Source: Nanobdellota archaeon
Lineage (GTDB): Archaea; Nanobdellota; Nanobdellia; Woesearchaeales; JAHJEM01
NCBI GenBank assembly: GCA_043812855.1
Contig: JBDRLR010000076.1
Coordinates: 1 to 41,391, forward strand
Reading direction: 5' to 3'
Length of the DNA stretch: 41,391 nt
Shown here: positions 1-41,391 of the stretch, piece after piece
Numbering within the stretch: the stretch's first letter is position 1
How the letters are laid out: the number at the start of each line of letters is the position of its first letter
Notes under the pieces: generated by a model
Database searches by the model: none
Seen by the model: the letters and a program-made list of their open reading frames with translations, nothing else
Told to the model about the DNA's origin: nothing
Position numbers and translations under genes: made by a program

Positions 1-98
1 TCCATCTGCGACTCCTCGGCCTCGGTCAGAAAGACTTCTTCCCACCTCGGATAGTTCGAGCCATCGACCGTCCTTGGGAACGCTTTGGAAAAAGGCAT
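1..98 (-). CDS. hypothetical protein, N-terminal fragment (continues beyond window start)
   Basis: ATG at 98-96 opens a stop-free frame to nt 1 (MPFSKAFPRTVDGSNYPRWEEVFLTEAEESQM..). TATA-like ATTTAAGA (minus sense) at 121-128 is centred ~26 nt upstream, the same geometry as other leaderless genes here. Too short for a functional call. Confidence 0.35.
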   Translation of the reverse strand, partial: MPFSKAFPRTVDGSNYPRWEEVFLTEAEESQM

Positions 99-138
99 GG
101 GTGGGGGATGATGTGAGGACTCTTAAATGTTGCCCTGC

Positions 139-723
139 TCAATCCGTGGAAATCCTAGCATCTCCAGGCCATCCATCGAAAAAGCGGTCAAGACGAGACA
201 GGTCAGGGGCGAGGTTCGTCTCCATCCTGCCAGGAATGCGGCCCTGAAACGTCAGGGTGAACCTTCGTCCACGACGCGGCGAAAAGACAAGCTTCAAGGC
301 CCGCATATCTGGACCGCCGCCAAGCCGGGCAGTCCTGTCTTCAGCAGTCTCGTCGAAACGCCTGGACACTCTCACATCATCCTGCGTGAACGACCGATGC
401 GATATGTAATTCTGCCTCAGACTCAATTTCACCGCATGGCAGCATCGCTTGTCCAGGATGACCATGTGGAACTTGACGACGCGAGCGAACATGAACAACG
501 AAACGCAGAACAAGGAAACGAAGAATATGTGGAATCCGTACTGAATATCCTGGAACACACCGAGCCAGACTGCGCCGAGTGCCACAATACCCAAATATGC
601 TGGAATGACGAATTTGAGCAAAACGACATCAACATCACTCATCGCAGACGCGGAGAAGAACACATCCTTCGGGTCCGCACCAAACCGCTGCTTGGCGATC
701 TCCAGATACACATCCTTTCGCAT
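139..723 (-). CDS. small membrane protein (two predicted TM helices), function unknown
   Basis: ORF 139-756. The ATG at 723 lies 4 nt after the HerA-like stop (728-730), suggesting co-transcription. Two hydrophobic helices (VVLLKFVIPAYLGIVALGAVWLGVF; FHIFFVSLFCVSLFMFARVV) are followed by a charged tail. Codon usage is less C-ending than in neighbours. Confidence 0.5.
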   Translation of the reverse strand: MRKDVYLEIAKQRFGADPKDVFFSASAMSDVDVVLLKFVIPAYLGIVALGAVWLGVFQDIQYGFHIFFVSLFCVSLFMFARVVKFHMVILDKRCCHAVKLSLRQNYISHRSFTQDDVRVSRRFDETAEDRTARLGGGPDMRALKLVFSPRRGRRFTLTFQGRIPGRMETNLAPDLSRLDRFFDGWPGDARISTD

Positions 724-727
724 GCAT

Positions 728-2062
728 TCACCGCGGCGTCGCAGGAGGCTCCACACCCAGATCCGGACGCTGACCCAGCGCTATCGGGCTCTCACCACCA
801 TGCCAACTGAATCTCGGCCTAATCCTCACCGGAAAGATACGCTCATTCGTGTCATCAAGAATAAGGGCGGCGCCCGCCTCCCTTGGCAGATCATTGAGAT
901 ACTGATCAAGACCCGTTCGCATATAACTCTGCATCAAGGAAGCAAGAGCATCGGTGTCAAGCCTTGCCGTAAGACGATGGCTGAGCAAGACGTCCGCCTG
1001 CGTCATGACATCGGTGTGGATCTTTCCCGGCTGCTGCGTCGCGAGAACCAGCGAGATTCCCGGCTGGCGGCCCTCCCGAAGGATGGTGACCAACGCGTCC
1101 GTAGCGGCAGTATGTCCTTGATTCGGCAAGAACTCATGCGCCTCATCAATGACAAGCCACACCAGAGGGTAGGCACGCTCAGGAGTCTCATCAGAGAAGT
1201 AATTCATGGACTTATGCAACTCCTTGAACTCCTCCGTCTTTCGCTGCCGCATCCTCTGGATGAAGAGCTTCTCCGAGACGAGGCCGATGACCAGACTCTT
1301 GATGGCCCAGCTGCCCGTCTGCGTCGCATACGCCGACACATCAAGCACCGTGATCTGTCCCGGCGCAGCAAGATCAGAGATAGGCGTTCCCTTCGCGCTG
1401 AACAGACCCCACTTCGAGGCAGTCATGAAACGATTCACCGCGGCGGCCTTGATGTCCTGATGCGCATCCGGGTCGGCGCGAAGCCTGGCGCAGATGTCAT
1501 CGAGAGTGAAGTCCTTCTGCGCATCCCGCAGATCCATGATGACCTTCTCGGTCAAGACCGCGATCGGATCATTGGACTGGAGCTCGAACGCCATGATCCA
1601 ATCCCTGGCAGTCAACTCCGAGGCCATGATCGAGAACGGCCTATCCGTCGGGATGCCCGAAGCCTTCGCCGCCTCGAAATACCCCGCAGGAGTATAGATG
1701 ACGATGTCACAGGCGCCAGGCTGCATATCCCACTCCCTAAGGAGGTCACGCTCCTTCTTGTTGGGATACTTCATCGTCCAATAGATGCCCATGGTGTCGA
1801 GAAGAATAATGGAAAGATTCGACCTGATGTTCCTTGGGAGCTGGGCCATGCCCTCCGCGATGACGCCCATGGTGTATGACTTTCCCCCGCCTCTCTTACC
1901 GCACACGAACACAACATGGCTTCTGAGCATGTCGAGATACACCTTATTGGACAAGGACGTCGTGCGCCCCATCTTGACATAATGCTTGCCCAAAAAGACG
2001 GTACCGTCCGTGCCGAACTTCTTGAGATCAGACTCGCTACGGCCGATGATGATATCGTACAT
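728..2062 (-). CDS. HerA-like / DUF87 P-loop ATPase (FtsK-HerA superfamily)
   Basis: Walker A VFVCGKRGGGKSYT, Walker B LVWLVIDEAHEF, and the typical N-terminus MYDIIIGRS... Start set to ATG 2062 (M34 of ORF 728-2161) because TATATATA at 2085-2092 is centred 26 nt upstream (leaderless). Confidence 0.85.
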   Translation of the reverse strand: MYDIIIGRSESDLKKFGTDGTVFLGKHYVKMGRTTSLSNKVYLDMLRSHVVFVCGKRGGGKSYTMGVIAEGMAQLPRNIRSNLSIILLDTMGIYWTMKYPNKKERDLLREWDMQPGACDIVIYTPAGYFEAAKASGIPTDRPFSIMASELTARDWIMAFELQSNDPIAVLTEKVIMDLRDAQKDFTLDDICARLRADPDAHQDIKAAAVNRFMTASKWGLFSAKGTPISDLAAPGQITVLDVSAYATQTGSWAIKSLVIGLVSEKLFIQRMRQRKTEEFKELHKSMNYFSDETPERAYPLVWLVIDEAHEFLPNQGHTAATDALVTILREGRQPGISLVLATQQPGKIHTDVMTQADVLLSHRLTARLDTDALASLMQSYMRTGLDQYLNDLPREAGAALILDDTNERIFPVRIRPRFSWHGGESPIALGQRPDLGVEPPATPR

Positions 2063-2084
2063 GGGATGGACTGCGCTCGGGCAG

Positions 2085-2092
2085 TATATATA
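2085..2092 (-). promoter_or_regulatory. TATA box for HerA-like gene
   Basis: TATATATA is centred ~26 nt upstream of ATG 2062. Confidence 0.5.
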
Positions 2093-2204
2093 CTTTTGGC
2101 ACACCACCTCAGGGTGCTGCTCTCCACCACAAGAACATATGGACAGAACCAGAGAGTCCACCCCTCAAATCTGATACCATTTAAGAATGGCAATAATGAA
2201 AAGG

Positions 2205-2214
2205 TTTATATAAA
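2205..2214 (+). promoter_or_regulatory. TATA box for parvulin gene
   Basis: Palindromic TTTATATAAA is centred ~26 nt upstream of ATG 2236. Confidence 0.55.
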
Positions 2215-2235
2215 TGGCACCATTCTGTGCCGTTC

Positions 2236-3678
2236 ATGGAAGATGTTGAACTGGTCGACGACAAACCCCCTCGCAAGCGCGCACGCGCTTCTACCGCAAA
2301 GCCCTCGAAGAGGAAGCCCAAGAAGGCAGCCATCAAGAAACGAAATTACGGCCCCGCCATCGCAACGATCGCGATCATCCTTCTCATCGTGGCCGGAGGC
2401 ATCTATGTATGGATGAGCGGCCTTCTGACGCCCACGCCACGCGAGACACAGGAAGACGAGCAAGTCATCGTCATCGTCAACGGATATCCTCTGACACAGG
2501 CCGCGATCGACCAAGAATACGACTCGCTTCCCGTCTACCAACGCCAACTGGTCACCAAGGACCAATTCGTCTCGCAGATGATCGACGACATCCTCCTGCT
2601 CCAAGAAGCGAGCGCCAACGGATACTCCATGACTGACGCCGAAGTCGACGCATCACTCGACGATCTTCTGGCGCGCAACGACCTGAGCATGACCCAACTG
2701 AGCGAATCGCTGGCGGCGCAAGGCATCAGCGTCGATCAATTCAAAGAAGCGTTCCGACGACGCCTCGTCGTTACGAGCCTGCTCAACGACACGCTCTTGA
2801 GCAACATCGACATCAGCGACAAAGACGTCGAGACGTTCTACAACGATAATCTCGACCAATTCATCGTCGGGCCGCAGGTCGACGCACGACACATCCTCGT
2901 CGAGACCGAGGAAGAAGCGCAATCCATCCGCGACGAGATCATCGCCGGCGCCGACTTCGGAGAAGTCGCCGCGGCGAAGTCCATCGATCCGAGCGCCGCA
3001 CAGAATCTGGGAGATCTCGGATACTTCGGCAAGGGACAGATGGTTCCTCAATTCGAAGACGCGGCATTCTCGCTCAAAGTCGGAGAGATCAGCGACCCAG
3101 TACCGACCCAATTCGGATGGCACATCATAGAAGTGCTGGACAGGACCGAAGAAGCGGTCCTGCCTCTGGACGACGTGCGGGAGCAGATCCGCCAAAGCCT
3201 TGCCATGCAGAGGACGCAGGACGCGCTTACGCTCTACCTGGCACAACTGCGCAGCAAAGCAGATATCATCCACACCGAGAATATCGATGAGCCCCAGGAG
3301 CCGTCAATGGATGAGGTCATCCAACCGGTCGAAGACGAACCATTGGTGCCTGCAGACGACACTCAAGGCGATGAGCCCATCATCGATGAAGAACCAACTC
3401 CGCCCACCGCAGACCTGGCGAGTTGCATCGCGGACGCCGCGACCCTGTATGGCGCATCCTGGAACCAGGACACCGCACGCCAGAAGGCGCTCTTCGGAGC
3501 GGACGCCGCCAAGATCACATACATCGAATGCGGAGTCCCCGGCGACTACGCAAGCCAGACCCAGGTCTGTACTGACGCTGGAATCAACGGCTACCCTACA
3601 TGGAAGATTGGATTGCGCCTCGAAGTGGGCGCGCAGACGCTCGAGCGGCTCGCCGCACTGACTGCATGCGAGGAATAG
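2236..3678 (+). CDS. membrane-anchored PpiC/parvulin-type peptidyl-prolyl isomerase with SurA-like N-domain and a C-terminal degenerate thioredoxin-like domain
   Basis: Basic N-terminus plus TM helix ([19 protein letters not shown]). Parvulin core: [12 protein letters not shown]...[42 protein letters not shown]. Acidic linker. C-terminus [34 protein letters not shown] resembles VKOR-associated Trx-like domains but lacks CxxC. ATG 2236 is preferred over GTG 2227 from TATA spacing. Confidence 0.85.
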
Positions 3679-3795
3679 TGGCTGGCCAGGCAGAAGAATA
3701 GATGCATGGTCATTCTTCCTCAAGAACTAAAGCTACTTCAATGTCTATAATGCTAAATATAGAATACAGCATACAAAGCAAAGCTTGATTTCGCC

Positions 3796-3933
3796 TTATT
3801 GCATGCCCTGACGCTTCATCAGGAGATCCAATCTCTTCTCCAGAATGACCAGCATCCGCAGCGCATAGACGACCGCCGCAAGCGTCCCTATGTTGACCGC
3901 CAACGCAATCTGAGCCGAACCATCCATAACCAT
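3796..3933 (-). CDS. 45-aa hydrophobic micro-protein (hypothetical)
   Basis: Not in the ORF track (under 60 aa). Translation: MVMDGSAQIALAVNIGTLAAVVYALRMLVILEKRLDLLMKRQGMQ. GGAGG lies at 3941-3945, 7 nt upstream of ATG 3933. TATA-like CTTATTAAAAC (minus sense) at 3967-3977 would place the TSS just upstream of the SD. Confidence 0.5.
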   Translation of the reverse strand: MVMDGSAQIALAVNIGTLAAVVYALRMLVILEKRLDLLMKRQGMQ

Positions 3934-4057
3934 ACAACCACCTCCTCAAAGGCCAAACCTCTCGATGTTTTAATAAGCTTCCATTATGTCTTGACTAGGG
4001 ATATGGACTTCCTCAGCGATTCCTGCGCTCCCAAAAATTCCAATTCCCGTTCACAAC

Positions 4058-4067
4058 CTTTATAAAG
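4058..4067 (+). promoter_or_regulatory. TATA-box-like element upstream of the hairpin-rich region preceding dnaG
   Basis: CTTTATAAAG. The predicted TSS near 4092 would give a ~300-nt structured leader or a separate small RNA. Confidence 0.35.
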
Positions 4068-4388
4068 CGAGTTCTGTTACCAGAAATCCATTTGCGCAAA
4101 CGGGTCCTCTGTCGAGAGGCGTCAAGGAGGCGCGTCGATGAGACACAGACACTCTTGCGCAAACCAGCCCGACATGAGAGTTGCTCTCGCAAGCGCCAGA
4201 CCAAAAGTCGTGCAATGAGCTAGAGAGTTAGTGTCTCGGGCGACACTTTCATCATCAAACACGCGCCGAAGGCGCATCAAGGGAAGTAGCGCGTTTCAAA
4301 TGATCCTTTCATCATCGCCGTCAGGCGGAACTCGTGGAAGAAGCCACGCATGAAGGCCTTTGAACAACTACTTCTTGGAGGCACAGGA

Positions 4389-5672
4389 ATGGCAAAAATA
4401 GCACAGGTTTCAGCAAAATACATCATCCATGCCAGCATCAGCATCCAAGGCGTCGTGGACAAGCCCGACGTGATCGGAGCCGTATTCGGGCAGACCGAAG
4501 GATTGCTCGGCGCGGACCTTGAGCTGCGAGAACTGCAACGAAGCGGACGCATAGGTCGTATCGAAGTCAACACCGAAGTCAAAGCAGGCAAGACCGCAGG
4601 AGAAATCATGGTGCCTAGTTCACTTGACAAGGCAGAGACTTGCATCGTGGCGGCCGCCCTCGAGATCATCCAACGCATCGGCCCCTGCAACGCCAAGATC
4701 AAGGTCGAAACAGTCGAAGACGTCCGCGTATCACGACGCCAGTTCGTCATAGAGCGCGCCAAAGAGATTCTCAAGACCCTCATGGACGATGTCATGCCCG
4801 ACTCCCAAGAGATCGCGGACGAGGTCGGATACTCTGTGCGCATGATGGCCATCCAGGAATACGGTCGGGAACGCCTGCCCGCAGGACCTGCCGTGGAAGA
4901 GTCAGACGAGGTCATCCTGGTCGAAGGACGCGCAGATGTGCTCAACATGCTCAAGTACGGCTTCAAGAACGTCGTCGCCATCAACGGCACGAGCGTTCCG
5001 AAGACCATCATCGAGCTGTGCCAGAAGAAGACCATCACCGTCTTCGTCGATGGCGACCGAGGAGGAAACCTCATCGTGCAGGAACTGCTCGGCGTAGCCG
5101 AGATCGACTTCATCACACGAGCCCCTGACGGAAAAGAAGTGGAAGAACTCACCAAGAAAGAGATCCACAAGGCCATCCGCAGCAAGATCGCTGCCGAGCA
5201 GTTCCGCATGGAAGTACCCGGCGGACACGCCGCACAGACCCAACAGGCCCCGCAAGGTGGAGACAACAGAAGGCCAGAGCAACGCCGCGACGCTCCGCAA
5301 CGAGACCGCCAAGAACGAAGCCCTCCGAGCCCACCTCCATCTCCGCAGGTCCGGCCCCAACCAGTGGTGCGCGCCAAGCTGAGCGATGAAGAGAAGAAGG
5401 CATTCAGCGGCATGCTCGACGACCTCATAGGAACCCGAGGCGCCTACGTGCTGGACAGCAAGCTCAACATCCTTGGCAAAGTCCCCGTCACCGAGATGAG
5501 CGGTACCATCAAGAGCCTCAAAGGAGGCATCTACGCAATCATCTTCGACGGCACGGTGGACAACGAACTCGTGACCATCGCAGAGCGAAGCAACATCCGA
5601 TACTTGATCGGCATGGACAAGACCGCGACAAACACAGGCAAAGTCATCGCGCTGACCGCAGACGCTCTGTAG
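4389..5672 (+). CDS. dnaG: archaeal DnaG (TOPRIM) primase / exosome-associated protein
   Basis: KYIIHASISIQGVVDKPDVIGAVFGQTEGLLG N-domain. TOPRIM motifs ILVEGRADVLNML and VFVDGDRGG. P/Q/R-rich linker before the C-terminal domain. ATG 4389 (M14 of ORF 4350-5672) has GGAGG at 4377-4381. Confidence 0.9.
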   Translation: MAKIAQVSAKYIIHASISIQGVVDKPDVIGAVFGQTEGLLGADLELRELQRSGRIGRIEVNTEVKAGKTAGEIMVPSSLDKAETCIVAAALEIIQRIGPCNAKIKVETVEDVRVSRRQFVIERAKEILKTLMDDVMPDSQEIADEVGYSVRMMAIQEYGRERLPAGPAVEESDEVILVEGRADVLNMLKYGFKNVVAINGTSVPKTIIELCQKKTITVFVDGDRGGNLIVQELLGVAEIDFITRAPDGKEVEELTKKEIHKAIRSKIAAEQFRMEVPGGHAAQTQQAPQGGDNRRPEQRRDAPQRDRQERSPPSPPPSPQVRPQPVVRAKLSDEEKKAFSGMLDDLIGTRGAYVLDSKLNILGKVPVTEMSGTIKSLKGGIYAIIFDGTVDNELVTIAERSNIRYLIGMDKTATNTGKVIALTADAL

Positions 5673-5681
5673 ACATCATTC

Positions 5682-5687
5682 TTTTTT
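5682..5687 (+). terminator. oligo-T tract after dnaG
   Basis: A T6 run lies 10 nt after the dnaG TAG stop. Archaeal termination commonly uses oligo-T. Confidence 0.35.
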
Positions 5688-5940
5688 CTTTCCATTCTCT
5701 GCAACCTATAATGCTAAACGTATACATACTAGAGTCCTGGTTGCATTGGGCCCATTATGGATTATAGTTTAAGTCCCCATCAACTATAAATAGAAAGGTC
5801 CCGAAAACAGAAGCACTGGTGAAAAATGATAAGCTACAAAGCAAAAATCGCAAGCCACAAACTCGCCTCCTTCTTCTCACCTGAGGAAGAAGACGAAGAA
5901 GACTGAAGTTCTCGGCGTCGAAAAGCAACGTACGACACGT

Positions 5941-6966
5941 CTATGCTGTTTTCTCAAGGATCAAAGGCACATATTCGCCCACTGCTGAAATCACGCGCCC
6001 GTGAATGCCGTGCGGACTTATTCTAACGCCATCCGAGAGACACTCGATGATCTTCCAACCATGCCGACGCGCCAGCATCATGCCGATCAGGTAGGCATTG
6101 CTTGCGTGATCCTGATCATTCTCCAAGATGTCCTTACGACGCCCCTGCGCGTCCATCGCGTCATGCGCGTGGGAAGGCGGCAGGTCAAGATAGATGACCG
6201 CGTCCGAGCGAGGAATACCCAGCACATCATGCTCCCAGCGATCAAGGGAAGCAATGAGGCCCTCCCTGCTACCTTCTGGCGCATTGGCTGCCTGATGGAT
6301 ACGATTCGATTCGGCATAGCGATCAAGGATGATATGATACCCTGCGTCGCGCCAGAATGCGATGCCCTTGGCCACGGCCGCCCGATCCTCAGCATACAGA
6401 CCCGCGAAGAGGGCGGGGTCGAGGGCATCGATACCTCCATATGCTCCATCAAGCACCCTTCTTATGACTTGTCCATGATGAGCGCCGTATCTTGGAAACG
6501 ACCACGTCCGCACCGCAATGCCCTGCGAGAGGAACCGTTCGTACAGGAGCGCAGTCTGCGTCTTCTTCCCCGTGCCATCACCACCCTCGAAGGTGATGAT
6601 CGATCCCTTGGTCGGCGAGGCGAGGAAGGTCGTCAGGCGCTCGTCAAGATCAGCAAACGACACCAAAGCAAGAAGGGGATCATCCGGCTGCGCACTCGCC
6701 TTGTCCACCACCATGATCGTCGGCTTGCGATACAAGGACGCAAGACGGACATCCAACGTCGTCGCAGCGGAAGGGATCACACCATCCGCGATGACGATAT
6801 CAGCATCCATCAACGAGCGGCAACGCACCGCATGGCGATCGACGATGCTTCCCACCACATCATCCTTCGTCGAGAGATAGACCTTGCGCATCAACGAAGC
6901 GAGGAGCGGTGTCGCTATATAATCATTTCTCTCGTCGAACACGAGGATTACGACCAACAGGTCCAT
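5941..6966 (-). CDS. tmk: thymidylate kinase fused to an N-terminal ~110-aa Rossmann-like (nucleoside 2-deoxyribosyltransferase-like) domain
   Basis: Tmk P-loop ITFEGGDGTGKKTQ and DRY-type motif ILDRYAESN. The N-domain LMDADIVIADGVIPSAATTLDVRLASLYRKPTIMVV resembles the deoxyribosyltransferase-family core. The first 136 aa of ORF 5941-7374 are antisense to the next gene and were trimmed to ATG 6966. Confidence 0.75.
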   Translation of the reverse strand: MDLLVVILVFDERNDYIATPLLASLMRKVYLSTKDDVVGSIVDRHAVRCRSLMDADIVIADGVIPSAATTLDVRLASLYRKPTIMVVDKASAQPDDPLLALVSFADLDERLTTFLASPTKGSIITFEGGDGTGKKTQTALLYERFLSQGIAVRTWSFPRYGAHHGQVIRRVLDGAYGGIDALDPALFAGLYAEDRAAVAKGIAFWRDAGYHIILDRYAESNRIHQAANAPEGSREGLIASLDRWEHDVLGIPRSDAVIYLDLPPSHAHDAMDAQGRRKDILENDQDHASNAYLIGMMLARRHGWKIIECLSDGVRISPHGIHGRVISAVGEYVPLILEKTA

Positions 6967-6976
6967 GACAACAAGA

Positions 6977-6984
6977 TTTAAATA
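6977..6984 (+). promoter_or_regulatory. TATA box for kinase-like gene
   Basis: TTTAAATA is centred ~26 nt upstream of ATG 7007. Confidence 0.5.
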
Positions 6985-7006
6985 CGGCGCGTCATGCGCA
7001 CACACA

Positions 7007-7513
7007 ATGATCATCTGCCTGACAGGAACGAACGACCCCGGAAAGAACGAAGCCGCGAGCGTGCTGATAGGCAAAGGCTTCGAATACCGGAGCCCGCTGG
7101 ACGAGGCACGGGTCGTAGCTGCCGAGGAAGGGACTGTCGTCGATGAGAGGACCATCTCCGACTTCCTGGACGCCCGCGCACGCGTCGAACCACTCTTCTG
7201 GGTCAACCGCATCCTCTCGAGCCTGCGCAACGACCAAGACGTCGTCATCGACCACATCAGCACCACGCAGGAAGTCACATTCCTCAAACAGCGCTCGGCG
7301 ATCATCATCGGCGTGTACGCCTCCGTCGAGATCAGGCTGCTGCGCACCCTCGCCAAGTCCGCATCGCACGGCAAGGCGGACCGGATCTTACAGAACGCGC
7401 GGATGCTGCAGATGAGCGACTACACCATCATCAACGAACCATCGACCGATTTCCCTGCGCAGATCGCACGGATACTCTCTGGGGTGAAGCATGGTCCGCG
7501 TCAGCTGGCATGA
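7007..7513 (+). CDS. nucleotide (dNMP/CMP)-kinase-like P-loop protein with variant Walker A
   Basis: MIICLTGTNDPGKNEAASVL fits GxxxxGK but has N instead of S/T. Kinase-like layout, about 170 aa. The start at M15 of ORF 6965-7513 comes from TATA spacing. It overlaps the dCMP deaminase start by 23 nt. Confidence 0.6.
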   Translation: MIICLTGTNDPGKNEAASVLIGKGFEYRSPLDEARVVAAEEGTVVDERTISDFLDARARVEPLFWVNRILSSLRNDQDVVIDHISTTQEVTFLKQRSAIIIGVYASVEIRLLRTLAKSASHGKADRILQNARMLQMSDYTIINEPSTDFPAQIARILSGVKHGPRQLA

Positions 7514-7919
7514 ATACTTCATGAACATCGCACGCGAAGTGGCTAGCCGAGCCACATGCTCGCGCAAACACGTCGGCGCCGTCATCGTCCTGAACAAGAC
7601 CATCCTCTCCACAGGATACAACGGAAGCATCCGCGGACGCCCGCACTGTGACGATGTCGGCCACGACATGGACAACGACCACTGCGTCGCGACGGTGCAC
7701 GCCGAAGCCAACGCCATCATCCAAGCCGCTCGCAACGGCGTACGCATCGAGGGCGCCGAACTGTACACCACCTCCTCCCCCTGCTGGAACTGCTTCAAAC
7801 TCATCGCGAATGCAGGGATACGACGCATCTACTACGGAGAATTCTACCGCGACACCAAGAGCATAGGCGTCGCCAAAGAGATCGGGCTGGAGCTCGTCGA
7901 CATGAGTCGCAAGGACTAA
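7491..7919 (+). CDS. dCMP deaminase (ComEB/cytidine-deoxycytidylate deaminase family)
   Basis: Zinc motifs VHAEANAI and SPCWNCFKLI, with the typical WHEYFMNIA N-terminus. Confidence 0.85.
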   Translation: MVRVSWHEYFMNIAREVASRATCSRKHVGAVIVLNKTILSTGYNGSIRGRPHCDDVGHDMDNDHCVATVHAEANAIIQAARNGVRIEGAELYTTSSPCWNCFKLIANAGIRRIYYGEFYRDTKSIGVAKEIGLELVDMSRKD

Positions 7920-8122
7920 TCCAGACGGACCCACTTCGTCCTGGACGTCGCGCCTCTGACTATGGTGGGGCGTCTCTTCGTGAACTTCGAGAGGACCTTG
8001 ATGAGCTCGAGGTTGGCCTTGTTGTCCTGCGCAGGAGACTTGAGGCGCACGAGGAACCCATCCGGAAGATGCTGGACTTCCTGCCTGCCACTAGAAGGCT
8101 TGACGACGACCCTGAAAAGCAT
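7916..8122 (-). CDS. DUF167 / YggU-family protein
   Basis: MLFRVVVKPSSGRQEV...LKSPAQDNKANLELIKVLSKF...IVRGATSRTKWVRL matches the DUF167 pattern. ATG 8122 overlaps the upstream stop (TGATG). Confidence 0.7.
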   Translation of the reverse strand: MLFRVVVKPSSGRQEVQHLPDGFLVRLKSPAQDNKANLELIKVLSKFTKRRPTIVRGATSRTKWVRLD

Positions 8123-8547
8123 CACATCTCCTTCTCAAGCTTCTCGATCTCGGCATAGATGTGATCGATCTCAGGAACGAAATCCTTCTCCTCCTCATGG
8201 ATCTTGCCGAACTTCTTCTCCAAGATCTCGACGTGCTGCTCAATCTGGTCGGCGAGCTGCTTGAGCTCATCCTCCTGATGCAACTCGATGGAGAGGAGCT
8301 TGAGAAGGTTGCGCTGATTACTCTGCATCTCCTTGATCGTGTGCGAGAAGAAGGAGAAGTAATTCTGCTTGAGCATGTCCAACTGGTCCGGAGGGAATTC
8401 GTAGACCGCCTTGAGATTGGCGAAGAGGAGATTGAAGCGATGCTGGAAGTCCTTGAGACGCTTGGCGTTTATCAGCAGAGTCTGCTTCATCAACTTGATA
8501 CGCTGCTCCTGATTCGCGTGCTTCTGGTCATGATGAAAGAGAGCCAT
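8122..8547 (-). CDS. helical protein, possibly hemerythrin/HHE-like four-helix bundle
   Basis: Trimmed to ATG 8547 (M50 of ORF 8122-8694), 26 nt downstream of the TATA at 8569-8577. All-helical and charged. KIHEEEKDFVPEI resembles the H-x-x-x-E-E..F-P HHE motif. The functional call is weak. Confidence 0.55.
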   Translation of the reverse strand: MALFHHDQKHANQEQRIKLMKQTLLINAKRLKDFQHRFNLLFANLKAVYEFPPDQLDMLKQNYFSFFSHTIKEMQSNQRNLLKLLSIELHQEDELKQLADQIEQHVEILEKKFGKIHEEEKDFVPEIDHIYAEIEKLEKEM

Positions 8548-8568
8548 GGAATCATCCACACGAACTCG

Positions 8569-8577
8569 ATATAAAAA
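8569..8577 (-). promoter_or_regulatory. TATA box for helical-protein/DUF167 operon
   Basis: TTTTTATAT (minus sense) is centred ~26 nt upstream of ATG 8547. Confidence 0.5.
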
Positions 8578-8585
8578 GTTTGTGC

Positions 8586-8761
8586 TCGCCGCGTGCTTAC
8601 GGCGAATCGCTGGCAAGATACAGCGACATGAGCGTCGGGGGTTGCCCCTTCGGCCAACCGCCATAACGGTTGACGAAGTTCGCAAATGTTCCATTTGTCG
8701 AACCTACGGGGTGATGCGCACGCCAAAGGACACCTGGAACCGCGATGAGAGCACGCGGCGA
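8586..8761. ncRNA. candidate structured RNA / element closed by a perfect 12-bp stem (family unknown)
   Basis: TCGCCGCGTGCT (8586-8597) pairs with AGCACGCGGCGA (8750-8761). Internal hairpins are GGGG-GTTG-CCCC, CAACCG-CCATAA-CGGTTG and GTTCGCAAATG-TTC-CATTTGTCGAAC. It fills the gap between the TFS stop (8762) and the next TATA exactly. Confidence 0.35.
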
Positions 8762-9073
8762 TCAGCTATAATCACGCCAGGTATGCGTGCACTTGACGCA
8801 TTTTAGGAATTTCGTCTCGGGCTCATCACCCGCGCGGGTCTGCACCAGCCAATAATACGCCTTGTCATGCTTGCACTTCGGACACTCAACATCCGCGATG
8901 GGCAAGGTCTTCTCGTCCGCATCGACAACCTCGACATCCTCACTCTTGGACTTGACAGACTCCTTGATGCTGATCGGAGTCGCATTCTTATCAGTATAGC
9001 CGCAGCTGCAACCCATGCCCTTGGCGCCCGGCTGAGGGCGAAGGAGCGCACCGCACTTGGGACAGAACATCAT
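8762..9073 (-). CDS. tfs: transcription factor S (TFS / RpoM, TFIIS-like)
   Basis: N-terminal zinc ribbon CPKCG..CSCG. C-terminal CPKCKHDKAYYWLVQTRAGDEPETKFLKCVKCTHTWRDY. Confidence 0.9.
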   Translation of the reverse strand: MMFCPKCGALLRPQPGAKGMGCSCGYTDKNATPISIKESVKSKSEDVEVVDADEKTLPIADVECPKCKHDKAYYWLVQTRAGDEPETKFLKCVKCTHTWRDYS

Positions 9074-9094
9074 GGGCTGTCAGAGTCAGGAACC

Positions 9095-9104
9095 CTTTAA
9101 AAAG
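9095..9104 (-). promoter_or_regulatory. TATA box for tfs
   Basis: CTTTTTAAAG (minus sense) is centred ~27 nt upstream of ATG 9073. Confidence 0.5.
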
Positions 9105-9130
9105 TTAACCTTGGGGATCTGCCGCTACTG

Positions 9131-9250
9131 CGTTCCCTTCCTTATGGGTGAGCGCCAACCCGATCAGAAGCACGCTGACAAGGGGGTTGTCCCAGTCGGG
9201 GATATGTCAGCCGATCGCACGTTCTACAAGCGGCGAACAGGAAGGGAACG
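9131..9250. ncRNA. candidate structured RNA / element closed by a perfect 12-bp stem (family unknown)
   Basis: CGTTCCCTTCCT (9131-9142) pairs with AGGAAGGGAACG (9239-9250). An internal CTGACA...TGTCAG stem encloses GGGGGTTGTCCC. It occupies the gap between the signal-peptidase stop (9251) and the tfs TATA. Confidence 0.3.
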
Positions 9251-9961
9251 TCACGAAATGCCGAACAGAGGGCGCAGGACGTAGTCCGTCGCCCAGATCT
9301 TGATGTAGCCGACGAAACGGATACGGAACGCCGCACGGCCAATGACGCTGTCCTTTCCCACCGCCTCCTCGTTGAGGATCGCGGAACCCTGATCGAACTC
9401 AGAGATCATGTTCATGTTGTTGTCTCCCTTCGTCTGAAAGAAGGGTTGGGTCTGCGTCGGGAGCCTGACGACCCGATGGATGATCGGGTAGGGCTTTCTG
9501 GCCTGAAAGACGATGACGTCTCCGAGTTTGACTTGGTCCGGCTTGACGCCGAAGAGGACGATGATGTCCCCCTTGTCGAAGCCGTTGCGGAACGGGAAGG
9601 TCTGGAACGTATCAATATTGATGTCCTTGTCGATGTACCACTCCTGCTGCGTGCACTGACAGCTGATGGAGCAGCCTGGAGGGCCGCAGTATGCTGGGCT
9701 GGTCCACCACTGCTCGAAGGAGCCATGATGCTCCATGCTGCCGCTGACGACAGCCACGATCGGGTGCGAGGTGCCCATGATGGCGCCAAGGCCAGGATAG
9801 ACAAGGAATTTGATGACGACGAAGGCGAGGACGAAGTTGACGATCCAGCTGAGAAGAGAATCCTCATACCACAGGAAGTACCACGACCGCTTGGCGTAGC
9901 GGAGGACTGGATTCCTGTCCGAGGCTTCCTTGAGCGCACTGTGCCTGTCTTTCTTCGCCAT
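9251..9961 (-). CDS. signal peptidase I, archaeal/ER Sec11 type (S26B)
   Basis: Catalytic boxes VVSGSMEH, IIHRVV and TKGDNN. N-terminal TM. A Cys-rich insert (AYCGPPGCSISCQC). ATG 9961 is preferred over TTG 9964. TATA lies at 9985-9993. Confidence 0.85.
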   Translation of the reverse strand: MAKKDRHSALKEASDRNPVLRYAKRSWYFLWYEDSLLSWIVNFVLAFVVIKFLVYPGLGAIMGTSHPIVAVVSGSMEHHGSFEQWWTSPAYCGPPGCSISCQCTQQEWYIDKDINIDTFQTFPFRNGFDKGDIIVLFGVKPDQVKLGDVIVFQARKPYPIIHRVVRLPTQTQPFFQTKGDNNMNMISEFDQGSAILNEEAVGKDSVIGRAAFRIRFVGYIKIWATDYVLRPLFGIS

Positions 9962-9984
9962 CAACGAGCAGGTCCCTAGGCTGC

Positions 9985-9993
9985 ATTAAAAAG
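9985..9993 (-). promoter_or_regulatory. TATA box for signal peptidase gene
   Basis: CTTTTTAAT (minus sense) lies ~26-28 nt upstream of ATG 9961. Confidence 0.45.
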
Positions 9994-10009
9994 ATTGTGG
10001 CGCTAAACA

Positions 10010-10017
10010 TTTATAAG
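10010..10017 (+). promoter_or_regulatory. TATA box for NMD3 gene
   Basis: TTTATAAG is centred ~26 nt upstream of ATG 10039. Confidence 0.5.
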
Positions 10018-10038
10018 TCCACCCCTCGACCGGTATAC

Positions 10039-10944
10039 ATGGACTTCTGCGCGAAATGCGGAACGAGCATTGACTGCGGCGCCCTGTGCGCAGGCTGCTC
10101 AACGGTCAAAGCAGACACCAAGAAGCTGTCGATGAGCCTCTGCGACTGCGGACGGTACTGGAACGGCACCCGCTGGCTACCCTACACAGACCTGCACGCC
10201 ATCGCACGCAGCGCCGCCAAGAAGGCAGGAGCAGTCGCGCCTTCGATCAGTTCGCACGACAAGGAAGAACTCCACCTCCACGACGCCAGCAACAACGAAT
10301 ACCACCTCACCATCAAGAGCGTCGAATGCGAGATCTGCCACCGCAAGAAAAGCGGATACTTCCAAGGCATCCTGCAACTGCGCTGCGACAACCAAGACAT
10401 CTTGCTGTCTGTGCTCGACTTCATCGGCAACCGCCTCAAAGACTCCAAAGCATTCATCGCCAAGATCGAAGAGCACAAGGCAGGCATCGATCTGTACGTG
10501 AGCGACAACCACTATTTCCTAGGCCTGACCAAGAAACTGCAGAACCATTTCGGCGGCACTATCACGCAATCGCCGCAGATCTTCACCCGCGACAAGATGA
10601 CGAGCAAAGACGTGTACCGCGTCAACACCCTCATCCGTCTGCCCTCCTGCTCCGTCGGCGACGCCATCGTCAAGGACGGCAACGTCTACGTCATCATCAA
10701 GCACGGAAAACGCATCGTCGCGCGCGATCTTGGCAGCGGAAAACAAGCCATGCTCGACTATCGAGACACGATGACCGTTCTCAAGAAACACATCACGACT
10801 GCCTCAGTGGTGCATCCGCGCCTCGAAGCGATCCACCCTGCGACTTTTCAGTCCGAACCCATCCTCAACACACATAGGAAAAGCTATGTCCAAGGGCAGG
10901 AAATCACCATCGTGATATCTAGTGGAATGTATATCATTGAATGA
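10039..10944 (+). CDS. NMD3-family protein (ribosomal large-subunit biogenesis factor homologue)
   Basis: Cys clusters FCAKCG..CAGC, CDCGRYW, and CEICHRKKSGYFQGILQLR. Start at M15 of ORF 9997-10944 from TATA spacing. Confidence 0.8.
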   Translation: MDFCAKCGTSIDCGALCAGCSTVKADTKKLSMSLCDCGRYWNGTRWLPYTDLHAIARSAAKKAGAVAPSISSHDKEELHLHDASNNEYHLTIKSVECEICHRKKSGYFQGILQLRCDNQDILLSVLDFIGNRLKDSKAFIAKIEEHKAGIDLYVSDNHYFLGLTKKLQNHFGGTITQSPQIFTRDKMTSKDVYRVNTLIRLPSCSVGDAIVKDGNVYVIIKHGKRIVARDLGSGKQAMLDYRDTMTVLKKHITTASVVHPRLEAIHPATFQSEPILNTHRKSYVQGQEITIVISSGMYIIE

Positions 10945-10990
10945 TTGTTTTGCAAAATCTATTCTTTCTCGACGACAAAAAGACACAACC

Positions 10991-11000
10991 TTTATATAAA
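10991..11000 (+). promoter_or_regulatory. TATA box for prs
   Basis: TTTATATAAA lies ~45 nt upstream of ATG 11040, giving a short leader. Confidence 0.4.
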
Positions 11001-11039
11001 GCCTCATGTTCAGCACACCACAACCATGCGGGGAACACC

Positions 11040-12281
11040 ATGAACCTGGGAAAACAGGACGACTACTTCATCACCCCTGACAGCTATCGAAAAGAACACC
11101 AAAGCCAATCACTGCGCGGACCCATGATGCTCCTCTCCACGCGCAGCGGCCAATACATGACTGGGCAACTCGAGGAGAACTACAACCGTCTCCTTGCGGC
11201 GGCAGGCAGCCAGAGACGAGGCATCAAACAGAGTCCTGTTGCGATAAGCACGTTCGCCGTCGGCGAGATCAACATCGACGACATCGCGGAAAGCCCAGGA
11301 GGACGCGACGTCTACGTCCTGGACTCCACCATCGACCACACCAGCACCGTCAAGATACCCCAAGCGGGTCTTGACGCCCTCGCTTACCTCAAAGGCGACC
11401 CGGCCTGCAGAAGCCATGCCGAGACCCTCGAAGGACTGCTGCATACCTATGTGCGGTCAAGCGAGCGCAGCGTCAACGATAACTGGATGGAACTCAAACT
11501 GCTCTGCGAAGCCGCACGCGACCACGGCGCACGATACATCACCGCGATCATCCCGTGCTTCCCCTACGCGAGACAAGACAAGGAGGACGACGACAAGAGG
11601 CAGCCCATCTCCGTAGAGGTCATGGTCGACGAGCTCAAACGCATCCACGTCACCGACGTCATCACGTATGATATCCACAACCCCGCGCTGCGCGGCATCT
11701 TCAAACCTATCCACCTGCACAGCATCTCACCGCTGCTGCTGTGGGTCAACCACTACCGAGAATACCACGGCAGGACTGATGTCATCGCCGTCGCGCCCGA
11801 CCACGGCGCCTCCAAGAAGACTGAGAAGTTCGCTGAGTACCTAGGCAACATATCCGTCGCCAAGGCGACCAAATTGCGCCCGCGACAGAACGAGGCAGTC
11901 ATCACGGACATCCAAGGCAACTTCGAAGGAAAGAAGCGCGCCATCATCTTCGACGACATCGTCGACACCGGCGGCACCATCGTGAGCCTCGTGAAGAAGA
12001 TGATGACCGACTACCCCTGGCTCGAAGAAGTCCACCTCGCCTGCACCCACGCCATCCTGAGCGGAAACGCGTTGGATCGTATCCACGAACTGCGTGAGAA
12101 GTACCGCCTGGCATCCTTCGTGTGGACCGACTCCGTCCCGCAACCTTCCGAAGTGCTCGCCATGCAAGCAGAAGGATTCGGACACGAGATCAAGCTGGGA
12201 CCGAGCCTCGCCGTCATCGTCAACCGCATCCACTACGACAAATCAGTCAAAGAAGCCACGCGACCAGGCCTTATCATCTAG
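11040..12281 (+). CDS. prs: ribose-phosphate pyrophosphokinase (PRPP synthetase) with an N-domain insertion
   Basis: ITAIIPCFPYARQDK, TYDIHNPALRGIF, and the PRPP loop AIIFDDIVDTGGTIV. It carries ~35-40 extra residues (KIPQAGLDALAYLKGDPACRSHAETLEGLL..) relative to the classical layout. Start at M34 of ORF 10941-12281. Confidence 0.85.
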   Translation: MNLGKQDDYFITPDSYRKEHQSQSLRGPMMLLSTRSGQYMTGQLEENYNRLLAAAGSQRRGIKQSPVAISTFAVGEINIDDIAESPGGRDVYVLDSTIDHTSTVKIPQAGLDALAYLKGDPACRSHAETLEGLLHTYVRSSERSVNDNWMELKLLCEAARDHGARYITAIIPCFPYARQDKEDDDKRQPISVEVMVDELKRIHVTDVITYDIHNPALRGIFKPIHLHSISPLLLWVNHYREYHGRTDVIAVAPDHGASKKTEKFAEYLGNISVAKATKLRPRQNEAVITDIQGNFEGKKRAIIFDDIVDTGGTIVSLVKKMMTDYPWLEEVHLACTHAILSGNALDRIHELREKYRLASFVWTDSVPQPSEVLAMQAEGFGHEIKLGPSLAVIVNRIHYDKSVKEATRPGLII

Positions 12282-12592
12282 TGCCGCTTGCGCTTTCTTC
12301 TCACCTTGGCCAGAACGGGAGCGGACACGTCCACCAGCAAGGCCGCCACGATGTACCACACCACAAGATCAACGAGGACGTTGAACAGATGCGCGCCGCC
12401 GCACACCTGATCCTTCTCGCAGGAACTGTACTGCGTATAATACGGAAGCGGGATTCCCTGATCGACGAACCTGCGTCCGTCATCCGCATCATGCTCGATA
12501 CGCACCGTGGCGACGAAGATAACCATCAGAAAGAATGTCATGACCGCCTTGATGAGGCTTGGACGATACCAAGACGGTGTGATGATACTCAT
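12278..12592 (-). CDS. small membrane protein (two TM helices), hypothetical
   Basis: Its ATG overlaps the helicase stop (ATGA at 12592-12589), implying translational coupling. TM helices: AVMTFFLMVIFVATV and VLVDLVVWYIVAALLV. Confidence 0.6.
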   Translation of the reverse strand: MSIITPSWYRPSLIKAVMTFFLMVIFVATVRIEHDADDGRRFVDQGIPLPYYTQYSSCEKDQVCGGAHLFNVLVDLVVWYIVAALLVDVSAPVLAKVRRKRKRH

Positions 12593-14142
12593 GCGAAATC
12601 ACCCAGACCGCTCTGACCCGACCGACGCGGCGCTCCATCATCCTTCGGCTCGCCGACCTGGCCCTTGAGACCTTGAGCCACCTTCGGCCCGACGAGGCGC
12701 GCAAGGGTCGTGATTGGGGCTTTCTTCATATCACCTACATCCTTGATGCCAGATTCATAAAGTTTTCGGGCACGCACACGACCAACCCCTTTCAGACGCA
12801 GAAGGGCAAGGAGCTCATCGCGCACACCGTACTTGAGACGCAGCCGCAGACGCGCGATGACACTGATGTGACGCTTGAGGCCGAGCATCCTTGAGAGCTC
12901 CTCGGCGCAGAACAGGATCCAATCCGCGATGTCAAGCTTCGCATGGATCTCTCCAGGCCTGATCGCGAAGGTCTCCATCAAGTACTCCTCATCACGCTCG
13001 TCGATCCAATCATCGAGGAAGAGGGACGTCTTGAAGCTCTGCAGGAACTCCTCGAAATCATCACCATACTGCGACGGCTCAGGCTCAAGCAACTCATCCT
13101 GTCTCTGCGCGAGCCTGGAGATGATCGTGTCGTACTCCCTGACGCCGACATTCAGATAGGGTCTGAGCTCAAGACAGCGACAGGTCAGGAACAGCAAACC
13201 GAACGCGCTCGGCGACTTGGCATCCTTGAGCGACCCGATAAGATACGAAGCAGAGAATGGATCCACATACAGCTCAGAGACTCGCTTGCCGACAGGAGTG
13301 GCACTGAGGGCATCATCGAGATACTTGTCCGCCGACTGGAAATCATCCTTGAGATACTCGATGAACCCCCACTCGAAGAGGAGGTTGAGCATCCTGTCGA
13401 TCGTCTGGTGCAAGACGCGCACATCCTGGAACTGCGCGGCGTAGAATGTCGCATCGAAGAACTCGAAGAGGCTCTTGCGCGTCGCGACGAAACCCGATGC
13501 GATCAGGCTCAGCACATAGGTGCGCAAGACCGGCTCGACGGCAAGCTTGGAATAGATCTCCTCAGGAGAACCACGCAGGAACTTATCGATTATCAATTCC
13601 TTCTGATCCTGCGACTTGGCGATGCAGATCGCCTCGCCGAAGGATTCCTTGCCTGGACGGCCTGCCCTTCCGGCCATCTGCTCATACTCTAAGACTGCGA
13701 TGTCCGTCATGCCTCTTTGCCCGTAGCGCTTGAGATCACGGATGATTGTGCGGAATGCAGGCATGTCCAGGCCTTGGGCGAGGGTCGGCGTGGCGCAGAT
13801 CGCCCAGATATGCCCTGCTCTGAATCCCTCCTCGACAATCTCGCGCTGGGCATGATGCAGGCCAGCATGATGGAACGCCATGCCATGACGGACGCATAAG
13901 GCAAGACGGTGGCACTGCTTCGTCGGCGAGCTCAAGGCGGCGAGCACGCGCTCAGCCATGCCATCAAGATCCCTTCTCGGCGGCAACTTATGCGCGATCT
14001 GCTCCGCCTGCGACTCCGCGCCACGCTTGGAATTGACGAAGACGAGGGCCTGCTTCTTCTTCTCTATGGTGTCAAGAATGATATTGATGACGGGATCAGA
14101 TGTCCCTTGAGAAATGACGATCTCCTTTCGCTTACCGGCCAC
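12589..14142 (-). CDS. Hel308/Ski2-like helicase, C-terminal part only (RecA2, winged helix, ratchet, HhH); RecA1 half absent
   Basis: Motifs IV-VI: ALVFVNSKRG, ATPTLAQGLDMPA, QMAGRAGRPG. C-terminal HhH: LLRLKGVGRVRARKLYESGI. No Walker A or DEAH anywhere upstream. The GTG start at 14142 sits 25 nt downstream of TATA 14163-14172. Confidence 0.85.
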   Translation of the reverse strand: MAGKRKEIVISQGTSDPVINIILDTIEKKKQALVFVNSKRGAESQAEQIAHKLPPRRDLDGMAERVLAALSSPTKQCHRLALCVRHGMAFHHAGLHHAQREIVEEGFRAGHIWAICATPTLAQGLDMPAFRTIIRDLKRYGQRGMTDIAVLEYEQMAGRAGRPGKESFGEAICIAKSQDQKELIIDKFLRGSPEEIYSKLAVEPVLRTYVLSLIASGFVATRKSLFEFFDATFYAAQFQDVRVLHQTIDRMLNLLFEWGFIEYLKDDFQSADKYLDDALSATPVGKRVSELYVDPFSASYLIGSLKDAKSPSAFGLLFLTCRCLELRPYLNVGVREYDTIISRLAQRQDELLEPEPSQYGDDFEEFLQSFKTSLFLDDWIDERDEEYLMETFAIRPGEIHAKLDIADWILFCAEELSRMLGLKRHISVIARLRLRLKYGVRDELLALLRLKGVGRVRARKLYESGIKDVGDMKKAPITTLARLVGPKVAQGLKGQVGEPKDDGAPRRSGQSGLGDFA

Positions 14143-14162
14143 GGGAACGATGAGGCCTGTGA

Positions 14163-14172
14163 CCTTTATATT
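14163..14172 (-). promoter_or_regulatory. TATA box for the helicase fragment
   Basis: AATATAAAGG (minus sense) is centred ~25 nt upstream of GTG 14142. Confidence 0.45.
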
Positions 14173-14212
14173 GCTTTGGTGGGGATGAGCACTGGTCAGG
14201 TGGTGGTGAGGC

Positions 14213-14220
14213 TTAAGTAT
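14213..14220 (+). promoter_or_regulatory. TATA-like box for LAGLIDADG gene
   Basis: TTAAGTAT is centred ~26 nt upstream of ATG 14242. Confidence 0.4.
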
Positions 14221-14241
14221 GAGTTCTCTCTGCCTTGATTC

Positions 14242-14907
14242 ATGCTGAAAACGCCTAGTTTGCGCTCAGTATTGCTTGCCGAAGAAACCGGGCTTCATGT
14301 GGGAGACGGCAGCATGAACTACTATGGTGGAAAAGGGCTCTACCAACTCAGAGGGCATATCCTGAACGACAAGGAACATTACATCCTGCACATTCGTGCT
14401 CTGTACTATGAGCTTTATGGCATCCGAGTCAACATCAGAGATATGCCTTCGACCGGAGTCGTCGGTTTCCAGCTGTGGTCCAATGCCCTCATTTCCTTCA
14501 AGCATGAAACAGTAGGTCTTCCTCTTGGGAAGAAGACAAACGTAAATATACCTGGCTTCATAGATACTGAAGCCCTCTTCTTCGCTTTCTTGCGGGGACT
14601 ATTCGACACCGATGGAAGCATATGGTTCGAGAAGAAGAAATCAGGGACTTATCCCAGGATAGAAATCAGCACTGTATCCGCAAACCTTGCTGAGGATATC
14701 CATGCGCGTCTCGTGGCTTTTGGGTTCAAATCGACACTCTCCAGGTATATACGACCTGAAGAACGGTGGAATGACCTCTATTCTGTGACCCTGCGCGGAT
14801 TCGAGCAAGTTCAATTCTGGTCGTCAAAAATCGATTCAAACAATCCTGATAAACTCAGAAAAATCAGGATAGCTGTAGCACGAAGCGAAAAGATGAGCCC
14901 GCCGTGA
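14242..14907 (+). CDS. free-standing double-motif LAGLIDADG homing endonuclease
   Basis: Two LAGLIDADG motifs: LLAEETGLHVGDGSM and FFAFLRGLFDTDGSI. G+C is ~47% in two sampled 60-nt lines versus ~60% in neighbours. The last 14 nt overlap the 3' end of tRNA-Ile on the other strand. Confidence 0.8.
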   Translation: MLKTPSLRSVLLAEETGLHVGDGSMNYYGGKGLYQLRGHILNDKEHYILHIRALYYELYGIRVNIRDMPSTGVVGFQLWSNALISFKHETVGLPLGKKTNVNIPGFIDTEALFFAFLRGLFDTDGSIWFEKKKSGTYPRIEISTVSANLAEDIHARLVAFGFKSTLSRYIRPEERWNDLYSVTLRGFEQVQFWSSKIDSNNPDKLRKIRIAVARSEKMSPP

Positions 14908-14993
14908 TTCGAACACGGGACCTCCCGATCTCCATCGCCAAAACAGCACTTGGCATATCAGTCGGGTGCTCCACCAGGCTAAGCTACGGGCTC
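14894..14993 (-). tRNA. tRNA-Ile(GAU) with a 26-nt intron at the canonical 37/38 position
   Basis: Manual cloverleaf: acceptor GAGCCCG/CGGGCUC, D-stem GCUU/GAGC, anticodon stem CCCGA/UCGGG, loop CU-GAU-A, intron UGCCAAGUGCUGUUUUGGCGAUGGAG, T-arm CCGUG-UUCGAAU-CACGG, discriminator A. No encoded CCA. Confidence 0.85.
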
Positions 14994-14996
14994 ATG

Positions 14997-15068
14997 CGTC
15001 CCCGACCGGATTTGAACCGGTGACCTTGCGGTTAACAGCCGCACGCTCTACCGCTAAGCTACGGGGAC
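14997..15068 (-). tRNA. tRNA-Asn(GUU)
   Basis: Manual cloverleaf: acceptor GUCCCCG/CGGGGAC, anticodon arm UGCGG-CUGUUAA-CCGCA, T-arm ACCGG-UUCAAAU-CCGGU. It lies 3 nt upstream of tRNA-Ile. Confidence 0.9.
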
Positions 15069-15092
15069 ATGGGTCGCAGAATCGATGGGCGC

Positions 15093-15100
15093 TTTATAAA
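15093..15100 (-). promoter_or_regulatory. TATA box for tRNA-Asn/tRNA-Ile transcript
   Basis: Palindromic TTTATAAA lies 25 nt upstream of the tRNA-Asn 5' end (15068). Confidence 0.55.
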
Positions 15101-15180
15101 TTTTGCCCGGTCCGGATGGCGTTAAACGCGCTTGTTCGCCTGTCTTTGAGTCTGGGCAGTGCGGCGGCGAAAGGCATAAA

Positions 15181-15302
15181 TACTTACTATGTAGGTACTT
15201 ACATTGTAGGATATCATGCCTTTTCCGGTCCGGAAAACTTATAAAGCGATACCTACGGTGTAAGTGGTAGTTTAGCGACAACAGATACTGACATTGTATG
15301 GT
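15181..15302. promoter_or_regulatory. four imperfect copies of the 17-bp palindrome TACTTACA-n-TGTAAGTA around the HTH1 promoter (putative operators)
   Basis: Copies: 15181-15197 TACTTACTATGTAGGTA; 15196-15212 TACTTACATTGTAGGAT; 15250-15266 TACCTACGGTGTAAGTG; 15286-15302 TACTGACATTGTATGGT. They flank TATA 15238-15246 and cover the start codon. A perfect copy lies at 26194-26214. Confidence 0.45.
15238..15246 (+). promoter_or_regulatory. TATA box for HTH1/giant-protein operon
   Basis: CTTATAAAG. The predicted TSS is near 15270, upstream of the GGTGG SD-like element and GTG 15309. Confidence 0.45.
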
Positions 15303-15308
15303 GGGTTG

Positions 15309-15539
15309 GTGAGTACGGCGAAACGCAAGGAACCAAAAGGGATCACGATAGGCGACAGCATCGAGGTGCCAAGCTCCATCTTCCGCGACCGACGCGCGTG
15401 CGTGCTCGAGAGCGTCGTGTACTATCTCAAAGAGACCAAAGGACTGACGTTCCATCAGATCGCCGTGCTGCTCAACCGGGACGACCGCACCATCTGGACC
15501 GCATACACCCGCACCGTGAAGAAGCGGAGGCGACGATGA
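15309..15539 (+). CDS. small helix-turn-helix DNA-binding protein (HTH1; sigma-70 region 4 / LuxR-like HTH)
   Basis: LESVVYYLKETKGLTFHQIAVLLNRDDRTIWTAYTRTVKKRRRR. Paralogue of 25971-26195. GTG 15309 aligns with the paralogue's N-terminus (STAKRK vs MSKKRA); TTG 15294 is an alternative start. The stop overlaps the giant gene's ATG. Confidence 0.7.
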   Translation: MSTAKRKEPKGITIGDSIEVPSSIFRDRRACVLESVVYYLKETKGLTFHQIAVLLNRDDRTIWTAYTRTVKKRRRR

Positions 15540-18500
15540 ACGAGAAGATTATCGCCGCAAGCAAAGAGATCGAGCGCCTCACGCACGAGCGAGACTCGAC
15601 CATAACCACGCTCGAAAAATACGAGCACGAGAACTATGTCGGCGTACTGACCGATGCGGAATACTTCCACCGCGTCATCGAACTGACCGGAGGCATATCC
15701 GAGCAGCAATACATCGCCGGACTGAACAAGGCGATCGGGAAGAAACAAGAAGAGCTCGAGAAGCTACGCAAGAAATACGAAGGGCATGATGAACGAAAGG
15801 CCGTCGCCGCCATCGGCGCCATGCTCTTTGTGCTGTTCGTCGTAGTCATGTGGCTGCCTTCTGGTCCCACCGGCTATGCGGTGCTCGACGCTAATACGAC
15901 AGTCAATGCGGTGCCCAACATCACGCTCGTCGATGAGGCGCGACTGAACATCAGCGACATCCTGCCTGACGTCGATCCTGCAGGAGTCACGGTCGAGATG
16001 ACTCGGATGCCACAGGTGCGGCTCGGCTACTCCGATGGCATACTCACCTTCACATCCACAGGGTTCCCTGGACAGTACACCGTCCGCCTGACCATCAGCG
16101 ATTCCGAAACGAGCATCACGACCGATTGGTTCACCATCACCGTGCTCAAAGACACCGCACCGACCATCAGCGGCGCGCCTATGCATGGCCCTGTGGAGTT
16201 CGGCAAACCCGTCACGTGGACACAGACGATCACAGCAGAAAACACGCTCTTGGAACGCATCGACAAACGCATCCCGGTCCGCCTTCCACGCGGATACGAG
16301 ACGCTGCTCATCCAAGACCAAGACACAGGAAGCAGCATTGACACCTTTGAAATCACCGACGTCACCGCCGACGCGGTGGCGCTGGACGTGCGCGATGAAG
16401 TCGGCGCAGGGGAAGAGAAGACGTACACCTTCACGTACACGACACCCGGGCCCGAGAAGGTCGAGGAAAGCATCGACCGATTCACCAAACGTGTCAGGGT
16501 GTCCTCAGTGTACAACTACAGCAATGTGACAGTGAGCGCGGACATCGGTGGCTATCCCGCCGAAGCCGTGCGAGTGTGGTGGATGAGCGACGCGGGACGC
16601 GCGCTCATGGACGCCGCGCTGATCGACCTTGACGTCGATGGGCTTGTGGATCGCGCCGAGTGGCAAGTGCCTCACTTCTCCGAGCAGGAATTCCTGGTCG
16701 AAATCACTATCCTGAATGTGCAGAGCTATCCCGCGGTCGGCGGGACGTGGACAGTACGTTTCAACACCACTGGCGTCGGTGACCTTGCGGTAAGAGTCAT
16801 CAACGGCACCAGCTGGGACGACGAGAACGACGACTTCGATTTGACATTCGCGCAGCTACAGTGCGGCGAGGACATCATCGACGCCAGCTTCATCACACTC
16901 ACCGGACAGACCAGCTACGTGCTGGTCCCCAACTACACCTGCAACTCGACCGGAGGCGAGATCAGCGGAGTCAACACGCCCGGAAAACACCACCTGGAAT
17001 TCGAATTCGGCGGGCAGAAGGCATGGGCGAACAACGATGCATCAGTCATCACCCTGCTCAGTCCCGGAAACAGGACCATCACCTCAAACCAGTACGTCAA
17101 TTTCTCCTGCTATGTCTCGGACGGAGACGGCATCGCGAACATCACCCTGTACACCAACGCGAGCGGGACATGGAAAGCCAACGAGACCGAGTATCCTTAC
17201 GGCATCAACCTGCTCGCACCGAACGGAGACTTCGAAGAAGGTCTGGGGGTCATGAACACCCGCAACGAGACGATGTGGAACTGCGTCACTGGCACATGTA
17301 CGCGCAACACGACGTCCTATGTCGAAGGATCAAGCAGCATGACCATCGCGGGGAGCAACGCATACCTGCGTCGATATTTCGACCCTCCCTTCGACGCGAC
17401 AGGAGGCGTGGCCAACACCAGCCAAATCGAAGCGGGCAAGACCTACACACTCAGCTACTGGCTGAAGACCGACCTGACCGGTGGAAGTATGAATGTCGCA
17501 TATCTTGGCGGCATCACGACTGCTGAATACGGTGTGAACCCTGCGATAGGACTCAGCATCTCAGGCAGCAGCGCCTGGACATTCTACAATATCACATTCA
17601 CCATCACCGCAGTTGGCGCGCAGCCCCAGATCAGACTTCCGTGGCCGAGCGGAACCAGCGGAGGGTATGTAATCGACGCGGTGCAATTGACCCAAGGCAC
17701 CGCGCCGCGCGCATTCACGGACGACCGCTACGGATACATCGGGATCGAGATGGACAACGGCTGCACCGTGCCAGGAGCCTGCTACACCGCGCGGACCGGG
17801 GCCAACATCACCTACACGCTCAACAACTTCACGCGGATCTCGCCGAGCGGCTCGTTCTACGACCAGGACTTCGAGCACTGCCAGGATACCAGCCGCTGCC
17901 AGATGAACTTCACCATCCAGAACGTCACGTACGACGGACAGTACCGCATGATGGTGTTTGGCCGAGACCTCAACCTCACTGCGGGCGGCATCGAATTCAG
18001 CGACGACGGAACGACGTGGAACGACTATTTTGAAGCCACAGGATACGCTCTGCGCTACCTCAAGAACATCACCATCACTGGCGGAAAATCAGACACCATG
18101 CACTTCCGCAAATACGCCGTCGACTCAGGACACCACGGGTGGCTGGACCGCATCATACTCGTACCGATAACACTGACCAACTACACGGCGAACTTCTCAA
18201 GCATCAACCTCTCTGATGGGGCGTTTGAATGGGCATGCCGACTCATCGACAACACAAGCGTCACAACGTTCGCCGCCCAGAACTACACCCTGTTCATCGG
18301 GAACGTGGCGCCGGACCAACCCATTCCCAACATCACAGGGATCGGAGGGACGAACAACACCAACGAAGACATCAACTGCTCAGCGATCATCACTGATCCC
18401 AACGCGAACACGACCGATGTGACGGTGCGGTGGTACAACAACTCTGAGTTCGTGCTGGTGGAATATTTCAATAACAGCTACGTGAACGGGACGCTGTTCA

Positions 18501-21500
18501 ACGCGACGCTCGGAGCAGGGAACACGACCAGAGGAGATACATGGACCTGCGAGATGCGGCTCTACGATGGGAACCTGCATAGCGGATGGGGTAACAGCAG
18601 CACTATCGCTATCGCCAACAGCGCACCCGACACGCAGACGCCCAACATCAGCAGCGTCGATGGCAGCAACATGAGCTCCGCCGATCTGAACTGCTCCTCC
18701 ATCATCGGAGACCTCGACGGTGACACCCTGGACGTCTCCGTGCGCTGGTACAACAACTCGGAGTTCGCGCTTGTCGACTATTACAACAACAGCTATGTGA
18801 ATGGGACGCTGTTCAACGCGACGCTCGGAGCAGGGAACACCTCAGGCAAAGACCGATGGAACTGCGAGATAAGGACCGGCGACGGAACGGAAACGAGCGC
18901 ATGGGCAAACTCGAGCGCGATCAGCATCATTGATACGACACCACCAATCATCACCTTCGTGTCGCCCAGCCCCGGCAACGCGTCGACCGTCTACGCAAGA
19001 TGGACCTCCCTGAGCGCCACCGTCGTCGACGCGTCCCGGACGGCCGCATGGTTCGACTGGAACCGATCACTGCTCGGGTACTGGAGCATGGAATACTCCA
19101 ATGCCACAGGTATCTTGGACAACTCTACGCACGACGTCACGGCCCAATTCAAGAACGGCCTGAACGCGAGCGGACTGCACACAGGACTGTTCGGAACGGC
19201 GCTGCGCTTCGACGGGACAAACGATTATCTGAACCTGACCTCTCTCATATCGGCACGCAATGTCACCTACGGCGGATGGTTCTACTTCGACGACTTCAGC
19301 TGTCCAGGAGACTACTGCGTGCCTATGCAGCAGGCGACCAGCGGCGACGTAGGATACGAGATGTACACCGATACGACAGGCAAACTCTGGTGCTACGACG
19401 GAGCATTGGCCTCTCCGACCGCAGGCGTCACGATATCCGCAGGAACCTGGCACCATATCATGTGCTGGCACAACAGCACACATTTCGGACTGTACGTGAA
19501 CGGGACGCTACAAGGCGTCACGCGCGCGAGCACGGCCAACCCTGTAGCAGAGGACCTCGTCGTCGGCGGCGGAGTGGACCAGAATAGTTATTGGTTCAAC
19601 GGCAGCGCCGATGAGATCATCGTGTTCAACCGCGCGCTGGGAGGCGACGAGATCCTGACGCTCTTCAACAACTCCGCGAATGCCCTTGCGCACAACTTTA
19701 CCAGTCTTGATGCGGGGACATACAACTACACTGCGTACGCGATGGATGACTCAGGAAACCTGAAGATCACCGACGTGCGCAATGTCGTGGTCGACCCGGA
19801 CTGTTCTGTGGACGGAACAGAACTCATCATCACCACATACAAGACGTGCAGCAACAGCACGATGCGTCCGACAAACCTGACGATCAATTCAGGCGGCACA
19901 CTTATGCTCGACGGCGTGAACCTGACCGTGACGGGGAACACGACCGTGAAGAGCGGAGGCGTGCTCGACGTTCGCAACTCGCACGACTCGGTATGGTACA
20001 ACGGACCCGTCACCGTAACAGGACTGAACAACTATTCAGGTGTCACGGTGCATATGAACGGCACGTGCGACGGATGCGTCTGGATGAACGTCACCGGCAC
20101 CATCGACATGACTGACACGACATTCACCAACGGAGACGACGCGGCCAGCCAATACCTCTTCCGGGCGCAGCCAGGCGCCATCGTCAACATTCGGGGCTCG
20201 CTCATAGAGCAGTCAGGGTATGCTGACACGACGTACGGACGTGGACCGCTCATCCAGTCAGACTACGCCAACATCACGAACACCACATTCGGCGACAACT
20301 TCTACGGCCTGGTGCTCGACGGAGCAATGCATGCCCACATACACAACAGCTCGCTGTCTGCCGGAACAGGGGGCGTCAGCATCTATCTGCGCTACGCCAA
20401 CTGGACGACCATCAACACGACTGACATCCAGACCACATCGATGGCGCTTAACTGCTACCAGTCCGGAAACGTGAGCGTCATGAACAGCACCATGACCGCA
20501 ACGCCAGGCACTGATTTTCTCCAGCAGGTCTACATGAACGACTGCGACGACTGGAACATCACCGACACCAACATCACCATGCATGATAACCCTGCGGTCC
20601 AGACTGACAACGTGTATCTAGAGAACAGCGACCGGAGCATCTGGAGCCGAGTCAACATCACGCATGAGATCACGATCGACGCGTCGTCAGGGATCATGCT
20701 CCAAACATCCCACGACGCACTTTTCCTGAGCAGCTACGTGGAAGGCATGACATGGAACCCCATCAGCGCCGTAGACAGCGAAGGCTTCACCGCGGTCGAC
20801 ACGAAGATAGTGACTGGCGATGGGGGCGACAGCGCCATCTTCGTGAGCAACTCCGCGCTCACCTTCCTGAACGTGACGCACTCCGCGAACACCGTCATCA
20901 CCGCATCCGGCGGCGTCATCATCAACAAGCACCGACTGCGCTTCGCCGTGAAAGACGACCAAGGCGACGCTGTCGACAGCGTCAGCGTCACGCTCTACAA
21001 CAAGACAGCGCAGAGCGAATACGGATTGACGAGCGGAAGCGACGGGAACACCACGTGGAACAACGCAACCCAATACATCCAGACAGGTACCACCGCGTTC
21101 ACGTACTACAGCAACTACAGCGCAAACGCCACGCACGCAGGGTATACGACCGCAAGCACGACATTCAACCACACCACCAGCGGGACGAGAAACATCACCA
21201 TCAGCGCCACCCCTGCCTTGAGCAGCGGACCCAACATCACGAATGACCCTAAGCTCTTCAACGACATCGCGTGCAAAGCGGTGGTGCGCGACGCGGACAG
21301 CTCGACCCTGTACGTCAACTACTCCTGGTACAAGAACGGAGCCAAGCAGATCAGCGGACAACAGGCAGCGACCAACAACACCCTCGCGACCGTCACCCTG
21401 ACGGCAAACTACACCATCAACGGAGAGTCTTGGCAATGCGAGATCACACCCTACGACACTTTCGGCTATGGCACGAGCACGAACAGCAGCGCAGTGACGG

Positions 21501-24500
21501 TCAACAACGTCGTCACCTGCGGCGACACGATCAGCAGGGCCGGAAGCTACATCGCGAACGCGAGCGTCAGCAACTACGGCGGAGTCGGAGCGATATGCGT
21601 CAAGATCAACGTGAGTGACGTGAACCTGGACTGCAAAGGATACACGTTCGATGGCACGGACAGCTCAAATTCATATGGCATATACGCCTACGGGACACAG
21701 AGCGTCTGGACCAGGAACGTCACGGTCGGCAACTGCTCGTTGAACGACTGGAGCATCGGTCTCGACTATGTGTACCTCAATTCAGGACTGATAATCGACT
21801 CCAATGTCACCAGCGGCCGCTCTGGTGGAACAAGCTTCTTCATCGCGATAACAAACCAGACGAACATCACACGCGTCGTGAGCAGCGGCACGACGTACGG
21901 CATCAGGACGTCAAACACCAACAACAGCATGATACGGAACTCGACCGCCACGGACATCACTAGTCTGCACATAGTCTCTTCAGAAAACATCACATTACAA
22001 GGGATCAGCGCCAGCACAGGGACCACACTCGTCACCGTACAGTCCGGAGAGAATGTGAGCATCATCGATAGCGTCTTCGACTCATTCACAACCACAGGCA
22101 TCGAGCTTGACTATACCAACCGAATCACCATGACCAATCTGACACTCACTCATCCGACGGGAAGCAGCGCGAACGGCATCCTGTTCGTAGGATCAGGGAA
22201 CAACAGCGTGACCAACACGACAATCAGACGGATCGCAAGAGCGATAGATATGAATGGCTTTGCTGCCCTCAGCCTTCGCGCGGACGGAAACCTCATCGCC
22301 AACAACACGTTCGAGGACAATCAGTACGGAGTCTATATAGGCCCTACGACATCAAACACGATAGTAATCCTCAACAATATCACGTCGAACCGGATCATCA
22401 ACAGCAGCGAGTACGGCATCTACATCAGCATGGTCAATGCAGCCAACATCACCAACAACACCATCTGGAACAACTTCCTCAACAACACCAACAACAGCAA
22501 TGTCACGGACGGAACGTACAACGCATGGAACACGAGCAACACCACCGCCACCAACATCATCGGCGGAACGAAGATCATCGGCAACTACTGGGCATGGCCA
22601 AACGGAAGCGGATATTCGCAGACCTGCGCGGACCTCGACAACGACGACATATGCGACCAAGCATACACCCTGGCTGCGCAGAACGTCGACTACTGGCCGC
22701 TGACCGACCCCAACCGTGCGCCCTACATGAATGGTTCGCGCATCTCGCCGACGACCGCATACGTCAGCGACAAACTTCTAGGATACTGCAACGGCACGGA
22801 CCTCGACAACGACAACCTGACATACTACTACTCGTGGTACGTGGACGGAGTCAAGAACCAGACTGGCAGCAACAACAACGCGAGCATCCGCTTCTTTCCG
22901 GGAGTGGAAGCGAATGTGAACAATGTCACGAGCAACAATCTCGCCGCGGGCCAAAGCTGGATGCTGGAATGCATCGCGTACGACGGAGCATCCAACAGCT
23001 CAAAGATGAACAGCAGCAGCCTTGCCATCCAGAACAGCCTGCCTGCGGTGACGAACGTGCACATCGAGCCGGACCCAGCCATCACGACCGACACGCTGCG
23101 AGGATACTGCACGGCCACGGACGCCAACAGCCAGAACGTCACGTACAACTGGGCATGGTACCGCAACGGGACGGTGTACAGCACCGGACGGGAGGCTGGG
23201 ACTGCCTCCACTGTCACCATCAGACCCGACGGAGCCGGAGAGAACACACAGATCGAGTTCCAAGTCCCTGGCAGCGACAGCCACTGGGACAAGGTGGACG
23301 AGGCGACGGCGGACGACGATACCACGTACGTCTATACTGACCAACTCTCGTCGACTCCCAATACGACCCTAGACTTGTACACACTTGAATCTCCAGGCAT
23401 ATCGGATGGAACCATCAGCAAGATTGTGGTCACCGCTCGCCTCTATCAGTACGCGATCGGGGACGCATACGTGAAGAGGAGGTTCTCCGTGCGTACATCA
23501 TCCACCTACTATTCCACGCAGGCAAACCTCATCTTTGGTTGGCGCACAGCATCCAATACTTGGAACACTGATCCCGCAGGAGGAAGCTGGACGTGGAGCG
23601 CCATCGAAACACTGCAAGCAGGCATGGAGCTCGAAGTACAAGGCGATGATGTTCTGTCGGCAGTGGCTGGATTGTCTCAAGTCTATGCAATCATATCATA
23701 CAAGACCAACGTCCCCAACCACACGCAAGGCGTGGAATTCAACATCGCAAACATCTCCAACTCACTGACATCACACAACCAACTGTGGGTCCTCGAATGC
23801 TGGGCGGAGGACGGAATCGGCAACGGCACGAAGGTCAACAGCACCGCGCTGAACATCTCCAACTCGCCGCCCAACACGCCCACGCTCATCGCGCCAAGCA
23901 ATGACAACCAGACGGTGCACGAGCGACGCTTCGACTTCGACTGGAGCACCACCGACCTCGACAGCGACCCTCTGACGTACAACATCAACATCACCAGCAA
24001 CACCGGATGCGCAGGAGACATCCACATCACCGGCGACACGTACTCCAACTACACACCCACCGTCAATCTGTGCACCGTGGATGAAGACGGCGGGACGAAC
24101 GTCTACAACTGGACCGTCCAGGCATGTGACCCCCACGATTGCAGCGCATGGAGCGAAAGCTGGAACTTCACCATCGAACCCTACGTCTCCATCGCGTTCC
24201 TCAACAACGAGATCAACTTCGGCGACCTGCGATTGGGAGAGTGGAACGACACCAGCGACGACGACCCGCCCCCGTTCACGCTCGAGAACCAAGGGAACGT
24301 CCTGGCCGAAGTCATCAACGTCACCGCCAACGCATCCATATGGAGCAGCCAGCCGCTCGGCAGCGAATACTGGCAGATCAAAGCCGACAACTCCAGCGAG
24401 CCCGACTCATTCAACTGGTCCAATAGCACCACCAACTACGTGCCCATCAGCGCAAGCAACCAATCCATCATCGGCAGCCTGCTGTGGAACGACACCTCAG

Positions 24501-24598
24501 ACACCGTCGAGATCGACATCAACGTCAGCGTCCCCATGCAAGAACCGCCAGGGAACAAGACCGCCAAAGTCATCATCTGGTTCACCCAACTCACATGA
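15536..24598 (+). CDS. giant (~3020 aa) N-terminally anchored surface adhesin-like protein
   Basis: ATG 15536 follows GGAGG (15526-15530) and overlaps the HTH1 stop (ATGA). Domain order: ~85-aa charged coiled-coil N-terminus; one TM (AVAAIGAMLFVLFVVVMWL, ~15800-15856); Ig/cadherin-like modules; CBM-like jelly roll (NGDFEEG...YVIDAVQL, ~17210-17700); two tandem 105-aa modules (18308-18937); LamG-like module (LRFDGTNDYLNL...ADEIIVFNRAL, ~19060-19680); parallel beta-helix/NosD-like regions (~19800-22700, with GNYWAWPNGSGY..DLDNDDICD); further L-x-C..WY-x-NG..W-x-C-E..DG modules; an FN3-like module; and a C-terminal subunit-like domain (24176-24595). N-x-S/T sequons are very dense. Confidence 0.9.
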   Translation: MNEKIIAASKEIERLTHERDSTITTLEKYEHENYVGVLTDAEYFHRVIELTGGISEQQYIAGLNKAIGKKQEELEKLRKKYEGHDERKAVAAIGAMLFVLFVVVMWLPSGPTGYAVLDANTTVNAVPNITLVDEARLNISDILPDVDPAGVTVEMTRMPQVRLGYSDGILTFTSTGFPGQYTVRLTISDSETSITTDWFTITVLKDTAPTISGAPMHGPVEFGKPVTWTQTITAENTLLERIDKRIPVRLPRGYETLLIQDQDTGSSIDTFEITDVTADAVALDVRDEVGAGEEKTYTFTYTTPGPEKVEESIDRFTKRVRVSSVYNYSNVTVSADIGGYPAEAVRVWWMSDAGRALMDAALIDLDVDGLVDRAEWQVPHFSEQEFLVEITILNVQSYPAVGGTWTVRFNTTGVGDLAVRVINGTSWDDENDDFDLTFAQLQCGEDIIDASFITLTGQTSYVLVPNYTCNSTGGEISGVNTPGKHHLEFEFGGQKAWANNDASVITLLSPGNRTITSNQYVNFSCYVSDGDGIANITLYTNASGTWKANETEYPYGINLLAPNGDFEEGLGVMNTRNETMWNCVTGTCTRNTTSYVEGSSSMTIAGSNAYLRRYFDPPFDATGGVANTSQIEAGKTYTLSYWLKTDLTGGSMNVAYLGGITTAEYGVNPAIGLSISGSSAWTFYNITFTITAVGAQPQIRLPWPSGTSGGYVIDAVQLTQGTAPRAFTDDRYGYIGIEMDNGCTVPGACYTARTGANITYTLNNFTRISPSGSFYDQDFEHCQDTSRCQMNFTIQNVTYDGQYRMMVFGRDLNLTAGGIEFSDDGTTWNDYFEATGYALRYLKNITITGGKSDTMHFRKYAVDSGHHGWLDRIILVPITLTNYTANFSSINLSDGAFEWACRLIDNTSVTTFAAQNYTLFIGNVAPDQPIPNITGIGGTNNTNEDINCSAIITDPNANTTDVTVRWYNNSEFVLVEYFNNSYVNGTLFNATLGAGNTTRGDTWTCEMRLYDGNLHSGWGNSSTIAIANSAPDTQTPNISSVDGSNMSSADLNCSSIIGDLDGDTLDVSVRWYNNSEFALVDYYNNSYVNGTLFNATLGAGNTSGKDRWNCEIRTGDGTETSAWANSSAISIIDTTPPIITFVSPSPGNASTVYARWTSLSATVVDASRTAAWFDWNRSLLGYWSMEYSNATGILDNSTHDVTAQFKNGLNASGLHTGLFGTALRFDGTNDYLNLTSLISARNVTYGGWFYFDDFSCPGDYCVPMQQATSGDVGYEMYTDTTGKLWCYDGALASPTAGVTISAGTWHHIMCWHNSTHFGLYVNGTLQGVTRASTANPVAEDLVVGGGVDQNSYWFNGSADEIIVFNRALGGDEILTLFNNSANALAHNFTSLDAGTYNYTAYAMDDSGNLKITDVRNVVVDPDCSVDGTELIITTYKTCSNSTMRPTNLTINSGGTLMLDGVNLTVTGNTTVKSGGVLDVRNSHDSVWYNGPVTVTGLNNYSGVTVHMNGTCDGCVWMNVTGTIDMTDTTFTNGDDAASQYLFRAQPGAIVNIRGSLIEQSGYADTTYGRGPLIQSDYANITNTTFGDNFYGLVLDGAMHAHIHNSSLSAGTGGVSIYLRYANWTTINTTDIQTTSMALNCYQSGNVSVMNSTMTATPGTDFLQQVYMNDCDDWNITDTNITMHDNPAVQTDNVYLENSDRSIWSRVNITHEITIDASSGIMLQTSHDALFLSSYVEGMTWNPISAVDSEGFTAVDTKIVTGDGGDSAIFVSNSALTFLNVTHSANTVITASGGVIINKHRLRFAVKDDQGDAVDSVSVTLYNKTAQSEYGLTSGSDGNTTWNNATQYIQTGTTAFTYYSNYSANATHAGYTTASTTFNHTTSGTRNITISATPALSSGPNITNDPKLFNDIACKAVVRDADSSTLYVNYSWYKNGAKQISGQQAATNNTLATVTLTANYTINGESWQCEITPYDTFGYGTSTNSSAVTVNNVVTCGDTISRAGSYIANASVSNYGGVGAICVKINVSDVNLDCKGYTFDGTDSSNSYGIYAYGTQSVWTRNVTVGNCSLNDWSIGLDYVYLNSGLIIDSNVTSGRSGGTSFFIAITNQTNITRVVSSGTTYGIRTSNTNNSMIRNSTATDITSLHIVSSENITLQGISASTGTTLVTVQSGENVSIIDSVFDSFTTTGIELDYTNRITMTNLTLTHPTGSSANGILFVGSGNNSVTNTTIRRIARAIDMNGFAALSLRADGNLIANNTFEDNQYGVYIGPTTSNTIVILNNITSNRIINSSEYGIYISMVNAANITNNTIWNNFLNNTNNSNVTDGTYNAWNTSNTTATNIIGGTKIIGNYWAWPNGSGYSQTCADLDNDDICDQAYTLAAQNVDYWPLTDPNRAPYMNGSRISPTTAYVSDKLLGYCNGTDLDNDNLTYYYSWYVDGVKNQTGSNNNASIRFFPGVEANVNNVTSNNLAAGQSWMLECIAYDGASNSSKMNSSSLAIQNSLPAVTNVHIEPDPAITTDTLRGYCTATDANSQNVTYNWAWYRNGTVYSTGREAGTASTVTIRPDGAGENTQIEFQVPGSDSHWDKVDEATADDDTTYVYTDQLSSTPNTTLDLYTLESPGISDGTISKIVVTARLYQYAIGDAYVKRRFSVRTSSTYYSTQANLIFGWRTASNTWNTDPAGGSWTWSAIETLQAGMELEVQGDDVLSAVAGLSQVYAIISYKTNVPNHTQGVEFNIANISNSLTSHNQLWVLECWAEDGIGNGTKVNSTALNISNSPPNTPTLIAPSNDNQTVHERRFDFDWSTTDLDSDPLTYNINITSNTGCAGDIHITGDTYSNYTPTVNLCTVDEDGGTNVYNWTVQACDPHDCSAWSESWNFTIEPYVSIAFLNNEINFGDLRLGEWNDTSDDDPPPFTLENQGNVLAEVINVTANASIWSSQPLGSEYWQIKADNSSEPDSFNWSNSTTNYVPISASNQSIIGSLLWNDTSDTVEIDINVSVPMQEPPGNKTAKVIIWFTQLT
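18308..18937 (+). repeat. tandem duplication, 2 x 315 nt (105-aa Ig-like module) inside the giant gene
   Basis: Units start at 18308 and 18623. They share an identical 38-mer, GGGACGCTGTTCAACGCGACGCTCGGAGCAGGGAACAC, and the protein block VRWYNNSEF.LV.Y.NNSYVNGTLFNATLGAGNT. Confidence 0.85.
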
Positions 24599-25974
24599 AC
24601 GACACCGACAGAAGGATAGCGAAAGGTCAGACGCAGATGATACTCTGCCTGTTCATACTGCTCATCTTCTCCACAGGAGTCCACGCCCTCGGCGTCGCGC
24701 CATCGCGCACCGTCGTCGACTACACCGGACAGAAGGAGATCATCATCTCCGGACGCGTCCTCAACAATGAGGCAAAAGACATGCGCGTCCTCATCGTCCC
24801 CGCCGACGACCTCGCCGGTAGCGTGACCATCCCGCAGAACATCATCAGCCTCACCGCAGGCCAAGGAGAGGCGAAGTTCACCTACGCACTCGTCGTTCCG
24901 ACCAACCTGAGACCAGGACCCAACCTGCTCTCCATGCACTTCATCGCGCTGCCCGCAGAACGGCAGCAAGAGATCATCGTCGTCGGAGGAAAGCTCGTCA
25001 CGCTTGACACCGAACACGACACCGCCCAAATCAGCGCGACCAGCGCAATCATCCAGCAGGTCGTCATCCAAGTCCCCTACCCTGGAACGTACGCCGACGG
25101 AAAACTCTACGTCGGCGCAAGCGGCATCAACGAGCCCGTCACGTTCACCGCCAGCCTCCACAACCGCGGAGACACCCACATCAGCGCTCAAGGATACGTC
25201 CTCATCAAAGGCGCAACGAACGAAGAGATCGCGCGCCTGGACATCCCCGGAACCGTCGAGATCGACAGCAACGGCGAATCCAAGCTCGTCGCCCAATGGG
25301 ACGGAACGTCCAACGAAGGCATCTACTACGCCGAGTTCATCGTCACCTACAACGGCGAGACCCTCGTGCTCGACCAGCCATTCAACATCGGAAACAAGTA
25401 CATCGCGATCGAAGAGATCAATGTCAAGAGCTTCCGTCTCGGAGCCATCGCCAAGCTCGACGTGGCGCTCCTGAGCAAATGGAACGAACCAATCATGGAC
25501 GTCTACAGCGAAATGCAGATCCTCGACAAGGAAGGATCAGTCCTCGACACCTTCAAGACCAGCGAAGTCACACTGCCTGCCCGGGGCAAAGGCGTCGTCT
25601 CAGGATACTGGGACACAGAAGGCGTGCAGATCGGCGACTACGACGTCCAGGTCGTCGTCAATTACGCAGGAACGACCAGCCAGAAACTCTTCGACGCAGT
25701 CGTGTCGCTCGACTCCATCACGTTCAAAGGACAGACGCTCACCGGAGAAGTCATCGGCAGCCCGCAAAGCGGAGGCAAGCTGAGCCTGCTCATCATCCTG
25801 GTCGGCGTCCTCATCGTGCTGAACATCGGACTGTTCATCTTCATCAAACGATCATGGCGAGGGCGGCCGCCTCAAGGCGGACCGCAGCAACCCTACGCCT
25901 CGCCTCCCGTATCGTCGCCGAACATCGCTTCCGCTAGCGCGCCGCAACAACCAGGCCAGAGGTACGGTCCATGA
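24595..25974 (+). CDS. membrane-anchored multi-Ig (CARDB/PapD-like) surface protein, copy 1
   Basis: The ATG overlaps the giant gene's stop (ATGA). Signal peptide ..LLIFSTGVHA then LGVAPSRTVVDYTGQKEIIISGRVLNN. Several beta-sandwich modules. C-terminal TM LSLLIILVGVLIVLNIGLFIFI and a P/Q-rich tail. Paralogue of 27242-28444. Start at M38 of ORF 24484-25974. Confidence 0.85.
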   Translation: MNDTDRRIAKGQTQMILCLFILLIFSTGVHALGVAPSRTVVDYTGQKEIIISGRVLNNEAKDMRVLIVPADDLAGSVTIPQNIISLTAGQGEAKFTYALVVPTNLRPGPNLLSMHFIALPAERQQEIIVVGGKLVTLDTEHDTAQISATSAIIQQVVIQVPYPGTYADGKLYVGASGINEPVTFTASLHNRGDTHISAQGYVLIKGATNEEIARLDIPGTVEIDSNGESKLVAQWDGTSNEGIYYAEFIVTYNGETLVLDQPFNIGNKYIAIEEINVKSFRLGAIAKLDVALLSKWNEPIMDVYSEMQILDKEGSVLDTFKTSEVTLPARGKGVVSGYWDTEGVQIGDYDVQVVVNYAGTTSQKLFDAVVSLDSITFKGQTLTGEVIGSPQSGGKLSLLIILVGVLIVLNIGLFIFIKRSWRGRPPQGGPQQPYASPPVSSPNIASASAPQQPGQRYGP

Positions 25975-26195
25975 GCAAGAAACGAGCGAGCGGGCGTGTA
26001 TCGGAATCCACGAATGTACCCATCCCGACGGCAGTCATGACGGACCGATCGCTGAGCATCATGGAATCCATCGTCGAGCACCTCATGAGCAAAGGATACA
26101 CCTACCGAGAACTTGGAATCCTGCTGAATCGCGACGAGCGAACCATCTGGACTGTCGCCCATCGGGCAAAGCAGAAGCGCGCCACACAGCGATGA
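25971..26195 (+). CDS. small helix-turn-helix DNA-binding protein (HTH2), paralogue of HTH1
   Basis: IMESIVEHLMSKGYTYRELGILLNRDERTIWTVAHRAKQKR. The ATG overlaps the upstream stop (ATGA). Confidence 0.8.
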   Translation: MSKKRASGRVSESTNVPIPTAVMTDRSLSIMESIVEHLMSKGYTYRELGILLNRDERTIWTVAHRAKQKRATQR

Positions 26196-26214
26196 TACTT
26201 ACACTGTAAGTATC
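26194..26214. promoter_or_regulatory. perfect 21-bp palindrome GATACTTACA-C-TGTAAGTATC (putative HTH operator and/or terminator hairpin)
   Basis: It starts inside the HTH2 stop codon and shares its core with the four sites at 15181-15302. Confidence 0.5.
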
Positions 26215-26223
26215 GAGCTCCTG

Positions 26224-26252
26224 TTTTTTTCCGATGACGACGGTGGAAAAAA
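26224..26252 (+). terminator. T7 tract plus TTTTTTCC...GGAAAAAA hairpin after HTH2
   Basis: A T7 run at 26224-26230 is followed by an inverted repeat partner at 26245-26252. Confidence 0.45.
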
Positions 26253-26257
26253 GAAAG

Positions 26258-26267
26258 ATATTTATAG
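26258..26267 (+). promoter_or_regulatory. TATA box for the second surface operon
   Basis: ATATTTATAG. The downstream leader carries GGGTG (26312-26316) 6 nt before TTG 26323. Confidence 0.4.
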
Positions 26268-26322
26268 TATGAGGCCGAATGACAACATACATCAATAATC
26301 AAAACTAGAGTGGGTGTAAACA

Positions 26323-26568
26323 TTGAGAGACCAAAGTGACGTATCGAAGCGGACCATCGTTGTCCTGGTCGTCCTGGTCACTGTGCTCACCATTCTTGGT
26401 TCCCTGAGCGTGCTCAAAACCCTCGAGGACTTCAAACAGACGCAGAGCAGGTCAATGACTGAAGAAGGATCAGCACAACAGGTCGGACACGTCAGCATCC
26501 GCGTCATCGATGAGACTGAAGGAACGGACACCGCGACCGGCCGAGTACTGCTCTACGTAGGTGACTAA
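26323..26568 (+). CDS. 81-aa N-terminally anchored small protein (hypothetical)
   Basis: TTG 26323 is the only in-frame start. Basic N-terminus plus hydrophobic helix (SKRTIVVLVVLVTVLTILGSL), then a short beta-rich tail (GHVSIRVIDE..GRVLLYVGD). AGGTGA near its 3' end serves the next gene. Confidence 0.5.
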   Translation: MRDQSDVSKRTIVVLVVLVTVLTILGSLSVLKTLEDFKQTQSRSMTEEGSAQQVGHVSIRVIDETEGTDTATGRVLLYVGD

Positions 26569-26569
26569 C

Positions 26570-27236
26570 ATGGACATGTCGAATAGAACCCTTTCCGCGC
26601 TCCTCGTCGCGGCCATCGTACTCACTCTTGGGGCAAGCATCATCAGCCTTCAACAGCTCGGAAACGTGCTCGGTCCCACCGGATTCGCCACGTCAAGCAC
26701 AGGCATGGTGAACCTGACCATCCTCAGCCAGACCGACATCACACTCACTGGAGACAATATCGACTTCGGATCAGGAGTCGTCAACAGTTCATCTGCATGC
26801 AACAACGCCACCCTGCACTCCAACGGCAGCGGCGTGAACACCGACGCATGCTGGGTCAACCAATCACTCACACCCAACAGCGCCATCCCTGCAACCGAGG
26901 CCAAATTCATCCTCAACAACTCAGGAAATGTCAACATCTCAATCACAATGGACAGCGTCAAGAACAACGCGACCAACTTCATGGGGAACAGCACCGTCAT
27001 CCGACGCGCTCTACCAGTACACGGTCAACCACAACGGAAGCGGACAGCCCTGCCAGACCACGCTCGCGACGGGATGGAACAACTTCTCCGCGAGCGCGAC
27101 CATGGGCGTGTGCGGCGAACTCTTCTGGGAAGACGGTAGGGACGCCGTCGCCGTGGCCATCCTGGTCCGCATCCCTGAAGACGTCGAACGAGGATACAAA
27201 AGCGACAATCTGACATTCACGTCGGCGCAGGCATAG
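26570..27236 (+). pseudogene. beta-rich secreted small subunit, copy 1, interrupted by a +1 frameshift
   Basis: ORFs 26561-27139 and 26928-27236 together align end-to-end with 28921-29598. There is one extra C at 27001/27002 (ATCCGACGC versus ATCGACGC in the paralogue). ATG 26570 follows AGGTGA. Confidence 0.7.
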
Positions 27237-27241
27237 GTGCG

Positions 27242-28444
27242 ATGATGGGCGCACAACTATATACTCGTTCCATCACAGTATGCTTATTAGTCCTCTTCTT
27301 GTTCGTCCAGGGAACCTCAGCGATAGGCCTGCGAGGAGTCACGCTCAAGGACGAGATCTTCTTCCAACCAGGGATAGTGAGGGAATATGACTTCCTCCTG
27401 TATGCCAACGCAGGATTCACGCAGGACTACGAATTCTACGTGCGCATGTTCGAAGGAGACGACCTGACGCAATACGTCACGCTCGACAAGACCTATGTGG
27501 AGGACGTCGGGAGCGGTGGCAACGTCCCATTCCATGCCACACTGCGGCTACCTGACAAGATCGAGCACCCAGGCATCCACGACATCCGCATCGGCGTGAG
27601 GGAGACTGAAGTGGCGGGCGGCGGCGCGATCGGAGCGAAGACCGGAAGCGAAGCGCGAGTCATCATCTACGTCCTCTACCCTGACCCCTATCTCATCAGC
27701 CAATTCAACGCACGCAGCTTCAACGTCGACGAAGCAGGAGACTTCACATTCCAGATCAGCAACTTCGGCGAACCCTCAGTCATCGTCAACGGCGTCGTCG
27801 ACATCTACGACGCCGACGACAAGCACGTGACGACGGTCAGAAGCGAGAACCAACGCATCGAGCCCACCAAGAAGGTCCAGCTGCCTGTCCGCCTCGACAC
27901 CAAAGGCATGGTCCCGGGCCTCTACCGCGCCGAAGCCGACCTGTTCTGGGCCGCGAACGTGACCAACTTCACCACATACTTCAAGGTGGGCGACCTGAGT
28001 GTCAAAGTCGTCAACCACACAAAGGAAGTCAAGGCCGACGCCATCAGCAGCTTCATCATCTCCATCGAAAGCGGATGGAACAACAGGATCAAGGACATCT
28101 ACGGCATTGTCACCGTCCGCGACGCGCAAGGCGGAAAACTCAAGGAATTCAAGACCGTCAACACCGACCTTGATCCCTGGCAGCCCAAGGAATTGCAAGG
28201 ATACTTTGACGCCGACGGACTCGCGCCAGGGACATACCCCATCGACATCACGCTCTTCTACGAAGGCCTGCAGACCGTCGAACACGGAGAGGTCCTCGTC
28301 AGCGAAGACGCCCAAGTCGAGACATTCGAAGAGATACCAGGACAACCGAGCCTTCTTAGCATGCAGACACTGCTGATCATCGTGGTCTGCCTGCTCGTCG
28401 CCATCCTCGTCGCCCTCGCCGTCCTCGTCATCAGGAGGCGATGA
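27242..28444 (+). CDS. membrane-anchored multi-Ig (CARDB/PapD-like) surface protein, copy 2
   Basis: Signal peptide ..LFLFVQGTSA, beta-sandwich modules, and C-terminal IPGQPSLLSMQTLLIIVVCLLVAILVALAVLVIRRR. Paralogue of 24595-25974. AGGTG lies just upstream of the ATG. Confidence 0.85.
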   Translation: MMGAQLYTRSITVCLLVLFLFVQGTSAIGLRGVTLKDEIFFQPGIVREYDFLLYANAGFTQDYEFYVRMFEGDDLTQYVTLDKTYVEDVGSGGNVPFHATLRLPDKIEHPGIHDIRIGVRETEVAGGGAIGAKTGSEARVIIYVLYPDPYLISQFNARSFNVDEAGDFTFQISNFGEPSVIVNGVVDIYDADDKHVTTVRSENQRIEPTKKVQLPVRLDTKGMVPGLYRAEADLFWAANVTNFTTYFKVGDLSVKVVNHTKEVKADAISSFIISIESGWNNRIKDIYGIVTVRDAQGGKLKEFKTVNTDLDPWQPKELQGYFDADGLAPGTYPIDITLFYEGLQTVEHGEVLVSEDAQVETFEEIPGQPSLLSMQTLLIIVVCLLVAILVALAVLVIRRR

Positions 28445-28881
28445 TGAAGAGACGAGACGTGATCGTCCTGCTGGTGCTGGTCGCCGTGCTCGCATATGGC
28501 CTGACCAGCATGTTCTATCTGTGGCTCGGTCCCGCCGGACAGCATCGGATCCTCGGAGGCGAGACGGTCAACGTGACGCTCAGCATCACACCCTACCGTC
28601 AGATGAACTTCAACGCCAACACCGACGGACTCCACTTCGACGGAGTCCCCCAAGGGAGCTCCGCGCGCAAATACATCACCCTGACCAACATCCGAACCGT
28701 GCCAGTCAACGTCGAAGTCGCGATCACCGGAAACATCACGGCGTTCATGATCGCATACCCCTCATCATTCTCATTGGATCCTGGGACGTCCGCAAACATC
28801 ACAGTCTCAGTCGATGTCCCCTCCGAAGCGGAAGCGGCAAGCTACGATGGAAGTCTCATCATCGTCTACCGTCACACATAA
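28441..28881 (+). CDS. N-terminally anchored single Ig-domain protein (PapD/MSP/ASH-like pattern)
   Basis: ATG overlaps the upstream stop (ATGA), with AGGAGG at 28433-28438. TM VIVLLVLVAVLAYGL. Then FDGVPQGSSARKYITLTNIRTVPVNVEV..FSLDPGTSANITVSVDVP..YDGSLIIVY. Confidence 0.75.
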   Translation: MMKRRDVIVLLVLVAVLAYGLTSMFYLWLGPAGQHRILGGETVNVTLSITPYRQMNFNANTDGLHFDGVPQGSSARKYITLTNIRTVPVNVEVAITGNITAFMIAYPSSFSLDPGTSANITVSVDVPSEAEAASYDGSLIIVYRHT

Positions 28882-28890
28882 AACGCAATG

Positions 28891-28898
28891 TTTATATA
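28891..28898 (+). promoter_or_regulatory. TATA box for small-subunit copy 2
   Basis: TTTATATA is centred ~26 nt upstream of ATG 28921 (leaderless). Confidence 0.5.
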
Positions 28899-28920
28899 CC
28901 TGAATCATCGAAGCTGAAGC

Positions 28921-29598
28921 ATGGTCAGCAACCGTGCGCTCTCGCTTCTCATCGTCGCTGCGGTCGTCATCTCTGTGGGCGGGCAGATTTGGAGCGTCAA
29001 CCAGATACAATCCGCACGAATCCTGACACCAGGCCTCCCCACAGGCTACGCGGTCGCCGCGACAGGCATGGTGAACCTGACCATCCTCAGCCAGACCGAC
29101 ATCACACTCTCCGGCGACGTCATCGACTTCGGCACCGGCGTCGTCAACAGCTCGTCAGGATGCAACAACGCCACCCTGCACTCCAACGGCACCGGCGTCA
29201 ACACCGACGCATGCTGGGTCAACCAATCACTCACCCCCAACAGCGCTATCCCTGCGACACAAGCCAAGTTCATACTGAACAACTCAGGCAACGTCAACAT
29301 CTCCATCACGCTCGATAGCATCAAGAACAACGCCACCAACTTCCTCGGCAACAGCACCATCATCGACGCATTCTACCAGTACACTGTCAACCAGAACGGA
29401 AGCGGACAGCCCTGCCAGACCACGCTCGCGACGGGATGGAACAACTTCTCCGCAAGCAGTACGATGAGCGTGTGCGGCGAACTCTTCTGGGAAGACGGCA
29501 AAGACGCGGTCAACGTCGCCATCCTGGTCCGCATCCCCGAAGACGTCGAACGCGGATACAAGAACGACAACCTGACCTTCACGTCAGCCCAGGCATAG
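28921..29598 (+). CDS. beta-rich secreted small subunit, copy 2 (intact)
   Basis: N-terminal MVSNRALSLLIVAAVVISVGG. Then GMVNLTILSQTDITLSGDVIDFGTG..FILNNSGNVNISITLD..ELFWEDGKDAVNVAILVRIPEDVERGYKNDNLTF. Long stretches are nucleotide-identical to copy 1. It resembles the giant protein's C-terminal domain. Confidence 0.8.
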   Translation: MVSNRALSLLIVAAVVISVGGQIWSVNQIQSARILTPGLPTGYAVAATGMVNLTILSQTDITLSGDVIDFGTGVVNSSSGCNNATLHSNGTGVNTDACWVNQSLTPNSAIPATQAKFILNNSGNVNISITLDSIKNNATNFLGNSTIIDAFYQYTVNQNGSGQPCQTTLATGWNNFSASSTMSVCGELFWEDGKDAVNVAILVRIPEDVERGYKNDNLTFTSAQA

Positions 29599-29612
29599 GC
29601 CCGAGGGCAAAA

Positions 29613-29620
29613 ATATATAA
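29613..29620 (+). promoter_or_regulatory. TATA box for Cys-repeat membrane protein gene
   Basis: ATATATAA is centred ~27 nt upstream of ATG 29644 (leaderless). Confidence 0.5.
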
Positions 29621-29643
29621 ACGCACATCAGGCAAGGCCCTCT

Positions 29644-31587
29644 ATGAAAAATGGCGGAATGCTCGTCGTGACACTTCTTCTCCTTGGCTTCGCCATCACC
29701 AGCAACGCCTACATCGTCATCAAGACCAAACAGATCACAGGCGCGGCGGTCGGAGAAGTGAGACTGTGCATCAACAACAAACCCGCAATGAGCAACCCTT
29801 GCTCGACATCCATGACGCAAGGCATCTACTTCAGCTGCAACGTCAACGGAAGCGACTACGACAACGATACGCTGACGTACAGCTCCACCTTCCTTTCCAG
29901 CCCGACCGTCTTCACCATCCGTAGCAACGGCACCATCGCCGTGACGCCGACCAACGCCGATGTGGGCAACCACACCGCCAACATCACCCTCGCCGACGAC
30001 GTCGGATGCCCAGACAACTCAGCATGGGAACTGTACCGCTTCGACGTCTCGAACGTCAACGACCCGCCCATCCTCACCCAGACTATCCCCGACCAAAGCC
30101 TCACCGAAGGAGTGAGGACCAGCGTCTTCTTCCTCACCGACCACTTCACCGACCCCGACGGAGACGCTATGACATTCACCGCATCCATCACCAGCGCATA
30201 CGAAATCACGATCCTCGCCAGCGGAGAAGTCCAGATGCTCGTGGAAGACTGCCAGGACACCACAGAATACGTCATCTTCACCGCAACCGACCCCTACAAC
30301 GCCACGACCGACAGCAACGTCGTCGAACTCACCTGCACCCAAGCAGGAAGCGGTGGAGGCGGTGGAGGCGGCGGAGGTGGAGGTGGAGGCGGAGGCAGCG
30401 GAGCCATCTCTGAGTGCGAATCAGAACTCTACTGCAACGCATGGTCGAACTGCAGCATCTACGCAACACAACAGCGACGATGCTACGACATCGGCGGATG
30501 CAAGGACGACATCTTCCTGCGACGCGCATGCCTCTACGCGGACACCTGCACCAACGGAGTCTGGGACACGGGAGAGCTTGGCGTCGACTGCGGCGGCCCC
30601 TGCGACGCGTGCGGCACCTGTAGCGACGGCATCCGCAACCAAGGAGAGCTTGGCGTCGACTGCGGCGGCTCCTGCGACGCGTGCGCCACCTGCTACGACG
30701 GGACGCAGAACCAAGACGAAGAAGGCGTCGACTGCGGCGGCTCCTGCGCCGCATGCGGGACGTGCGGCGACGGCATCAAGAACAACGACGAGACATCGAT
30801 CGACTGCGGCGGCTCCTGCGCGCCCTGCACAGAATTCCAGACACCAGGCATATTCGCGCTGCAATCCATCGTCGTACGGCTGCTCATGATCATGTCCATC
30901 ATCCTCATCCTGCTCGCGCTGCTCGCCCTCTTCGCCCGCAAGTGGCTACGCAAGACCCTGCAGAAGCTCGGCCTGATCAAAGACCACGTCAAATCCATCC
31001 TGCTCACCCCTGAGAAGAAACAGCAATTCCTCGAGAGGATCTATACGGTGGAGTCCGCCATCCCCTCCGTGTCGGGCAAGGACAACCAGGAAGCCGTGCT
31101 CTCCCTTCTCATAGACCTCTTCTCCGAGATGCTCAAGACACCTCGCGGCGTCACGCAAGCGGAACTGGACCGCATACTCCACACCCTGCCTCTGCAGGAA
31201 GACACGCGAAAACTGCTCATCCGCTTCGCCGCCCTCATCCACCTGCTCGAAGCCTCCAGGCTCAACGCCGACGAATGGGAAGTGAGGTCATGGACCGAGC
31301 AAGCCCGAACGCTTGTCGCCTGCGTGGCTCACTGCACATCAGATGACTTCAAACGCACCACCAGTCACGTGGAGATCGAAGCGAAAGGAGAGGCGCCGGT
31401 GCAATTCGCCCGACGCGTGGTCGATATGCTCATCGCCCTGCAGTTCCGCGAATACAGCCTTGCCGCAAAGAAATACCTGGTCCTGCAAGGCAAGTACGAC
31501 ACCCTGAGCGAACCGCGAAAGACCAGGGCTTACGCGGACCTCTATCGCTCGTTCACCATGATCGAGTATCTGCAGAAGTACGAATAG
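29644..31587 (+). CDS. single-pass membrane protein: cadherin-like ectodomains, Gly15 hinge, 4 Cys-rich repeats, TM, ~215-aa helical cytoplasmic domain
   Basis: Signal peptide MLVVTLLLLGFAITSNA. Cadherin-like modules with a VNDPPIL linker. A 15-residue Gly run. Four repeats of the form ..GE.GVDCGG.C.AC.TC. TM IVVRLLMIMSIILILLALLALFA. The C-terminal helical domain resembles 35734-36351. Confidence 0.85.
   Translation: MKNGGMLVVTLLLLGFAITSNAYIVIKTKQITGAAVGEVRLCINNKPAMSNPCSTSMTQGIYFSCNVNGSDYDNDTLTYSSTFLSSPTVFTIRSNGTIAVTPTNADVGNHTANITLADDVGCPDNSAWELYRFDVSNVNDPPILTQTIPDQSLTEGVRTSVFFLTDHFTDPDGDAMTFTASITSAYEITILASGEVQMLVEDCQDTTEYVIFTATDPYNATTDSNVVELTCTQAGSGGGGGGGGGGGGGGGSGAISECESELYCNAWSNCSIYATQQRRCYDIGGCKDDIFLRRACLYADTCTNGVWDTGELGVDCGGPCDACGTCSDGIRNQGELGVDCGGSCDACATCYDGTQNQDEEGVDCGGSCAACGTCGDGIKNNDETSIDCGGSCAPCTEFQTPGIFALQSIVVRLLMIMSIILILLALLALFARKWLRKTLQKLGLIKDHVKSILLTPEKKQQFLERIYTVESAIPSVSGKDNQEAVLSLLIDLFSEMLKTPRGVTQAELDRILHTLPLQEDTRKLLIRFAALIHLLEASRLNADEWEVRSWTEQARTLVACVAHCTSDDFKRTTSHVEIEAKGEAPVQFARRVVDMLIALQFREYSLAAKKYLVLQGKYDTLSEPRKTRAYADLYRSFTMIEYLQKYE
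30352..30396 (+). repeat. (GGN)15 simple repeat encoding a poly-glycine hinge
   Basis: ggt gga ggc ggt gga ggc ggc gga ggt gga ggt gga ggc gga ggc. A second (GGN)9 tract lies at 34985-35011 in the 1232-aa protein. Confidence 0.9.
30547..30834 (+). repeat. 4 x 72-nt tandem repeat encoding 24-aa Cys-rich modules
   Basis: GACTGCGGCGG recurs at 30586, 30658, 30730 and 30802, an exact 72-nt period. Consensus: C-x-(D/N)G-x-x-(N/D)-x-x-E-x-(G/S)(V/I)DCGG-x-C-x-x-C. Confidence 0.9.
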
Positions 31588-31627
31588 TCCAATTCTGGAG
31601 TTATAGAGTCTGTGCCCTAGGAAAACA

Positions 31628-31692
31628 TTTATAAATTAGCGAAGTAAAGGGTGTTCGTTAGCCTCGTGAGCTTCGCGAACTTAGCGAACTTA
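31628..31692 (+). promoter_or_regulatory. TATA box plus repeated TTAGCGAA / GCGAACTTA sites upstream of the RHH genes
   Basis: TTTATAAAT at 31628-31636. TTAGCGAA at 31636-31643 and 31681-31688; TTCGCGAA at 31672-31679. Perfect tandem GCGAACTTA-GCGAACTTA at 31675-31692. Confidence 0.4.
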
Positions 31693-31708
31693 CTTGGGTG
31701 TTTTGACG

Positions 31709-31828
31709 ATGGGAAACATCAACATCGAAATCCCCGACGACCTCCACCAGAAGCTCAAGCTAGGCTCTGTCCTTCGCGACCGCAGCCTCAAAGACCACAT
31801 CATCGACCTTCTCGATCCCCATGGTTAA
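31709..31828 (+). CDS. 39-aa ribbon-helix-helix (CopG/Arc-like) protein, copy A
   Basis: MGNINIEIPDDLHQKLKLGSVLRDRSLKDHIIDLLDPHG follows a strand-helix-turn-helix pattern. Not in the ORF track (under 60 aa). GGGTG lies 8 nt upstream. The stop overlaps the ATG of copy B. Confidence 0.6.
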   Translation: MGNINIEIPDDLHQKLKLGSVLRDRSLKDHIIDLLDPHG

Positions 31829-31958
31829 CATCAACATCCAGATCCCTGACGATCTGCACAAACGGCTGAAACTGCAAGCAGTCGAAGAGAACAAGACGCT
31901 CAAAGCGCATATCATAGCACTACTCCAACATGGCACACATCAACATCCAGATCCCTGA
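31821..31958 (+). CDS. 45-aa ribbon-helix-helix protein, copy B
   Basis: MVNINIQIPDDLHKRLKLQAVEENKTLKAHIIALLQHGTHQHPDP. Its ATG lies within ..CCCCATGGTTAA of copy A. It shares an identical 34-mer with copy C. Confidence 0.6.
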   Translation: MVNINIQIPDDLHKRLKLQAVEENKTLKAHIIALLQHGTHQHPDP

Positions 31959-32052
31959 CGATCTGCACAAGAAACTCAAGCTCGAAGCGGTCAAGGCAGG
32001 CCGCACGCTCAAAGAACACATTATCACGATACTCGAACATGGCCAGAACTAG
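31930..32052 (+). CDS. 40-aa ribbon-helix-helix protein, copy C
   Basis: MAHINIQIPDDLHKKLKLEAVKAGRTLKEHIITILEHGQN. Its 3' end (CATGGCCAGAACTAG) contains the ATG (32039) of the 1232-aa surface protein. Confidence 0.6.
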   Translation: MAHINIQIPDDLHKKLKLEAVKAGRTLKEHIITILEHGQN

Positions 32053-35000
32053 GACGATCGGATACTGCATCGGCGCACTGTCAGCGGCAGCGCTGGTCCT
32101 GTTGCTGGCGGGCATCATCACCGCAATCTCAGTCTCCAGCGGTCCATCCATCACCCCCTCCAATGCCGCCACCAACGACTCACTCAACTGCTCATGGATA
32201 CCGCTCGGCGGAGGGACACTGCTTGCCAACGTCACGTGGTACAACGGCACTTCAGCCTACTCGACCGAGAACGACATCGCATGCGTCAACAACACGCTCT
32301 GCCAGACACCGCTTGGAGTGCTGGGATCCGCGACGATGCGCGACGAGAAGTGGAACTACACCGTCCTCGTGCACAACGGGACCGAGAATGTGACAACGAG
32401 CGTAAGCGTGAACATCTCCAACGCAGACCCGACGATCGAGCCATTCTACAACGTGACGGTCCCTGAAGATAGAGCCTACTCAGTCAGGATCAACGCCACC
32501 GACCCAGAATCAGACACCCTGACCTGGTTCTCCAACGACAACAACTACACCAGCGATCTGTTCACCATCGACCAGGACACGGGATGGATCAACTTCACGC
32601 CCACGCAGAGCCAAGTCGCCAACCACACCATGGACATCATCGTCATCGACGGACACGGAGGAAGCGACACCTTCCGCGTCATCTACACCGTGCAGGAGAT
32701 CAACGATAGACCATACTTCGTGCCCGCCCTCACCGACCAAGCCGCCGTGCAAGACGCCCAATTCACCTACGCCATCATCGGAAACGACGAGGAGAACGAC
32801 ACCATCAACTTCTCACTCTACGCACCGAGCCTGCCCGACCTGCAGCTCAACTGGTCGAACGGCACCATCAGCATCCTGACATTCGGCAGCAACGGAGGCG
32901 CACCACAATACGCAGACGGAGGGACACACACCGTCAACATCACCGTCTACGACGTCGCCAACACCTCGCGCAACCAGTCGCAGAACATCACGCTCACCAT
33001 CACGACCATCAACCAGGATCCCGTCCTTGCGACCATGCCCAACCGCACCGGGACACAAGGCAACAGCTTCTCCGCGTCCATCAACGCCACCGACGTGGAT
33101 GCCGGCGACACGCTCAGTTTCGCGTCCGCAGTCAACTGCAGCCTCCCGAACCCATGGACTGTGACGACGACGAGCAGCGCGGCCAGCGCAGGAGAGGCAT
33201 GGATCAACGTCACGCTCAACAACACCCACGTCGTATGCCCCTGGGTCAACATCACGGTGAGCGACGGCAGCGTCACCGTGTGGCAGCTCGTCTATCTCAA
33301 CATCACCAACACCAACGACGCGCCCAGCATCCACAACATCAGCGTCTACACGGGCAACAACGCGGGGAACGACCTGCGCAACCTCTCAAGCGGCGTGGGA
33401 GCGTCATTCGTGTACCTCGTCAACGCCACCGACCCTGATACGTACACGTACGAGAACGAGACGCTCACATATAGTTCCAACGACAGCCTGTTCGAGATCG
33501 GCGGCGCGACCGGCATCATGTCGCTCGCGCTCAACACCAGCCACGTCGGAAACCGCACCGTCAACATCACCGTCACCGACGACGGCGGGCTGTCGACGAG
33601 CGCCGCACTGAACATCAGCATCGCCAACAACACGGTCCCTGTGTTCGAGAACATCACGCTCGTCAGCTGCGCCGAAGGCATATCGTGCACTGTGTACATC
33701 AACGCGGCCGACCCTGACGACGGAGAGAACCTGACATTCACGAGCAACGACACGACACGATTCCCCATCAATTACCACAACACCACCGCGGTACGGTTCA
33801 ACAAGACATTCGTCCAGGACGCCGTCGGCAACTACAGCATCCTGCTGAACGTCTCCGACATGTTCAACGCCACGGACAACGTCAGCTTCCGCCTTGAAGT
33901 CAACAACACCAACGACGCCCCCTTCTTCGACGAGAACTTCGACAATGCCAGCGACACGATAGCATTCCCCATCATCGTCATCGCGCGCGCATTCACGTAC
34001 TGGATCAACGCTACCGACTACGACATCCCATTGGGCGACCAACTGAACATCAGCTACGTCGTGCTGGACTCGGTCAACGCGAGCCTGCTCAACAGCACCC
34101 AGACCAGCAACAACACCCTGCTGGTGCATGCCACGCCCTCCATCGCGGACATCGGCAACTACAGCATCAACATCACCGTCAACGACACCGCAGGACTGTA
34201 CGCGTGGCAAGTCATCAACTTCACCGTCTACAACAGCAGCCTCCCCCCCAACATCACACAGATCAGACCCTACTACAACACCACCCTCGCCGTGACGCTC
34301 AACTCCACCGTCGACACGTCGTTCTACACGACGACCAACGTGAGCGTCAACGTGTCCGAGAACAGCAGCACACTCTTCAACATCACAGCCATAGACCCCG
34401 ACGGATCCACGGACAACCTGACCATCCTGTGGTACCACGAAGGAATCCTCAACAAGAGCGTGCCATACACGTCGAACACGGGCATGCGGGTCGACTGGGG
34501 ATTCTTCACCAACGGGACACGCAACGTGACCGTCGTCGTGCAAGACGCATACTTCAGCAGCACATCCTGGCACTGGGAAGTGGCGGTCGCGAACATCAAT
34601 CGTGCGCCCTTGCTCATCACCAACCTGCAGAACTTCACCAGCAGCAGCGCCATCAACAGCACCACGACGTTCAACAACTACTTCGGATACTACGACACCC
34701 AACAGCACTTCATCGACCCCGATGACGACCTGAACAGCAACAACCAGACCAGAGACAGCGTATCTGACCCCAACGAGAAGTTCACATTGACTGTGACCGC
34801 GACGACGTGCAGCGTCGCCACCCTCTCCATCACCGGACCCAATCTGACGATCACGCCATCATCGATCGGCACCTGCATCGTCAACTTCACCGCGACCGAC
34901 CAGGACGGCGCCAGCCTCATCTCGAACGCGGTGCGCCTGGAAGTCAGCAGCACGGCGACCGTGGTGACGACCACCGTGTCCTCGGGCGGAGGCGGAGGAG

Positions 35001-35737
35001 GAGGGGGCGGATCAAGCGACACCACGCGCACCCAACTGCTGCCAGTTGACAAGCCAAAAGACGTGCCAAAGCCACTTGAGATCATCGTCCCGGGAAGGGT
35101 CGTGATCTACCAGAACAAGGCCATGCGCATCCCCATCGTCCTGACGAACACATGGAACACGACCATCAGCGGCATCCAGCTCTCAGCCGTCACCAACAAC
35201 ACCCTCGTGGACATGAACTTCAGCACCGACTTCTATCCGACCTTGGAGCCGGGACAGCAGGAGATCTCGGAGCTGACTGTCTCGAACTACCGCGAATACG
35301 GCCCCTACGAGATCCAAATCATCGCCAACGTCACCGACCCGGCATTCACTGACACCGGCACGATCTACATCAACTCGCTGGAAGAGAAGAGCGAGGGAGA
35401 AGACATCAACACCAGGCTCCAGTTCGCACGCGACCTCCTCACGACCAACGTCGAATGCCAAGAGCTCAACGAGCTGCTCGACAAAGCAGACGTGGAACGG
35501 GCGAAGCGCAACTACGACACAGCCATCAACATCGTCGATTCAGTCGTGAACGGATGCAAGTACCTTATCAGCACCACCCAGAACGAGCCGGACAACCAGC
35601 AACCCCTGACCTTCGCGCTCTTCTCGTACGTGATCCCTGGGAATATCGTGCTCATCGCCATGGGCGTCATCGGACTATTGATCTTCGTCGCCCTGATCAT
35701 GCTCATCCTGATGCAGCGCAGAACAAAAGAGGATTAG
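32039..35737 (+). CDS. 1232-aa cadherin-repeat surface protein with C-terminal membrane anchor
   Basis: Signal/anchor MARTRTIGYCIGALSAAALVLLLAGIITAI. N-terminal WY-x-NG Ig-like module shared with the giant protein. About nine ~100-aa cadherin-like repeats with linkers INDRPYF, INQDPVL, TNDAPSI, NNTVPVF, TNDAPFF, INRAPLL. Gly9 hinge. CARDB-like module. Helical stalk. TM IVLIAMGVIGLLIFVALIMLILM followed by RRTKED. Dense N-x-S/T sequons. Confidence 0.9.
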   Translation: MARTRTIGYCIGALSAAALVLLLAGIITAISVSSGPSITPSNAATNDSLNCSWIPLGGGTLLANVTWYNGTSAYSTENDIACVNNTLCQTPLGVLGSATMRDEKWNYTVLVHNGTENVTTSVSVNISNADPTIEPFYNVTVPEDRAYSVRINATDPESDTLTWFSNDNNYTSDLFTIDQDTGWINFTPTQSQVANHTMDIIVIDGHGGSDTFRVIYTVQEINDRPYFVPALTDQAAVQDAQFTYAIIGNDEENDTINFSLYAPSLPDLQLNWSNGTISILTFGSNGGAPQYADGGTHTVNITVYDVANTSRNQSQNITLTITTINQDPVLATMPNRTGTQGNSFSASINATDVDAGDTLSFASAVNCSLPNPWTVTTTSSAASAGEAWINVTLNNTHVVCPWVNITVSDGSVTVWQLVYLNITNTNDAPSIHNISVYTGNNAGNDLRNLSSGVGASFVYLVNATDPDTYTYENETLTYSSNDSLFEIGGATGIMSLALNTSHVGNRTVNITVTDDGGLSTSAALNISIANNTVPVFENITLVSCAEGISCTVYINAADPDDGENLTFTSNDTTRFPINYHNTTAVRFNKTFVQDAVGNYSILLNVSDMFNATDNVSFRLEVNNTNDAPFFDENFDNASDTIAFPIIVIARAFTYWINATDYDIPLGDQLNISYVVLDSVNASLLNSTQTSNNTLLVHATPSIADIGNYSINITVNDTAGLYAWQVINFTVYNSSLPPNITQIRPYYNTTLAVTLNSTVDTSFYTTTNVSVNVSENSSTLFNITAIDPDGSTDNLTILWYHEGILNKSVPYTSNTGMRVDWGFFTNGTRNVTVVVQDAYFSSTSWHWEVAVANINRAPLLITNLQNFTSSSAINSTTTFNNYFGYYDTQQHFIDPDDDLNSNNQTRDSVSDPNEKFTLTVTATTCSVATLSITGPNLTITPSSIGTCIVNFTATDQDGASLISNAVRLEVSSTATVVTTTVSSGGGGGGGGGSSDTTRTQLLPVDKPKDVPKPLEIIVPGRVVIYQNKAMRIPIVLTNTWNTTISGIQLSAVTNNTLVDMNFSTDFYPTLEPGQQEISELTVSNYREYGPYEIQIIANVTDPAFTDTGTIYINSLEEKSEGEDINTRLQFARDLLTTNVECQELNELLDKADVERAKRNYDTAINIVDSVVNGCKYLISTTQNEPDNQQPLTFALFSYVIPGNIVLIAMGVIGLLIFVALIMLILMQRRTKED

Positions 35738-36351
35738 ATGCCGGTCAGCTTCTCATAGACCTCATTGATGGCGACGAAATACTCCTGCTTCTCATCCGCC
35801 TCAAGCGCATCGTAGAGCTGCAGAAGCTCAGTGTACAATCGCTTGAGCGCATCCTTATCCTTATTGGCAAGCTCGCTGTTGATGCGCACCAAAAGATGTT
35901 GCAACTGCTCTTTGCGAGGCTCAGGCACCGTCGTGCGCGTGAAGTCATCCACCAATGCCGAATCGATCCGGCTCCTGCGCAGGAGGACGTCCCAGACGTT
36001 CCTCTTGACCGCCCTCGACGGGATAAGACGCCTCACCAACCCGTCGAACTGACGGAGGATACGACGCAGCTCGGCATCCTGGACAGACACGTCAGAATAC
36101 TCGAACTTGCTGATATGCGCAAGAAGCTCATGGATGGCCGCGCGCAGCGGCGCCTCCAAATAGACCTTGTCCAGCTCGCCCCGAATCTCCTCATGCGTAT
36201 ACTCATAATTGATGTCGAGGTATTCCCTGAAGAAGTCCTTGACGATACGATAGACCTCGACCTCAGACACAATTGCCTTCGAGACCGTGTACTGGATCCT
36301 CTTGAGCGTGACTTCTCTTAGAAGCTGCTGCTCACCTCTCTTCTTTGCCAT
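35734..36351 (-). CDS. soluble all-helical protein related to the cytoplasmic tail of 29644-31587 (hypothetical)
   Basis: Start at ATG 36351 (M8 of ORF 35734-36372), ~30 nt downstream of TATA 36377-36386. The stop overlaps the convergent stop of the 1232-aa gene. C-terminal motif: LKRLYTELLQLYDALEADEKQEYFVAINEVYEKL. Confidence 0.7.
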   Translation of the reverse strand: MAKKRGEQQLLREVTLKRIQYTVSKAIVSEVEVYRIVKDFFREYLDINYEYTHEEIRGELDKVYLEAPLRAAIHELLAHISKFEYSDVSVQDAELRRILRQFDGLVRRLIPSRAVKRNVWDVLLRRSRIDSALVDDFTRTTVPEPRKEQLQHLLVRINSELANKDKDALKRLYTELLQLYDALEADEKQEYFVAINEVYEKLTGI

Positions 36352-36376
36352 TACGCATTCATTCCTGAGCAATTCG

Positions 36377-36386
36377 TTTTATAAAG
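36377..36386 (-). promoter_or_regulatory. TATA box for helical protein gene
   Basis: CTTTATAAAA (minus sense) upstream of ATG 36351. Confidence 0.45.
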
Positions 36387-36483
36387 ATTGCTGTCGTCAA
36401 GGCCGATGCGCGCGGCCGGTCACCGGACTACACTGCCCAGTGAAGATGAAACCTGCGCGGTCAGGACGGCAACCACAACAAAG

Positions 36484-36491
36484 TTTTTAAA
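36484..36491 (+). promoter_or_regulatory. TATA box for MoxR operon
   Basis: TTTTTAAA is centred ~26 nt upstream of ATG 36514 (leaderless). Confidence 0.5.
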
Positions 36492-36513
36492 CCAACAATA
36501 GCCAGAAGCAGCC

Positions 36514-37506
<993 letters not shown>

Positions 37507-37509
37507 ACC

Positions 37510-38412
37510 ATGCCACTCAAAGAGCTTCGCGTCGATCTGGCGCCCGGATTCAAGCGCATAGACATCAAAGGACGACGCGACATCCTCAGCCGCATCCTCG
37601 AAGGGCACTTCGTCACCCTCTTCAAGGGGAAAGGCATGGAGTTCACAGGGTATCGTTCCTACTCCTATGGCGACGACGCAAGCCTCATCGACTGGCCGGC
37701 GTCGCTTCGCTCACGCGAGACGCTGGTTAAGGAATTCGAGACATACCGCAACCTGTCCGTGTACATCCTGCTCGACGTGTCCAACAGCATGCTCTTCACC
37801 TCGACACGCGCCAACAAGCTCAAAGTCGAATACGCCGCGGAGCTGGCAAGCAGCCTCGCCTGGGCGGTGCTGCGCACCAACAACTCAGTCGGCATGAGCA
37901 TGTTCAACGACCATCTCGTGAATCGGATCTACCCCGACATCGGACAAGGCATGATCCGACGCATAAACAAAGACCTTTCCGACCCGCAGAAATACGGAGG
38001 CAACTTCGATCTGCGCCGCGCGCTGCAGGAACTGCGCGCATTCTACAAGGACAAGGCCGTGCTCATCATCATCTCAGACTTCCTAGGCATGAACGAAGGA
38101 TGGGAGCGATACCTCACCGGACTGCACGACCAGTTCGAACTGCTCGGAATCATGATCCGCGACCCACGCGACAACACCTTGCCGCACATGTACGGACAGG
38201 TCCGCGTCCAAGACCCCTACAGCGATGACGTCATGCTCGTCGACATCCACCAATACCGCGAAGAGTACGCCAAGACAGTAGAGGAAGAGGAGAAGCGGCT
38301 CCGAAACGCGTTCGGGGTGAGCAAGTACAGCTTCTTGTCCATCATGACGACCGACGACTTCAACGAGAAGATCATGAACTTCTTCCGCAGACGCGCAAGC
38401 ATACGAGGATAA
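37510..38412 (+). CDS. DUF58-domain protein (MoxR partner)
   Basis: GKGMEFTGYRSYSYGDDASLIDWPASLRSRETLVKEFE...VYILLDVSNSM matches the DUF58 pattern. It starts 4 nt after the MoxR stop. Confidence 0.85.
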   Translation: MPLKELRVDLAPGFKRIDIKGRRDILSRILEGHFVTLFKGKGMEFTGYRSYSYGDDASLIDWPASLRSRETLVKEFETYRNLSVYILLDVSNSMLFTSTRANKLKVEYAAELASSLAWAVLRTNNSVGMSMFNDHLVNRIYPDIGQGMIRRINKDLSDPQKYGGNFDLRRALQELRAFYKDKAVLIIISDFLGMNEGWERYLTGLHDQFELLGIMIRDPRDNTLPHMYGQVRVQDPYSDDVMLVDIHQYREEYAKTVEEEEKRLRNAFGVSKYSFLSIMTTDDFNEKIMNFFRRRASIRG

Positions 38413-38413
38413 T

Positions 38414-39367
38414 ATGCAGATCACGTTCGAACACCCCCAATTCCTATGGCTGCTCATCCTGGTGCCTGCAGTCATCATCTTCCACTTCGTCTTCATCCGC
38501 TACAGCCACATCAACGCCATGCGCTTCGCCAACTTCCGCGCACTCAAACGCGTGACCGGCCGCGGCAAGACCACACGCAACCTCACGTTGCTCTTCATCC
38601 GGGTCGTCGCCCTCCTCGCGCTCATCCTGGGCGCATCAGGACTCGCCGTGTGGTACAGCGCTACCGTTGACCGCAACGACTACGTCATCGCCATCGACAC
38701 GTCAGCATCCATGACTGCGGAGGACTTCACGCCCAACCGGCTCGAGATGGCAAAGGGGATCGTGAACGACTTCGTCGAAGCGCTTCCTCCCGACGTGCAA
38801 GTCGGCCTTCTGACCTTCTCCGGCGTGACGCTCATCCAGCAGACCATGACTGTCGATCGATTCGTCATCCTCGACTCGTTGTCAGGCATCGAAGTCGAGA
38901 AGGCGGGAGGGACCGACATCCCCGGCGCAATCATCAGCGGCGCCAACATGCTGCAGACCAGCGAGCAAGGACGCACATTGATCATCATCACGGACGGATC
39001 GAGCACCGTCGGGGCATTCACGGCGGACGCCATCGCGAAGGCCGCCGCGTACGCGGCCGAGAAACACGTCAAGATATACGCCATAGGCATCGGAAGCGAC
39101 ACCGGACCGATCGGATACCTGCCCGAATACTACAATGTGTCCGCGACGTACAACGAAGACACCCTCGTGCAGATCACGAACGCGACCGGCGGAATCTACA
39201 TGCGTCTCCTGGACCCTACGGCGGACGAGCCATTCCAACCACTGATCGATGGTCGGACCCGAGGCGAGACCCGACGCGACCTGGCGGGACTTCTGCTGCT
39301 GATCGCCATCCTCTCATTGTTCGTGGACTGGACGCTATCGAACACTATTTATAGACAACTACCCTGA
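38414..39367 (+). CDS. VWA-domain membrane protein (BatA-like)
   Basis: N-terminal TM after FEHPQFLWLLILVP. MIDAS motif VIAIDTSASM. PNRLEMAK. C-terminal TM LLLLIAILSLFV. Confidence 0.85.
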   Translation: MQITFEHPQFLWLLILVPAVIIFHFVFIRYSHINAMRFANFRALKRVTGRGKTTRNLTLLFIRVVALLALILGASGLAVWYSATVDRNDYVIAIDTSASMTAEDFTPNRLEMAKGIVNDFVEALPPDVQVGLLTFSGVTLIQQTMTVDRFVILDSLSGIEVEKAGGTDIPGAIISGANMLQTSEQGRTLIIITDGSSTVGAFTADAIAKAAAYAAEKHVKIYAIGIGSDTGPIGYLPEYYNVSATYNEDTLVQITNATGGIYMRLLDPTADEPFQPLIDGRTRGETRRDLAGLLLLIAILSLFVDWTLSNTIYRQLP

Positions 39368-39376
39368 CGACCGACC

Positions 39377-39805
39377 ATGATAGCCGACATCCTGCTCAGC
39401 CGCATCGTCATCTCCGTGGTAGTCGCCGCGGTCCTCAGCCAGATCCTCAAATTCATCACGCACCGCATCACCAGCGGAGACTGGGACTGGCGCATGACAT
39501 TCACCGACGGAGGGATGCCCTCCGCGCACACCGCCACGGTCGTAGCGCTGTGCGGATCCATCTTCCTGCTGGAAGGAGCGACGACCGCATTCTACGTCAG
39601 CCTTGTCTACGCGGCAATCACGCTCCGCGACGCCGTCGGCATCCGACTGCAAGCAGGAAAACAAGCCGCTGTGCTGAACCGCATCGCGGACCGGGACGGA
39701 CTGCATCTTCCGCACCTAAAAGAGCTGGTCGGACACACGCCGCTTCAAGTCGCGTTCGGCGTGCTCGTCGGCGTCTTCGTGAGTGTCGTCGTGGCGCTCT
39801 GGTAG
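39377..39805 (+). CDS. divergent PAP2 / DUF212 family membrane protein
   Basis: DGGMPSAHTATVVAL...LRDAVGIRLQAGKQAAVLN...LKELVGHTPLQVAFGVLVG matches the DUF212 signature. Confidence 0.8.
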   Translation: MIADILLSRIVISVVVAAVLSQILKFITHRITSGDWDWRMTFTDGGMPSAHTATVVALCGSIFLLEGATTAFYVSLVYAAITLRDAVGIRLQAGKQAAVLNRIADRDGLHLPHLKELVGHTPLQVAFGVLVGVFVSVVVALW

Positions 39806-39856
39806 GTTCTTAAACGCGTGCATAATCCTTAATAATGAGGCTGCTGTCCCCCAGCT

Positions 39857-40384
39857 ATGGCAAAACGCGTACCATAGTTCTCCTATGTCGGAGTCGACGA
39901 CTACACCCTCCATCCGCAATATCGTGCAGGCACGGCGCAGCAGGGTCTATTCTTCCCGCACCTGCCTGACGACTTTCCAAGCATCATCCATCTTCACCGC
40001 TACGACACGCTCGATGAGGCCGTAGCTTTCAGGCACGAAAGGACAGGCGTGCTCTTGTCCCCACGAATGCAGCCGGGCGGCATCGAAGACGAGACTCTCG
40101 ACCAAGGCCCGTATCTCGTCCTGACCGACGTGGAGATGGGCTATCCCATCGCACTGGCACGTCGATGCAAGGCGCTGGCTCAGACTTCTTCGACCATCCC
40201 ATCATTCGTCCTCATTGCGGACCCCGCGGGCACCATGGAGCACCAAGGTGTCATGCACAGGATAGAGCCCCAATGCCAAGCATATCGCCGTCAAATCCTC
40301 GTGCCGACCCTCGCGGAACTGAACAAAGCCATGCCTGAAGAGTATCATGCCGCGATCAAACTGCTCGATGTGCGAGGATACTGA
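39857..40384 (+). pseudogene. hypothetical protein gene with an in-frame TAG at codon 7
   Basis: ATG 39857 lies ~25 nt downstream of TTAATAAT (39829-39836). The frame reads MAKRVP-TAG-FSYVGVDDYTLHPQY... and stays open to 40384 with genome-typical codons (GAC far more than GAT, ATC far more than ATA). The next canonical start is GTG 40049. The opposite-strand ORF 40202-40396 has atypical codons. Confidence 0.45.
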
Positions 40385-40416
40385 ACGAGTCGGCAATCTG
40401 TGCGGACCTCAGGTAA

Positions 40417-40568
40417 GTAGAAAGTAAGGTCTGCTGCCCTTAAGGGCGAGCGTCAACAAGGACTGAAGTGTGTCGTCCGCGGGGGTTGCGCCATACGGGC
40501 ACGCCGACCAACCGCACCAGAAGGTGACGCGAGCAGGGCAGCAGACCAACGGAACGACTACTTTCTAC
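40417..40568. ncRNA. candidate rod-like structured RNA (possibly SRP-RNA-like; unconfirmed)
   Basis: Perfect long-range pairings: GTAGAAAGTA (40417-40426) with TACTTTCTAC (40559-40568); GGTCTGCTGCCCT (40428-40440) with AGGGCAGCAGACC (40535-40547). The helix continues as GC / tandem GA-GA / GCGTCA-TGACGC and encloses a 69-nt apical region. T5 at 40636-40640. Confidence 0.4.
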
Positions 40569-40643
40569 AAAGCCGCGGACCCCCCGTATTGTTCAACCTG
40601 TAGATGTTAACTCTCGGCTGTTAAGAATTCGGCTGTTTTTAGC

Positions 40644-41391
40644 TTATTTTATCTGTTTTTGACCAGATTCTAGAACTTTAATATCATCTGGCGCTATAAA
40701 TTTCTTTTTCTTAATATACACGAGTGTCTTTTCAGCGTCTTCAGTGATTACTTCTTTGACATTATGTGATTCAAGTGCTAGTTGTTCAGAATTGAAAATT
40801 TTCTGTATATAATTGAACTGGTTAGCATTTTTGATAGCACTCTTGAATGCTGTAACTGGAACACTCGAGTCTGAAGGATATACTTTTTCAAGATCTGAAG
40901 CGGATATTGCTTTCCAATAACCATAATCTTGTTTGTTGAATAATCTGAATTTGTTAAGGGGATTTGTTTTAATAAGAGATAAAAATGCAGGGTTTGGTTT
41001 AAATTCCGTTCTTTTTTCACCAATAGAGTTTAAGCCAACTCCAAATCCAAGAACATCTTTTGCAGGAATAACATCGATAGCTTTGTTCACTCTCATTCCA
41101 ACATTGTGACCATGAATATAACATGAATCCAATATTTTCATTTTATTAAAAGTTTTAAGAACCTTAAAGATACTCATTTTTGAGCTTATCGGATTTGAAC
41201 CTTCAAGATCTAATGAGAAAGCATTAATTCCTTTGCTCTGATAAAATTCCAACAAATCTGGAACGTTTTTACGAGCAAGTTTAGGAATAATTCCCATAAT
41301 CGGCTTGTGATTTAATTGTTCAATACTTTCAATTGCTTTTTCTAAGTATTTTTTATAATCAGGATATGAAATTGGAGAATTTTTTGAATCG
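40644..41391 (-). CDS. hypothetical protein, low-GC (partial; continues beyond window end)
   Basis: The frame of ORF 40644-41297 stays open upstream to the window edge (..DSKNSPISYPDYKKYLEKAIESIEQLNHKPIMGIIPK..). G+C is ~22-33% in two sampled 60-nt lines versus ~60% elsewhere. No recognisable motifs. Confidence 0.6.
   Translation of the reverse strand, partial: DSKNSPISYPDYKKYLEKAIESIEQLNHKPIMGIIPKLARKNVPDLLEFYQSKGINAFSLDLEGSNPISSKMSIFKVLKTFNKMKILDSCYIHGHNVGMRVNKAIDVIPAKDVLGFGVGLNSIGEKRTEFKPNPAFLSLIKTNPLNKFRLFNKQDYGYWKAISASDLEKVYPSDSSVPVTAFKSAIKNANQFNYIQKIFNSEQLALESHNVKEVITEDAEKTLVYIKKKKFIAPDDIKVLESGQKQIK

What the first reader, a model, noticed from the sequence alone, without database searches (positions are those of the whole stretch)
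15181..35737. 20-kb cell-surface island: two giant adhesin-like proteins bracket a duplicated small-subunit module, with tiny DNA-binding proteins heading the operons
Every product in this span is either secreted or membrane-anchored, or is a DNA-binding protein under 80 aa. The gene order is HTH1, 3020-aa protein, multi-Ig anchor, HTH2, then small anchored protein, subunit (frameshifted), multi-Ig anchor, Ig-domain anchor, then subunit, then Cys-repeat receptor-like protein, then RHH x3 and the 1232-aa cadherin protein. Both giant proteins share an L-x-C..WY-x-NG..W-x-C..DG Ig-like module. No enzyme, ATPase or known secretion or pilus gene is visible. If this builds a surface fibre or adhesin complex, it would use machinery not yet described for archaea.
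Basis: partly seen in the sequence, partly recalled or inferred. Interest (0 to 1): 0.8.

Follow-up and report, generated by a model that had tools for sequence, protein, structure and literature searches.

The report
Conserved archaeal surface-adhesin docking cassette
This stretch of a Nanoarchaeota (Woesearchaeota-type) genome carries an unannotated four-gene cassette for membrane-tethered Ig-fold proteins, conserved in dozens of related genomes, that most likely holds heavily glycosylated giant adhesins on the cell surface, much as WxL clusters do in Gram-positive bacteria.

Summary
The described genes are real and in the stated order. The island is not a chance grouping. Its core is a four-gene cassette: a small ~75-aa anchored protein, a ~215-aa subunit, a ~395-aa three-Ig membrane anchor and a ~145-aa one-Ig membrane protein. 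All four genes occur together in 41 of 56 loci from Woesearchaeota/Nanoarchaeota MAGs. Most incomplete loci are cut by contig ends.

The subunit family has 737 clusters at 50% identity. It has no Pfam or NCBIfam model, and every source name seen is "hypothetical protein". The mature subunit domain recurs at the extreme C-terminus of large adhesins, including the 3020-aa protein here. Each such adhesin gene is followed by an anchor paralogue from a separate clade.

This layout mirrors the WxL/WxLIP clusters of Firmicutes: a stand-alone domain, a large protein ending in the same domain, and an Ig-fold transmembrane partner. 19 of 46 anchors hit Pfam WxLIP_HBD. The subunit itself has no detectable WxL homology.

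My best reading is a Sec-exported, ATPase-independent adhesin-docking complex held together by β-strand complementation. A polymerising donor-strand fibre and a variant type IV pilin system remain open. The HTH genes have a candidate palindromic operator. The RHH×3–cadherin part occurs in full in only one relative.

The parts
15181..15266 (.). Three copies of a palindromic motif (TACTTACA-N-TGTAAGTA) around a TATA-like box at 15238. Candidate operator of the HTH proteins and promoter of operon 1.
   Evidence: 4 matches in the window against 0.02 expected, all in two intergenic regions. TATA-like CTTATAAA at 15238.
15294..15539 (+). HTH1, an 81-aa helix-turn-helix protein (TTG start is uncertain). 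Its stop overlaps the giant's ATG by 4 nt.
   Evidence: Sigma70_r4_2 E 4.8e-4, below the curated cut-off. (paralogue of HTH2). (ATGA overlap).
15536..24598 (+). 3020-aa giant adhesin. Layout: N-terminal ~88-aa charged segment, TM at aa 88-106, PTGYA motif, about six Ig-like WY-x-NG modules, LamG (1226-1373), NosD/beta-helix (2144-2357), and a C-terminal subunit-like docking domain (last ~155 aa). Carries 147 N-glycosylation sequons.
   Evidence: (subunit HMM positions 43-208 of 210 match the extreme C-terminus, E 1.7e-18).
24595..25974 (+). Anchor type 2 (459 aa): signal peptide, Ig-like domains, C-terminal TM. It belongs to the clade of anchors that follow large adhesins.
   Evidence: (a clade of 9 anchors, all downstream of a large protein with a C-terminal subunit-like domain).
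25971..26195 (+). HTH2, a 74-aa paralogue of HTH1 and the last gene of operon 1 (4-nt overlap with the anchor).
26194..26214 (.). Perfect 10+10 palindrome GATACTTACAcTGTAAGTATC, followed by a T-run. Candidate HTH operator and operon boundary upstream of the cassette.
26323..26568 (+). Small anchored protein (81 aa). It has an N-terminal D-V-S-K-R-T motif plus a TM helix. Its short outside tail ends in two alternating-hydrophobic strands (GHVSIRVI, GRVLLYV).
   Evidence: the G-x-V-x-L-x-I motif is present in 44 of 46 family members against 3.1 expected.
26570..27236 (+). Subunit copy A, interrupted by a 1-nt insertion at 27001/27002. It is either a pseudogene or an assembly error.
27242..28444 (+). 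Anchor type 1 (400 aa): signal peptide, three beta-sandwich domains (about 36-144, 151-250, 254-354) and a C-terminal TM (371-399).
   Evidence: AF2 pLDDT 85.9. (WxLIP_HBD/CARDB-like middle domain across the family)..
28441..28881 (+). One-Ig membrane protein (146 aa): N-terminal TM signal-anchor plus one ASH/PapD-like beta-sandwich. Its start overlaps the anchor's stop by 4 nt.
28921..29598 (+). Subunit copy B (225 aa, intact). Layout: N-terminal motif plus TM helix (aa 4-31), flexible linker, T-G-Y-A, strand GMVNLTI, then a beta-sandwich with 4 Cys and 12 sequons. It has its own TATA-like box at 28891.
29644..31587 (+). 647-aa type I membrane protein. Layout: signal plus ITGAA motif, Big_9/cadherin-like Ig region, Gly15 linker, four [VI]DCGGxCxxC repeats, TM (408-426), and a ~220-aa cytoplasmic helical domain of an unannotated family. 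It recurs downstream of the cassette.
   Evidence: (homologues in 11 further loci).
31709..32052 (+). Three overlapping tandem RHH genes (39, 45 and 40 aa), with a TATA-like box at 31628 and direct repeats at 31671-31694 upstream.
   Evidence: (RHH_10 E 3.6e-5, below the cut-off).
32039..35737 (+). 1232-aa cadherin/Big_9-repeat type I membrane protein with 80 sequons. Its N-terminal module is shared with the giant, and it has a C-terminal TM. A 50%-identical orthologue sits in the same position in L001.
35734..36372 (-). 212-aa soluble paralogue of the cytoplasmic domain of the 647-aa protein, convergent with the cadherin gene. The arrangement is conserved in L001.
   Evidence: HMM E 2.4e-55. 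(no Pfam family).

Best explanation
The span encodes a lineage-wide Woesearchaeota/Nanoarchaeota cell-surface module that displays adhesins.

Shown:
- Four single-pass membrane or secreted Ig-fold proteins are encoded as one tight operon: small, subunit, anchor and one-Ig.
- The mature subunit domain is also the C-terminal domain of large multi-domain adhesins.
- Each such adhesin gene is followed by its own anchor paralogue.
- Displayed parts (subunit, giant, cadherin protein) carry 5-6.5 N-glycosylation sequons per 100 aa. Scaffold parts (anchors, one-Ig protein) carry 0.2-2.1.

Inferred:
- All parts are exported by Sec.
- The anchor, the one-Ig protein and the small protein stay in the membrane and form a scaffold.
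- The subunit-type beta-sandwich is a docking domain that the scaffold binds non-covalently. Binding probably occurs by insertion of an alternating-hydrophobic G-x-V-x-L-x-I strand into the sandwich. The small protein carries two such strands, and the subunit and the one-Ig protein each carry one ahead of their domain.
- Giant adhesins are thereby held on the cell without any ATPase, sortase or usher.
- The conserved T-G-x-A motif after the N-terminal helix of the subunit, the giant and other cluster proteins fits the -3/-1 rule for signal peptidase I. It is the likely point at which these proteins are released from their N-terminal helix.
- The HTH proteins regulate the operons through the palindrome found at both promoters.

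In design this is the archaeal counterpart of the WxL/WxLIP (Csc) surface complexes of Firmicutes.
For: Synteny and operon structure:
- All four genes are present in 41 of 56 loci. Most incomplete loci end at a contig boundary. Median gaps are 13, 38 and -4 nt. Two loci keep the set in permuted order.
- No other gene family occurs in more than 22 loci, and no ATPase or protease is conserved next to the cassette.

Family size and annotation:
- The subunit family has 737 representative clusters at E <= 1e-3, almost all 205-240 aa.

Docking-domain logic:
- A C-terminal subunit-like domain occurs in 10 large proteins (345-3020 aa), most at the extreme C-terminus.
- Adhesin-paired anchors form their own clade of 9.

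Fold relationships:
- 19 of 46 anchors hit WxLIP_HBD (best E 6.6e-8) and 17 hit CARDB.
- The E. faecium WxLIP structure 9i1y_A is among the anchor's Foldseek hits (E 9e-8).
- Subunit, one-Ig protein and anchor domain 1 are related by hhalign.

Motifs:
- The strand motif occurs in 44 of 46 small proteins against 3.1 expected.
- TG.A follows an N-terminal TM in 43 of 234 proteins, against 0.015 expected per protein. These include families that are not homologous to each other. It occurs in 98 of 142 subunits from the unbiased search.
- Sequon densities contrast between displayed and scaffold parts.
- The palindrome occurs 4 times, only at the two promoters, against 0.02 expected.

Precedent:
[quoted passage not shown] AlphaFold2 predicts that a WxLIP strand completes the WxL sandwich (PMC10599100).
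Against: - No protein-protein contact was computed or measured.
- The subunit shows no sequence similarity to the WxL domain: no Pfam hit in 80 members.
- The anchor's structural matches are generic tandem Ig proteins, and WxLIP is only rank 50.
- The window's own anchor scores only 14.2 bits against WxLIP_HBD, with a cut-off of 28.9.
- Numbers of subunit genes and anchors per locus are not one-to-one: 1-3 subunits per anchor.
- The strongly conserved cytoplasm-side motif [DE]-[IV]-S-N-[KR]-T on the subunit and small protein is not explained by simple Sec export. It points to a specific recognition step that the model leaves open.
- Cleavage at TG.A would lie 15-25 residues past the helix, which is unusually far for signal peptidase I.
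Confidence: 0.45

Rival explanations
1. A donor-strand-complementation fibre. After removal of its N-terminal helix at TG.A, the subunit polymerises head to tail by donating its N-terminal G-x-V-N-L-T-I strand to the next subunit. The giant sits at the tip through its C-terminal subunit-like domain. The small protein stays in the membrane and donates a strand to the basal subunit as the anchor. The three-Ig anchor and the one-Ig protein act as membrane-tethered chaperones or an assembly platform. No ATP is needed, as in chaperone-usher pili, TasA fibres and Sulfolobus threads.
For: - The top Foldseek hits of the subunit model are chaperone-usher pilins: CsuA/B 7zl4_B (E 8.5e-3, prob 0.90), FimA, FimG and CsuE.
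- The small protein is essentially a TM helix plus two donor-strand-like motifs.
- A tip-adhesin-like architecture exists: a large protein ending in a subunit domain.
- Subunit genes occur in 1-3 copies per locus and are heavily sequon-rich, as archaeal filaments are.
- The one-Ig protein hits PapD-like/ASH models.
- There is an archaeal precedent for Sec export, signal peptidase I cleavage and donor-strand assembly without a known machine (threads).
Against: - All Foldseek matches have E > 1e-3 and TM < 0.5.
- The giant's C-terminal domain includes the equivalent of the N-terminal strand, so it need not accept one.
- The AF2 monomer places residues 51-60 confidently in cis. AF2 may also do this for true pilins (my own knowledge).
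- No usher-like or pore protein is conserved.
Confidence: 0.25
2. A variant type IV pilus. The small protein, the subunit and perhaps the one-Ig protein are pilins with a divergent class III signal, cut on the cytoplasmic face after [KR]-T by a prepilin-type peptidase. A PilB/PilC-type machine encoded elsewhere assembles them through their N-terminal helices. The small protein would be a short major or minor pilin.
For: - These proteins have a tadpole design: a short charged leader (median 7 residues), a hydrophobic helix and an Ig-like domain.
- The conserved motif sits exactly where prepilin peptidases cut.
- The same motif is shared by two different proteins of one operon, as with major and minor pilins.
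- The window's subunit B (N-R-A-L-S-L-L) fits the FlaFind-type pattern. The pattern is quoted from memory of Szabo et al. 2007.
- Archaeal pilin operons often lack the ATPase (my own knowledge).
Against: - The residue before the hydrophobic core is T in 82, S in 12, A in 9 and G in 3 of 142 unbiased family members. Only 13 of 142 fit the class III pattern.
- No archaeal pilin or flagellin Pfam model hits any of 80 members.
- A variable, low-confidence 15-25-residue linker separates the helix from the domain.
- No PilB/PilC/A24 peptidase was found among gene families recurring in the 56 loci.
- Three-Ig type I membrane proteins are not known parts of archaeal type IV pilus loci (my own knowledge).
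Confidence: 0.15
3. A trans-membrane sensing or contact-signalling complex rather than a mere adhesin holder. The Ig-fold ectodomains detect a host-cell surface. Information passes through the single-pass helices to the cytoplasmic domain of the 647-aa protein, its soluble paralogue, and the HTH and RHH regulators.
For: - A conserved ~220-aa cytoplasmic domain sits on the recurrent downstream membrane protein, with a soluble paralogue next door.
- The giant has an N-terminal cytoplasmic segment.
- Local regulators come with a dedicated operator.
- TM helices of the small protein and the subunit carry a conserved S-x-x-G-T motif, suggesting helix packing.
Against: - The cytoplasmic domain has no known signalling family.
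- The downstream protein is present in only 12 of 56 loci and the HTH genes in 7 of 56.
- The four core proteins have almost no cytoplasmic residues.
Confidence: 0.1

Closest known systems
WxL / WxLIP (Csc) cell-surface clusters of Lactobacillales and Bacillales (PMC10599100; PMC1534035)
   Same: - A stand-alone ~200-aa domain protein.
- One or more large adhesins ending in the same domain.
- A signal-peptide / Ig-domains / C-terminal-TM partner protein. The anchors here hit its DUF3324/WxLIP_HBD model in 19 of 46 cases.
- A very small anchored protein. In the WxL case this is the small LPXTG protein CscD, which I cite from memory of Siezen et al. 2006 (the paper was listed but not read).
- No enzyme or ATPase in the cluster.
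- Predicted strand insertion that completes a beta-sandwich.
   Different: - The docking domain shows no WxL motifs and no Pfam WxL hit.
- There is no peptidoglycan to bind.
- Anchoring is by TM helices instead of LPXTG or cell-wall binding.
- The anchor has three Ig domains, not two.
- There is an extra one-Ig TM protein.
- The subunit and the small protein carry their own conserved N-terminal motif and helix.
- The host is an archaeon.
Chaperone-usher pili, especially archaic Csu pili (7zl4, 6fq0, 6fjy)
   Same: - Ig-like subunit preceded by an alternating-hydrophobic N-terminal strand.
- A tip adhesin that ends in a subunit-type domain.
- PapD/ASH-like Ig proteins encoded alongside.
- ATP-independent assembly.
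- These are the best, though weak, structural hits of the subunit model.
   Different: - No outer membrane and no usher.
- The putative chaperones are membrane-anchored.
- Structural similarity is below significance (E 8.5e-3, TM < 0.5).
- No sequence similarity.
Archaeal threads of Sulfolobus (Saci_0406) and TasA-like bundling pili
   Same: - Archaeal, Sec-exported and heavily N-glycosylated beta-sandwich subunits.
- In these systems the N-terminal strand is donated to a neighbour.
- A small accessory protein supplies a strand as cap or nucleator.
- The assembly machine is unknown and no ATPase is linked.
   Different: - No sequence match in the PDB.
- No thread or TasA entry among the top 50 fold hits.
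- Different accompanying genes.
- Polymerisation is not shown here.
Archaeal type IV pilins and archaellins
   Same: - Short leader, N-terminal hydrophobic helix and Ig-like globular domain.
- Several such proteins in one operon.
- Heavy glycosylation.
   Different: - The family consensus has T, not G/A, before the hydrophobic core.
- A flexible linker lies between the helix and the domain.
- No pilin Pfam hit.
- No linked ATPase, platform or peptidase.

Membership tests
WxL cluster (WxL proteins + WxLIP) | Docking domain is a WxL domain (160-190 aa with two Trp-x-Leu motifs, Pfam WxL) | tested here: not met
   No WxL hit among 80 subunit-family members at E <= 0.01 or in the window proteins. 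The conserved residues of the family are F-G-x-G, N-x-G, four Cys and P, not W-x-L.
WxL cluster (WxL proteins + WxLIP) | Partner protein with signal peptide, DUF916 (PGBD), DUF3324 (HBD) and a C-terminal TM helix | tested here: inconclusive
   The overall topology is met. WxLIP_HBD is hit by 19 of 46 anchors (best E 6.6e-8), but CARDB is hit by 17. The window anchor scores only 14.2 bits against a cut-off of 28.9. WxLIP_PGBD is hit by only 2 of 46. The structure match to WxLIP 9i1y_A is rank 50 among generic Ig hits.
WxL cluster (WxL proteins + WxLIP) | A small protein made only of the domain, plus a large protein carrying the same domain at its C-terminus, encoded next to the partner | tested here: met
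   The subunit HMM matches the extreme C-terminus of the 3020-aa protein and of most of the nine other large proteins it hits. Each is next to an anchor.
Chaperone-usher pilus | Outer-membrane usher and a periplasmic two-domain PapD-type chaperone | tested here: not met
   No usher-like or other recurrent large membrane protein is present in the 56 loci. The Ig proteins present are TM-anchored. PapD-like Pfam hits are weak: E 1.9e-3, 3 of 41 members.
Chaperone-usher pilus | Pilin fold, an incomplete Ig completed by a donor strand | tested here: inconclusive
   CsuA/B, FimA and FimG are the top Foldseek hits, but with E >= 8.5e-3 and TM 0.3-0.48. The groove could not be inspected because no multimer prediction is available.
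Archaeal type IV pilin (class III signal peptide) | Leader ending [KR]-[GA], directly followed by the hydrophobic helix (FlaFind-type pattern) | tested here: not met
   13 of 142 unbiased family members fit. The residue is T in 82. Window subunit B fits. Subunit A and the small protein do not.
Archaeal type IV pilin (class III signal peptide) | Dependence on an A24 prepilin peptidase and a PilB/PilC-type machine | not testable with these tools
   None is encoded in the window or recurs in the loci. The rest of the genomes could not be read.
Archaeal thread / TasA-like donor-strand filaments | Homology or fold match to Saci_0406 or TasA/AbpA | tested here: not met
   A profile search of PDB sequences found only a spurious hit at E 0.029. 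No such entry is among the top 50 fold matches.
Ribbon-helix-helix (CopG/FitA-like) regulators | RHH Pfam model above the curated cut-off | tested here: inconclusive
   RHH_10 scores 24.4 bits against a cut-off of 27 (E 3.6e-5). FitA-like RHH has E 3.1e-4. The three copies and the L001 and L049 copies are clearly homologous to each other.
Sigma-70 region 4 / HTH_23-type helix-turn-helix | HTH Pfam model above the curated cut-off | tested here: inconclusive
   Sigma70_r4_2 scores 20.2 and 16.2 bits against a cut-off of 25.7. DNA binding is supported indirectly by the promoter-specific palindrome.

The most novel reading that the evidence does not exclude
The cassette builds a new class of archaeal surface filament. 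A Sec-exported, glycosylated beta-sandwich subunit polymerises by donor-strand complementation. A 75-aa strand-only protein anchors it in the membrane. Giant adhesins carrying the subunit domain form the tip. Membrane-tethered Ig-fold chaperones replace the bacterial chaperone and usher. This would be the host-attachment organelle of Woesearchaeota.
Probability: 0.2. Interest if true: 0.85.

Novelty: new variant of a known kind. Interest (0 to 1): 0.62.

Why it matters
Woesearchaeota/Nanoarchaeota are abundant, mostly uncultured, small-genome archaea thought to live attached to other cells. How they attach is unknown.

This finding defines a widespread protein family that has no database model: 737 clusters at 50% identity, and "hypothetical protein" wherever a source name was seen. 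It also defines a four-gene cassette that is the best candidate so far for the device that holds their giant glycosylated adhesins on the surface.

Three things become directly testable:
- the docking domain and its partners;
- two candidate processing motifs, ISNKT and TGxA;
- a candidate operator.

The finding also suggests that the design of "shared docking domain plus Ig-fold membrane partner", known from WxL clusters of Firmicutes, arose or spread across domains of life.

Tried and rejected
Searches that failed or gave little:
- The search for related loci with the broad subunit alignments A2 and A3 failed because no stretch was conserved enough. It worked only with a subset sharing [DE]ISNKTLA. 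The 51 loci are therefore biased towards that motif. Statistics on the motif were taken from the unbiased HMMER search instead.
- The word-indexed homologue search missed the subunit family entirely and found only the protein itself and its paralogue.
- The same search run with the anchor profile returned only the window's own two anchors, so that search was wasted.
A 6-sequence alignment was used instead.
- The first HMM iteration script timed out.

Ideas considered and rejected:
- Horizontally acquired island at the tRNA-Asn. GC content (0.53-0.62) and skews match the flanks, which are housekeeping genes.
- The MoxR-DUF58-VWA operon as the missing ATPase. It does not recur next to the cassette in relatives.
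- The ABC transporter, regulator and 445-aa multi-Ig neighbours. They occur in only 8-9 loci of one subclade.
- A conserved antisense ORF family found in 22 loci. It is the shadow of the conserved subunit and small-protein genes on the opposite strand.

Literature searches found no description of this cassette in DPANN or Woesearchaeota papers.

Full report
**Source and setting.** The window is a contig of an NCBI MAG named "Nanoarchaeota archaeon" (locus tags ABIH41_029xx). The flanks are housekeeping genes: SurA-like PPIase, Toprim protein, NMD3, PRPP synthase-like, a Hel308-type helicase C-terminal half, thymidylate kinase. GC content and skews of the span match the flanks. A tRNA-Asn lies at 14996-15068 on the minus strand, and a LAGLIDADG ORF lies just upstream. 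Nothing indicates a foreign island.

**Check of the observation.**
- HTH1 and HTH2 are paralogues (34% identity, E 2e-17).
- The two anchors are paralogues (23% identity, E 5e-19).
- The two subunit copies are 88% identical per aligned DNA column. Their mature parts are nearly identical and their N-terminal signal regions have diverged.
- Copy A carries one extra C at 27001/27002. Removing it restores a 221-aa subunit.
- Between 31709 and 32052 a ~110-nt unit is triplicated and encodes three overlapping RHH proteins of 39-45 aa.
- The Ig-like module shared by the giants is real. The giant has about six copies. The 1232-aa protein has one clear copy at aa 36-148 and a weak second. The copy in the 1232-aa protein lacks the second Cys.
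- Topologies are as described.
- Inside the span, Pfam finds only LamG and NosD/beta-helix in the giant, Big_9/He_PIG/cadherin-like repeats in the two other large proteins, weak HTH and RHH hits, and ASH/PapD-like hits in the 146-aa protein.
- NCBIfam adds weak "choice-of-anchor D" and tandem-95-repeat hits.
- A MoxR-DUF58-BatA/VWA-DUF212 operon starts at 36514. It does not recur beside the cassette in relatives.

**Operon structure.**
- HTH1/giant, giant/anchor459 and anchor459/HTH2 overlap by ATGA. So do anchor400 and the 146-aa gene.
- TATA-like boxes precede HTH1 (15238), subunit B (28891), the 647-aa gene (29614), the RHH array (31628) and the minus-strand gene (36378).
- The palindrome TACTTACA-N-TGTAAGTA occurs four times in the window. 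Three copies flank the promoter of HTH1 (15181-15266). One perfect copy lies at 26194-26214, between HTH2 and the small-protein gene. Chance expectation is 0.02.
- This makes the HTH proteins credible local regulators.

**Relatives and synteny.**
- The word-indexed search found nothing for the subunit beyond its own paralogue.
- The exhaustive HMMER search found 737 representative clusters at E <= 1e-3 (133 at 1e-10). Almost all are 205-240 aa and match end to end.
- No Pfam or NCBIfam model covers the family, and there is no PDB sequence relative.
- The ten members looked up carry either no name or "hypothetical protein".
- The anchor search gave four homologues. Two of their contigs already showed the same neighbours.
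- L001, another Nanoarchaeota MAG, has anchor, 142-aa Ig protein, subunit, Cys-repeat protein, three RHH genes, a 1244-aa cadherin protein and a convergent cytoplasmic-domain gene. The order matches the window, at 42-50% identity.
- A genome scan with a subunit alignment returned 51 loci. All come from MAGs or SAGs named Woesearchaeota, Nanoarchaeota or "archaeon", plus about a dozen TPA bins labelled "uncultured Methanosarcinales".
- The "Methanosarcinales" loci have cassette proteins and neighbours that are near-identical to those of Woesearchaeota-labelled loci. The label is probably wrong.
- Iterated HMMs on six-frame ORFs show the cassette small (~75 aa) - subunit (~215 aa, 1-3 copies) - anchor (~395 aa) - one-Ig protein (~145 aa), all on one strand.
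- The cassette is complete in 41 of 56 loci. Most incomplete cases stop at a contig end. Median intergenic gaps are 13, 38 and -4 nt.
- Two loci (L046, L047) keep the same four genes in a different order.
- No other gene family occurs in more than 22 loci. The 22-locus family is the antisense shadow of the cassette.

**Accessory parts.**
- The subunit HMM (positions ~40-208 of 210, that is the mature domain without signal and helix) matches large proteins of 345-3020 aa in ten cases, most at the extreme C-terminus. These include the 3020-aa protein here.
- Such large proteins are followed by an anchor gene. Those anchors form a separate clade of nine, including the window's 459-aa anchor.
- A family defined by the TM plus ~220-aa cytoplasmic domain of the 647-aa protein follows the cassette in 11 further loci.
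- A soluble paralogue of that domain is encoded convergently at 35734-36372 here and at the same place in L001. The domain has no Pfam family.
- HTH genes occur in 7 of the 56 loci (window included). RHH arrays occur only in the window, L001 and L049.
- The "20-kb island" is thus a lineage-specific elaboration of a smaller, widely conserved core.

**Anatomy of the core proteins.**
- *Subunit:* The unbiased family consensus starts M-x-[DE]-[IV]-S-N-[KR]-T-L-A. A hydrophobic helix follows, then a variable linker, a conserved T-G-x-A, a G-x-V-N-L-T-I strand and a beta-sandwich. The sandwich has I-D-F-G-x-G, N-D-G-N, usually four Cys and a median of nine sequons.
- *Subunit model:* The AF2 model (pLDDT 85.9) shows helix 4-31, a low-confidence linker and an eight-strand beta domain. 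Foldseek against the PDB gives nothing at E <= 1e-3. The top weak hits are chaperone-usher pilins.
- *Small protein:* It has a closely similar N-terminal motif and helix, and a conserved S-x-x-G-T in the helix. Its ~45-residue tail contains two G-x-V-x-L-x-I motifs about 19 residues apart (44 of 46 members against 3.1 expected).
- *Anchor model:* The AF2 model (pLDDT 85.9) shows a signal peptide, three beta-sandwich domains and a C-terminal TM helix.
- *Anchor family matches:* The middle domain hits WxLIP_HBD in 19 of 46 members and CARDB in 17 of 46. Foldseek hits are generic tandem-Ig proteins, with E. faecium WxLIP at rank 50.
- *One-Ig protein:* This is an N-terminal TM helix plus one ASH/PapD-like sandwich.
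- *Profile-profile comparison:* Subunit versus one-Ig protein gives probability 89% (E 2e-6). Anchor domain 1 versus one-Ig protein gives 95.8% (E 8e-9).
- *Sequon density:* It separates displayed parts (subunit 5.3, giant 4.9, cadherin protein 6.5 per 100 aa) from scaffold parts (anchors 0.2-0.8, one-Ig protein 2.1).

**A shared motif.** TG.A within 45 residues after an N-terminal TM segment occurs in 43 of 234 such ORFs in the loci, against 0.015 expected per protein. It appears in the subunits, in the Cys-repeat family (ITGAA/MTGKA) and in an unrelated ~900-aa family (SITGFA). The giant has PTGYA eight residues after its TM helix. G at -3 and A at -1 fit the signal peptidase I rule (my own knowledge). 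The small proteins lack the motif (44 of 46).

**Interpretation.**
- The layout matches the published description of WxL clusters: a stand-alone domain protein, a large adhesin ending in the same domain, an Ig-fold signal-peptide/TM partner and a very small anchored protein.
- In those clusters AlphaFold2 predicts that a WxLIP strand completes the WxL sandwich (PMC10599100).
- I therefore favour a Sec-dependent, ATPase-independent docking complex. The membrane scaffold consists of the anchor, the one-Ig protein and the small protein. It binds the subunit-type domain by beta-strand complementation and so displays giant glycosylated adhesins.
- The gene-level facts are shown. Binding, strand insertion and cleavage at TG.A are inferred.
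- Membership in the WxL family is not claimed. The docking domain fails the WxL test and the anchor evidence is inconclusive.

**Rivals.**
1. *Donor-strand fibre, as in chaperone-usher pili or Sulfolobus threads.* The strand-only small protein, the tip-adhesin-like giants and the weak pilin fold hits favour it. The lack of significant fold similarity and of any usher-like gene count against it.
2. *Variant type IV pilus.* The tadpole design and the conserved motif on the cytoplasmic face favour it. Against it: only 13 of 142 members fit the class III pattern, there is no pilin Pfam hit, the linker is flexible, and no machinery is linked.
3. *Contact-sensing complex working through the conserved cytoplasmic domain.* This is possible as an added function, but that domain is present in a minority of loci.

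**Novelty and limits.**
- No paper found describes the cassette.
- The kind of system (shared docking domain plus Ig-fold membrane partner) is known from bacteria. The components here, their membrane topology, their two motifs and their archaeal host are new.
- No multimer prediction, no coordinates of the models and no access to the rest of the genomes were available.
- The 51 genome loci were retrieved with a motif-biased pattern.
- The frameshift in subunit A cannot be told from an assembly error.

Noticed in passing
window 15181-15266 and 26194-26214: The palindrome TACTTACA-N-TGTAAGTA is found only at the two promoters next to the HTH genes: 4 matches against 0.02 expected. It is a candidate operator. 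The copy at 26194-26214 is a perfect 10+10 palindrome followed by a T-run.
   Followed up: partly
window 35734-36372 (-): An unlisted 212-aa gene encodes a soluble paralogue of the cytoplasmic domain of the 647-aa Cys-repeat protein (HMM E 2.4e-55). The same convergent arrangement occurs in L001 (10213-11232, minus strand). The domain has no Pfam family.
   Followed up: partly
window giant aa ~110 (PTGYA), 647-aa protein aa ~32 (ITGAA), subunits aa ~41-44; loci L007, L010, L012, L021, L027, L034 (SITGFA in ~900-aa proteins): A T-G-x-A motif lies 10-45 residues after an N-terminal TM helix in several surface-protein families of these clusters that are not homologous to each other (43 of 234 ORFs against ~0.015 expected each). 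It may be a lineage-typical signal-peptidase or sorting site.
   Followed up: partly
window 36514-39805: A MoxR AAA+ ATPase, DUF58, BatA/VWA membrane protein and DUF212 (divergent PAP2) operon lies directly downstream. It is not conserved beside the cassette in relatives.
   Followed up: partly
window 12589-14142 (-), 14242-14907 (+), 14996-15068 (-): A Hel308-type helicase ORF contains only the C-terminal half (Helicase_C, archaeal domain 4, HHH), and no DEAD-domain ORF lies upstream. Next to it are a free-standing LAGLIDADG ORF and tRNA-Asn. This may be a split gene of the kind known in Nanoarchaeota, or a disrupted gene.
   Followed up: no
window 27001-27002: A single extra C is the only defect in subunit copy A. 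The rest of the gene is intact and ~90% identical to copy B in the mature part, while the signal regions differ. This suggests recent duplication or gene conversion, followed by a very recent frameshift or an assembly error.
   Followed up: partly
window 31633-31694: Direct repeats (CTTAGCGAAC-like, 3-4 copies) lie between the TATA-like box at 31628 and the first RHH gene. They are possible RHH binding sites.
   Followed up: no
loci L006, L010, L012, L015, L019, L021, L024-L026, L033, L038, L040, L043, L053: TPA bins titled "uncultured Methanosarcinales archaeon" carry cassette proteins and neighbours that are near-identical to those of Woesearchaeota/Nanoarchaeota MAGs. The taxonomic label is probably wrong.
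   Followed up: partly
L019:8882-10204: A 440-aa subunit whose N-terminal and C-terminal halves match the subunit HMM, with a ~180-aa insertion in the middle of the sandwich. The docking domain tolerates a large insert.
   Followed up: no
loci L013, L023, L026, L029, L031, L033, L036, L042 downstream of the cassette: One subclade has a conserved neighbour set: a ~160-aa regulator, an ABC ATPase, a 445-aa multi-Ig protein with a C-terminal TM, and FtsX/MacB-type permeases. Two divergently oriented ~230-aa membrane proteins lie in between.
   Followed up: no
loci L007-L010, L012, L021, L027, L034, L043 between the one-Ig gene and the Cys-repeat-family gene: A conserved ~187-aa cytoplasmic protein with no Pfam family occurs in nine loci of one subclade. 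It is absent from the window.
   Followed up: no
window 29644-31587 (aa 236-252) and 32039-35737 (aa ~1000): Runs of 8-15 glycines separate the Ig/cadherin region from the membrane-proximal part in both large type I proteins. The 647-aa protein has four [VI]DCGGxCxxC repeats, and its L001 homologue also has four.
   Followed up: partly

What the first reader, a model, noticed from the sequence alone, without database searches (positions are those of the whole stretch)
24176..24595. The giant protein ends in a domain paralogous to the free-standing small secreted subunits
The last ~140 aa of the giant protein are: IAFLNNEINFGDL..FTLENQGNVLAEVINVTA..YWQIKADN..NWSNS..SLLWNDTSDTVEIDINVSVPMQEPPGNKTAKVIIWF. 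They align motif for motif with the 225-aa protein at 28921-29598: LTILSQTDITLSGDVIDFGTG..FILNNSGNVNISITLD..YQYTVNQN..GWNNF..ELFWEDGKDAVNVAILVRIPEDVERGYKNDNLTF. An adhesin carrying a copy of the polymerising subunit domain is the logic of tip adhesins in donor-strand-exchange pili and of TasA/camelysin-like fibres. This is not established for an archaeal locus of this type.
Basis: inference. Interest (0 to 1): 0.75.

Follow-up and report, generated by a model that had tools for sequence, protein, structure and literature searches.

The report
Shared docking domain on giant archaeal adhesin
The giant surface protein of this tiny symbiotic-type archaeon really does end in a domain related to the small membrane-anchored proteins encoded next to it, and the pairing recurs in at least six to eight loci from other such archaea, pointing to an undescribed apparatus for mounting huge adhesins on the cell surface.

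Summary
The last ~145 aa of the 3,020-3,066-aa protein (about 24152-24595) are homologous to the 225-aa protein at 28921-29598. BLASTP alone is weak (E 0.009). Profiles are decisive: family profile against the C-terminus gives hhalign 97.2%, E 4.5e-11, and giant-tail profile against small-protein profile gives 99.4%, E 6.5e-22. Two AlphaFold models agree strand for strand.

The window is from a DPANN archaeon ('Nanoarchaeota' MAG). The small protein belongs to an unannotated family with 737 representative clusters. It sits in a conserved cassette: an ~80-aa protein, the ~225-aa subunit, a ~400-aa Ig-repeat membrane protein and a ~146-aa protein.

In other Woesearchaeota, Aenigmatarchaeota and unclassified-archaeon loci, large proteins from 424 to over 2,400 aa end in the same FN3-like + cysteine-free domain. 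In six loci (plus this window) they are followed directly by a paralogue of the ~400-aa protein; in two more, after one small gene.

The pilus or TasA reading is only partly supported. The free subunit's best fold matches are donor-strand-exchange pilins, but weakly. There is no TasA, chaperone, usher or type IV pilus signature. The closest known logic is the WxL cluster of Gram-positive bacteria. I read the domain as a shared assembly or docking module. The mechanism is unproven.

The parts
15398..24598 (+). Giant surface protein (3,066 aa from GTG 15398; 3,020 aa from ATG 15536). It has an N-terminal cytoplasmic segment, one TM helix, Laminin_G_3, NosD/beta-helix and repeated Ig-like modules, and many N-x-S/T sequons.
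   Evidence: ORF and translation; Pfam Laminin_G_3 7e-16, NosD 1e-15, Beta_helix 2.9e-10.
15800..15856 (+). Predicted N-terminal transmembrane helix of the giant (AVAAIGAMLFVLFVVVMWL), followed by 'PSGPTGYAV'.
   Evidence: Read from the sequence. The subunit N-terminal HMM does not hit it, so the PTGYA resemblance is not statistically supported.
23867..24175 (+). FN3-like domain that always precedes the terminal domain in large proteins of this type. Its last strand, 'WNFTI', aligns with the subunits' 'VNLTI'.
   Evidence: AF2 tail model with seven strands, E6-9 to E99-103, pLDDT 91.4. Conserved in the tails from six loci (A7) and in P0152-P0160 (P0152/P0153 are the L012/L011 tails). Foldseek top hits are tandem FN3 pairs.
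24152..24595 (+). The finding: the C-terminal, cysteine-free copy of the small-subunit beta-sandwich domain ('A1 domain', giant type).
   Evidence: hhalign 97.2%, E 4.5e-11; hmmsearch 39.9 bits, 9e-12; profile-profile 99.4%, E 6.5e-22; strand-by-strand DSSP match.
24595..25974 (+). p461: signal peptide, Ig-like repeats, C-terminal TM helix and a Pro/Gln-rich tail. It is a paralogue of p400. Its ATG overlaps the giant's TGA (ATGA).
   Evidence: BLASTP against p400 3e-20; ATGA overlap. An equivalent gene directly follows the large protein in L009, L011, L012, L014, L015 and L016, and after one small gene in L017 and L020.
26323..26568 (+). s81: small protein with only the subunits' N-terminal module (leader, TM helix, linker, first strand) plus one more short strand.
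   Evidence: A1 HMM positions 2-53, E 1.6e-5. N-terminal HMM E 5.8e-5 here and down to 2.5e-10 in orthologues. It is the conserved first gene of the cassette.
26561..27232 (+). Small subunit copy A, interrupted by a +1 frameshift (extra C near 27001).
   Evidence: Three-frame translation; DNA alignment to copy B; HMM hits 2.3e-46 and 2.1e-21 on the two pieces.
27242..28444 (+). p400: signal peptide, about three Ig-like domains and a C-terminal TM helix. This is the conserved third gene of the cassette.
   Evidence: Orthologues at 29% identity, E 2e-57 to 2e-61. Of 16 family members, 11 give sub-threshold WxLIP_HBD hits and 7 give CARDB hits, one above its cut-off. PDB CARDB-like 2kl6 at 2e-4.
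28441..28881 (+). p146: N-terminal TM helix plus an ASH / PapD-like / choice-of-anchor-D type beta-sandwich. This is the conserved fourth gene of the cassette.
   Evidence: Pfam Cep192_D3 3e-5 and PapD-like 2e-3; NCBIfam choice_anch_D 5.7e-6, all below cut-off. Orthologues. hhalign to the A1 and A7 profiles gives about 50%, E 2e-4.
28921..29598 (+). Small subunit copy B (225 aa): conserved leader 'SN[KR]x', a 28-residue helix, a ~30-aa linker, and a 10-strand beta-sandwich with four cysteines.
   Evidence: AF2 pLDDT 86.9. Family of 737 representative clusters, the 150 listed mostly 200-250 aa. No Pfam or NCBIfam hit.
29644..31587 (+). p647: cadherin/Big_9-like domains, poly-Gly linker, four Cys-rich repeats, TM helix and a helical cytoplasmic tail. 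Its association with the cluster is conserved.
   Evidence: Pfam Big_9 6.9e-8. A p647-like gene follows the closest subunit homologue in L001 and follows the cluster in L017.
32039..35737 (+). p1232: tandem cadherin-like / Big_9 repeats, CARDB-like domain, coiled region and a C-terminal TM helix. Its association with the cluster is conserved.
   Evidence: Pfam Big_9 2.6e-13; NCBIfam tandem-95 7.7e-9. A p1232-like gene followed by MoxR is present in L017.
36514..39367 (+). MoxR AAA+ ATPase, DUF58 and VWA/BatA genes directly downstream. They may belong to the extended locus.
   Evidence: Pfam AAA_3 5e-60, DUF58 2.7e-43, VWA_2 1.7e-19 with BatA. MoxR holds the same position in L017-L019.

Best explanation
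**What it is.** The terminal domain is the common assembly or docking module of a conserved, so far undescribed DPANN cell-surface apparatus.

**The core cassette** has four genes:
- s81: the N-terminal helix-plus-strand module only.
- The ~225-aa subunit: the same N-module plus the A1 beta-sandwich.
- p400: a membrane-anchored stack of Ig-like domains.
- p146: a membrane-anchored ASH-like sandwich.

**The cargo.** Variable cargo proteins, from 424 aa to over 3,000 aa and adhesin-like, are plugged into this apparatus through a constant C-terminal FN3 + cysteine-free A1 module. Each is co-expressed with its own p400 paralogue. Here that is p461, which is translationally coupled to the giant through an ATGA overlap.

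**Proposed mechanism (inferred, not shown).** The A1 sandwich is bound and held at the membrane by edge-strand or beta-strand complementation. The partner would be the cognate p400-type protein, the orphan N-terminal strand of the subunit or s81, or both. This parallels the AlphaFold prediction that WxLIP inserts a strand into WxL domains in Gram-positive WxL clusters.

**Shown:** the homology, the module composition, the conserved gene order and the predicted folds. **Inferred:** physical interaction, strand complementation and an adhesion function.
For: - **Homology of the giant tail and the small subunit:**
- **A large, unannotated family of free-standing subunits:** 737 representatives; named members sampled are hypothetical proteins from Woesearchaeota.
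- **A conserved four-gene cassette** in independent MAGs of Woesearchaeota and Aenigmatarchaeota.
- **Large proteins ending in FN3 + A1:** directly followed by a p400 paralogue in L009, L011, L012, L014, L015 and L016; followed after one small gene in L017 and L020.
- **Cargo size varies from 424 to over 2,400 aa with a constant tail.** One version (P0158) has only an ordinary Sec signal peptide, so its tail is its only candidate retention device.
- **The two domain types are anciently diverged.** Identity is 22.7% between types and 35% within the giant type; the giant type has 0 Cys against typically 4. This fits each type having its own cognate p400 paralogue.
- **Weak resemblance of p400 to WxLIP:** 11 of 16 members give WxLIP_HBD hits, and the overall architecture matches WxLIP.
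- **The WxL cluster has the same logic:** a small protein, a large protein with a simpler C-terminal copy, and a TM Ig-tandem protein. Strand insertion there is predicted in PMC10599100 and PMC9772566.
- **ATGA overlap** between the giant and p461.
Against: - No interaction was tested.
- The A1 family gives no hit to Pfam WxL, and the p400 hits to the WxLIP domains are all below Pfam's cut-offs. They overlap generic CARDB hits, so homology to the WxL system is not established.
- The numbers of A1 proteins and p400 genes are not strictly 1:1. The window has 3 against 2, L014 has 4 against 2, and L017 has 1 against 3.
- The small subunit has its own membrane helix, so it does not need a docking partner for retention.
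- The window's giant also has an N-terminal TM helix.
- Some cassettes (L002, L005) have no large protein within 10 kb.
Confidence: 0.5

Rival explanations
1. **Donor-strand-exchange fibre with a giant tip adhesin.**
- The giant is acceptor-only, like FimH or PapG, and sits at the tip.
- Subunits donate their N-terminal strand ('GxVNLTI') into the preceding A1 domain and polymerise after removal of the N-terminal helix.
- s81, which has a strand and a TM helix but no acceptor domain, terminates and anchors the fibre.
- The p400-type proteins act as membrane-tethered chaperones, one for each A1 type.
For: - Foldseek on the subunit model puts the TLP-1a DSE fibril first (E 6e-4). Csu, FimA, FimF, FimG, PapE and CsuE pilins follow, with TM scores up to 0.55 normalised by target. 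TLP-1a assembles by DSE (PMC11494351).
- The module composition (N-module only, N-module plus domain, domain only) fits a head-to-tail chain exactly.
- The conserved N-terminal strand has alternating hydrophobic residues. It is confidently placed but has no strand partner in the monomer model.
- Several loci carry two or three subunit genes (L014, L016).
Against: - The Foldseek E-values and TM scores are weak.
- The giant tail model matches complete tandem FN3 domains, not incomplete pilin folds.
- Both AF2 models are confident, apparently complete sandwiches.
- There are no usher, sortase or dedicated peptidase genes in the cassette.
- The N-terminal helix is strongly conserved and no cleavage site is evident. 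'TG[YF][AV]' is present in only 58 of 139 members and lies about 15-20 residues from the helix.
- hhalign suggests a possible link between the domain and the complete ASH/PapD-like sandwiches.
Confidence: 0.25
2. **The shared domain is a ligand-binding or purely structural Ig-like module with no assembly role.**
- It might be, for example, a glycan- or host-binding domain.
- It would be used independently by a small membrane protein and by large adhesins.
- The conserved gene order would reflect co-regulation only.
For: - The fold is a generic Ig/FN3-like sandwich.
- A few family members give weak NPCBM_assoc hits, and p146 is ASH-like.
- No interaction has been demonstrated.
Against: - The domain is always at the extreme C-terminus and always behind the same FN3-like domain, whatever the cargo.
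- It is followed, directly or after one small gene, by a p400 paralogue, here with an ATGA overlap.
- A terminal binding domain would not explain that coupling. It would also not explain the N-module-only protein s81.
Confidence: 0.15
3. **The small proteins (s81, the subunit, p146) are archaeal type IV pilin-like proteins.**
- They would carry class III signal peptides cleaved after 'SN[KR]x'.
- The N-terminal helix would form a pilus core.
- The giant would be an accessory adhesin.
For: - The N-terminus is conserved: a short leader with K/R followed by a ~25-residue hydrophobic helix. This is unusual for Sec signal peptides.
- Window copy B reads 'NR-A|L', which fits the [KR][GAS] rule (sequence).
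Against: - Position -1 is Thr in most members (KTL 52, RTL 18 and smaller classes, among about 108 motif-bearing members of 139). This is not the canonical G/A/S.
- No Pfam or NCBIfam class III signal or pilin model is hit.
- A ~30-residue low-confidence linker separates the helix from the sandwich.
- No PilB/FlaI ATPase, PilC/FlaJ platform or prepilin peptidase gene is found in the window or the cassettes.
- The element shared with the giant is the C-terminal sandwich, not the helix.
Confidence: 0.07

Closest known systems
WxL gene clusters of Gram-positive bacteria (Csc clusters): small WxL protein, large WxL protein and WxLIP (DUF916 + DUF3324 + TM helix). Sources: PMC10599100, PMC9772566, PMC1534035.
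   Same: - A small protein that is essentially one domain.
- A large protein with variable host-binding N-terminal domains and a C-terminal copy of that domain. [quoted passage not shown]
- An adjacent protein with a signal peptide, tandem Ig-like domains and a C-terminal TM helix.
- p400-family members give repeated weak WxLIP_HBD hits (11 of 16).
- In WxL clusters AlphaFold predicts that a WxLIP strand completes the WxL sandwich. That is the kind of mechanism proposed here.
   Different: - There is no sequence similarity between the A1 domain and Pfam WxL, and no dual W-x-L motif.
- The p400 hits are sub-threshold and overlap CARDB.
- The host organisms are archaea of groups not known to make peptidoglycan (my own knowledge; not tested here), which is the WxL binding target.
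- The small subunit has a conserved N-terminal membrane helix.
- The cassette has two further components, s81 and p146.
- The large proteins reach over 3,000 aa and carry an obligatory FN3-like domain before the terminal domain.
Chaperone-usher and other donor-strand-exchange pili with two-domain tip adhesins (FimH, PapG, CsuE), and the environmental TLP-1a DSE fibril (PDB 9ikj, PMC11494351).
   Same: - The adhesin has a variable N-terminal part and a C-terminal copy of the subunit's Ig-like domain.
- The subunit has an N-terminal extension carrying a conserved strand.
- The free subunit model's best PDB fold matches are these pilins.
   Different: - The matches are weak (E 6e-4 to 0.1; TM 0.3-0.55).
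- No chaperone or usher is present.
- The subunit has a conserved TM helix in place of a cleavable signal peptide.
- The models look like complete sandwiches.
- The domain-bearing proteins are accompanied by p400 paralogues.
- No polymer has been shown.
TasA/camelysin fibres and the archaeal bundling pili AbpA (PMC9245690, PMC9674648).
   Same: They are extracellular beta-sandwich subunits that assemble by donor-strand complementation, and they are known in archaea as well.
   Different: - No Peptidase_M73/TasA sequence hit in any of 140 members.
- No TasA or AbpA entry among the 50 listed Foldseek matches.
- No SipW-type peptidase gene in the locus.

Membership tests
Donor-strand-exchange (chaperone-usher type) pilins | Ig-like pilin fold lacking its last strand, leaving a groove that is filled by a neighbour's strand | tested here: inconclusive
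   The subunit model's top Foldseek hits are DSE subunits, but weakly. The giant tail model matches complete tandem FN3 pairs. Model coordinates could not be inspected, so the presence of a groove is unknown.
Donor-strand-exchange (chaperone-usher type) pilins | N-terminal extension with alternating hydrophobic residues acting as donor strand; the tip adhesin lacks it | tested here: inconclusive
   A conserved 'GxVN[LV][TS][IV]' segment precedes the sandwich and has no strand partner in the monomer model. In the giant the aligned segment is the FN3 G-strand. Donation was not tested.
Donor-strand-exchange (chaperone-usher type) pilins | Dedicated periplasmic chaperone and usher genes in the operon | tested here: not met
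   No usher or PapD chaperone family was found in the window or in related loci. p146 gives only sub-threshold ASH/PapD-like hits.
TasA / camelysin (Peptidase_M73) fibres | Sequence or fold membership in the TasA/camelysin family, and a SipW-type signal peptidase nearby | tested here: not met
   No Peptidase_M73 hit in the window protein or in 140 family members. No TasA or AbpA entry among the 50 listed Foldseek matches. No signal peptidase gene was found in the locus.
WxL cluster (small WxL + large WxL + WxLIP) | WxL domain (Pfam PF13731) with two W-x-L motifs in both the small and the large protein | tested here: not met
   No WxL hit at E up to 10 for the window proteins. WxL is not among the 25 most frequent families listed for the 140 scanned members at E up to 1. 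The conserved motifs are 'IDFG.G', 'ENDGNVN' and 'IP.D..G'.
WxL cluster (small WxL + large WxL + WxLIP) | A small single-domain protein and a large protein with a C-terminal, simpler copy of the same domain, encoded together | tested here: met
   This is a feature of organisation only, not of homology.
WxL cluster (small WxL + large WxL + WxLIP) | Adjacent WxLIP: signal peptide, DUF916 (PGBD), DUF3324 (HBD) and a C-terminal TM helix | tested here: inconclusive
   p400 and p461 have a signal peptide, Ig-like domains and a C-terminal TM helix. WxLIP_HBD hits occur in 11 of 16 members (best 2.4e-5) and WxLIP_PGBD in 2 of 16, all below the cut-offs and overlapping CARDB hits.
Archaeal type IV pilins | Class III signal peptide, [KR][GAS] cleavage site directly before the hydrophobic helix, and pilin or class III models hit | tested here: not met
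   Position -1 is Thr in most members (KTL 52, RTL 18 and smaller classes). There are no Pfam or NCBIfam pilin or class III hits. Cleavage itself cannot be tested with these tools.
Archaeal type IV pilins | Assembly ATPase, membrane platform or prepilin peptidase genes | tested here: not met
   None was found in the window or within 10 kb of the cassettes. They could be encoded elsewhere in the genome.
ASH / PapD-like / choice-of-anchor-D Ig superfamily | Sequence-profile similarity to these sandwich domains | tested here: inconclusive
   p146 hits them below threshold. hhalign of the p146 profile against the A1 and giant-tail profiles gives 48-50% probability, E 2e-4, collinear over the whole domain.

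The most novel reading that the evidence does not exclude
The cassette encodes a new archaeal strand-exchange assembly line built from three module combinations:
- A membrane-anchored, strand-only protein (s81) acts as base and terminator.
- Strand-plus-domain subunits form the shaft or adaptor.
- Domain-only giant adhesins sit at the tip.
- Membrane-tethered Ig-repeat proteins (p400/p461) act as type-specific chaperones.

This would be the apparatus by which Woesearchaeota-type DPANN cells mount interchangeable giant adhesins to hold on to their hosts.
Probability: 0.2. Interest if true: 0.85.

Novelty: new variant of a known kind. Interest (0 to 1): 0.62.

Why it matters
DPANN archaea are thought to live attached to other cells, yet how most of them hold on is unknown, and their many giant surface proteins are unannotated.

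This result turns one anonymous 3,000-aa protein and a set of 'hypothetical' small proteins into a defined, recurrent system:
- a domain family with no Pfam or NCBIfam model (737 representative clusters);
- a conserved four-gene cassette;
- a rule that large, variable cargo proteins carry a constant FN3 + domain tail next to a cognate membrane protein.

That gives concrete, testable partners for interaction and structure work. It also gives a handle for finding the adhesin repertoire in DPANN genomes by searching for the tail. Finally, it offers an archaeal counterpart to the small/large/anchor logic of Gram-positive WxL clusters and the adhesin-with-pilin-domain logic of bacterial pili.

Tried and rejected
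**Searches and jobs that led nowhere**
- Word-indexed homologue search with the C-terminal 140 aa alone found nothing, not even the giant itself. With the 225-aa protein it found only the two window copies.
- The search for related loci with the broad family alignments failed for lack of conserved stretches. With the single 225-aa protein it found no relatives. The p400 alignment worked instead.
- Pfam and NCBIfam gave no hit for the domain or the subunit, even at E up to 10 for Pfam and up to 1 for NCBIfam.
- The PDB sequence-profile search gave only a spurious 0.014 hit to a solute carrier.
It was rerun with database fragments P0152-P0160.
- Foldseek with the two-domain tail returned tandem FN3 pairs, so it did not give a clean answer for the terminal domain alone.
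- Literature searches found no description of this cassette in DPANN.

**Ideas considered and rejected**
- Chance or compositional similarity: rejected by the profile results.
- A recent local duplication of the subunit onto the giant: rejected. The window's tail is 27-44% identical to other giants' tails but 22.7% identical to its own neighbour.
- The giant's N-terminus shares the subunits' N-module: rejected. The N-terminal HMM does not hit it.
- p400 is homologous to the A1 domain: rejected. hhalign gives 2.5%.
Full report
**1. What the window is**

The 225-aa protein is identical to a GenBank entry from a 'Nanoarchaeota archaeon' MAG on a contig of exactly the window's length. The flanks hold archaeal housekeeping genes: NMD3, PRPP synthase, an archaeal helicase and a DnaG-type Toprim protein. 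The giant ORF runs from 15398 (GTG) or 15536 (ATG) to 24598. Its Pfam hits are Laminin_G_3, NosD and beta-helix.

**2. Checking the observation**

The quoted peptides and coordinates are right.

Pairwise statistics alone would not carry the claim:
- BLASTP gives 20.8 bits, E 0.009.
- A Smith-Waterman score of 81 is 7.5 sd above shuffles.
- Among real, equally N/S/T-rich 140-aa windows of the same giant, the C-terminus is the best match, but the runner-up scores 68.

The exhaustive representative search changed the picture. The 225-aa protein belongs to a family with 737 representative clusters at E <= 1e-3. Most of the 150 listed are free-standing proteins of about 200-250 aa aligned from residue 2.

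Four profile tests support homology:
- A profile of 60 family members matches the giant's last 140 aa with hhalign probability 97.2%, E 4.5e-11, over 128 columns.
- hmmsearch of that profile against all 532 ORFs of the window hits nothing in the giant except its C-terminus (39.9 bits, 9e-12).
- A profile built only from seven giant tails matches the small-protein profile at 99.4%, E 6.5e-22, over 145 columns.
- That giant-tail profile recognises 134 of 149 retrieved family members.

**3. Structure**

| Model | Input | Quality | Content |
|---|---|---|---|
| 225-aa subunit | 140-sequence alignment | pLDDT 86.9 | Helix 4-31, poorly defined linker, ten-strand sandwich 61-224 |
| Giant's last 243 aa | Tail fragments plus trimmed family members | pLDDT 91.4, pTM 0.80 | Seven-strand FN3-like domain followed by the terminal sandwich |

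Mapped through the alignment, the two DSSP strings agree at 80.6% of 144 columns, strand for strand. Two caveats apply. The second alignment contains subunit sequences, so the models are not fully independent. Coordinates could not be superposed.

The giant-type domain lacks the subunit's cysteine-bearing hairpin and has no conserved cysteines.

The subunit segment 'GMVNLTI', just before the sandwich, aligns with 'SWNFTI' in the giant. There it is the last strand of the FN3-like domain. In the monomeric subunit model it has no strand partner.

**4. Surroundings and relatives**

Contigs carrying family members show a conserved four-gene cassette:
- a protein of about 80-90 aa;
- the subunit of about 220 aa;
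- a protein of 380-460 aa with a signal peptide and a C-terminal TM helix;
- a protein of about 145 aa with an N-terminal TM helix.

The window contains this cassette as s81 (26323-26568), subunit A (frameshifted), p400 and p146. It then continues with a second subunit copy (B), p647 and p1232.

Searching species-representative genomes with the p400 alignment returned ten loci from Woesearchaeota, Aenigmatarchaeota and unclassified archaea. In L009, L011, L012, L014, L015 and L016 a very long ORF ends in the same domain. The longest are at least 2,064, 2,091, 2,276 and 2,477 aa. Each is directly followed by a p400 paralogue and lies next to the core cassette, exactly as in the window (giant, then p461).

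All the tails have the same two-domain form, FN3-like followed by the cysteine-free domain. A database search with the tail profile found further fragments and two complete mid-size versions:
- P0157: 445 aa, with an N-terminal TM helix.
- P0158: 424 aa, with an ordinary signal peptide, seen on more than 24 contigs.

Their loci again hold p400 paralogues, after one small intervening gene. In L017 these are followed by p647-like and p1232-like genes and MoxR, as in the window.

The window's tail is 27-44% identical to other tails but only 22.7% identical to its neighbouring subunit. The two domain types therefore split long ago. This is not a recent local duplication.

**5. The other components**

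- **s81.** It is homologous only to the subunits' N-terminal module: leader, helix, linker and first strand.
- **The giant's N-terminus.** It is not detectably related to that module. The 'PTGYA' resemblance noticed after the helices is not statistically supported, and the aromatic version of the motif occurs in only 58 of 139 family members.
- **The p400 family.** It has no family assignment above threshold, apart from a CARDB hit (27.9 bits against a 22.7-bit cut-off) in the giant-associated paralogue of L014. Eleven of 16 members give weak WxLIP_HBD hits, seven give CARDB hits and two give WxLIP_PGBD hits. The PDB profile search finds CARDB-like domains.
- **p146.** It is an ASH / PapD-like / choice-of-anchor-D type sandwich below threshold. 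It may be remotely related to the A1 domain (hhalign about 50%, E 2e-4).
- **Coupling.** The giant's stop codon overlaps p461's start codon (ATGA).

**6. Mechanism**

Shown:
- homology of the terminal domain with the subunit;
- the three module combinations (N-module only; N-module plus domain; cargo plus FN3 plus domain);
- the conserved adjacency of domain-bearing proteins and p400 paralogues;
- variable cargo on a constant tail.

Inferred: the domain is the piece through which large cargo proteins and small subunits are integrated into one membrane-anchored surface assembly. The likely means is beta-strand complementation with a p400-type protein, with the orphan N-terminal strand of the subunit or s81, or with both. 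I give this 0.5.

It remains possible at about 0.25.
- For it: the subunit's best PDB fold matches are DSE subunits (the TLP-1a fibril at E 6e-4, then Csu, Fim and Pap pilins; TLP-1a described in PMC11494351). The module arithmetic also fits a head-to-tail chain.
- Against it: the fold matches are weak, the tail model matches complete tandem FN3 domains, no usher, chaperone or sortase genes are present, the N-terminal helix is conserved with no evident cleavage site, and p400 paralogues accompany the domain-bearing proteins in every locus, usually immediately downstream.

A type IV pilin reading is unlikely:
- Thr dominates position -1.
- No pilin models are hit.
- No assembly genes are nearby.
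- The element shared with the giant is the sandwich, not the helix.

TasA/camelysin has no support.

**7. Comparison with known systems**

The closest known organisation is the WxL cluster of lactobacilli, enterococci and Listeria. It has three parts:
- a small WxL protein;
- WxLIP (DUF916 + DUF3324 + TM helix), for which AlphaFold predicts that a strand inserts into the WxL sandwich (PMC10599100, PMC9772566).

The archaeal locus works like this on paper, but it is not a member. The A1 domain has no WxL signature, and the p400-WxLIP similarity is sub-threshold.

It also shares with chaperone-usher pili the design of an adhesin carrying a C-terminal copy of the subunit's domain, without meeting that family's defining features.

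**8. Novelty and verdict**

I found no description of this cassette in the literature searched. The family has no Pfam or NCBIfam model, and the named members sampled are 'hypothetical protein' from Woesearchaeota.

I rate it a new variant of a known kind: surface complexes or fibres in which large adhesins share an assembly domain with small subunits. It is found here in DPANN archaea, with two extra components and a distinct domain family.

Interest is 0.62. The mechanism rests on inference.

Noticed in passing
window 26561-27232 (insertion near 27001): Small-subunit copy A has a single extra C relative to copy B ('ATCCGAC' against 'AT-CGAC'), which shifts the frame. The two copies are 91% identical in DNA here, so the duplication is recent. 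The frameshift could be a pseudogene, phase variation or an assembly error.
   Followed up: partly
window 24595-24598: The giant's TGA stop overlaps the ATG of p461 (ATGA), which suggests translational coupling of the giant with its p400-type partner.
   Followed up: yes
window 26323-26568; L002 9691-9996; L005 9729-9986: s81 is a conserved mini-protein that consists of only the subunits' N-terminal module (leader, TM helix, linker, first strand) plus one more short 'GxVxLxV' strand. It is always the first gene of the cassette.
   Followed up: partly
window 26037-26195: A 52-aa ORF lies between p461 and s81. Its sequence looks like a helix-turn-helix (MTDRSLSIMESIVEHLMSKGYTYRELGILLNRDERTIWTV...), so it may be a local regulator. 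It was not scanned against any library.
   Followed up: no
window 15860-15880, 29040-29055, 26670-26685: A 'PTGYA' or 'PTGFA' motif follows the TM helix in the giant and in both subunit copies, and 'LTGFV' follows the TM helix in the L015 giant. The Gly is nearly invariant in the family, but the aromatic form occurs in only 58 of 139 members, and the N-terminal HMM does not hit the giants. It might be a processing or sorting site.
   Followed up: partly
window 29644-31587 and 32039-35737: p647 and p1232 both contain poly-glycine linkers. p647 also has four Cys-rich 'G[VI]DCGGxCxxC' repeats, a TM helix and a helical cytoplasmic tail. p647-like and p1232-like genes accompany the cluster in L001 and L017.
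   Followed up: partly
window 36514-39367; L017 21200-21275: MoxR (AAA_3), DUF58 and VWA/BatA genes directly follow the surface-protein cluster. MoxR holds the same position after the p1232-like gene in L017-L019, so this Bat-like module may belong to the same system.
   Followed up: partly
window about 18300-18900 (giant aa ~950-1130); P0158 aa ~85-180: The giant contains two tandem copies of a ~90-aa module ('DLNCS..I.D...D.LDVSVRWYNNSEF.LV.Y.NNSYVNGTLFNATLGAGNT'). The same module appears in the 424-aa tail-bearing protein P0158, so cargo modules are shuffled among these proteins.
   Followed up: no
window 2227-3678: An archaeal protein combines a SurA-like N-terminal domain with a PPIC-type rotamase domain (Rotamase_3 1.5e-24, SurA_N 6.4e-12). 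This architecture is typical of bacterial periplasmic chaperones.
   Followed up: no
window 14242-14907 and 12589-14142 (-): A free-standing LAGLIDADG_3 ORF lies next to a gene fragment that has only the C-terminal half of an archaeal Hel308-type helicase (Helicase_C, domain 4, HHH). This hints at a split or disrupted gene.
   Followed up: no
L017 11311-11799; L020 3904-4398: A conserved ~162-164-aa protein with an N-terminal TM helix sits between the mid-size tail-bearing proteins (P0158, P0157) and their p400 paralogues. It has no counterpart in the window and no HMM hit.
   Followed up: no

What the first reader, a model, noticed from the sequence alone, without database searches (positions are those of the whole stretch)
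24595..29598. Duplicated three-part module with PapD/MSP-like hallmarks
Module 1 is 24595-25974, 26323-26568 and 26570-27236. Module 2 is 27242-28444, 28441-28881 and 28921-29598. Each has a membrane-anchored multi-Ig protein, a small N-terminally anchored protein and a beta-rich subunit. The mature N-terminus of copy 1 (LGVAPSRTVVDYTGQKEIIISGRVLNN) recalls the first strands of PapD/FimC-type chaperones; that pattern is recalled from memory, not searched. The 146-aa protein's domain (KYITLTNIRTVPVNVEV..FSLDPGTSANITVSV..YDGSLIIVY) fits the PapD/MSP/ASH Ig pattern. The layout also resembles Firmicute WxL/DUF916 surface-complex loci. Either analogy would be new for archaea.
Basis: inference. Interest (0 to 1): 0.7.

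Follow-up and report, generated by a model that had tools for sequence, protein, structure and literature searches.

The report
Archaeal WxL-like surface adhesin cluster
This stretch of a tiny symbiotic archaeon's genome belongs to a widely conserved gene cluster for cell-surface proteins, whose membrane-anchored protein is related to one in the WxL surface-adhesion clusters of gut bacteria and which probably mounts a giant adhesin on the cell.

Summary
The ORFs exist, the two anchored multi-Ig proteins are paralogs (23% identity) and the two beta-rich subunits are about 88% identical in DNA. The 81-aa and 146-aa proteins are unrelated. Subunit copy 1 is broken by a 1-base frameshift. In 80 DPANN loci the conserved unit is S-C-A-B (small anchored strand protein, subunit, anchored multi-Ig, anchored single Ig). 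It is often preceded by a large adhesin ending in a C-like domain plus a second A paralog. The window reads giant(C-tail)-A1-HTH-S1-C1-A2-B2-C2-D. No PapD/FimC membership was found: no PapD_N hit, and no chaperone among the top 50 fold matches. The A family aligns over both Ig domains with bacterial WxL-interacting proteins (hhalign 97%, E 3e-11), and the gene layout mirrors WxL clusters. B is an ASH-type Ig domain. C has no Pfam or PDB sequence match, and its model best matches a donor-strand-exchange fibril (TLP-1a) and chaperone-usher pilins. C is not detectably a WxL domain. The likely function is a membrane-anchored complex or short fibre held by beta-strand complementation that displays giant adhesins. 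That mechanism is inferred.

The parts
15398..24598 (+). Giant surface adhesin ORF of 3066 aa (the true start may be further downstream). It has an N-terminal TM segment followed by PTGYA, a LamG domain and a NosD/beta-helix region. Its stop overlaps the A1 start (ATGA).
   Evidence: ORF. Pfam hits Laminin_G_3, NosD and Beta_helix. Junction sequence.
24020..24589 (+). C-like domain at the C-terminus of the giant adhesin (about aa 2875-3064). It is the same fold family as the small subunit C but has no TM leader of its own.
   Evidence: 66 bits against the C-family HMM (profile positions 82-208). 205 bits against an HMM built from the C-terminal tails of large proteins that precede A genes in 7 other loci.
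24595..25974 (+). A1: signal peptide, Ig domains and a C-terminal TM helix. It belongs to the A subfamily that follows large C-tailed adhesins.
   Evidence: Member of A-family alignment A5, which was scanned against Pfam and compared with WxLIP. Subfamily assignment.
25971..26195 (+). 74-aa helix-turn-helix protein with weak sigma-70 region 4 / LuxR-like hits. It overlaps the A1 stop (ATGA). In the other loci A and S are adjacent without the gap it occupies here.
26323..26568 (+). S1: 81-aa protein with an N-terminal TM anchor and two copies of the strand motif G-x-V-x-L-x-I (GHVSIRVI, GRVLLYV).
   Evidence: S family found in 72 of 80 loci and encoded directly upstream of C in the common S-C order. 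Motif counts.
26570..27236 (+). C1: subunit copy interrupted by a +1 frameshift caused by an extra C at 27001/27002. It may be a pseudogene or an assembly error.
27242..28444 (+). A2: signal peptide, three Ig-like domains (aa 36-144, 151-250, 254-354) and a TM helix (aa 371-399). It is a WxLIP-like protein of the S-C-A-B cassette type.
   Evidence: AF2 model with pLDDT 86. hhalign against WxLIP, 97.2%. Pfam results.
28441..28881 (+). B2: N-terminal TM anchor plus a single ASH-type Ig domain. The domain is related to domain 1 of A and weakly to WxLIP_PGBD. Its start overlaps the A2 stop (ATGA).
28921..29598 (+). C2: intact subunit of 225 aa. It has an N-terminal leader helix (aa 4-35), a linker with PTGYA, a conserved strand (TGMVNLTIL) and a Cys-containing beta-sandwich.
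   Evidence: Family of 737 clusters. AF2 model with pLDDT 86. Foldseek matches to TLP-1a and chaperone-usher pilins.
29644..31587 (+). D: 647-aa cadherin/Big_9-like protein with a poly-Gly run, Cys-rich repeats, a TM segment and a cytoplasmic tail. Its N-terminus has a TM segment, ITGAA and the strand GEVRLCIN. In the locus set it is the commonest neighbour outside the S, C, A and B families.
   Evidence: Found in 21 loci. N-terminal motifs.

Best explanation
The region is the core of a conserved DPANN-archaeal surface-protein cluster. It is the archaeal counterpart of the Firmicute WxL/Csc 'cell-surface complex' cluster.

Shown here:
- A1 and A2 are membrane-anchored homologs of WxL-interacting protein (tandem DUF916-like and DUF3324-like Ig domains plus a C-terminal TM helix), with one extra Ig domain.
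- B is a stand-alone, N-anchored copy of the first A domain.
- The C domain occurs in two forms. One is a small protein. The other is the last domain of a giant adhesin. This matches the small and large WxL proteins of bacteria.
- S is a tiny membrane-anchored protein carrying the same conserved strand motif that sits at the N-terminal end of C's domain.

Inferred mechanism:
1. After export, C-type domains are incomplete or edge-exposed beta-sandwiches.
2. A (and possibly B) binds them by inserting a conserved hairpin strand, as AlphaFold2 predicts for WxLIP and WxL.
3. The TG-x-V-x-L-x-I strands of C and S then pair with C-type domains.
4. This links the giant adhesin through one or more C subunits to the membrane anchor S.
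5. The result is a membrane-tethered stalk that presents LamG, beta-helix and cadherin-like adhesin domains for attachment to a host cell or a surface.
For: Homology of A to WxLIP:
- hhalign gives 97.2% probability and E 3e-11 over 207 collinear columns spanning the PGBD and HBD domains.
- 22 of 69 A members hit WxLIP_HBD.
- The A consensus scores 33 bits against a cut-off of 28.9.
- The bacterial reference loci are genuine WxL clusters.

Matching layout:
- Published bacterial clusters hold a small WxL protein, a large WxL protein with N-terminal adhesin domains (including a beta-helix) and a C-terminal WxL domain, a WxLIP with a C-terminal TM helix, and often a small anchored LPxTG protein (PMC10599100, PMC9772566).
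- Here the parts are the small C, a giant adhesin with LamG and beta-helix domains and a C-terminal C-like domain, A, and the small anchored S.
- The gene order S-C-A matches the order LPxTG-WxL-WxLIP seen in L083 and L102.

Conservation:
- S-C+-A-B occurs in 48 of 80 loci and C+A in 68 of 80.
- Two specialised A subfamilies exist, one paired with large adhesins and one with small C.

Fold of C:
- The AF2 model has pLDDT 86.
- Its best PDB match is TLP-1a, a donor-strand-exchange fibril (E 4.8e-4). Next come the chaperone-usher pilins CsuA/B, FimA, FimG and Caf1 (PMC11494351).

Shared strand:
- The motif is present in 67 of 77 S proteins (twice in 43) and in 78 of 96 C proteins. The background rate is 5% per 40 aa.
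- In the C2 model this segment is not paired into any sheet.

Other support:
- AF2 predicts that a WxLIP hairpin completes the WxL sandwich (PMC10599100).
- The hairpin of A at aa 111-144, with its invariant GG tip, aligns with the WxLIP segment GVIAGGL...YAYVV.
- Translational coupling (ATGA overlaps) links giant to A1, A1 to HTH, and A2 to B2.
Against: - C is not detectably a WxL domain. There is no Pfam WxL hit in 78 members, and hhalign gives only P 0.01-0.03. Only one of the cluster's families is shown to be homologous to a WxL-cluster protein.
- Domain 2 of A matches generic CARDB (39 bits) slightly better than WxLIP_HBD (33 bits).
- Window A2 alone scores only 14 bits on WxLIP_HBD.
- The WxLIP motif NQIDKxxxYFDLK does not appear in the A-family consensus or in the aligned region.
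- The match of C to TLP-1a has a low TM-score (0.36), and the pilin matches have E 0.02-0.3.
- S and C strands do not co-vary significantly within loci (z 1.4, p 0.08).
- These archaea are not expected to have peptidoglycan (general knowledge of archaeal cell envelopes; not tested here), so the role proposed for bacterial WxL cannot carry over.
- No complex could be modelled and no experimental data exist.
- The loci were collected through C's N-terminal motif, so co-occurrence is measured only given that C is present.
Confidence: 0.55

Rival explanations
1. A true chaperone-usher-type pilus. A and/or B would be PapD/FimC-family periplasmic chaperones, and C the pilin.
For: The C model resembles chaperone-usher pilins (CsuA/B E 0.025, FimA, FimG, Caf1). 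B falls in the ASH/'PapD-like' Ig clan.
Against: There is no PapD_N or PapD_C hit in any A or B member or consensus sequence. No PapD-type chaperone appears in the top 50 Foldseek matches of A2. No usher was found among the window ORFs scanned, and archaea have no outer membrane. A and B are membrane-anchored, not soluble. The PF14874 'PapD-like' family is the ciliary ASH type, not the pilus chaperone family.
Confidence: 0.04
2. C, S and D are type IV pilin-like proteins. Their shared N-terminal motif and hydrophobic helix would be a class III signal, and they would be assembled into a pilus by type IV machinery encoded elsewhere. A and B would be accessory surface proteins.
For: The N-terminus is conserved across families: [DE]-I-S-N-K-T-L-A in C, D-I-S-K-R-T in S and h-S-N-N-I-I-A in D. 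It is followed by a hydrophobic helix. The C2 model has a long N-terminal helix at aa 4-35. The S consensus gives a weak PilX_N hit (E 0.072).
Against: The motif lacks the [KR]-[GAS] cleavage context known for archaeal class III signals (my own knowledge). In the model the helix is separated from the beta-domain by a low-confidence linker rather than packed on it. A conserved TG-x-A site lies after the helix, which fits signal peptidase I-type processing. No archaeal pilin or archaellin appears among the top 50 fold matches. No recurrent cluster of neighbouring genes in the 80 loci resembles a pilus ATPase, platform protein or prepilin peptidase.
Confidence: 0.1
3. The genes encode generic, independently acting Ig-like envelope proteins (S-layer or CARDB-type). 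They would sit together only because they share regulation or secretion, with no specific complex.
For: The top Pfam hits for A are generic E-set families (CARDB, FixG_C). Foldseek matches of A include an archaeal S-layer protein, alpha-2-macroglobulin MG domains and RbmA.
Against: Gene order is fixed across dozens of species-level genomes. Two A subfamilies track two forms of the C domain. S and C share a strand motif. Start and stop codons overlap between neighbouring genes. A aligns collinearly over two domains with WxLIP, which is reported to occur in fixed clusters with its partners (PMC10599100).
Confidence: 0.12

Closest known systems
Firmicute WxL / Csc cell-surface clusters (small WxL, large WxL, WxLIP = DUF916+DUF3324+TM, small LPxTG protein)
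   Same: The A family is homologous to WxLIP over both Ig domains and shares the signal peptide and C-terminal TM helix. There are the same kinds of parts: a partner domain that occurs alone and also as the C-terminal domain of a large multi-domain adhesin with a beta-helix, plus a tiny anchored protein. The gene order is the same: small anchored protein, small subunit, WxLIP-like protein. In both systems the tiny anchored protein carries a short strand motif resembling the one at the N-terminus of the small subunit.
   Different: C shows no detectable WxL domain or W-x-L motifs. A has a third Ig domain and lacks the NQIDKxxxYFDLK motif. There is an extra protein, B. Anchoring is by TM helices, not sortase/LPxTG, and the hosts are not expected to have peptidoglycan (general knowledge, not tested here). 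In C the linker lies before the strand, whereas WxL proteins have a Pro-rich linker after it. The hosts are DPANN archaea, while 91% of known WxL sequences are from Firmicutes (PMC9772566).
TLP-1a/b environmental fibrils (CryoSeek; PDB 9ikj), assembled by donor-strand exchange
   Same: TLP-1a is the best structural match of the C2 model (Foldseek E 4.8e-4, probability 1.0). Both have an Ig-like sandwich with an N-terminal strand that AF2 leaves unpaired in the monomer (PMC11494351).
   Different: The TM-score is only 0.36 and sequence identity 10%. The reported relatives of TLP-1 are bacterial (top model from a Flavobacteriales bacterium), and the top model A0A2M8AA21 has a 22-residue signal peptide predicted by SignalP. 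No polymer has been shown for C.
Chaperone-usher pili (PapD/FimC chaperones; Fim, Csu and Caf pilins)
   Same: C weakly resembles these pilins in fold. In the proposed mechanism an Ig-like escort protein donates a strand, and a tip adhesin carries a C-terminal pilin-like domain as FimH does. That is a parallel in how it may work, not in ancestry.
   Different: There is no PapD-family chaperone by sequence or fold, no usher and no outer membrane. The escort candidates are membrane-anchored.
TasA/TapA/SipW fibres and archaeal bundling pili, threads and cannulae
   Same: These are extracellular Ig-like or jelly-roll subunits polymerised by donor-strand complementation, some of them in archaea (PMC9245690, PMC12518558, PMC10151520).
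   Different: No Peptidase_M73/TasA hit appears among the listed Pfam matches of C members, and no TasA, Abp, thread or cannula subunit is among the top 50 fold matches. The accessory genes are different.

Membership tests
PapD/FimC pilus chaperones (Pfam PapD_N PF00345, PapD_C PF02753) | Sequence match to PapD_N and PapD_C | tested here: not met
   No hit for A1, A2 or B2, for 69 A members, for 51 B members or for the family consensus sequences at E up to 1.
PapD/FimC pilus chaperones (Pfam PapD_N PF00345, PapD_C PF02753) | Two-lobed Ig chaperone fold | tested here: not met
   The A2 model has three beads-on-a-string Ig domains. No PapD, FimC or Caf1M chaperone chain is among the top 50 Foldseek PDB matches.
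PapD/FimC pilus chaperones (Pfam PapD_N PF00345, PapD_C PF02753) | Partner usher in the same operon | tested here: not met
   Pfam scans of the window's large ORFs found no usher. No recurrent cluster of neighbouring genes in the 80 loci looks like one.
ASH / MSP / 'PapD-like' Ig clan (for B) | Profile match to ASH-type Ig domains | tested here: met
   The B-family profile hits Hydin at 6.6e-11 and FAP65 at 2e-10. The consensus scores 32.9 bits on Cep192_D3 against a cut-off of 27. ASH (26.1 bits) and PF14874 (24.7 bits) fall just below their cut-offs. Window B2 alone is below the cut-offs.
WxL-interacting protein (WxLIP: DUF916/PGBD + DUF3324/HBD + TM helix) | Signal peptide and C-terminal TM helix flanking tandem Ig domains | tested here: met
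   Sequence. The A2 model has helices at aa 4-27 and 371-399 and three beta-sandwich domains.
WxL-interacting protein (WxLIP: DUF916/PGBD + DUF3324/HBD + TM helix) | HBD (PF11797) match | tested here: met
   22 of 69 members match at E<0.01, the best at 6.6e-8. The consensus scores 33 bits against a cut-off of 28.9. Window A2 alone scores 14.2 bits. CARDB scores slightly higher (39 bits).
WxL-interacting protein (WxLIP: DUF916/PGBD + DUF3324/HBD + TM helix) | PGBD (PF06030) domain in front of HBD, collinear | tested here: met
   Pfam alone finds it in only 1 of 69 members. hhalign against 12 non-redundant bacterial WxLIP proteins aligns A positions 40-249 with WxLIP positions 50-288 across both domains, at 97.2% probability and E 3e-11.
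WxL-interacting protein (WxLIP: DUF916/PGBD + DUF3324/HBD + TM helix) | Conserved NQIDKxxxYFDLK motif | tested here: not met
   The motif does not appear in the A-family consensus or in the aligned region.
WxL cluster (at least one WxLIP plus two WxL proteins within a few genes) | Partner proteins carry the WxL domain (PF13731, two W-x-L motifs) | tested here: not met
   No WxL hit in 78 C members. hhalign of C against small WxL gives P 0.03 and core against core P 0.011, against 0.25 for a reversed control. C occupies the same place in the layout and comes in the same small and large forms.
Donor-strand-exchange fibre subunits (TLP-1, chaperone-usher pilins, TasA) | Ig-like fold with an acceptor groove, an N-terminal donor strand, and polymer formation | tested here: inconclusive
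   Fold matches: TLP-1a at E 4.8e-4 with TM 0.36, and pilins at E 0.02-0.3. A conserved N-terminal strand is left unpaired in the monomer model. Groove and polymer could not be tested because no multimer modelling was available.
Archaeal type IV pilins (class III signal peptide) | Cleavage motif [KR]-[GAS] before the hydrophobic helix, the helix packed on the beta-domain, and pilus machinery genes | tested here: not met
   The N-terminus reads S-N-[KR]-T-L, or S-N-N-I-I in D. The helix is followed by a low-confidence linker. No recurrent cluster of neighbouring genes resembles pilus machinery. The cleavage-motif criterion comes from my own knowledge.

The most novel reading that the evidence does not exclude
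The cluster builds a true donor-strand-exchange fibre on a DPANN archaeal cell. The giant adhesin's C-terminal C domain would be the tip. C subunits would polymerise through their N-terminal TG-x-V-x-L-x-I strands. The membrane-anchored S protein would end the fibre and anchor it with the same strand. The membrane-tethered WxLIP-like proteins A1 and A2 (with B) would act as strand-donating chaperones. This would be a chaperone-usher-like logic without an usher or an outer membrane. The same logic would then probably apply to the homologous bacterial WxL clusters, whose small LPxTG protein copies the N-terminal strand of the WxL proteins of its own locus.
Probability: 0.3. Interest if true: 0.85.

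Novelty: new variant of a known kind. Interest (0 to 1): 0.62.

Why it matters
DPANN archaea (Woesearchaeota, Nanoarchaeota) are mostly obligate episymbionts, and little is known about how they attach to their hosts. This cluster is widespread in them. The C family has 737 clusters at 50% identity, and 77 loci turned up in one scan of species-representative genomes. It pairs giant adhesins with a dedicated set of small anchored proteins. One of those proteins is homologous to the WxL-interacting protein of gut Firmicutes.

This gives a concrete, testable candidate for the DPANN attachment apparatus. It extends a surface-display system thought to be largely restricted to Firmicutes and dependent on peptidoglycan to archaea, which are not expected to have a peptidoglycan wall. 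It also suggests that strand complementation, not cell-wall binding, is the conserved core of both systems. No paper in the searched library mentioning the WxL domain or DUF3324 together with archaea (those listed) concerns an archaeal WxL system.

Tried and rejected
- The word-indexed protein search with C2 found only C2 itself and its paralog. With A2 it found 4 relatives. With the A alignment it found nothing new. These searches greatly understate the family sizes; the exhaustive search found 737 C clusters.
A hand-made degenerate DNA pattern was used instead.
A2 was therefore modelled from 6 sequences, and B, S and all complexes could not be modelled.
- C against WxL: local hhalign, greedy hhalign, global hhalign and a reversed control were all not significant.
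- Within-locus covariation of the S and C strands was not significant (z 1.4, p 0.08).
- PDB sequence searches with the C, A and WxL profiles gave nothing useful.
- Neighbouring genes were searched for pilus machinery or a dedicated peptidase. Only the D family recurs often. A Sec11-type signal peptidase candidate lies nearby in just 3 loci.
- TasA/camelysin was considered because of the N-x-G-N motif and rejected. No such hit appears among the listed Pfam matches or the top 50 fold matches.
- A 'recent tandem duplication' was rejected. A1 and A2 are 23% identical and fall into separate conserved subfamilies.

Full report
**Source and setting.** NCBI labels the window's proteins as coming from a metagenome-assembled 'Nanoarchaeota archaeon' (locus tags ABIH41_029xx). 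Archaeal housekeeping genes lie around the region: NMD3, the archaeal helicase domain 4, a Toprim primase-like protein and tRNAs. All genes of interest are on the + strand, between a 3066-aa ORF (15398-24598) and a MoxR/DUF58/VWA operon (36514-39367).

**Checking the observation.**
- A1 (24595-25974) and A2 (27242-28444) are full-length paralogs with 23% identity and E 5e-19.
- The two 'beta-rich subunits' are about 88% identical in DNA.
- Copy 1 is not one ORF. An extra C at 27001/27002 splits it into 26561-27139 and 26928-27236. Removing that base restores a 221-aa protein that is 82% identical to C2.
- The two 'small N-terminally anchored proteins' (81 aa and 146 aa) are unrelated (E 86).
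- The claim of a duplicated three-part module is therefore only partly true.

**Finding relatives.**
- The word-indexed search found almost nothing.
- An exhaustive HMMER search with C2 found 737 clusters at 50% identity. Nearly all are full-length proteins of 200-240 aa.
- The two contigs that encode A2 relatives already showed conserved neighbours.
- A degenerate DNA pattern for the invariant N-terminus of C retrieved 77 loci from species-representative genomes. Nearly all are labelled Woesearchaeota, Nanoarchaeota or Pacearchaeota.
- Iterated HMM searches over the six-frame ORFs of the window and the 79 related loci (80 in all) defined four families. S is about 80 aa, C about 220 aa, A about 400 aa and B about 142 aa.
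- S-C+-A-B occurs in 48 of 80 loci, S-C+-A in 62 and C+A in 68. Many loci are cut off by contig ends.

**The second unit.**
- In 16 loci another A gene sits immediately upstream of an S-C pair. Where the upstream sequence is held, that A follows a C-type hit.
- In at least 7 of these the upstream 'C' is the last ~140 residues of a large protein.
- The window's giant ORF ends in such a domain. It scores 66 bits against the C HMM and 205 bits against an HMM of those tails.
- The window therefore reads giant(C-tail)-A1-HTH-S1-C1(frameshifted)-A2-B2-C2-D.
- A proteins that follow large adhesins are each other's best hits across loci. The same holds for cassette-type A proteins (T-to-T 8, M-to-M 50, T-to-M 2).
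- A1 and A2 are therefore old, specialised paralogs, not a recent duplication.
- ATGA start/stop overlaps couple giant to A1, A1 to HTH, and A2 to B2.

**What the proteins are: A.**
- The AF2 model of A2 (pLDDT 86) has a signal helix, three beta-sandwich domains and a C-terminal TM helix.
- Its Foldseek matches are generic tandem-Ig arrays. The best are Hydin/CFAP ASH repeats. No PapD-type chaperone is in the top 50.
- No A member hits PapD_N. By contrast, 22 of 69 hit WxLIP_HBD (DUF3324) and 12 hit CARDB.
- For the A consensus, CARDB scores 39 bits, FixG_C 37.9 bits and WxLIP_HBD 33 bits. All three exceed their cut-offs.
- To test the WxL lead directly, I fetched 29 bacterial loci through the published WxLIP motif NQIDKxxxYFDLK. 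Pfam confirmed them as WxL clusters.
- hhalign of the A family against 12 non-redundant WxLIP proteins gave 97.2% probability and E 3e-11 over 207 collinear columns covering both WxLIP domains.
- Controls were negative: A against WxL gave P 0.016 and C against WxLIP gave P 0.1.
- A is therefore a WxLIP homolog with one extra Ig domain.

**What the proteins are: B.**
- B is an N-anchored single Ig domain of the ASH type.
- The family profile hits Hydin at E 6.6e-11.
- The consensus scores 32.9 bits on Cep192_D3, above the cut-off.
- B is related to domain 1 of A (96%) and weakly to the PGBD part of WxLIP (74%).
- Window B2 on its own stays below the cut-offs.

**What the proteins are: C.**
- C has no Pfam or PDB sequence match.
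- The AF2 model (78 sequences, pLDDT 86) shows a leader helix at aa 4-35, a low-confidence linker and a beta-sandwich.
- The best PDB match is TLP-1a (E 4.8e-4, probability 1.0, TM 0.36). TLP-1a is an environmental fibril assembled by donor-strand exchange (PMC11494351).
- The next matches are the chaperone-usher pilins CsuA/B, FimA, FimG and Caf1, at E 0.02-0.3.
- C is not detectably a WxL domain.

**A shared leader and strand.**
- C, S and the large downstream D proteins share an N-terminal motif followed by a TM helix. The motif reads [DE]-I-S-N-K-T-L-A in C, D-I-S-K-R-T in S and h-S-N-N-I-I-A in D.
- C and D then have a conserved T-G-x-A site, followed by a strand.
- The motif G-x-[VIAT]-x-[LIVFM]-x-[IVLF] occurs in 78 of 96 C proteins. 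It also occurs in the short ectodomain of 67 of 77 S proteins, twice in 43 of them. The background is 5% per 40 residues.
- The two logos are nearly the same: [ST]-G-x-V-x-L-x-I.
- In the C2 model this segment has high confidence but is not paired into a sheet.
- T-G-x-A fits the -3/-1 rule of signal peptidase I. That is an inference from general knowledge.

**Comparison with what is known.**
- Published bacterial WxL clusters contain a small WxL protein, a large WxL protein with N-terminal adhesin domains (including a beta-helix) and a C-terminal WxL domain, a WxLIP with a C-terminal TM helix, and often a small LPxTG protein.
- AF2 predicts that a WxLIP hairpin strand completes the WxL beta-sandwich. 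The N-terminal strand of WxL is suspected to rearrange (PMC10599100, PMC9772566).
- The archaeal cluster has matching parts in the same order, and A is homologous to WxLIP.
- The differences are these. C is not a recognisable WxL domain. A has a third Ig domain and lacks the NQIDK motif. B is extra. Anchoring is by TM helices rather than sortase. The hosts are not expected to have peptidoglycan (general knowledge, not tested here).

**Mechanism (inferred).**
- A, and perhaps B, escorts or holds C-type domains by inserting a strand.
- The strands of C and S pair with C-type domains.
- This ties the giant adhesin, through C, to the membrane anchor S.
- Whether the result is a discrete complex or a polymeric fibre cannot be decided here.
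- S and C strands do not co-vary significantly within loci (p 0.08).
- No multimer modelling was possible.

**Verdict.**
- The PapD chaperone reading is rejected as family membership.
- The ASH-type Ig call for B holds at clan level.
- The WxL/DUF916 analogy holds for A and for the layout.
- No paper in the searched library mentioning the WxL domain or DUF3324 together with archaea (those listed) concerns an archaeal WxL system.
- I rate this a new variant of a known kind, of moderate to high interest, because it offers a concrete candidate for the attachment apparatus of DPANN archaea.

Noticed in passing
L080-L108 (bacterial WxL loci), e.g. L080:9955-10323(-), L083:3603-3953(-), L102:3660-4028(+): In bacterial WxL clusters, the mature N-terminus of the small LPxTG protein copies the N-terminal strand of the WxL proteins of the same locus. 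In L080 and L088 both read Y-x-S-N-G-x-[IV]-x-F. In L083 and L102 both read S-K-x-x-[IV]-x-F. This locus-specific match hints at a shared strand-binding site and mirrors the archaeal S and C motif.
   Followed up: partly
window 26990-27010: A single extra C at 27001/27002 (ATCCGAC against ATCGAC in copy 2) frameshifts subunit copy C1. It is not in a long homopolymer. It could be a real pseudogene or an assembly artefact between 88%-identical paralogs.
   Followed up: partly
window 25971-26195 (+): A 74-aa protein consisting only of a helix-turn-helix (weak Sigma70_r4_2 and LuxR-type hits) lies between A1 and S1 and overlaps the A1 stop. In the other loci A and S are adjacent without this gap. 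A 2026 paper reports an HTH-only regulator, RwpL, in work on L. plantarum adhesion that discusses WxL extensively (PMC13522541). I saw only its abstract in the search listing.
   Followed up: no
window 29644-31587 (+) and 32039-35737 (+); L001:2657-5710 and 6469-10203: Two further large surface proteins follow the cassette here and in L001. The first, D, has cadherin/Big_9-like domains, a 17-residue Gly run and four Cys-rich 'GVDCGGxCxxC' repeats. It ends in a TM segment and a ~200-aa cytoplasmic tail with no Pfam match. In the locus set D is the commonest neighbour outside the S, C, A and B families (21 loci).
   Followed up: partly
window 9251-9964 (-): A 237-aa membrane protein carries the motifs SGSM, GDII, HRV and GDNN. 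From my own knowledge these are typical of archaeal/Sec11-type signal peptidase I. Pfam gave no hit. Relatives lie near the cassette in L051 and L065. It is a possible processing enzyme for the T-G-x-A site.
   Followed up: partly
window 14894-15068 (-) and 14242-14907 (+): Two adjacent tRNA hits lie here. tRNA-Asn was called by both tools. A second, 100-nt Rfam tRNA hit was missed by ARAGORN and may contain an intron. An ORF with a LAGLIDADG_3 domain overlaps the start of the second tRNA hit.
   Followed up: no
window 36514-39367 (+): A MoxR AAA+ ATPase, a DUF58 protein and a VWA/BatA protein form a compact operon (Bat-like) downstream of the surface-protein genes. VWA/BatA-like ORFs also appear in L036 and L040.
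   Followed up: no
L011 and L023: Contigs assigned to a 'Baldrarchaeota' MAG and a 'Micrarchaeota' MAG encode S and B proteins identical in sequence. Their A and C proteins have identical lengths and HMM scores. Many loci are titled 'uncultured Methanosarcinales' although they carry this DPANN-type cassette. The bin taxonomy labels look unreliable.
   Followed up: no
L035:4326-4916 and 10 other loci: A protein of about 190 aa with no signal sequence and no Pfam match recurs in 11 loci. In L035 it lies between B and D.
   Followed up: partly

Follow-up and report, generated by a model that had tools for sequence, protein, structure and literature searches.

In the window, a 41,391-nt stretch of DNA from a Nanobdellota archaeon, the interval 31620-35737 is probably a single operon in which dimers of ribbon-helix-helix (RHH) proteins bind a set of 9-bp boxes and control transcription of their own genes together with that of a 1232-aa surface protein. 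The arrangement is not peculiar to the window: judged by comparison with related loci, it is a lineage-wide module of Woesearchaeota-type DPANN archaea. Woesearchaeota and related DPANN are uncultured and have very small genomes, and to our knowledge few of their transcription factors have any known target. From sequence alone, the module connects a family of regulators with a DNA motif and with a target gene, and as the peptides are short enough for chemical synthesis, the regulatory link could easily be tested. An earlier note on this DNA had held the arrangement to be undescribed. No description of the module was found in the literature on RHH or S-layer proteins of Woesearchaeota and DPANN or in that on tandem RHH proteins; the arrangement is nevertheless not unique, since it occurs throughout the lineage and a second triple array with rotating frames exists (locus L073).

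Organization of the Gene Array

The features of the locus are listed in Table 1. The start codons of the three small genes and of the large gene lie at 31709, 31821, 31930, and 32039, which gives units of 112, 109, and 109 nt. The earlier note had described units of these lengths in different frames, and the ATG positions and ORFs agree with it: A, B, and C use one frame each, all three different, with a shift of +1 from each to the next (109 = 3 x 36 + 1). The genes overlap by 8 nt (A/B), 29 nt (B/C), and 14 nt (C/large gene). Each downstream ATG of the array is contained in a CATGG, the fourth starting the 1232-aa gene, again as had been described. Ig-domain surface proteins are encoded upstream of the locus, and downstream of it one ORF is followed by MoxR, DUF58, and VWA genes.

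Table 1: Positions of the features of the locus within the window.
Feature	Position	Strand	Remarks
Purine-rich GGAAAACA	31620-31627	+	Just upstream of the TATA-like element
TATA-box-like element TTTATAAA	31628..31635	+	Read from the sequence; presumed archaeal promoter of the operon
Putative operator, seven in-phase 9-bp units	31632..31694	.	Position weight matrix from other loci
Strong box TAAATTAGC	31632-31640	.	Overlaps the TATA box
Four degenerate 9-bp units	31641-31676	.	Between the strong boxes
Strong box GAACTTAGC	31677-31685	.	Putative operator unit
Strong box GAACTTACT	31686-31694	.	Putative operator unit
GGGTG, Shine-Dalgarno-like	31696..31700	+	8 nt upstream of the ATG of copy A
Mini-RHH gene A	31709..31828	+	39 aa, MGNINIEIPDDLHQKLKLGSVLRDRSLKDHIIDLLDPHG; profile score 81.9 bits
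Mini-RHH gene B	31821..31958	+	45 aa, MVNINIQIPDDLHKRLKLQAVEENKTLKAHIIALLQHGTHQHPDP; profile score 87.3 bits
Mini-RHH gene C	31930..32052	+	40 aa, MAHINIQIPDDLHKKLKLEAVKAGRTLKEHIITILEHGQN; hypothetical protein ABIH41_02990 (MFH1400459.1) at NCBI
Large surface glycoprotein gene	32039..35737	+	1232 aa

The 109-nt period was recovered by Tandem Repeats Finder at 31828-32043 with 75% matches. A 34-mer is shared exactly by copies B and C (31828-31861 = 31937-31970), as reported before, but the recent duplication read from it was overstated: the cores of B and C are only 69% identical, so that the duplication was not very recent. Gene conversion, or constraint on a conserved N-terminus, would account better for the 34-mer. 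A terminal HG had also been ascribed to every copy and is found in copy A only, B continuing for 7 residues (THQHPDP) and C for 2 (QN). The HG is not conserved in the family and arises because the start of the next gene sits within the coding sequence; in the same way the RHH core of B comprises residues 1-38, and its last 7 residues come from reading the beginning of C out of frame. If made separately, the peptides would end in ..HIIDLLDPHG (A), ..AHIIALLQHGTHQHPDP (B), and ..EHIITILEHGQN (C).

Coding Status of the Small ORFs

The pattern of substitutions identifies A, B, and C as protein-coding genes. Differences between the copies of the window fall mainly on the third codon position (from 9/6/15 to 11/11/23 for the first, second, and third positions), and the corresponding counts across 186 inter-locus pairs are 1519/669/3189. 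The peptide M-x-N-I-N-I-E/Q-I-P-D-E/D-L-H-K-K-L-K is kept across loci whose GC content ranges from 21 to 65%. In a six-frame scan with a profile derived from the copies, each copy was found with E = 1e-24 to 4e-26, values to which the partial construction of the model from these same copies contributes; against the same profile, independent homologues on other contigs gave E = 1e-11 to 1e-21. The public annotation lacks genes A and B, and the protein collection holds C but not the exact sequences of A or B, while homologues elsewhere are misnamed as HicB antitoxins. Exact searches for contigs that encode A, B, C, or the 1232-aa protein gave no match.

The Small Proteins as Minimal RHH Proteins

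The proposal of the earlier note that the genes encode minimal RHH proteins is supported by the ranking of Pfam families, a profile search of the PDB, an AlphaFold2 model, and Foldseek. The top-ranked Pfam matches of the window copies are all RHH families (FitA-like_RHH, RHH_10, HicB C-terminal RHH, ParD, and Omega), with every match under the threshold of its own family (best score 24.4 bits; cut-offs 21-33 bits). Copy A matched ParD, RHH_10, and FitA-like_RHH, and copy B matched RHH_10 at E = 3.6e-5, all below threshold. The HicB matches span only positions 19-50 of the 51 in the profile, that is, the RHH part. Among the Pfam families matched by family members at E<=0.01, 12 of 13 are RHH; ParD or HicB-RHH was matched by 47 of 75 members (E<=0.01, best about 1e-7) and RHH_10 by 34 of the 75, and weak matches to Omega_Repress were obtained for copy C and 11 of the 75. 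None of the copies matched an NCBIfam model, antitoxin models included. The profile search of the PDB returned seven weak matches (E between 0.02 and 0.6), including ParD, omega, CopG, and ParG, and the search with one copy gave marginal matches to Mnt (E = 0.18) and ParD (0.58) together with a spurious one to myoglobin.

Copy C was modelled with AlphaFold2 from 123 homologues at a pLDDT of 89.9, with residues 1-9 predicted as extended and helices at 10-22 and 27-38. The best Foldseek matches of this model were nearly all RHH proteins (Arc, CopG, AmrZ, PutA-RHH, and FitA), with TM-scores of 0.8-0.9 and probabilities of 0.9-1.0; the E-values, for a domain of this length, do not reach significance. 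When copy C was aligned with Mnt, His3, Asn5, and Gln7 fell on His6, Asn8, and Arg10 of Mnt, which are residues through which Mnt contacts DNA. The presumed DNA-reading residues N-x-N-x-E/Q are conserved to the same degree as the 9-bp box. The turn between the helices, G/x-x-S/T/N, is present as AGRT-LK in C, ENKT-LK in B, and RDRS-LK in A; across the family Thr26 is conserved to at least 90% and Lys28 to at least 90% or invariant. In RHH proteins the N-terminus of helix 2 at such a turn faces the DNA backbone, and a contact with phosphate is presumed here by analogy.

Promoter, 9-bp Boxes, and Translation Signals

A box motif, TAACTTAG(T/C), recurs throughout the family in the stretch that separates the TATA box from the first small gene; of 46 related loci, 44 have a TATA-like element on the upstream side of the box array. 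Over the 46 loci 184 boxes were observed, compared with 49.7 +/- 6.8 in dinucleotide shuffles. Their density upstream of the arrays is 4.0 per 120 nt as against 0.31 in other ORF-free regions, and ACTTAG is enriched there about 100-fold. The boxes, about 2-7 per array, occur in both orientations; a spacing of 9 nt was seen 38 times, and multiples of 9 recur. The median box array starts 17.5 nt after the start of the TATA element and ends 22.5 nt before the ATG. Boxes are kept in GC-rich genomes as well.

When the window was scanned with the matrix from other loci, nowhere in its 41 kb were box matches as densely clustered as at 31630-31696. The region 31628-31692, proposed earlier as a site for binding assays, indeed holds the conserved boxes. 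The strong boxes at 31632 and 31677 are 45 nt apart (5 x 9 nt), and Tandem Repeats Finder reports a 9-nt repeat at 31671-31692. Within the window alone the 9-mer GAACTTAGC, with one mismatch allowed, is not enriched (4 matches, 4.9 expected), so the significance of the boxes rests on clustering, phasing, and comparison across loci. Only three boxes of the window are good ones, and the two best are found some 18-35 nt past the expected start of transcription, which makes a block of RNA polymerase recruitment less obvious here than in loci where the boxes abut the TATA element. Motif matches at 15180-15270 and 26196-26216 belong to a different palindromic motif and are not 9-bp boxes.

A Shine-Dalgarno-like element is found only before A and not before B, C, or the large gene. 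Since the latter three start inside the preceding ORF, we infer that their translation is coupled. In related loci GGTG-type motifs precede 15 of 46 first small genes and 9 of 39 later ones (background 11%), statistics that are too weak as proof of coupling. In archaea, translation of overlapping gene pairs is coupled, and subunits of heteromeric complexes are overrepresented among such pairs (PMC6728339, PMC10666635). The overlaps of the window (8, 14, and 29 nt) exceed the 1- and 4-nt overlaps for which coupling has been measured (PMC10666635), so that translation of B, C, and the large gene by reinitiation can only be conjectured.

Related Loci

A search with copy C alone retrieved itself and one relative, and an alignment had to be used as query to find the family. 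It comprises at least 352 clusters at 90% identity in the public protein collection, and the module is known in roughly 90 loci from genome bins and metagenomes. A comparison of copy number in orthologous loci, suggested earlier, gave 1, 2, 3, or 4 small genes per locus, and the copies within an array are 46-97% identical. The closest relatives have two copies, so the third copy of the window would derive from a tandem duplication in which one self-contained unit, from ATG to ATG, was repeated. Most relatives have stop codons and gaps of 1-106 nt between the copies, which stand in no constant frame relation; spacers vary or overlaps differ, yet every unit is an intact ORF. The coupling to the gene of a surface protein, noted earlier for the window, extends to homologous loci: the orthologue of the 1232-aa protein lies directly downstream in all 42 that have enough downstream DNA. 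At the junction of small and large gene, relatives often have ATGA or longer overlaps. The nearest relative, L047, shares with the window the downstream MoxR-DUF58-VWA genes, and a Tricorn-like gene lies upstream in L047 and L049.

In L010, two copies are fused into one 102-aa ORF, which is present on several contigs. The fusion is predicted to form strand-helix-helix, linker, and strand-helix-helix, both strands being in sheet conformation, and in structure it is most closely matched by the single-chain tandem RHH proteins TraY and AvtR and by single-chain Arc. As a prediction from sequence and model, it supports indirectly the formation of dimers between paralogous copies. At least one array of the family lies in another context: the outlier L073, the second triple array with rotating frames, has neither boxes nor large protein and follows a MinD/ParA-like ORF, assigned by eye from its translation. 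Distant RHH homologues that lack the large protein also lack the boxes.

The 1232-aa Surface Protein

The predicted 1232-aa protein has an N-terminal signal or anchor, a poly-Gly linker, a C-terminal membrane anchor, and 80 N-X-S/T sequons, and its Pfam domains are Ig-like (Big_9/He_PIG/cadherin-like). Against the PDB its sole match was cadherin-23 (E = 2e-5), and no S-layer protein of solved structure was matched. In all 34 complete orthologues, a hydrophobic segment at the N-terminus is combined with a C-terminal transmembrane segment that has a charged tail, and there is no internal transmembrane segment; they carry 52-89 N-X-S/T sequons, or 4.1-7.6 per 100 aa. The orthologues are 1130-1334 aa long, and database entries name the homologues "putative Ig domain-containing protein" or hypothetical. 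In its predicted signal, sequons, and anchor, the protein has what is expected of archaeal S-layer/envelope glycoproteins. The comparison singles out one conserved, membrane-anchored protein of roughly 1200-1330 aa, heavily glycosylated by its sequons, as a strong candidate for the role of main envelope or host-contact protein in the group. It could equally be a host-attachment adhesin as form an S-layer lattice.

Proposed Mechanism

We propose that the operon reads, in order, TATA promoter, TAACTTAG-type boxes, three mini-RHH genes, and the gene of the 1232-aa surface protein. The small proteins would form RHH homodimers or heterodimers between paralogues; since single-copy loci exist, heterodimers are not required. 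The two-stranded ribbon would present Asn3, Asn5, and Glu/Gln7 to the DNA, and one 9-bp box would be read per dimer. The phased array covers the DNA from the TATA box to the first start codon, and dimers bound side by side on it would set transcription of their own operon. The boxes lie over or just downstream of the expected transcription start, and negative feedback on the surface-protein gene is for this reason the most likely outcome. Translational coupling would tie the dose of the regulators to the output.

In its widest form, the proposal would see in the module a DPANN-specific circuit dedicated to control of the main glycoprotein with which Woesearchaeota build their envelope or attach. 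RHH homo- and heterodimers would coat the phased 9-bp operator, their dose would be set by coupling and by the number of units, and duplication, gene conversion, and fusion would retune expression of the surface protein between lineages and perhaps between subpopulations. This we offer as a speculation with perhaps one chance in a few of being right.

The 109-nt repeats could instead be a non-coding leader or a repeat array, for instance an RNA element, with the frames accidental. The ORFs are very short, two of the three lack annotation, and the period is not a multiple of three. However, the amino acids are conserved while nucleotides and GC content (21-65%) diverge with a strong third-position bias, relatives keep intact ORFs despite variable spacers and overlaps, the predicted fold is confident, and Rfam has no family in the array region (two tRNAs lie elsewhere in the window). 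The comparative data effectively refute the non-coding reading, and we give it almost no weight. Hardly more credible is programmed +1 frameshifting that would join the units into one multi-RHH polypeptide, possibly running into the surface protein. The shift of +1 from unit to unit and the natural in-frame fusion of two units in L010 are in keeping with it, but the stops, the gaps, and the lack of a constant frame in most relatives show that it is not conserved, each unit begins with an ATG of its own at the conserved position 1, and the signal or anchor sequence of the large protein must be N-terminal. We also consider it most improbable that the small ORFs are antitoxins of type II toxin-antitoxin systems or remnants of such. 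It is true that HicB, ParD, FitA, and CopG-type antitoxins have the RHH fold in common with the mini-RHH proteins, that antitoxin RHH families provide the best, sub-threshold, Pfam matches, and that some homologues are named "toxin-antitoxin system HicB family antitoxin" or "predicted HicB family RNase H-like nuclease". However, the Pfam matches extend no further than the DNA-binding fold common to both, and the NCBIfam antitoxin models are unmatched. The proteins consist of the RHH core alone (residues 2-38 of 39-45 aa), with neither the neutralising C-terminal extension nor the N-terminal domain of HicB; no toxin gene is adjacent, the surface protein being downstream in 42 of 42 loci, and the neighbouring ORFs of the window include no toxin family. 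The antitoxin names in the databases are transfers based on fold alone and are misleading.

A more serious alternative, though one that we judge unlikely, accepts both the RHH proteins and the boxes and denies that they form a simple autorepressor pair. The boxes would then be a core-promoter or leader element specific to the lineage, or a site for a different factor, and the RHH proteins would be activators of the operon, regulators of other genes, or architectural proteins in the manner of the centromere-binding omega and ParG. The triple array of L073, which follows a MinD/ParA-like ORF and has neither boxes nor large protein, fits this reading, as does the position of the strongest boxes of the window in the predicted 5' leader and not over the TATA box or start site; in addition, several family members weakly match omega and ParG in Pfam or the PDB. 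On the other hand, boxes accompany the RHH genes in nearly every locus and are missing from the distant RHH loci, their two orientations and 9-bp phasing suit a protein on duplex DNA and not an RNA leader element, and the N-x-N-x-E/Q residues are as conserved as the box. Moreover, no ParA gene adjoins the array in the window, L047, or L049. On this evidence we prefer autoregulation by RHH dimers bound to the boxes.

Comparison with Known Systems

Omega, an RHH protein, binds arrays of 7-bp repeats, direct and inverted, at promoters that it autoregulates (PMC9499535). The omega/ParB system of pSM19035, like ParG and MetJ, thus resembles the present locus in combining a small RHH protein with arrays of short units at a promoter. 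The similarity in sequence to omega and ParG is marginal (E of about 0.04-0.08 against the PDB). Unlike in the omega and ParG systems, there is no ParA partner or partition context in the window, and the proteins have no disordered N-terminal tail, the strand of the model starting at residue 2-3. The units here are of 9 bp and not of the 7 or 8 bp of omega, ParG, and MetJ, and the promoter is an archaeal TATA promoter. In contrast to omega, there are 1-4 paralogous genes rather than one, and the gene downstream encodes a giant surface glycoprotein.

Arc, Mnt, and CopG are of the same size class (CopG has 45 aa) and fold, with Foldseek TM-scores of 0.82-0.87 to Arc and CopG, and stand at the head of the operon that they repress. 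The mini-RHH array likewise heads an operon, which it would repress. With 39-40 aa, the proteins described here are at or below the size of the smallest characterised members. Their candidate operator is a phased 9-bp array, whereas Arc, Mnt, and CopG bind as tetramers to a pseudo-palindrome of 13-21 bp. The locus is also archaeal, chromosomal, and conserved in a lineage, in contrast to the phage and plasmid loci of these repressors.

The archaeal RHH protein CdrS of Halobacteria and other archaea is co-transcribed with ftsZ2, which it regulates, and has been reported in every major archaeal group except DPANN (PMC7439475). The likeness lies in the fold and in a small RHH-only archaeal protein encoded just upstream of a structural gene, the pair being conserved throughout a wide clade (PMC7439475). 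The partner of CdrS is, however, the tubulin homologue FtsZ2 and not a surface glycoprotein, and CdrS is a single gene for which no 9-bp box array has been described, as opposed to a tandem overlapping array.

The fusion of L010 is predicted to form an intramolecular pair similar to those of the single-chain tandem RHH proteins TraY, AvtR, and VirC2. The window differs from these in that its copies are separate, overlapping genes and in that there is no relaxosome or viral context. Taken together with the L010 fusion, the overlapping arrays of rotating frame may illustrate how gene overlap, duplication, and fusion relate to complexes between paralogues.

Coding evidence for the small ORFs

Upon reading positions 31400-32300 for ORFs of at least 20 aa, we recovered the tandem units that the earlier note had placed upstream of the surface-protein gene, with ATGs spaced by 112, 109 and 109 nt (see the table); Tandem Repeats Finder reports a 109-nt period. 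A six-frame profile scan confirmed that each copy lies in its own frame, A, B and C occupying all three. The overlaps are 8 nt (A/B), 29 nt (B/C) and 14 nt (C/large gene). The terminal HG ascribed to every copy was found in A only, B continuing for seven more residues and C for two. The 34-mer shared by B and C was verified (31828-31861 is identical to 31937-31970), but the duplication is not very recent as had been proposed, since the B and C cores are only 69% identical. Copy C (MFH1400459.1) and the 1232-aa protein are present in the public protein collection, with locus tags ABIH41_. Copies A and B (31709-31828 and 31821-31958) were not found there and were thus never annotated; the deposited annotation therefore seems to lack two real genes, probably because overlaps of this kind are disallowed by gene callers.

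Features of the window and of related loci
Feature	Sequence	Coordinates	Remarks
ORF A	window	31709-31828	39 aa; MGNINIEIPDDLHQKLKLGSVLRDRSLKDHIIDLLDPHG
ORF B	window	31821-31958	45 aa; MVNINIQIPDDLHKRLKLQAVEENKTLKAHIIALLQHGTHQHPDP
ORF C	window	31930-32052	40 aa; MAHINIQIPDDLHKKLKLEAVKAGRTLKEHIITILEHGQN
Large gene	window	32039-35737	1232 aa
TATA box	window	31628-31635	TTTATAAA
Box	window	31632-31640	TAAATTAGC; overlaps TATA box
Box	window	31677-31685	GAACTTAGC
Box	window	31686-31694	GAACTTACT
GGGTG	window	31696-31700	Shine-Dalgarno-like
Surface protein	window	29644-31587	647 aa
MoxR-DUF58-VWA genes	window	36514-39367
MoxR-DUF58-VWA genes	L047	9125-11705
Palindromes	window	15180-15270	ATACTTACAnTGTAAGTAT type; three variants within 15183-15268
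Palindrome	window	26196-26216	ATACTTACAnTGTAAGTAT type; perfect
Small ORF	window	15294-15539	beside palindromes
Small ORF, paralogue	window	ends near 26195	beside palindrome
Giant ORF	window	15398-24598	3066 aa
tRNA gene	window	14894-14993	minus strand
tRNA gene	window	14996-15068	minus strand
Array	L033	5158-5484
Array	L037	3762-4030
Array	L036	4127-4570	four copies
Triple array	L073	340-746	period 124 nt
Fused unit pair	L010	971-1279	102 aa

The differences between the copies at codon positions 1/2/3 are 11/11/23 (A-B), 9/9/18 (A-C) and 9/6/15 (B-C), with synonymous changes in Leu, Ile, Lys, Asp, Pro and His codons. A pattern scan with one genome per species yielded 45 loci, all labelled Woesearchaeota, Nanoarchaeota or 'uncultured Methanosarcinales', and a metagenome scan yielded 64 more. 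In a six-frame profile scan of the loci, the peptide occurs in arrays and exclusively on the expected strand. Between loci, 186 gene pairs of 3-30% divergence differ 1519/669/3189 times at the three codon positions, and the consensus MVNINIEIPDELHKKxKL..A...D.TLK..II..L is retained from 21% to 65% GC. Two such peptides are also encoded on L001, an AT-rich contig of 682 bp (24% GC), where their genes are separate and do not overlap. On this comparative evidence the small ORFs are genes. An alignment-based search placed at least 352 protein clusters in the family, the majority unnamed or 'hypothetical' and some called 'HicB family antitoxin'. Bins deposited as 'uncultured Methanosarcinales archaeon' (L004, L010, L011, L015, L018, L022, L023, L028, L031, L034, L041 and L043-L045) share the RHH and surface-protein module with Woesearchaeota bins; these labels are probably wrong.

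Predicted ribbon-helix-helix fold

The top-ranked Pfam matches of the window copies are all RHH families, each under its curated cut-off; over 75 family members they are ParD (47), the RHH part of HicB (47), RHH_10 (34) and Omega_Repress (11). The family profile, compared with PDB sequences, gave E-values of 0.02-0.6 for ParD, ParG, omega and a CopG-family protein. AlphaFold2 modelled copy C with 123 homologues at a pLDDT of 89.9, as an extended segment (residues 1-9) followed by helices 10-22 and 27-38. The best Foldseek matches of the model were Arc, CopG, AmrZ, the PutA RHH domain, FitA and RHH antitoxins (TM-scores 0.8-0.9; E-values not significant, as expected for 40 residues). The predicted structure and its structural matches support the RHH fold that had been proposed. 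His3, Asn5 and Gln7 of copy C align with His6, Asn8 and Arg10 of Mnt, which we take to be its base-contacting residues, so that Ile4, Ile6 and Ile8 would face the hydrophobic core. This N-x-N-x-E/Q strand is the best-conserved part of the family.

Copy number, overlap and fusion

A copy-number comparison of orthologous loci, as the earlier note had suggested, found arrays of one, two, three or four units. Among the genome loci, 11 have one copy, about 31 have two, one has three (L035) and one has four (L036); the metagenome loci comprise 23 single copies, 37 pairs, one triplet (L073) and no quadruplet. Two copies are found in L047 and L049, and at least two in L048; these are the loci whose large protein is nearest to that of the window (48-50% identity). 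The first copy of both L047 and L049 terminates ..KKHGKH(QH) because the next ATG sits inside CATGGCAAACAT, the same construction as in window B/C. Since the near relatives L047 and L049 have two copies, and L047 also shares downstream genes with the window, the third copy of the window is a lineage-specific extra duplication. The 8-nt overlap ATGGTTAA (or ATGACTAA) is also found in L006, L015 and L073, because the M-V/T-N codons make a TAA stop in the preceding frame.

Across arrays, neighbouring copies share between 46% and 97% protein identity. The value is 83-97% in some loci (L033, L037 and L036) and about 50% in others, a spread indicating that duplication or gene conversion within arrays was repeated and independent. 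Duplication or homogenisation of arrays took place repeatedly, in L033, L037, L035, L036 and L007, and the two copies of other loci are old paralogues.

L073 holds a second triple frame-rotating array, with overlaps of 8 and 14 nt, between a MinD/ParA-like and a small DUF167-like ORF (both assigned by eye). This locus has neither 9-bp boxes nor a large surface protein, so the family is not strictly confined to the surface-protein operon. In L010 a proline-rich linker joins two units into one reading frame; counting this very sequence and a nearly identical variant, the fusion is found on four contigs, so that it is no assembly error. Folded without an alignment (pLDDT 77), the fusion consists of strand 2-9, two helices, the linker, strand 56-63 and two helices. 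Structurally it comes closest to known single-chain tandem RHH proteins, namely F-plasmid relaxosome TraY, archaeal-virus AvtR, VirC2 and an engineered single-chain Arc, and its predicted fold is likewise a single-chain RHH pair. As Rosetta-stone-type evidence, this fusion suggests that copies 1 and 2 can pair with each other, and the existence of single-copy loci indicates that homodimers suffice.

The surface-protein partner

The proposed coupling of the array to the large gene was borne out: a full-length collinear orthologue lies directly downstream, on the same strand, in all 42 related loci whose downstream sequence exceeds about 900 nt. The 34 complete orthologues (1132-1334 aa) all have an N-terminal hydrophobic segment and a C-terminal transmembrane segment with a charged tail, no internal transmembrane segment, and 52-89 N-X-S/T sequons each. 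The junction with the last small gene is often ATGA, sometimes an 11-20-nt overlap as in the window and sometimes a 2-127-nt gap. The 1232-aa protein matches Big_9, He_PIG and cadherin-like Ig domains in Pfam, and cadherin-23 was its sole match among PDB sequences; its homologues are named hypothetical or 'putative Ig domain-containing protein'. By architecture and by density of sequons it is a candidate envelope (S-layer-type) glycoprotein, and a host-attachment adhesin would fit equally well. S-layer genes were among the highest-expressed Woesearchaeota genes in a metatranscriptome study, in which nothing ties them to the 1232-aa family (PMC11606122).

Past one opposite-strand ORF 3' of the surface-protein gene lie genes for a MoxR-type AAA ATPase, DUF58 and VWA/BatA proteins. 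The same trio follows the gene in L047, the closest relative, and the wider neighbourhood is thus conserved. The 647-aa surface protein and the 1232-aa protein contain poly-glycine runs of 17 and 9 Gly; the former has four Cys-rich G(V/I)DCGGxCxxC repeats before a transmembrane segment and a cytoplasmic tail.

A phased 9-bp box array

For all loci, the 130 nt preceding the first small gene were aligned by eye, and repeated AACTTA/TAAGTT motifs were seen downstream of a TATA-like box. The 6-mers ACTTAG and AACTTA are enriched about 100-fold and 49-fold over the rest of the loci, and the 9-bp consensus is T-A-A-C-T-T-A-G/T-T/C. Neighbouring boxes of the same orientation are 9 nt apart 38 times, with multiples of 9 recurring, and those of opposite orientation are 7 or 11 nt apart. 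In 46 upstream regions 184 box cores were counted, against 49.7 +/- 6.8 (maximum 70) in dinucleotide-preserving shuffles; per 120 nt there are 4.0 of them, compared with 0.31 in other ORF-free regions of the same loci. The arrays start a median of 17.5 nt past the TATA-box start and end a median of 22.5 nt short of the ATG, thus covering the expected transcription start and early leader. Boxes are kept in GC-rich genomes (e.g., L017, L020, L023 and L029) and were not found in loci that lack the large protein and whose RHH genes are all distant relatives.

The element is present in the window too, in a weaker form than in other loci. With a matrix built from the other loci, the densest cluster of the 41 kb falls at 31630-31696, in agreement with the operator region that had been proposed upstream of A. 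The first and second boxes are 45 nt (5 x 9) apart, with four degenerate units between them. The window by itself shows no enrichment of the 9-mer, and the case for the boxes rests on clustering, phasing and conservation.

A second motif, unlike the 9-bp boxes, consists of palindromes adjoining a pair of small paralogous ORFs, whose products terminate in ...LLNRD(D/E)RTIWT...KKRR and look helix-turn-helix-like. One of these ORFs is directly upstream of the 3066-aa giant ORF, overlapping its listed start, and may form a second small-regulator/giant surface-protein gene pairing on the contig.

Alternative readings and proposed regulation

A non-coding repeat or leader, the outcome by which the earlier note would have abandoned the genes, is rejected by the third-position bias and the peptide conserved across loci; the lack of an Rfam match at the array region also counts against it. 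That A, B and C are units of one protein joined by frameshifting is unlikely, as spacing and frame relations vary freely among loci and the large protein requires its own N-terminal signal. Database names favour antitoxins, a reading we reject: none of the 42 loci has a toxin partner, the family proteins have no extension past the RHH core, and the window copies have no NCBIfam match.

The data establish three intact minimal-RHH genes, a conserved operon-like linkage to the surface glycoprotein gene and, lying between the promoter and gene A or its counterpart, a conserved phased box array. RHH dimers would bind side by side, one per box, through the N-x-N-x-E/Q ribbon. Omega binds in this manner to 7-bp repeats, both direct and inverted (PMC9499535); the boxes here are of 9 bp. 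The array extends over the start-site region of an archaeal promoter, so that its occupancy would most likely block transcription, and the most likely outcome would be negative autoregulation of the RHH regulators together with the surface protein. Alternatively, proteins and boxes may both be real and their relation, or its sign, be other than simple autorepression.

For translation, the GGGTG element precedes gene A only and B, C and the large gene each start inside the preceding ORF, which suggests that these three may be translated by termination-reinitiation coupling. Such coupling has been shown in Archaea at 1- and 4-nt overlaps and is linked to subunits of heteromeric complexes (PMC6728339, PMC10666635); the 8, 14 and 29 nt of the window exceed these lengths and leave this step uncertain. 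In architecture the nearest precedent among archaea is CdrS, a small RHH protein that shares a transcript with ftsZ2, the gene it regulates; CdrS is reported absent from DPANN (PMC7439475).

Each element on its own is already known, namely RHH autoregulators, operators made of repeat arrays, operons headed by small RHH genes and overlapping genes that are coupled. We found no published description of this 39-45-aa mini-RHH family, of its 9-bp box, of its strict linkage, throughout a DPANN lineage, to a giant surface glycoprotein, or of arrays of 1-4 overlapping, sometimes fused, frame-rotating RHH units; the family, box, linkage and array evolution appear to be undescribed. The triple array of the window is one variant of this wider module, which is unusually easy to test since its proteins are accessible by peptide synthesis.

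Adjacent tRNA genes

Rfam finds two adjacent tRNA genes on the contig, and ARAGORN reports tRNA-Asn only. The other Rfam match spans 100 nt and probably contains an intron; an intron-containing tRNA fits the archaeal origin.
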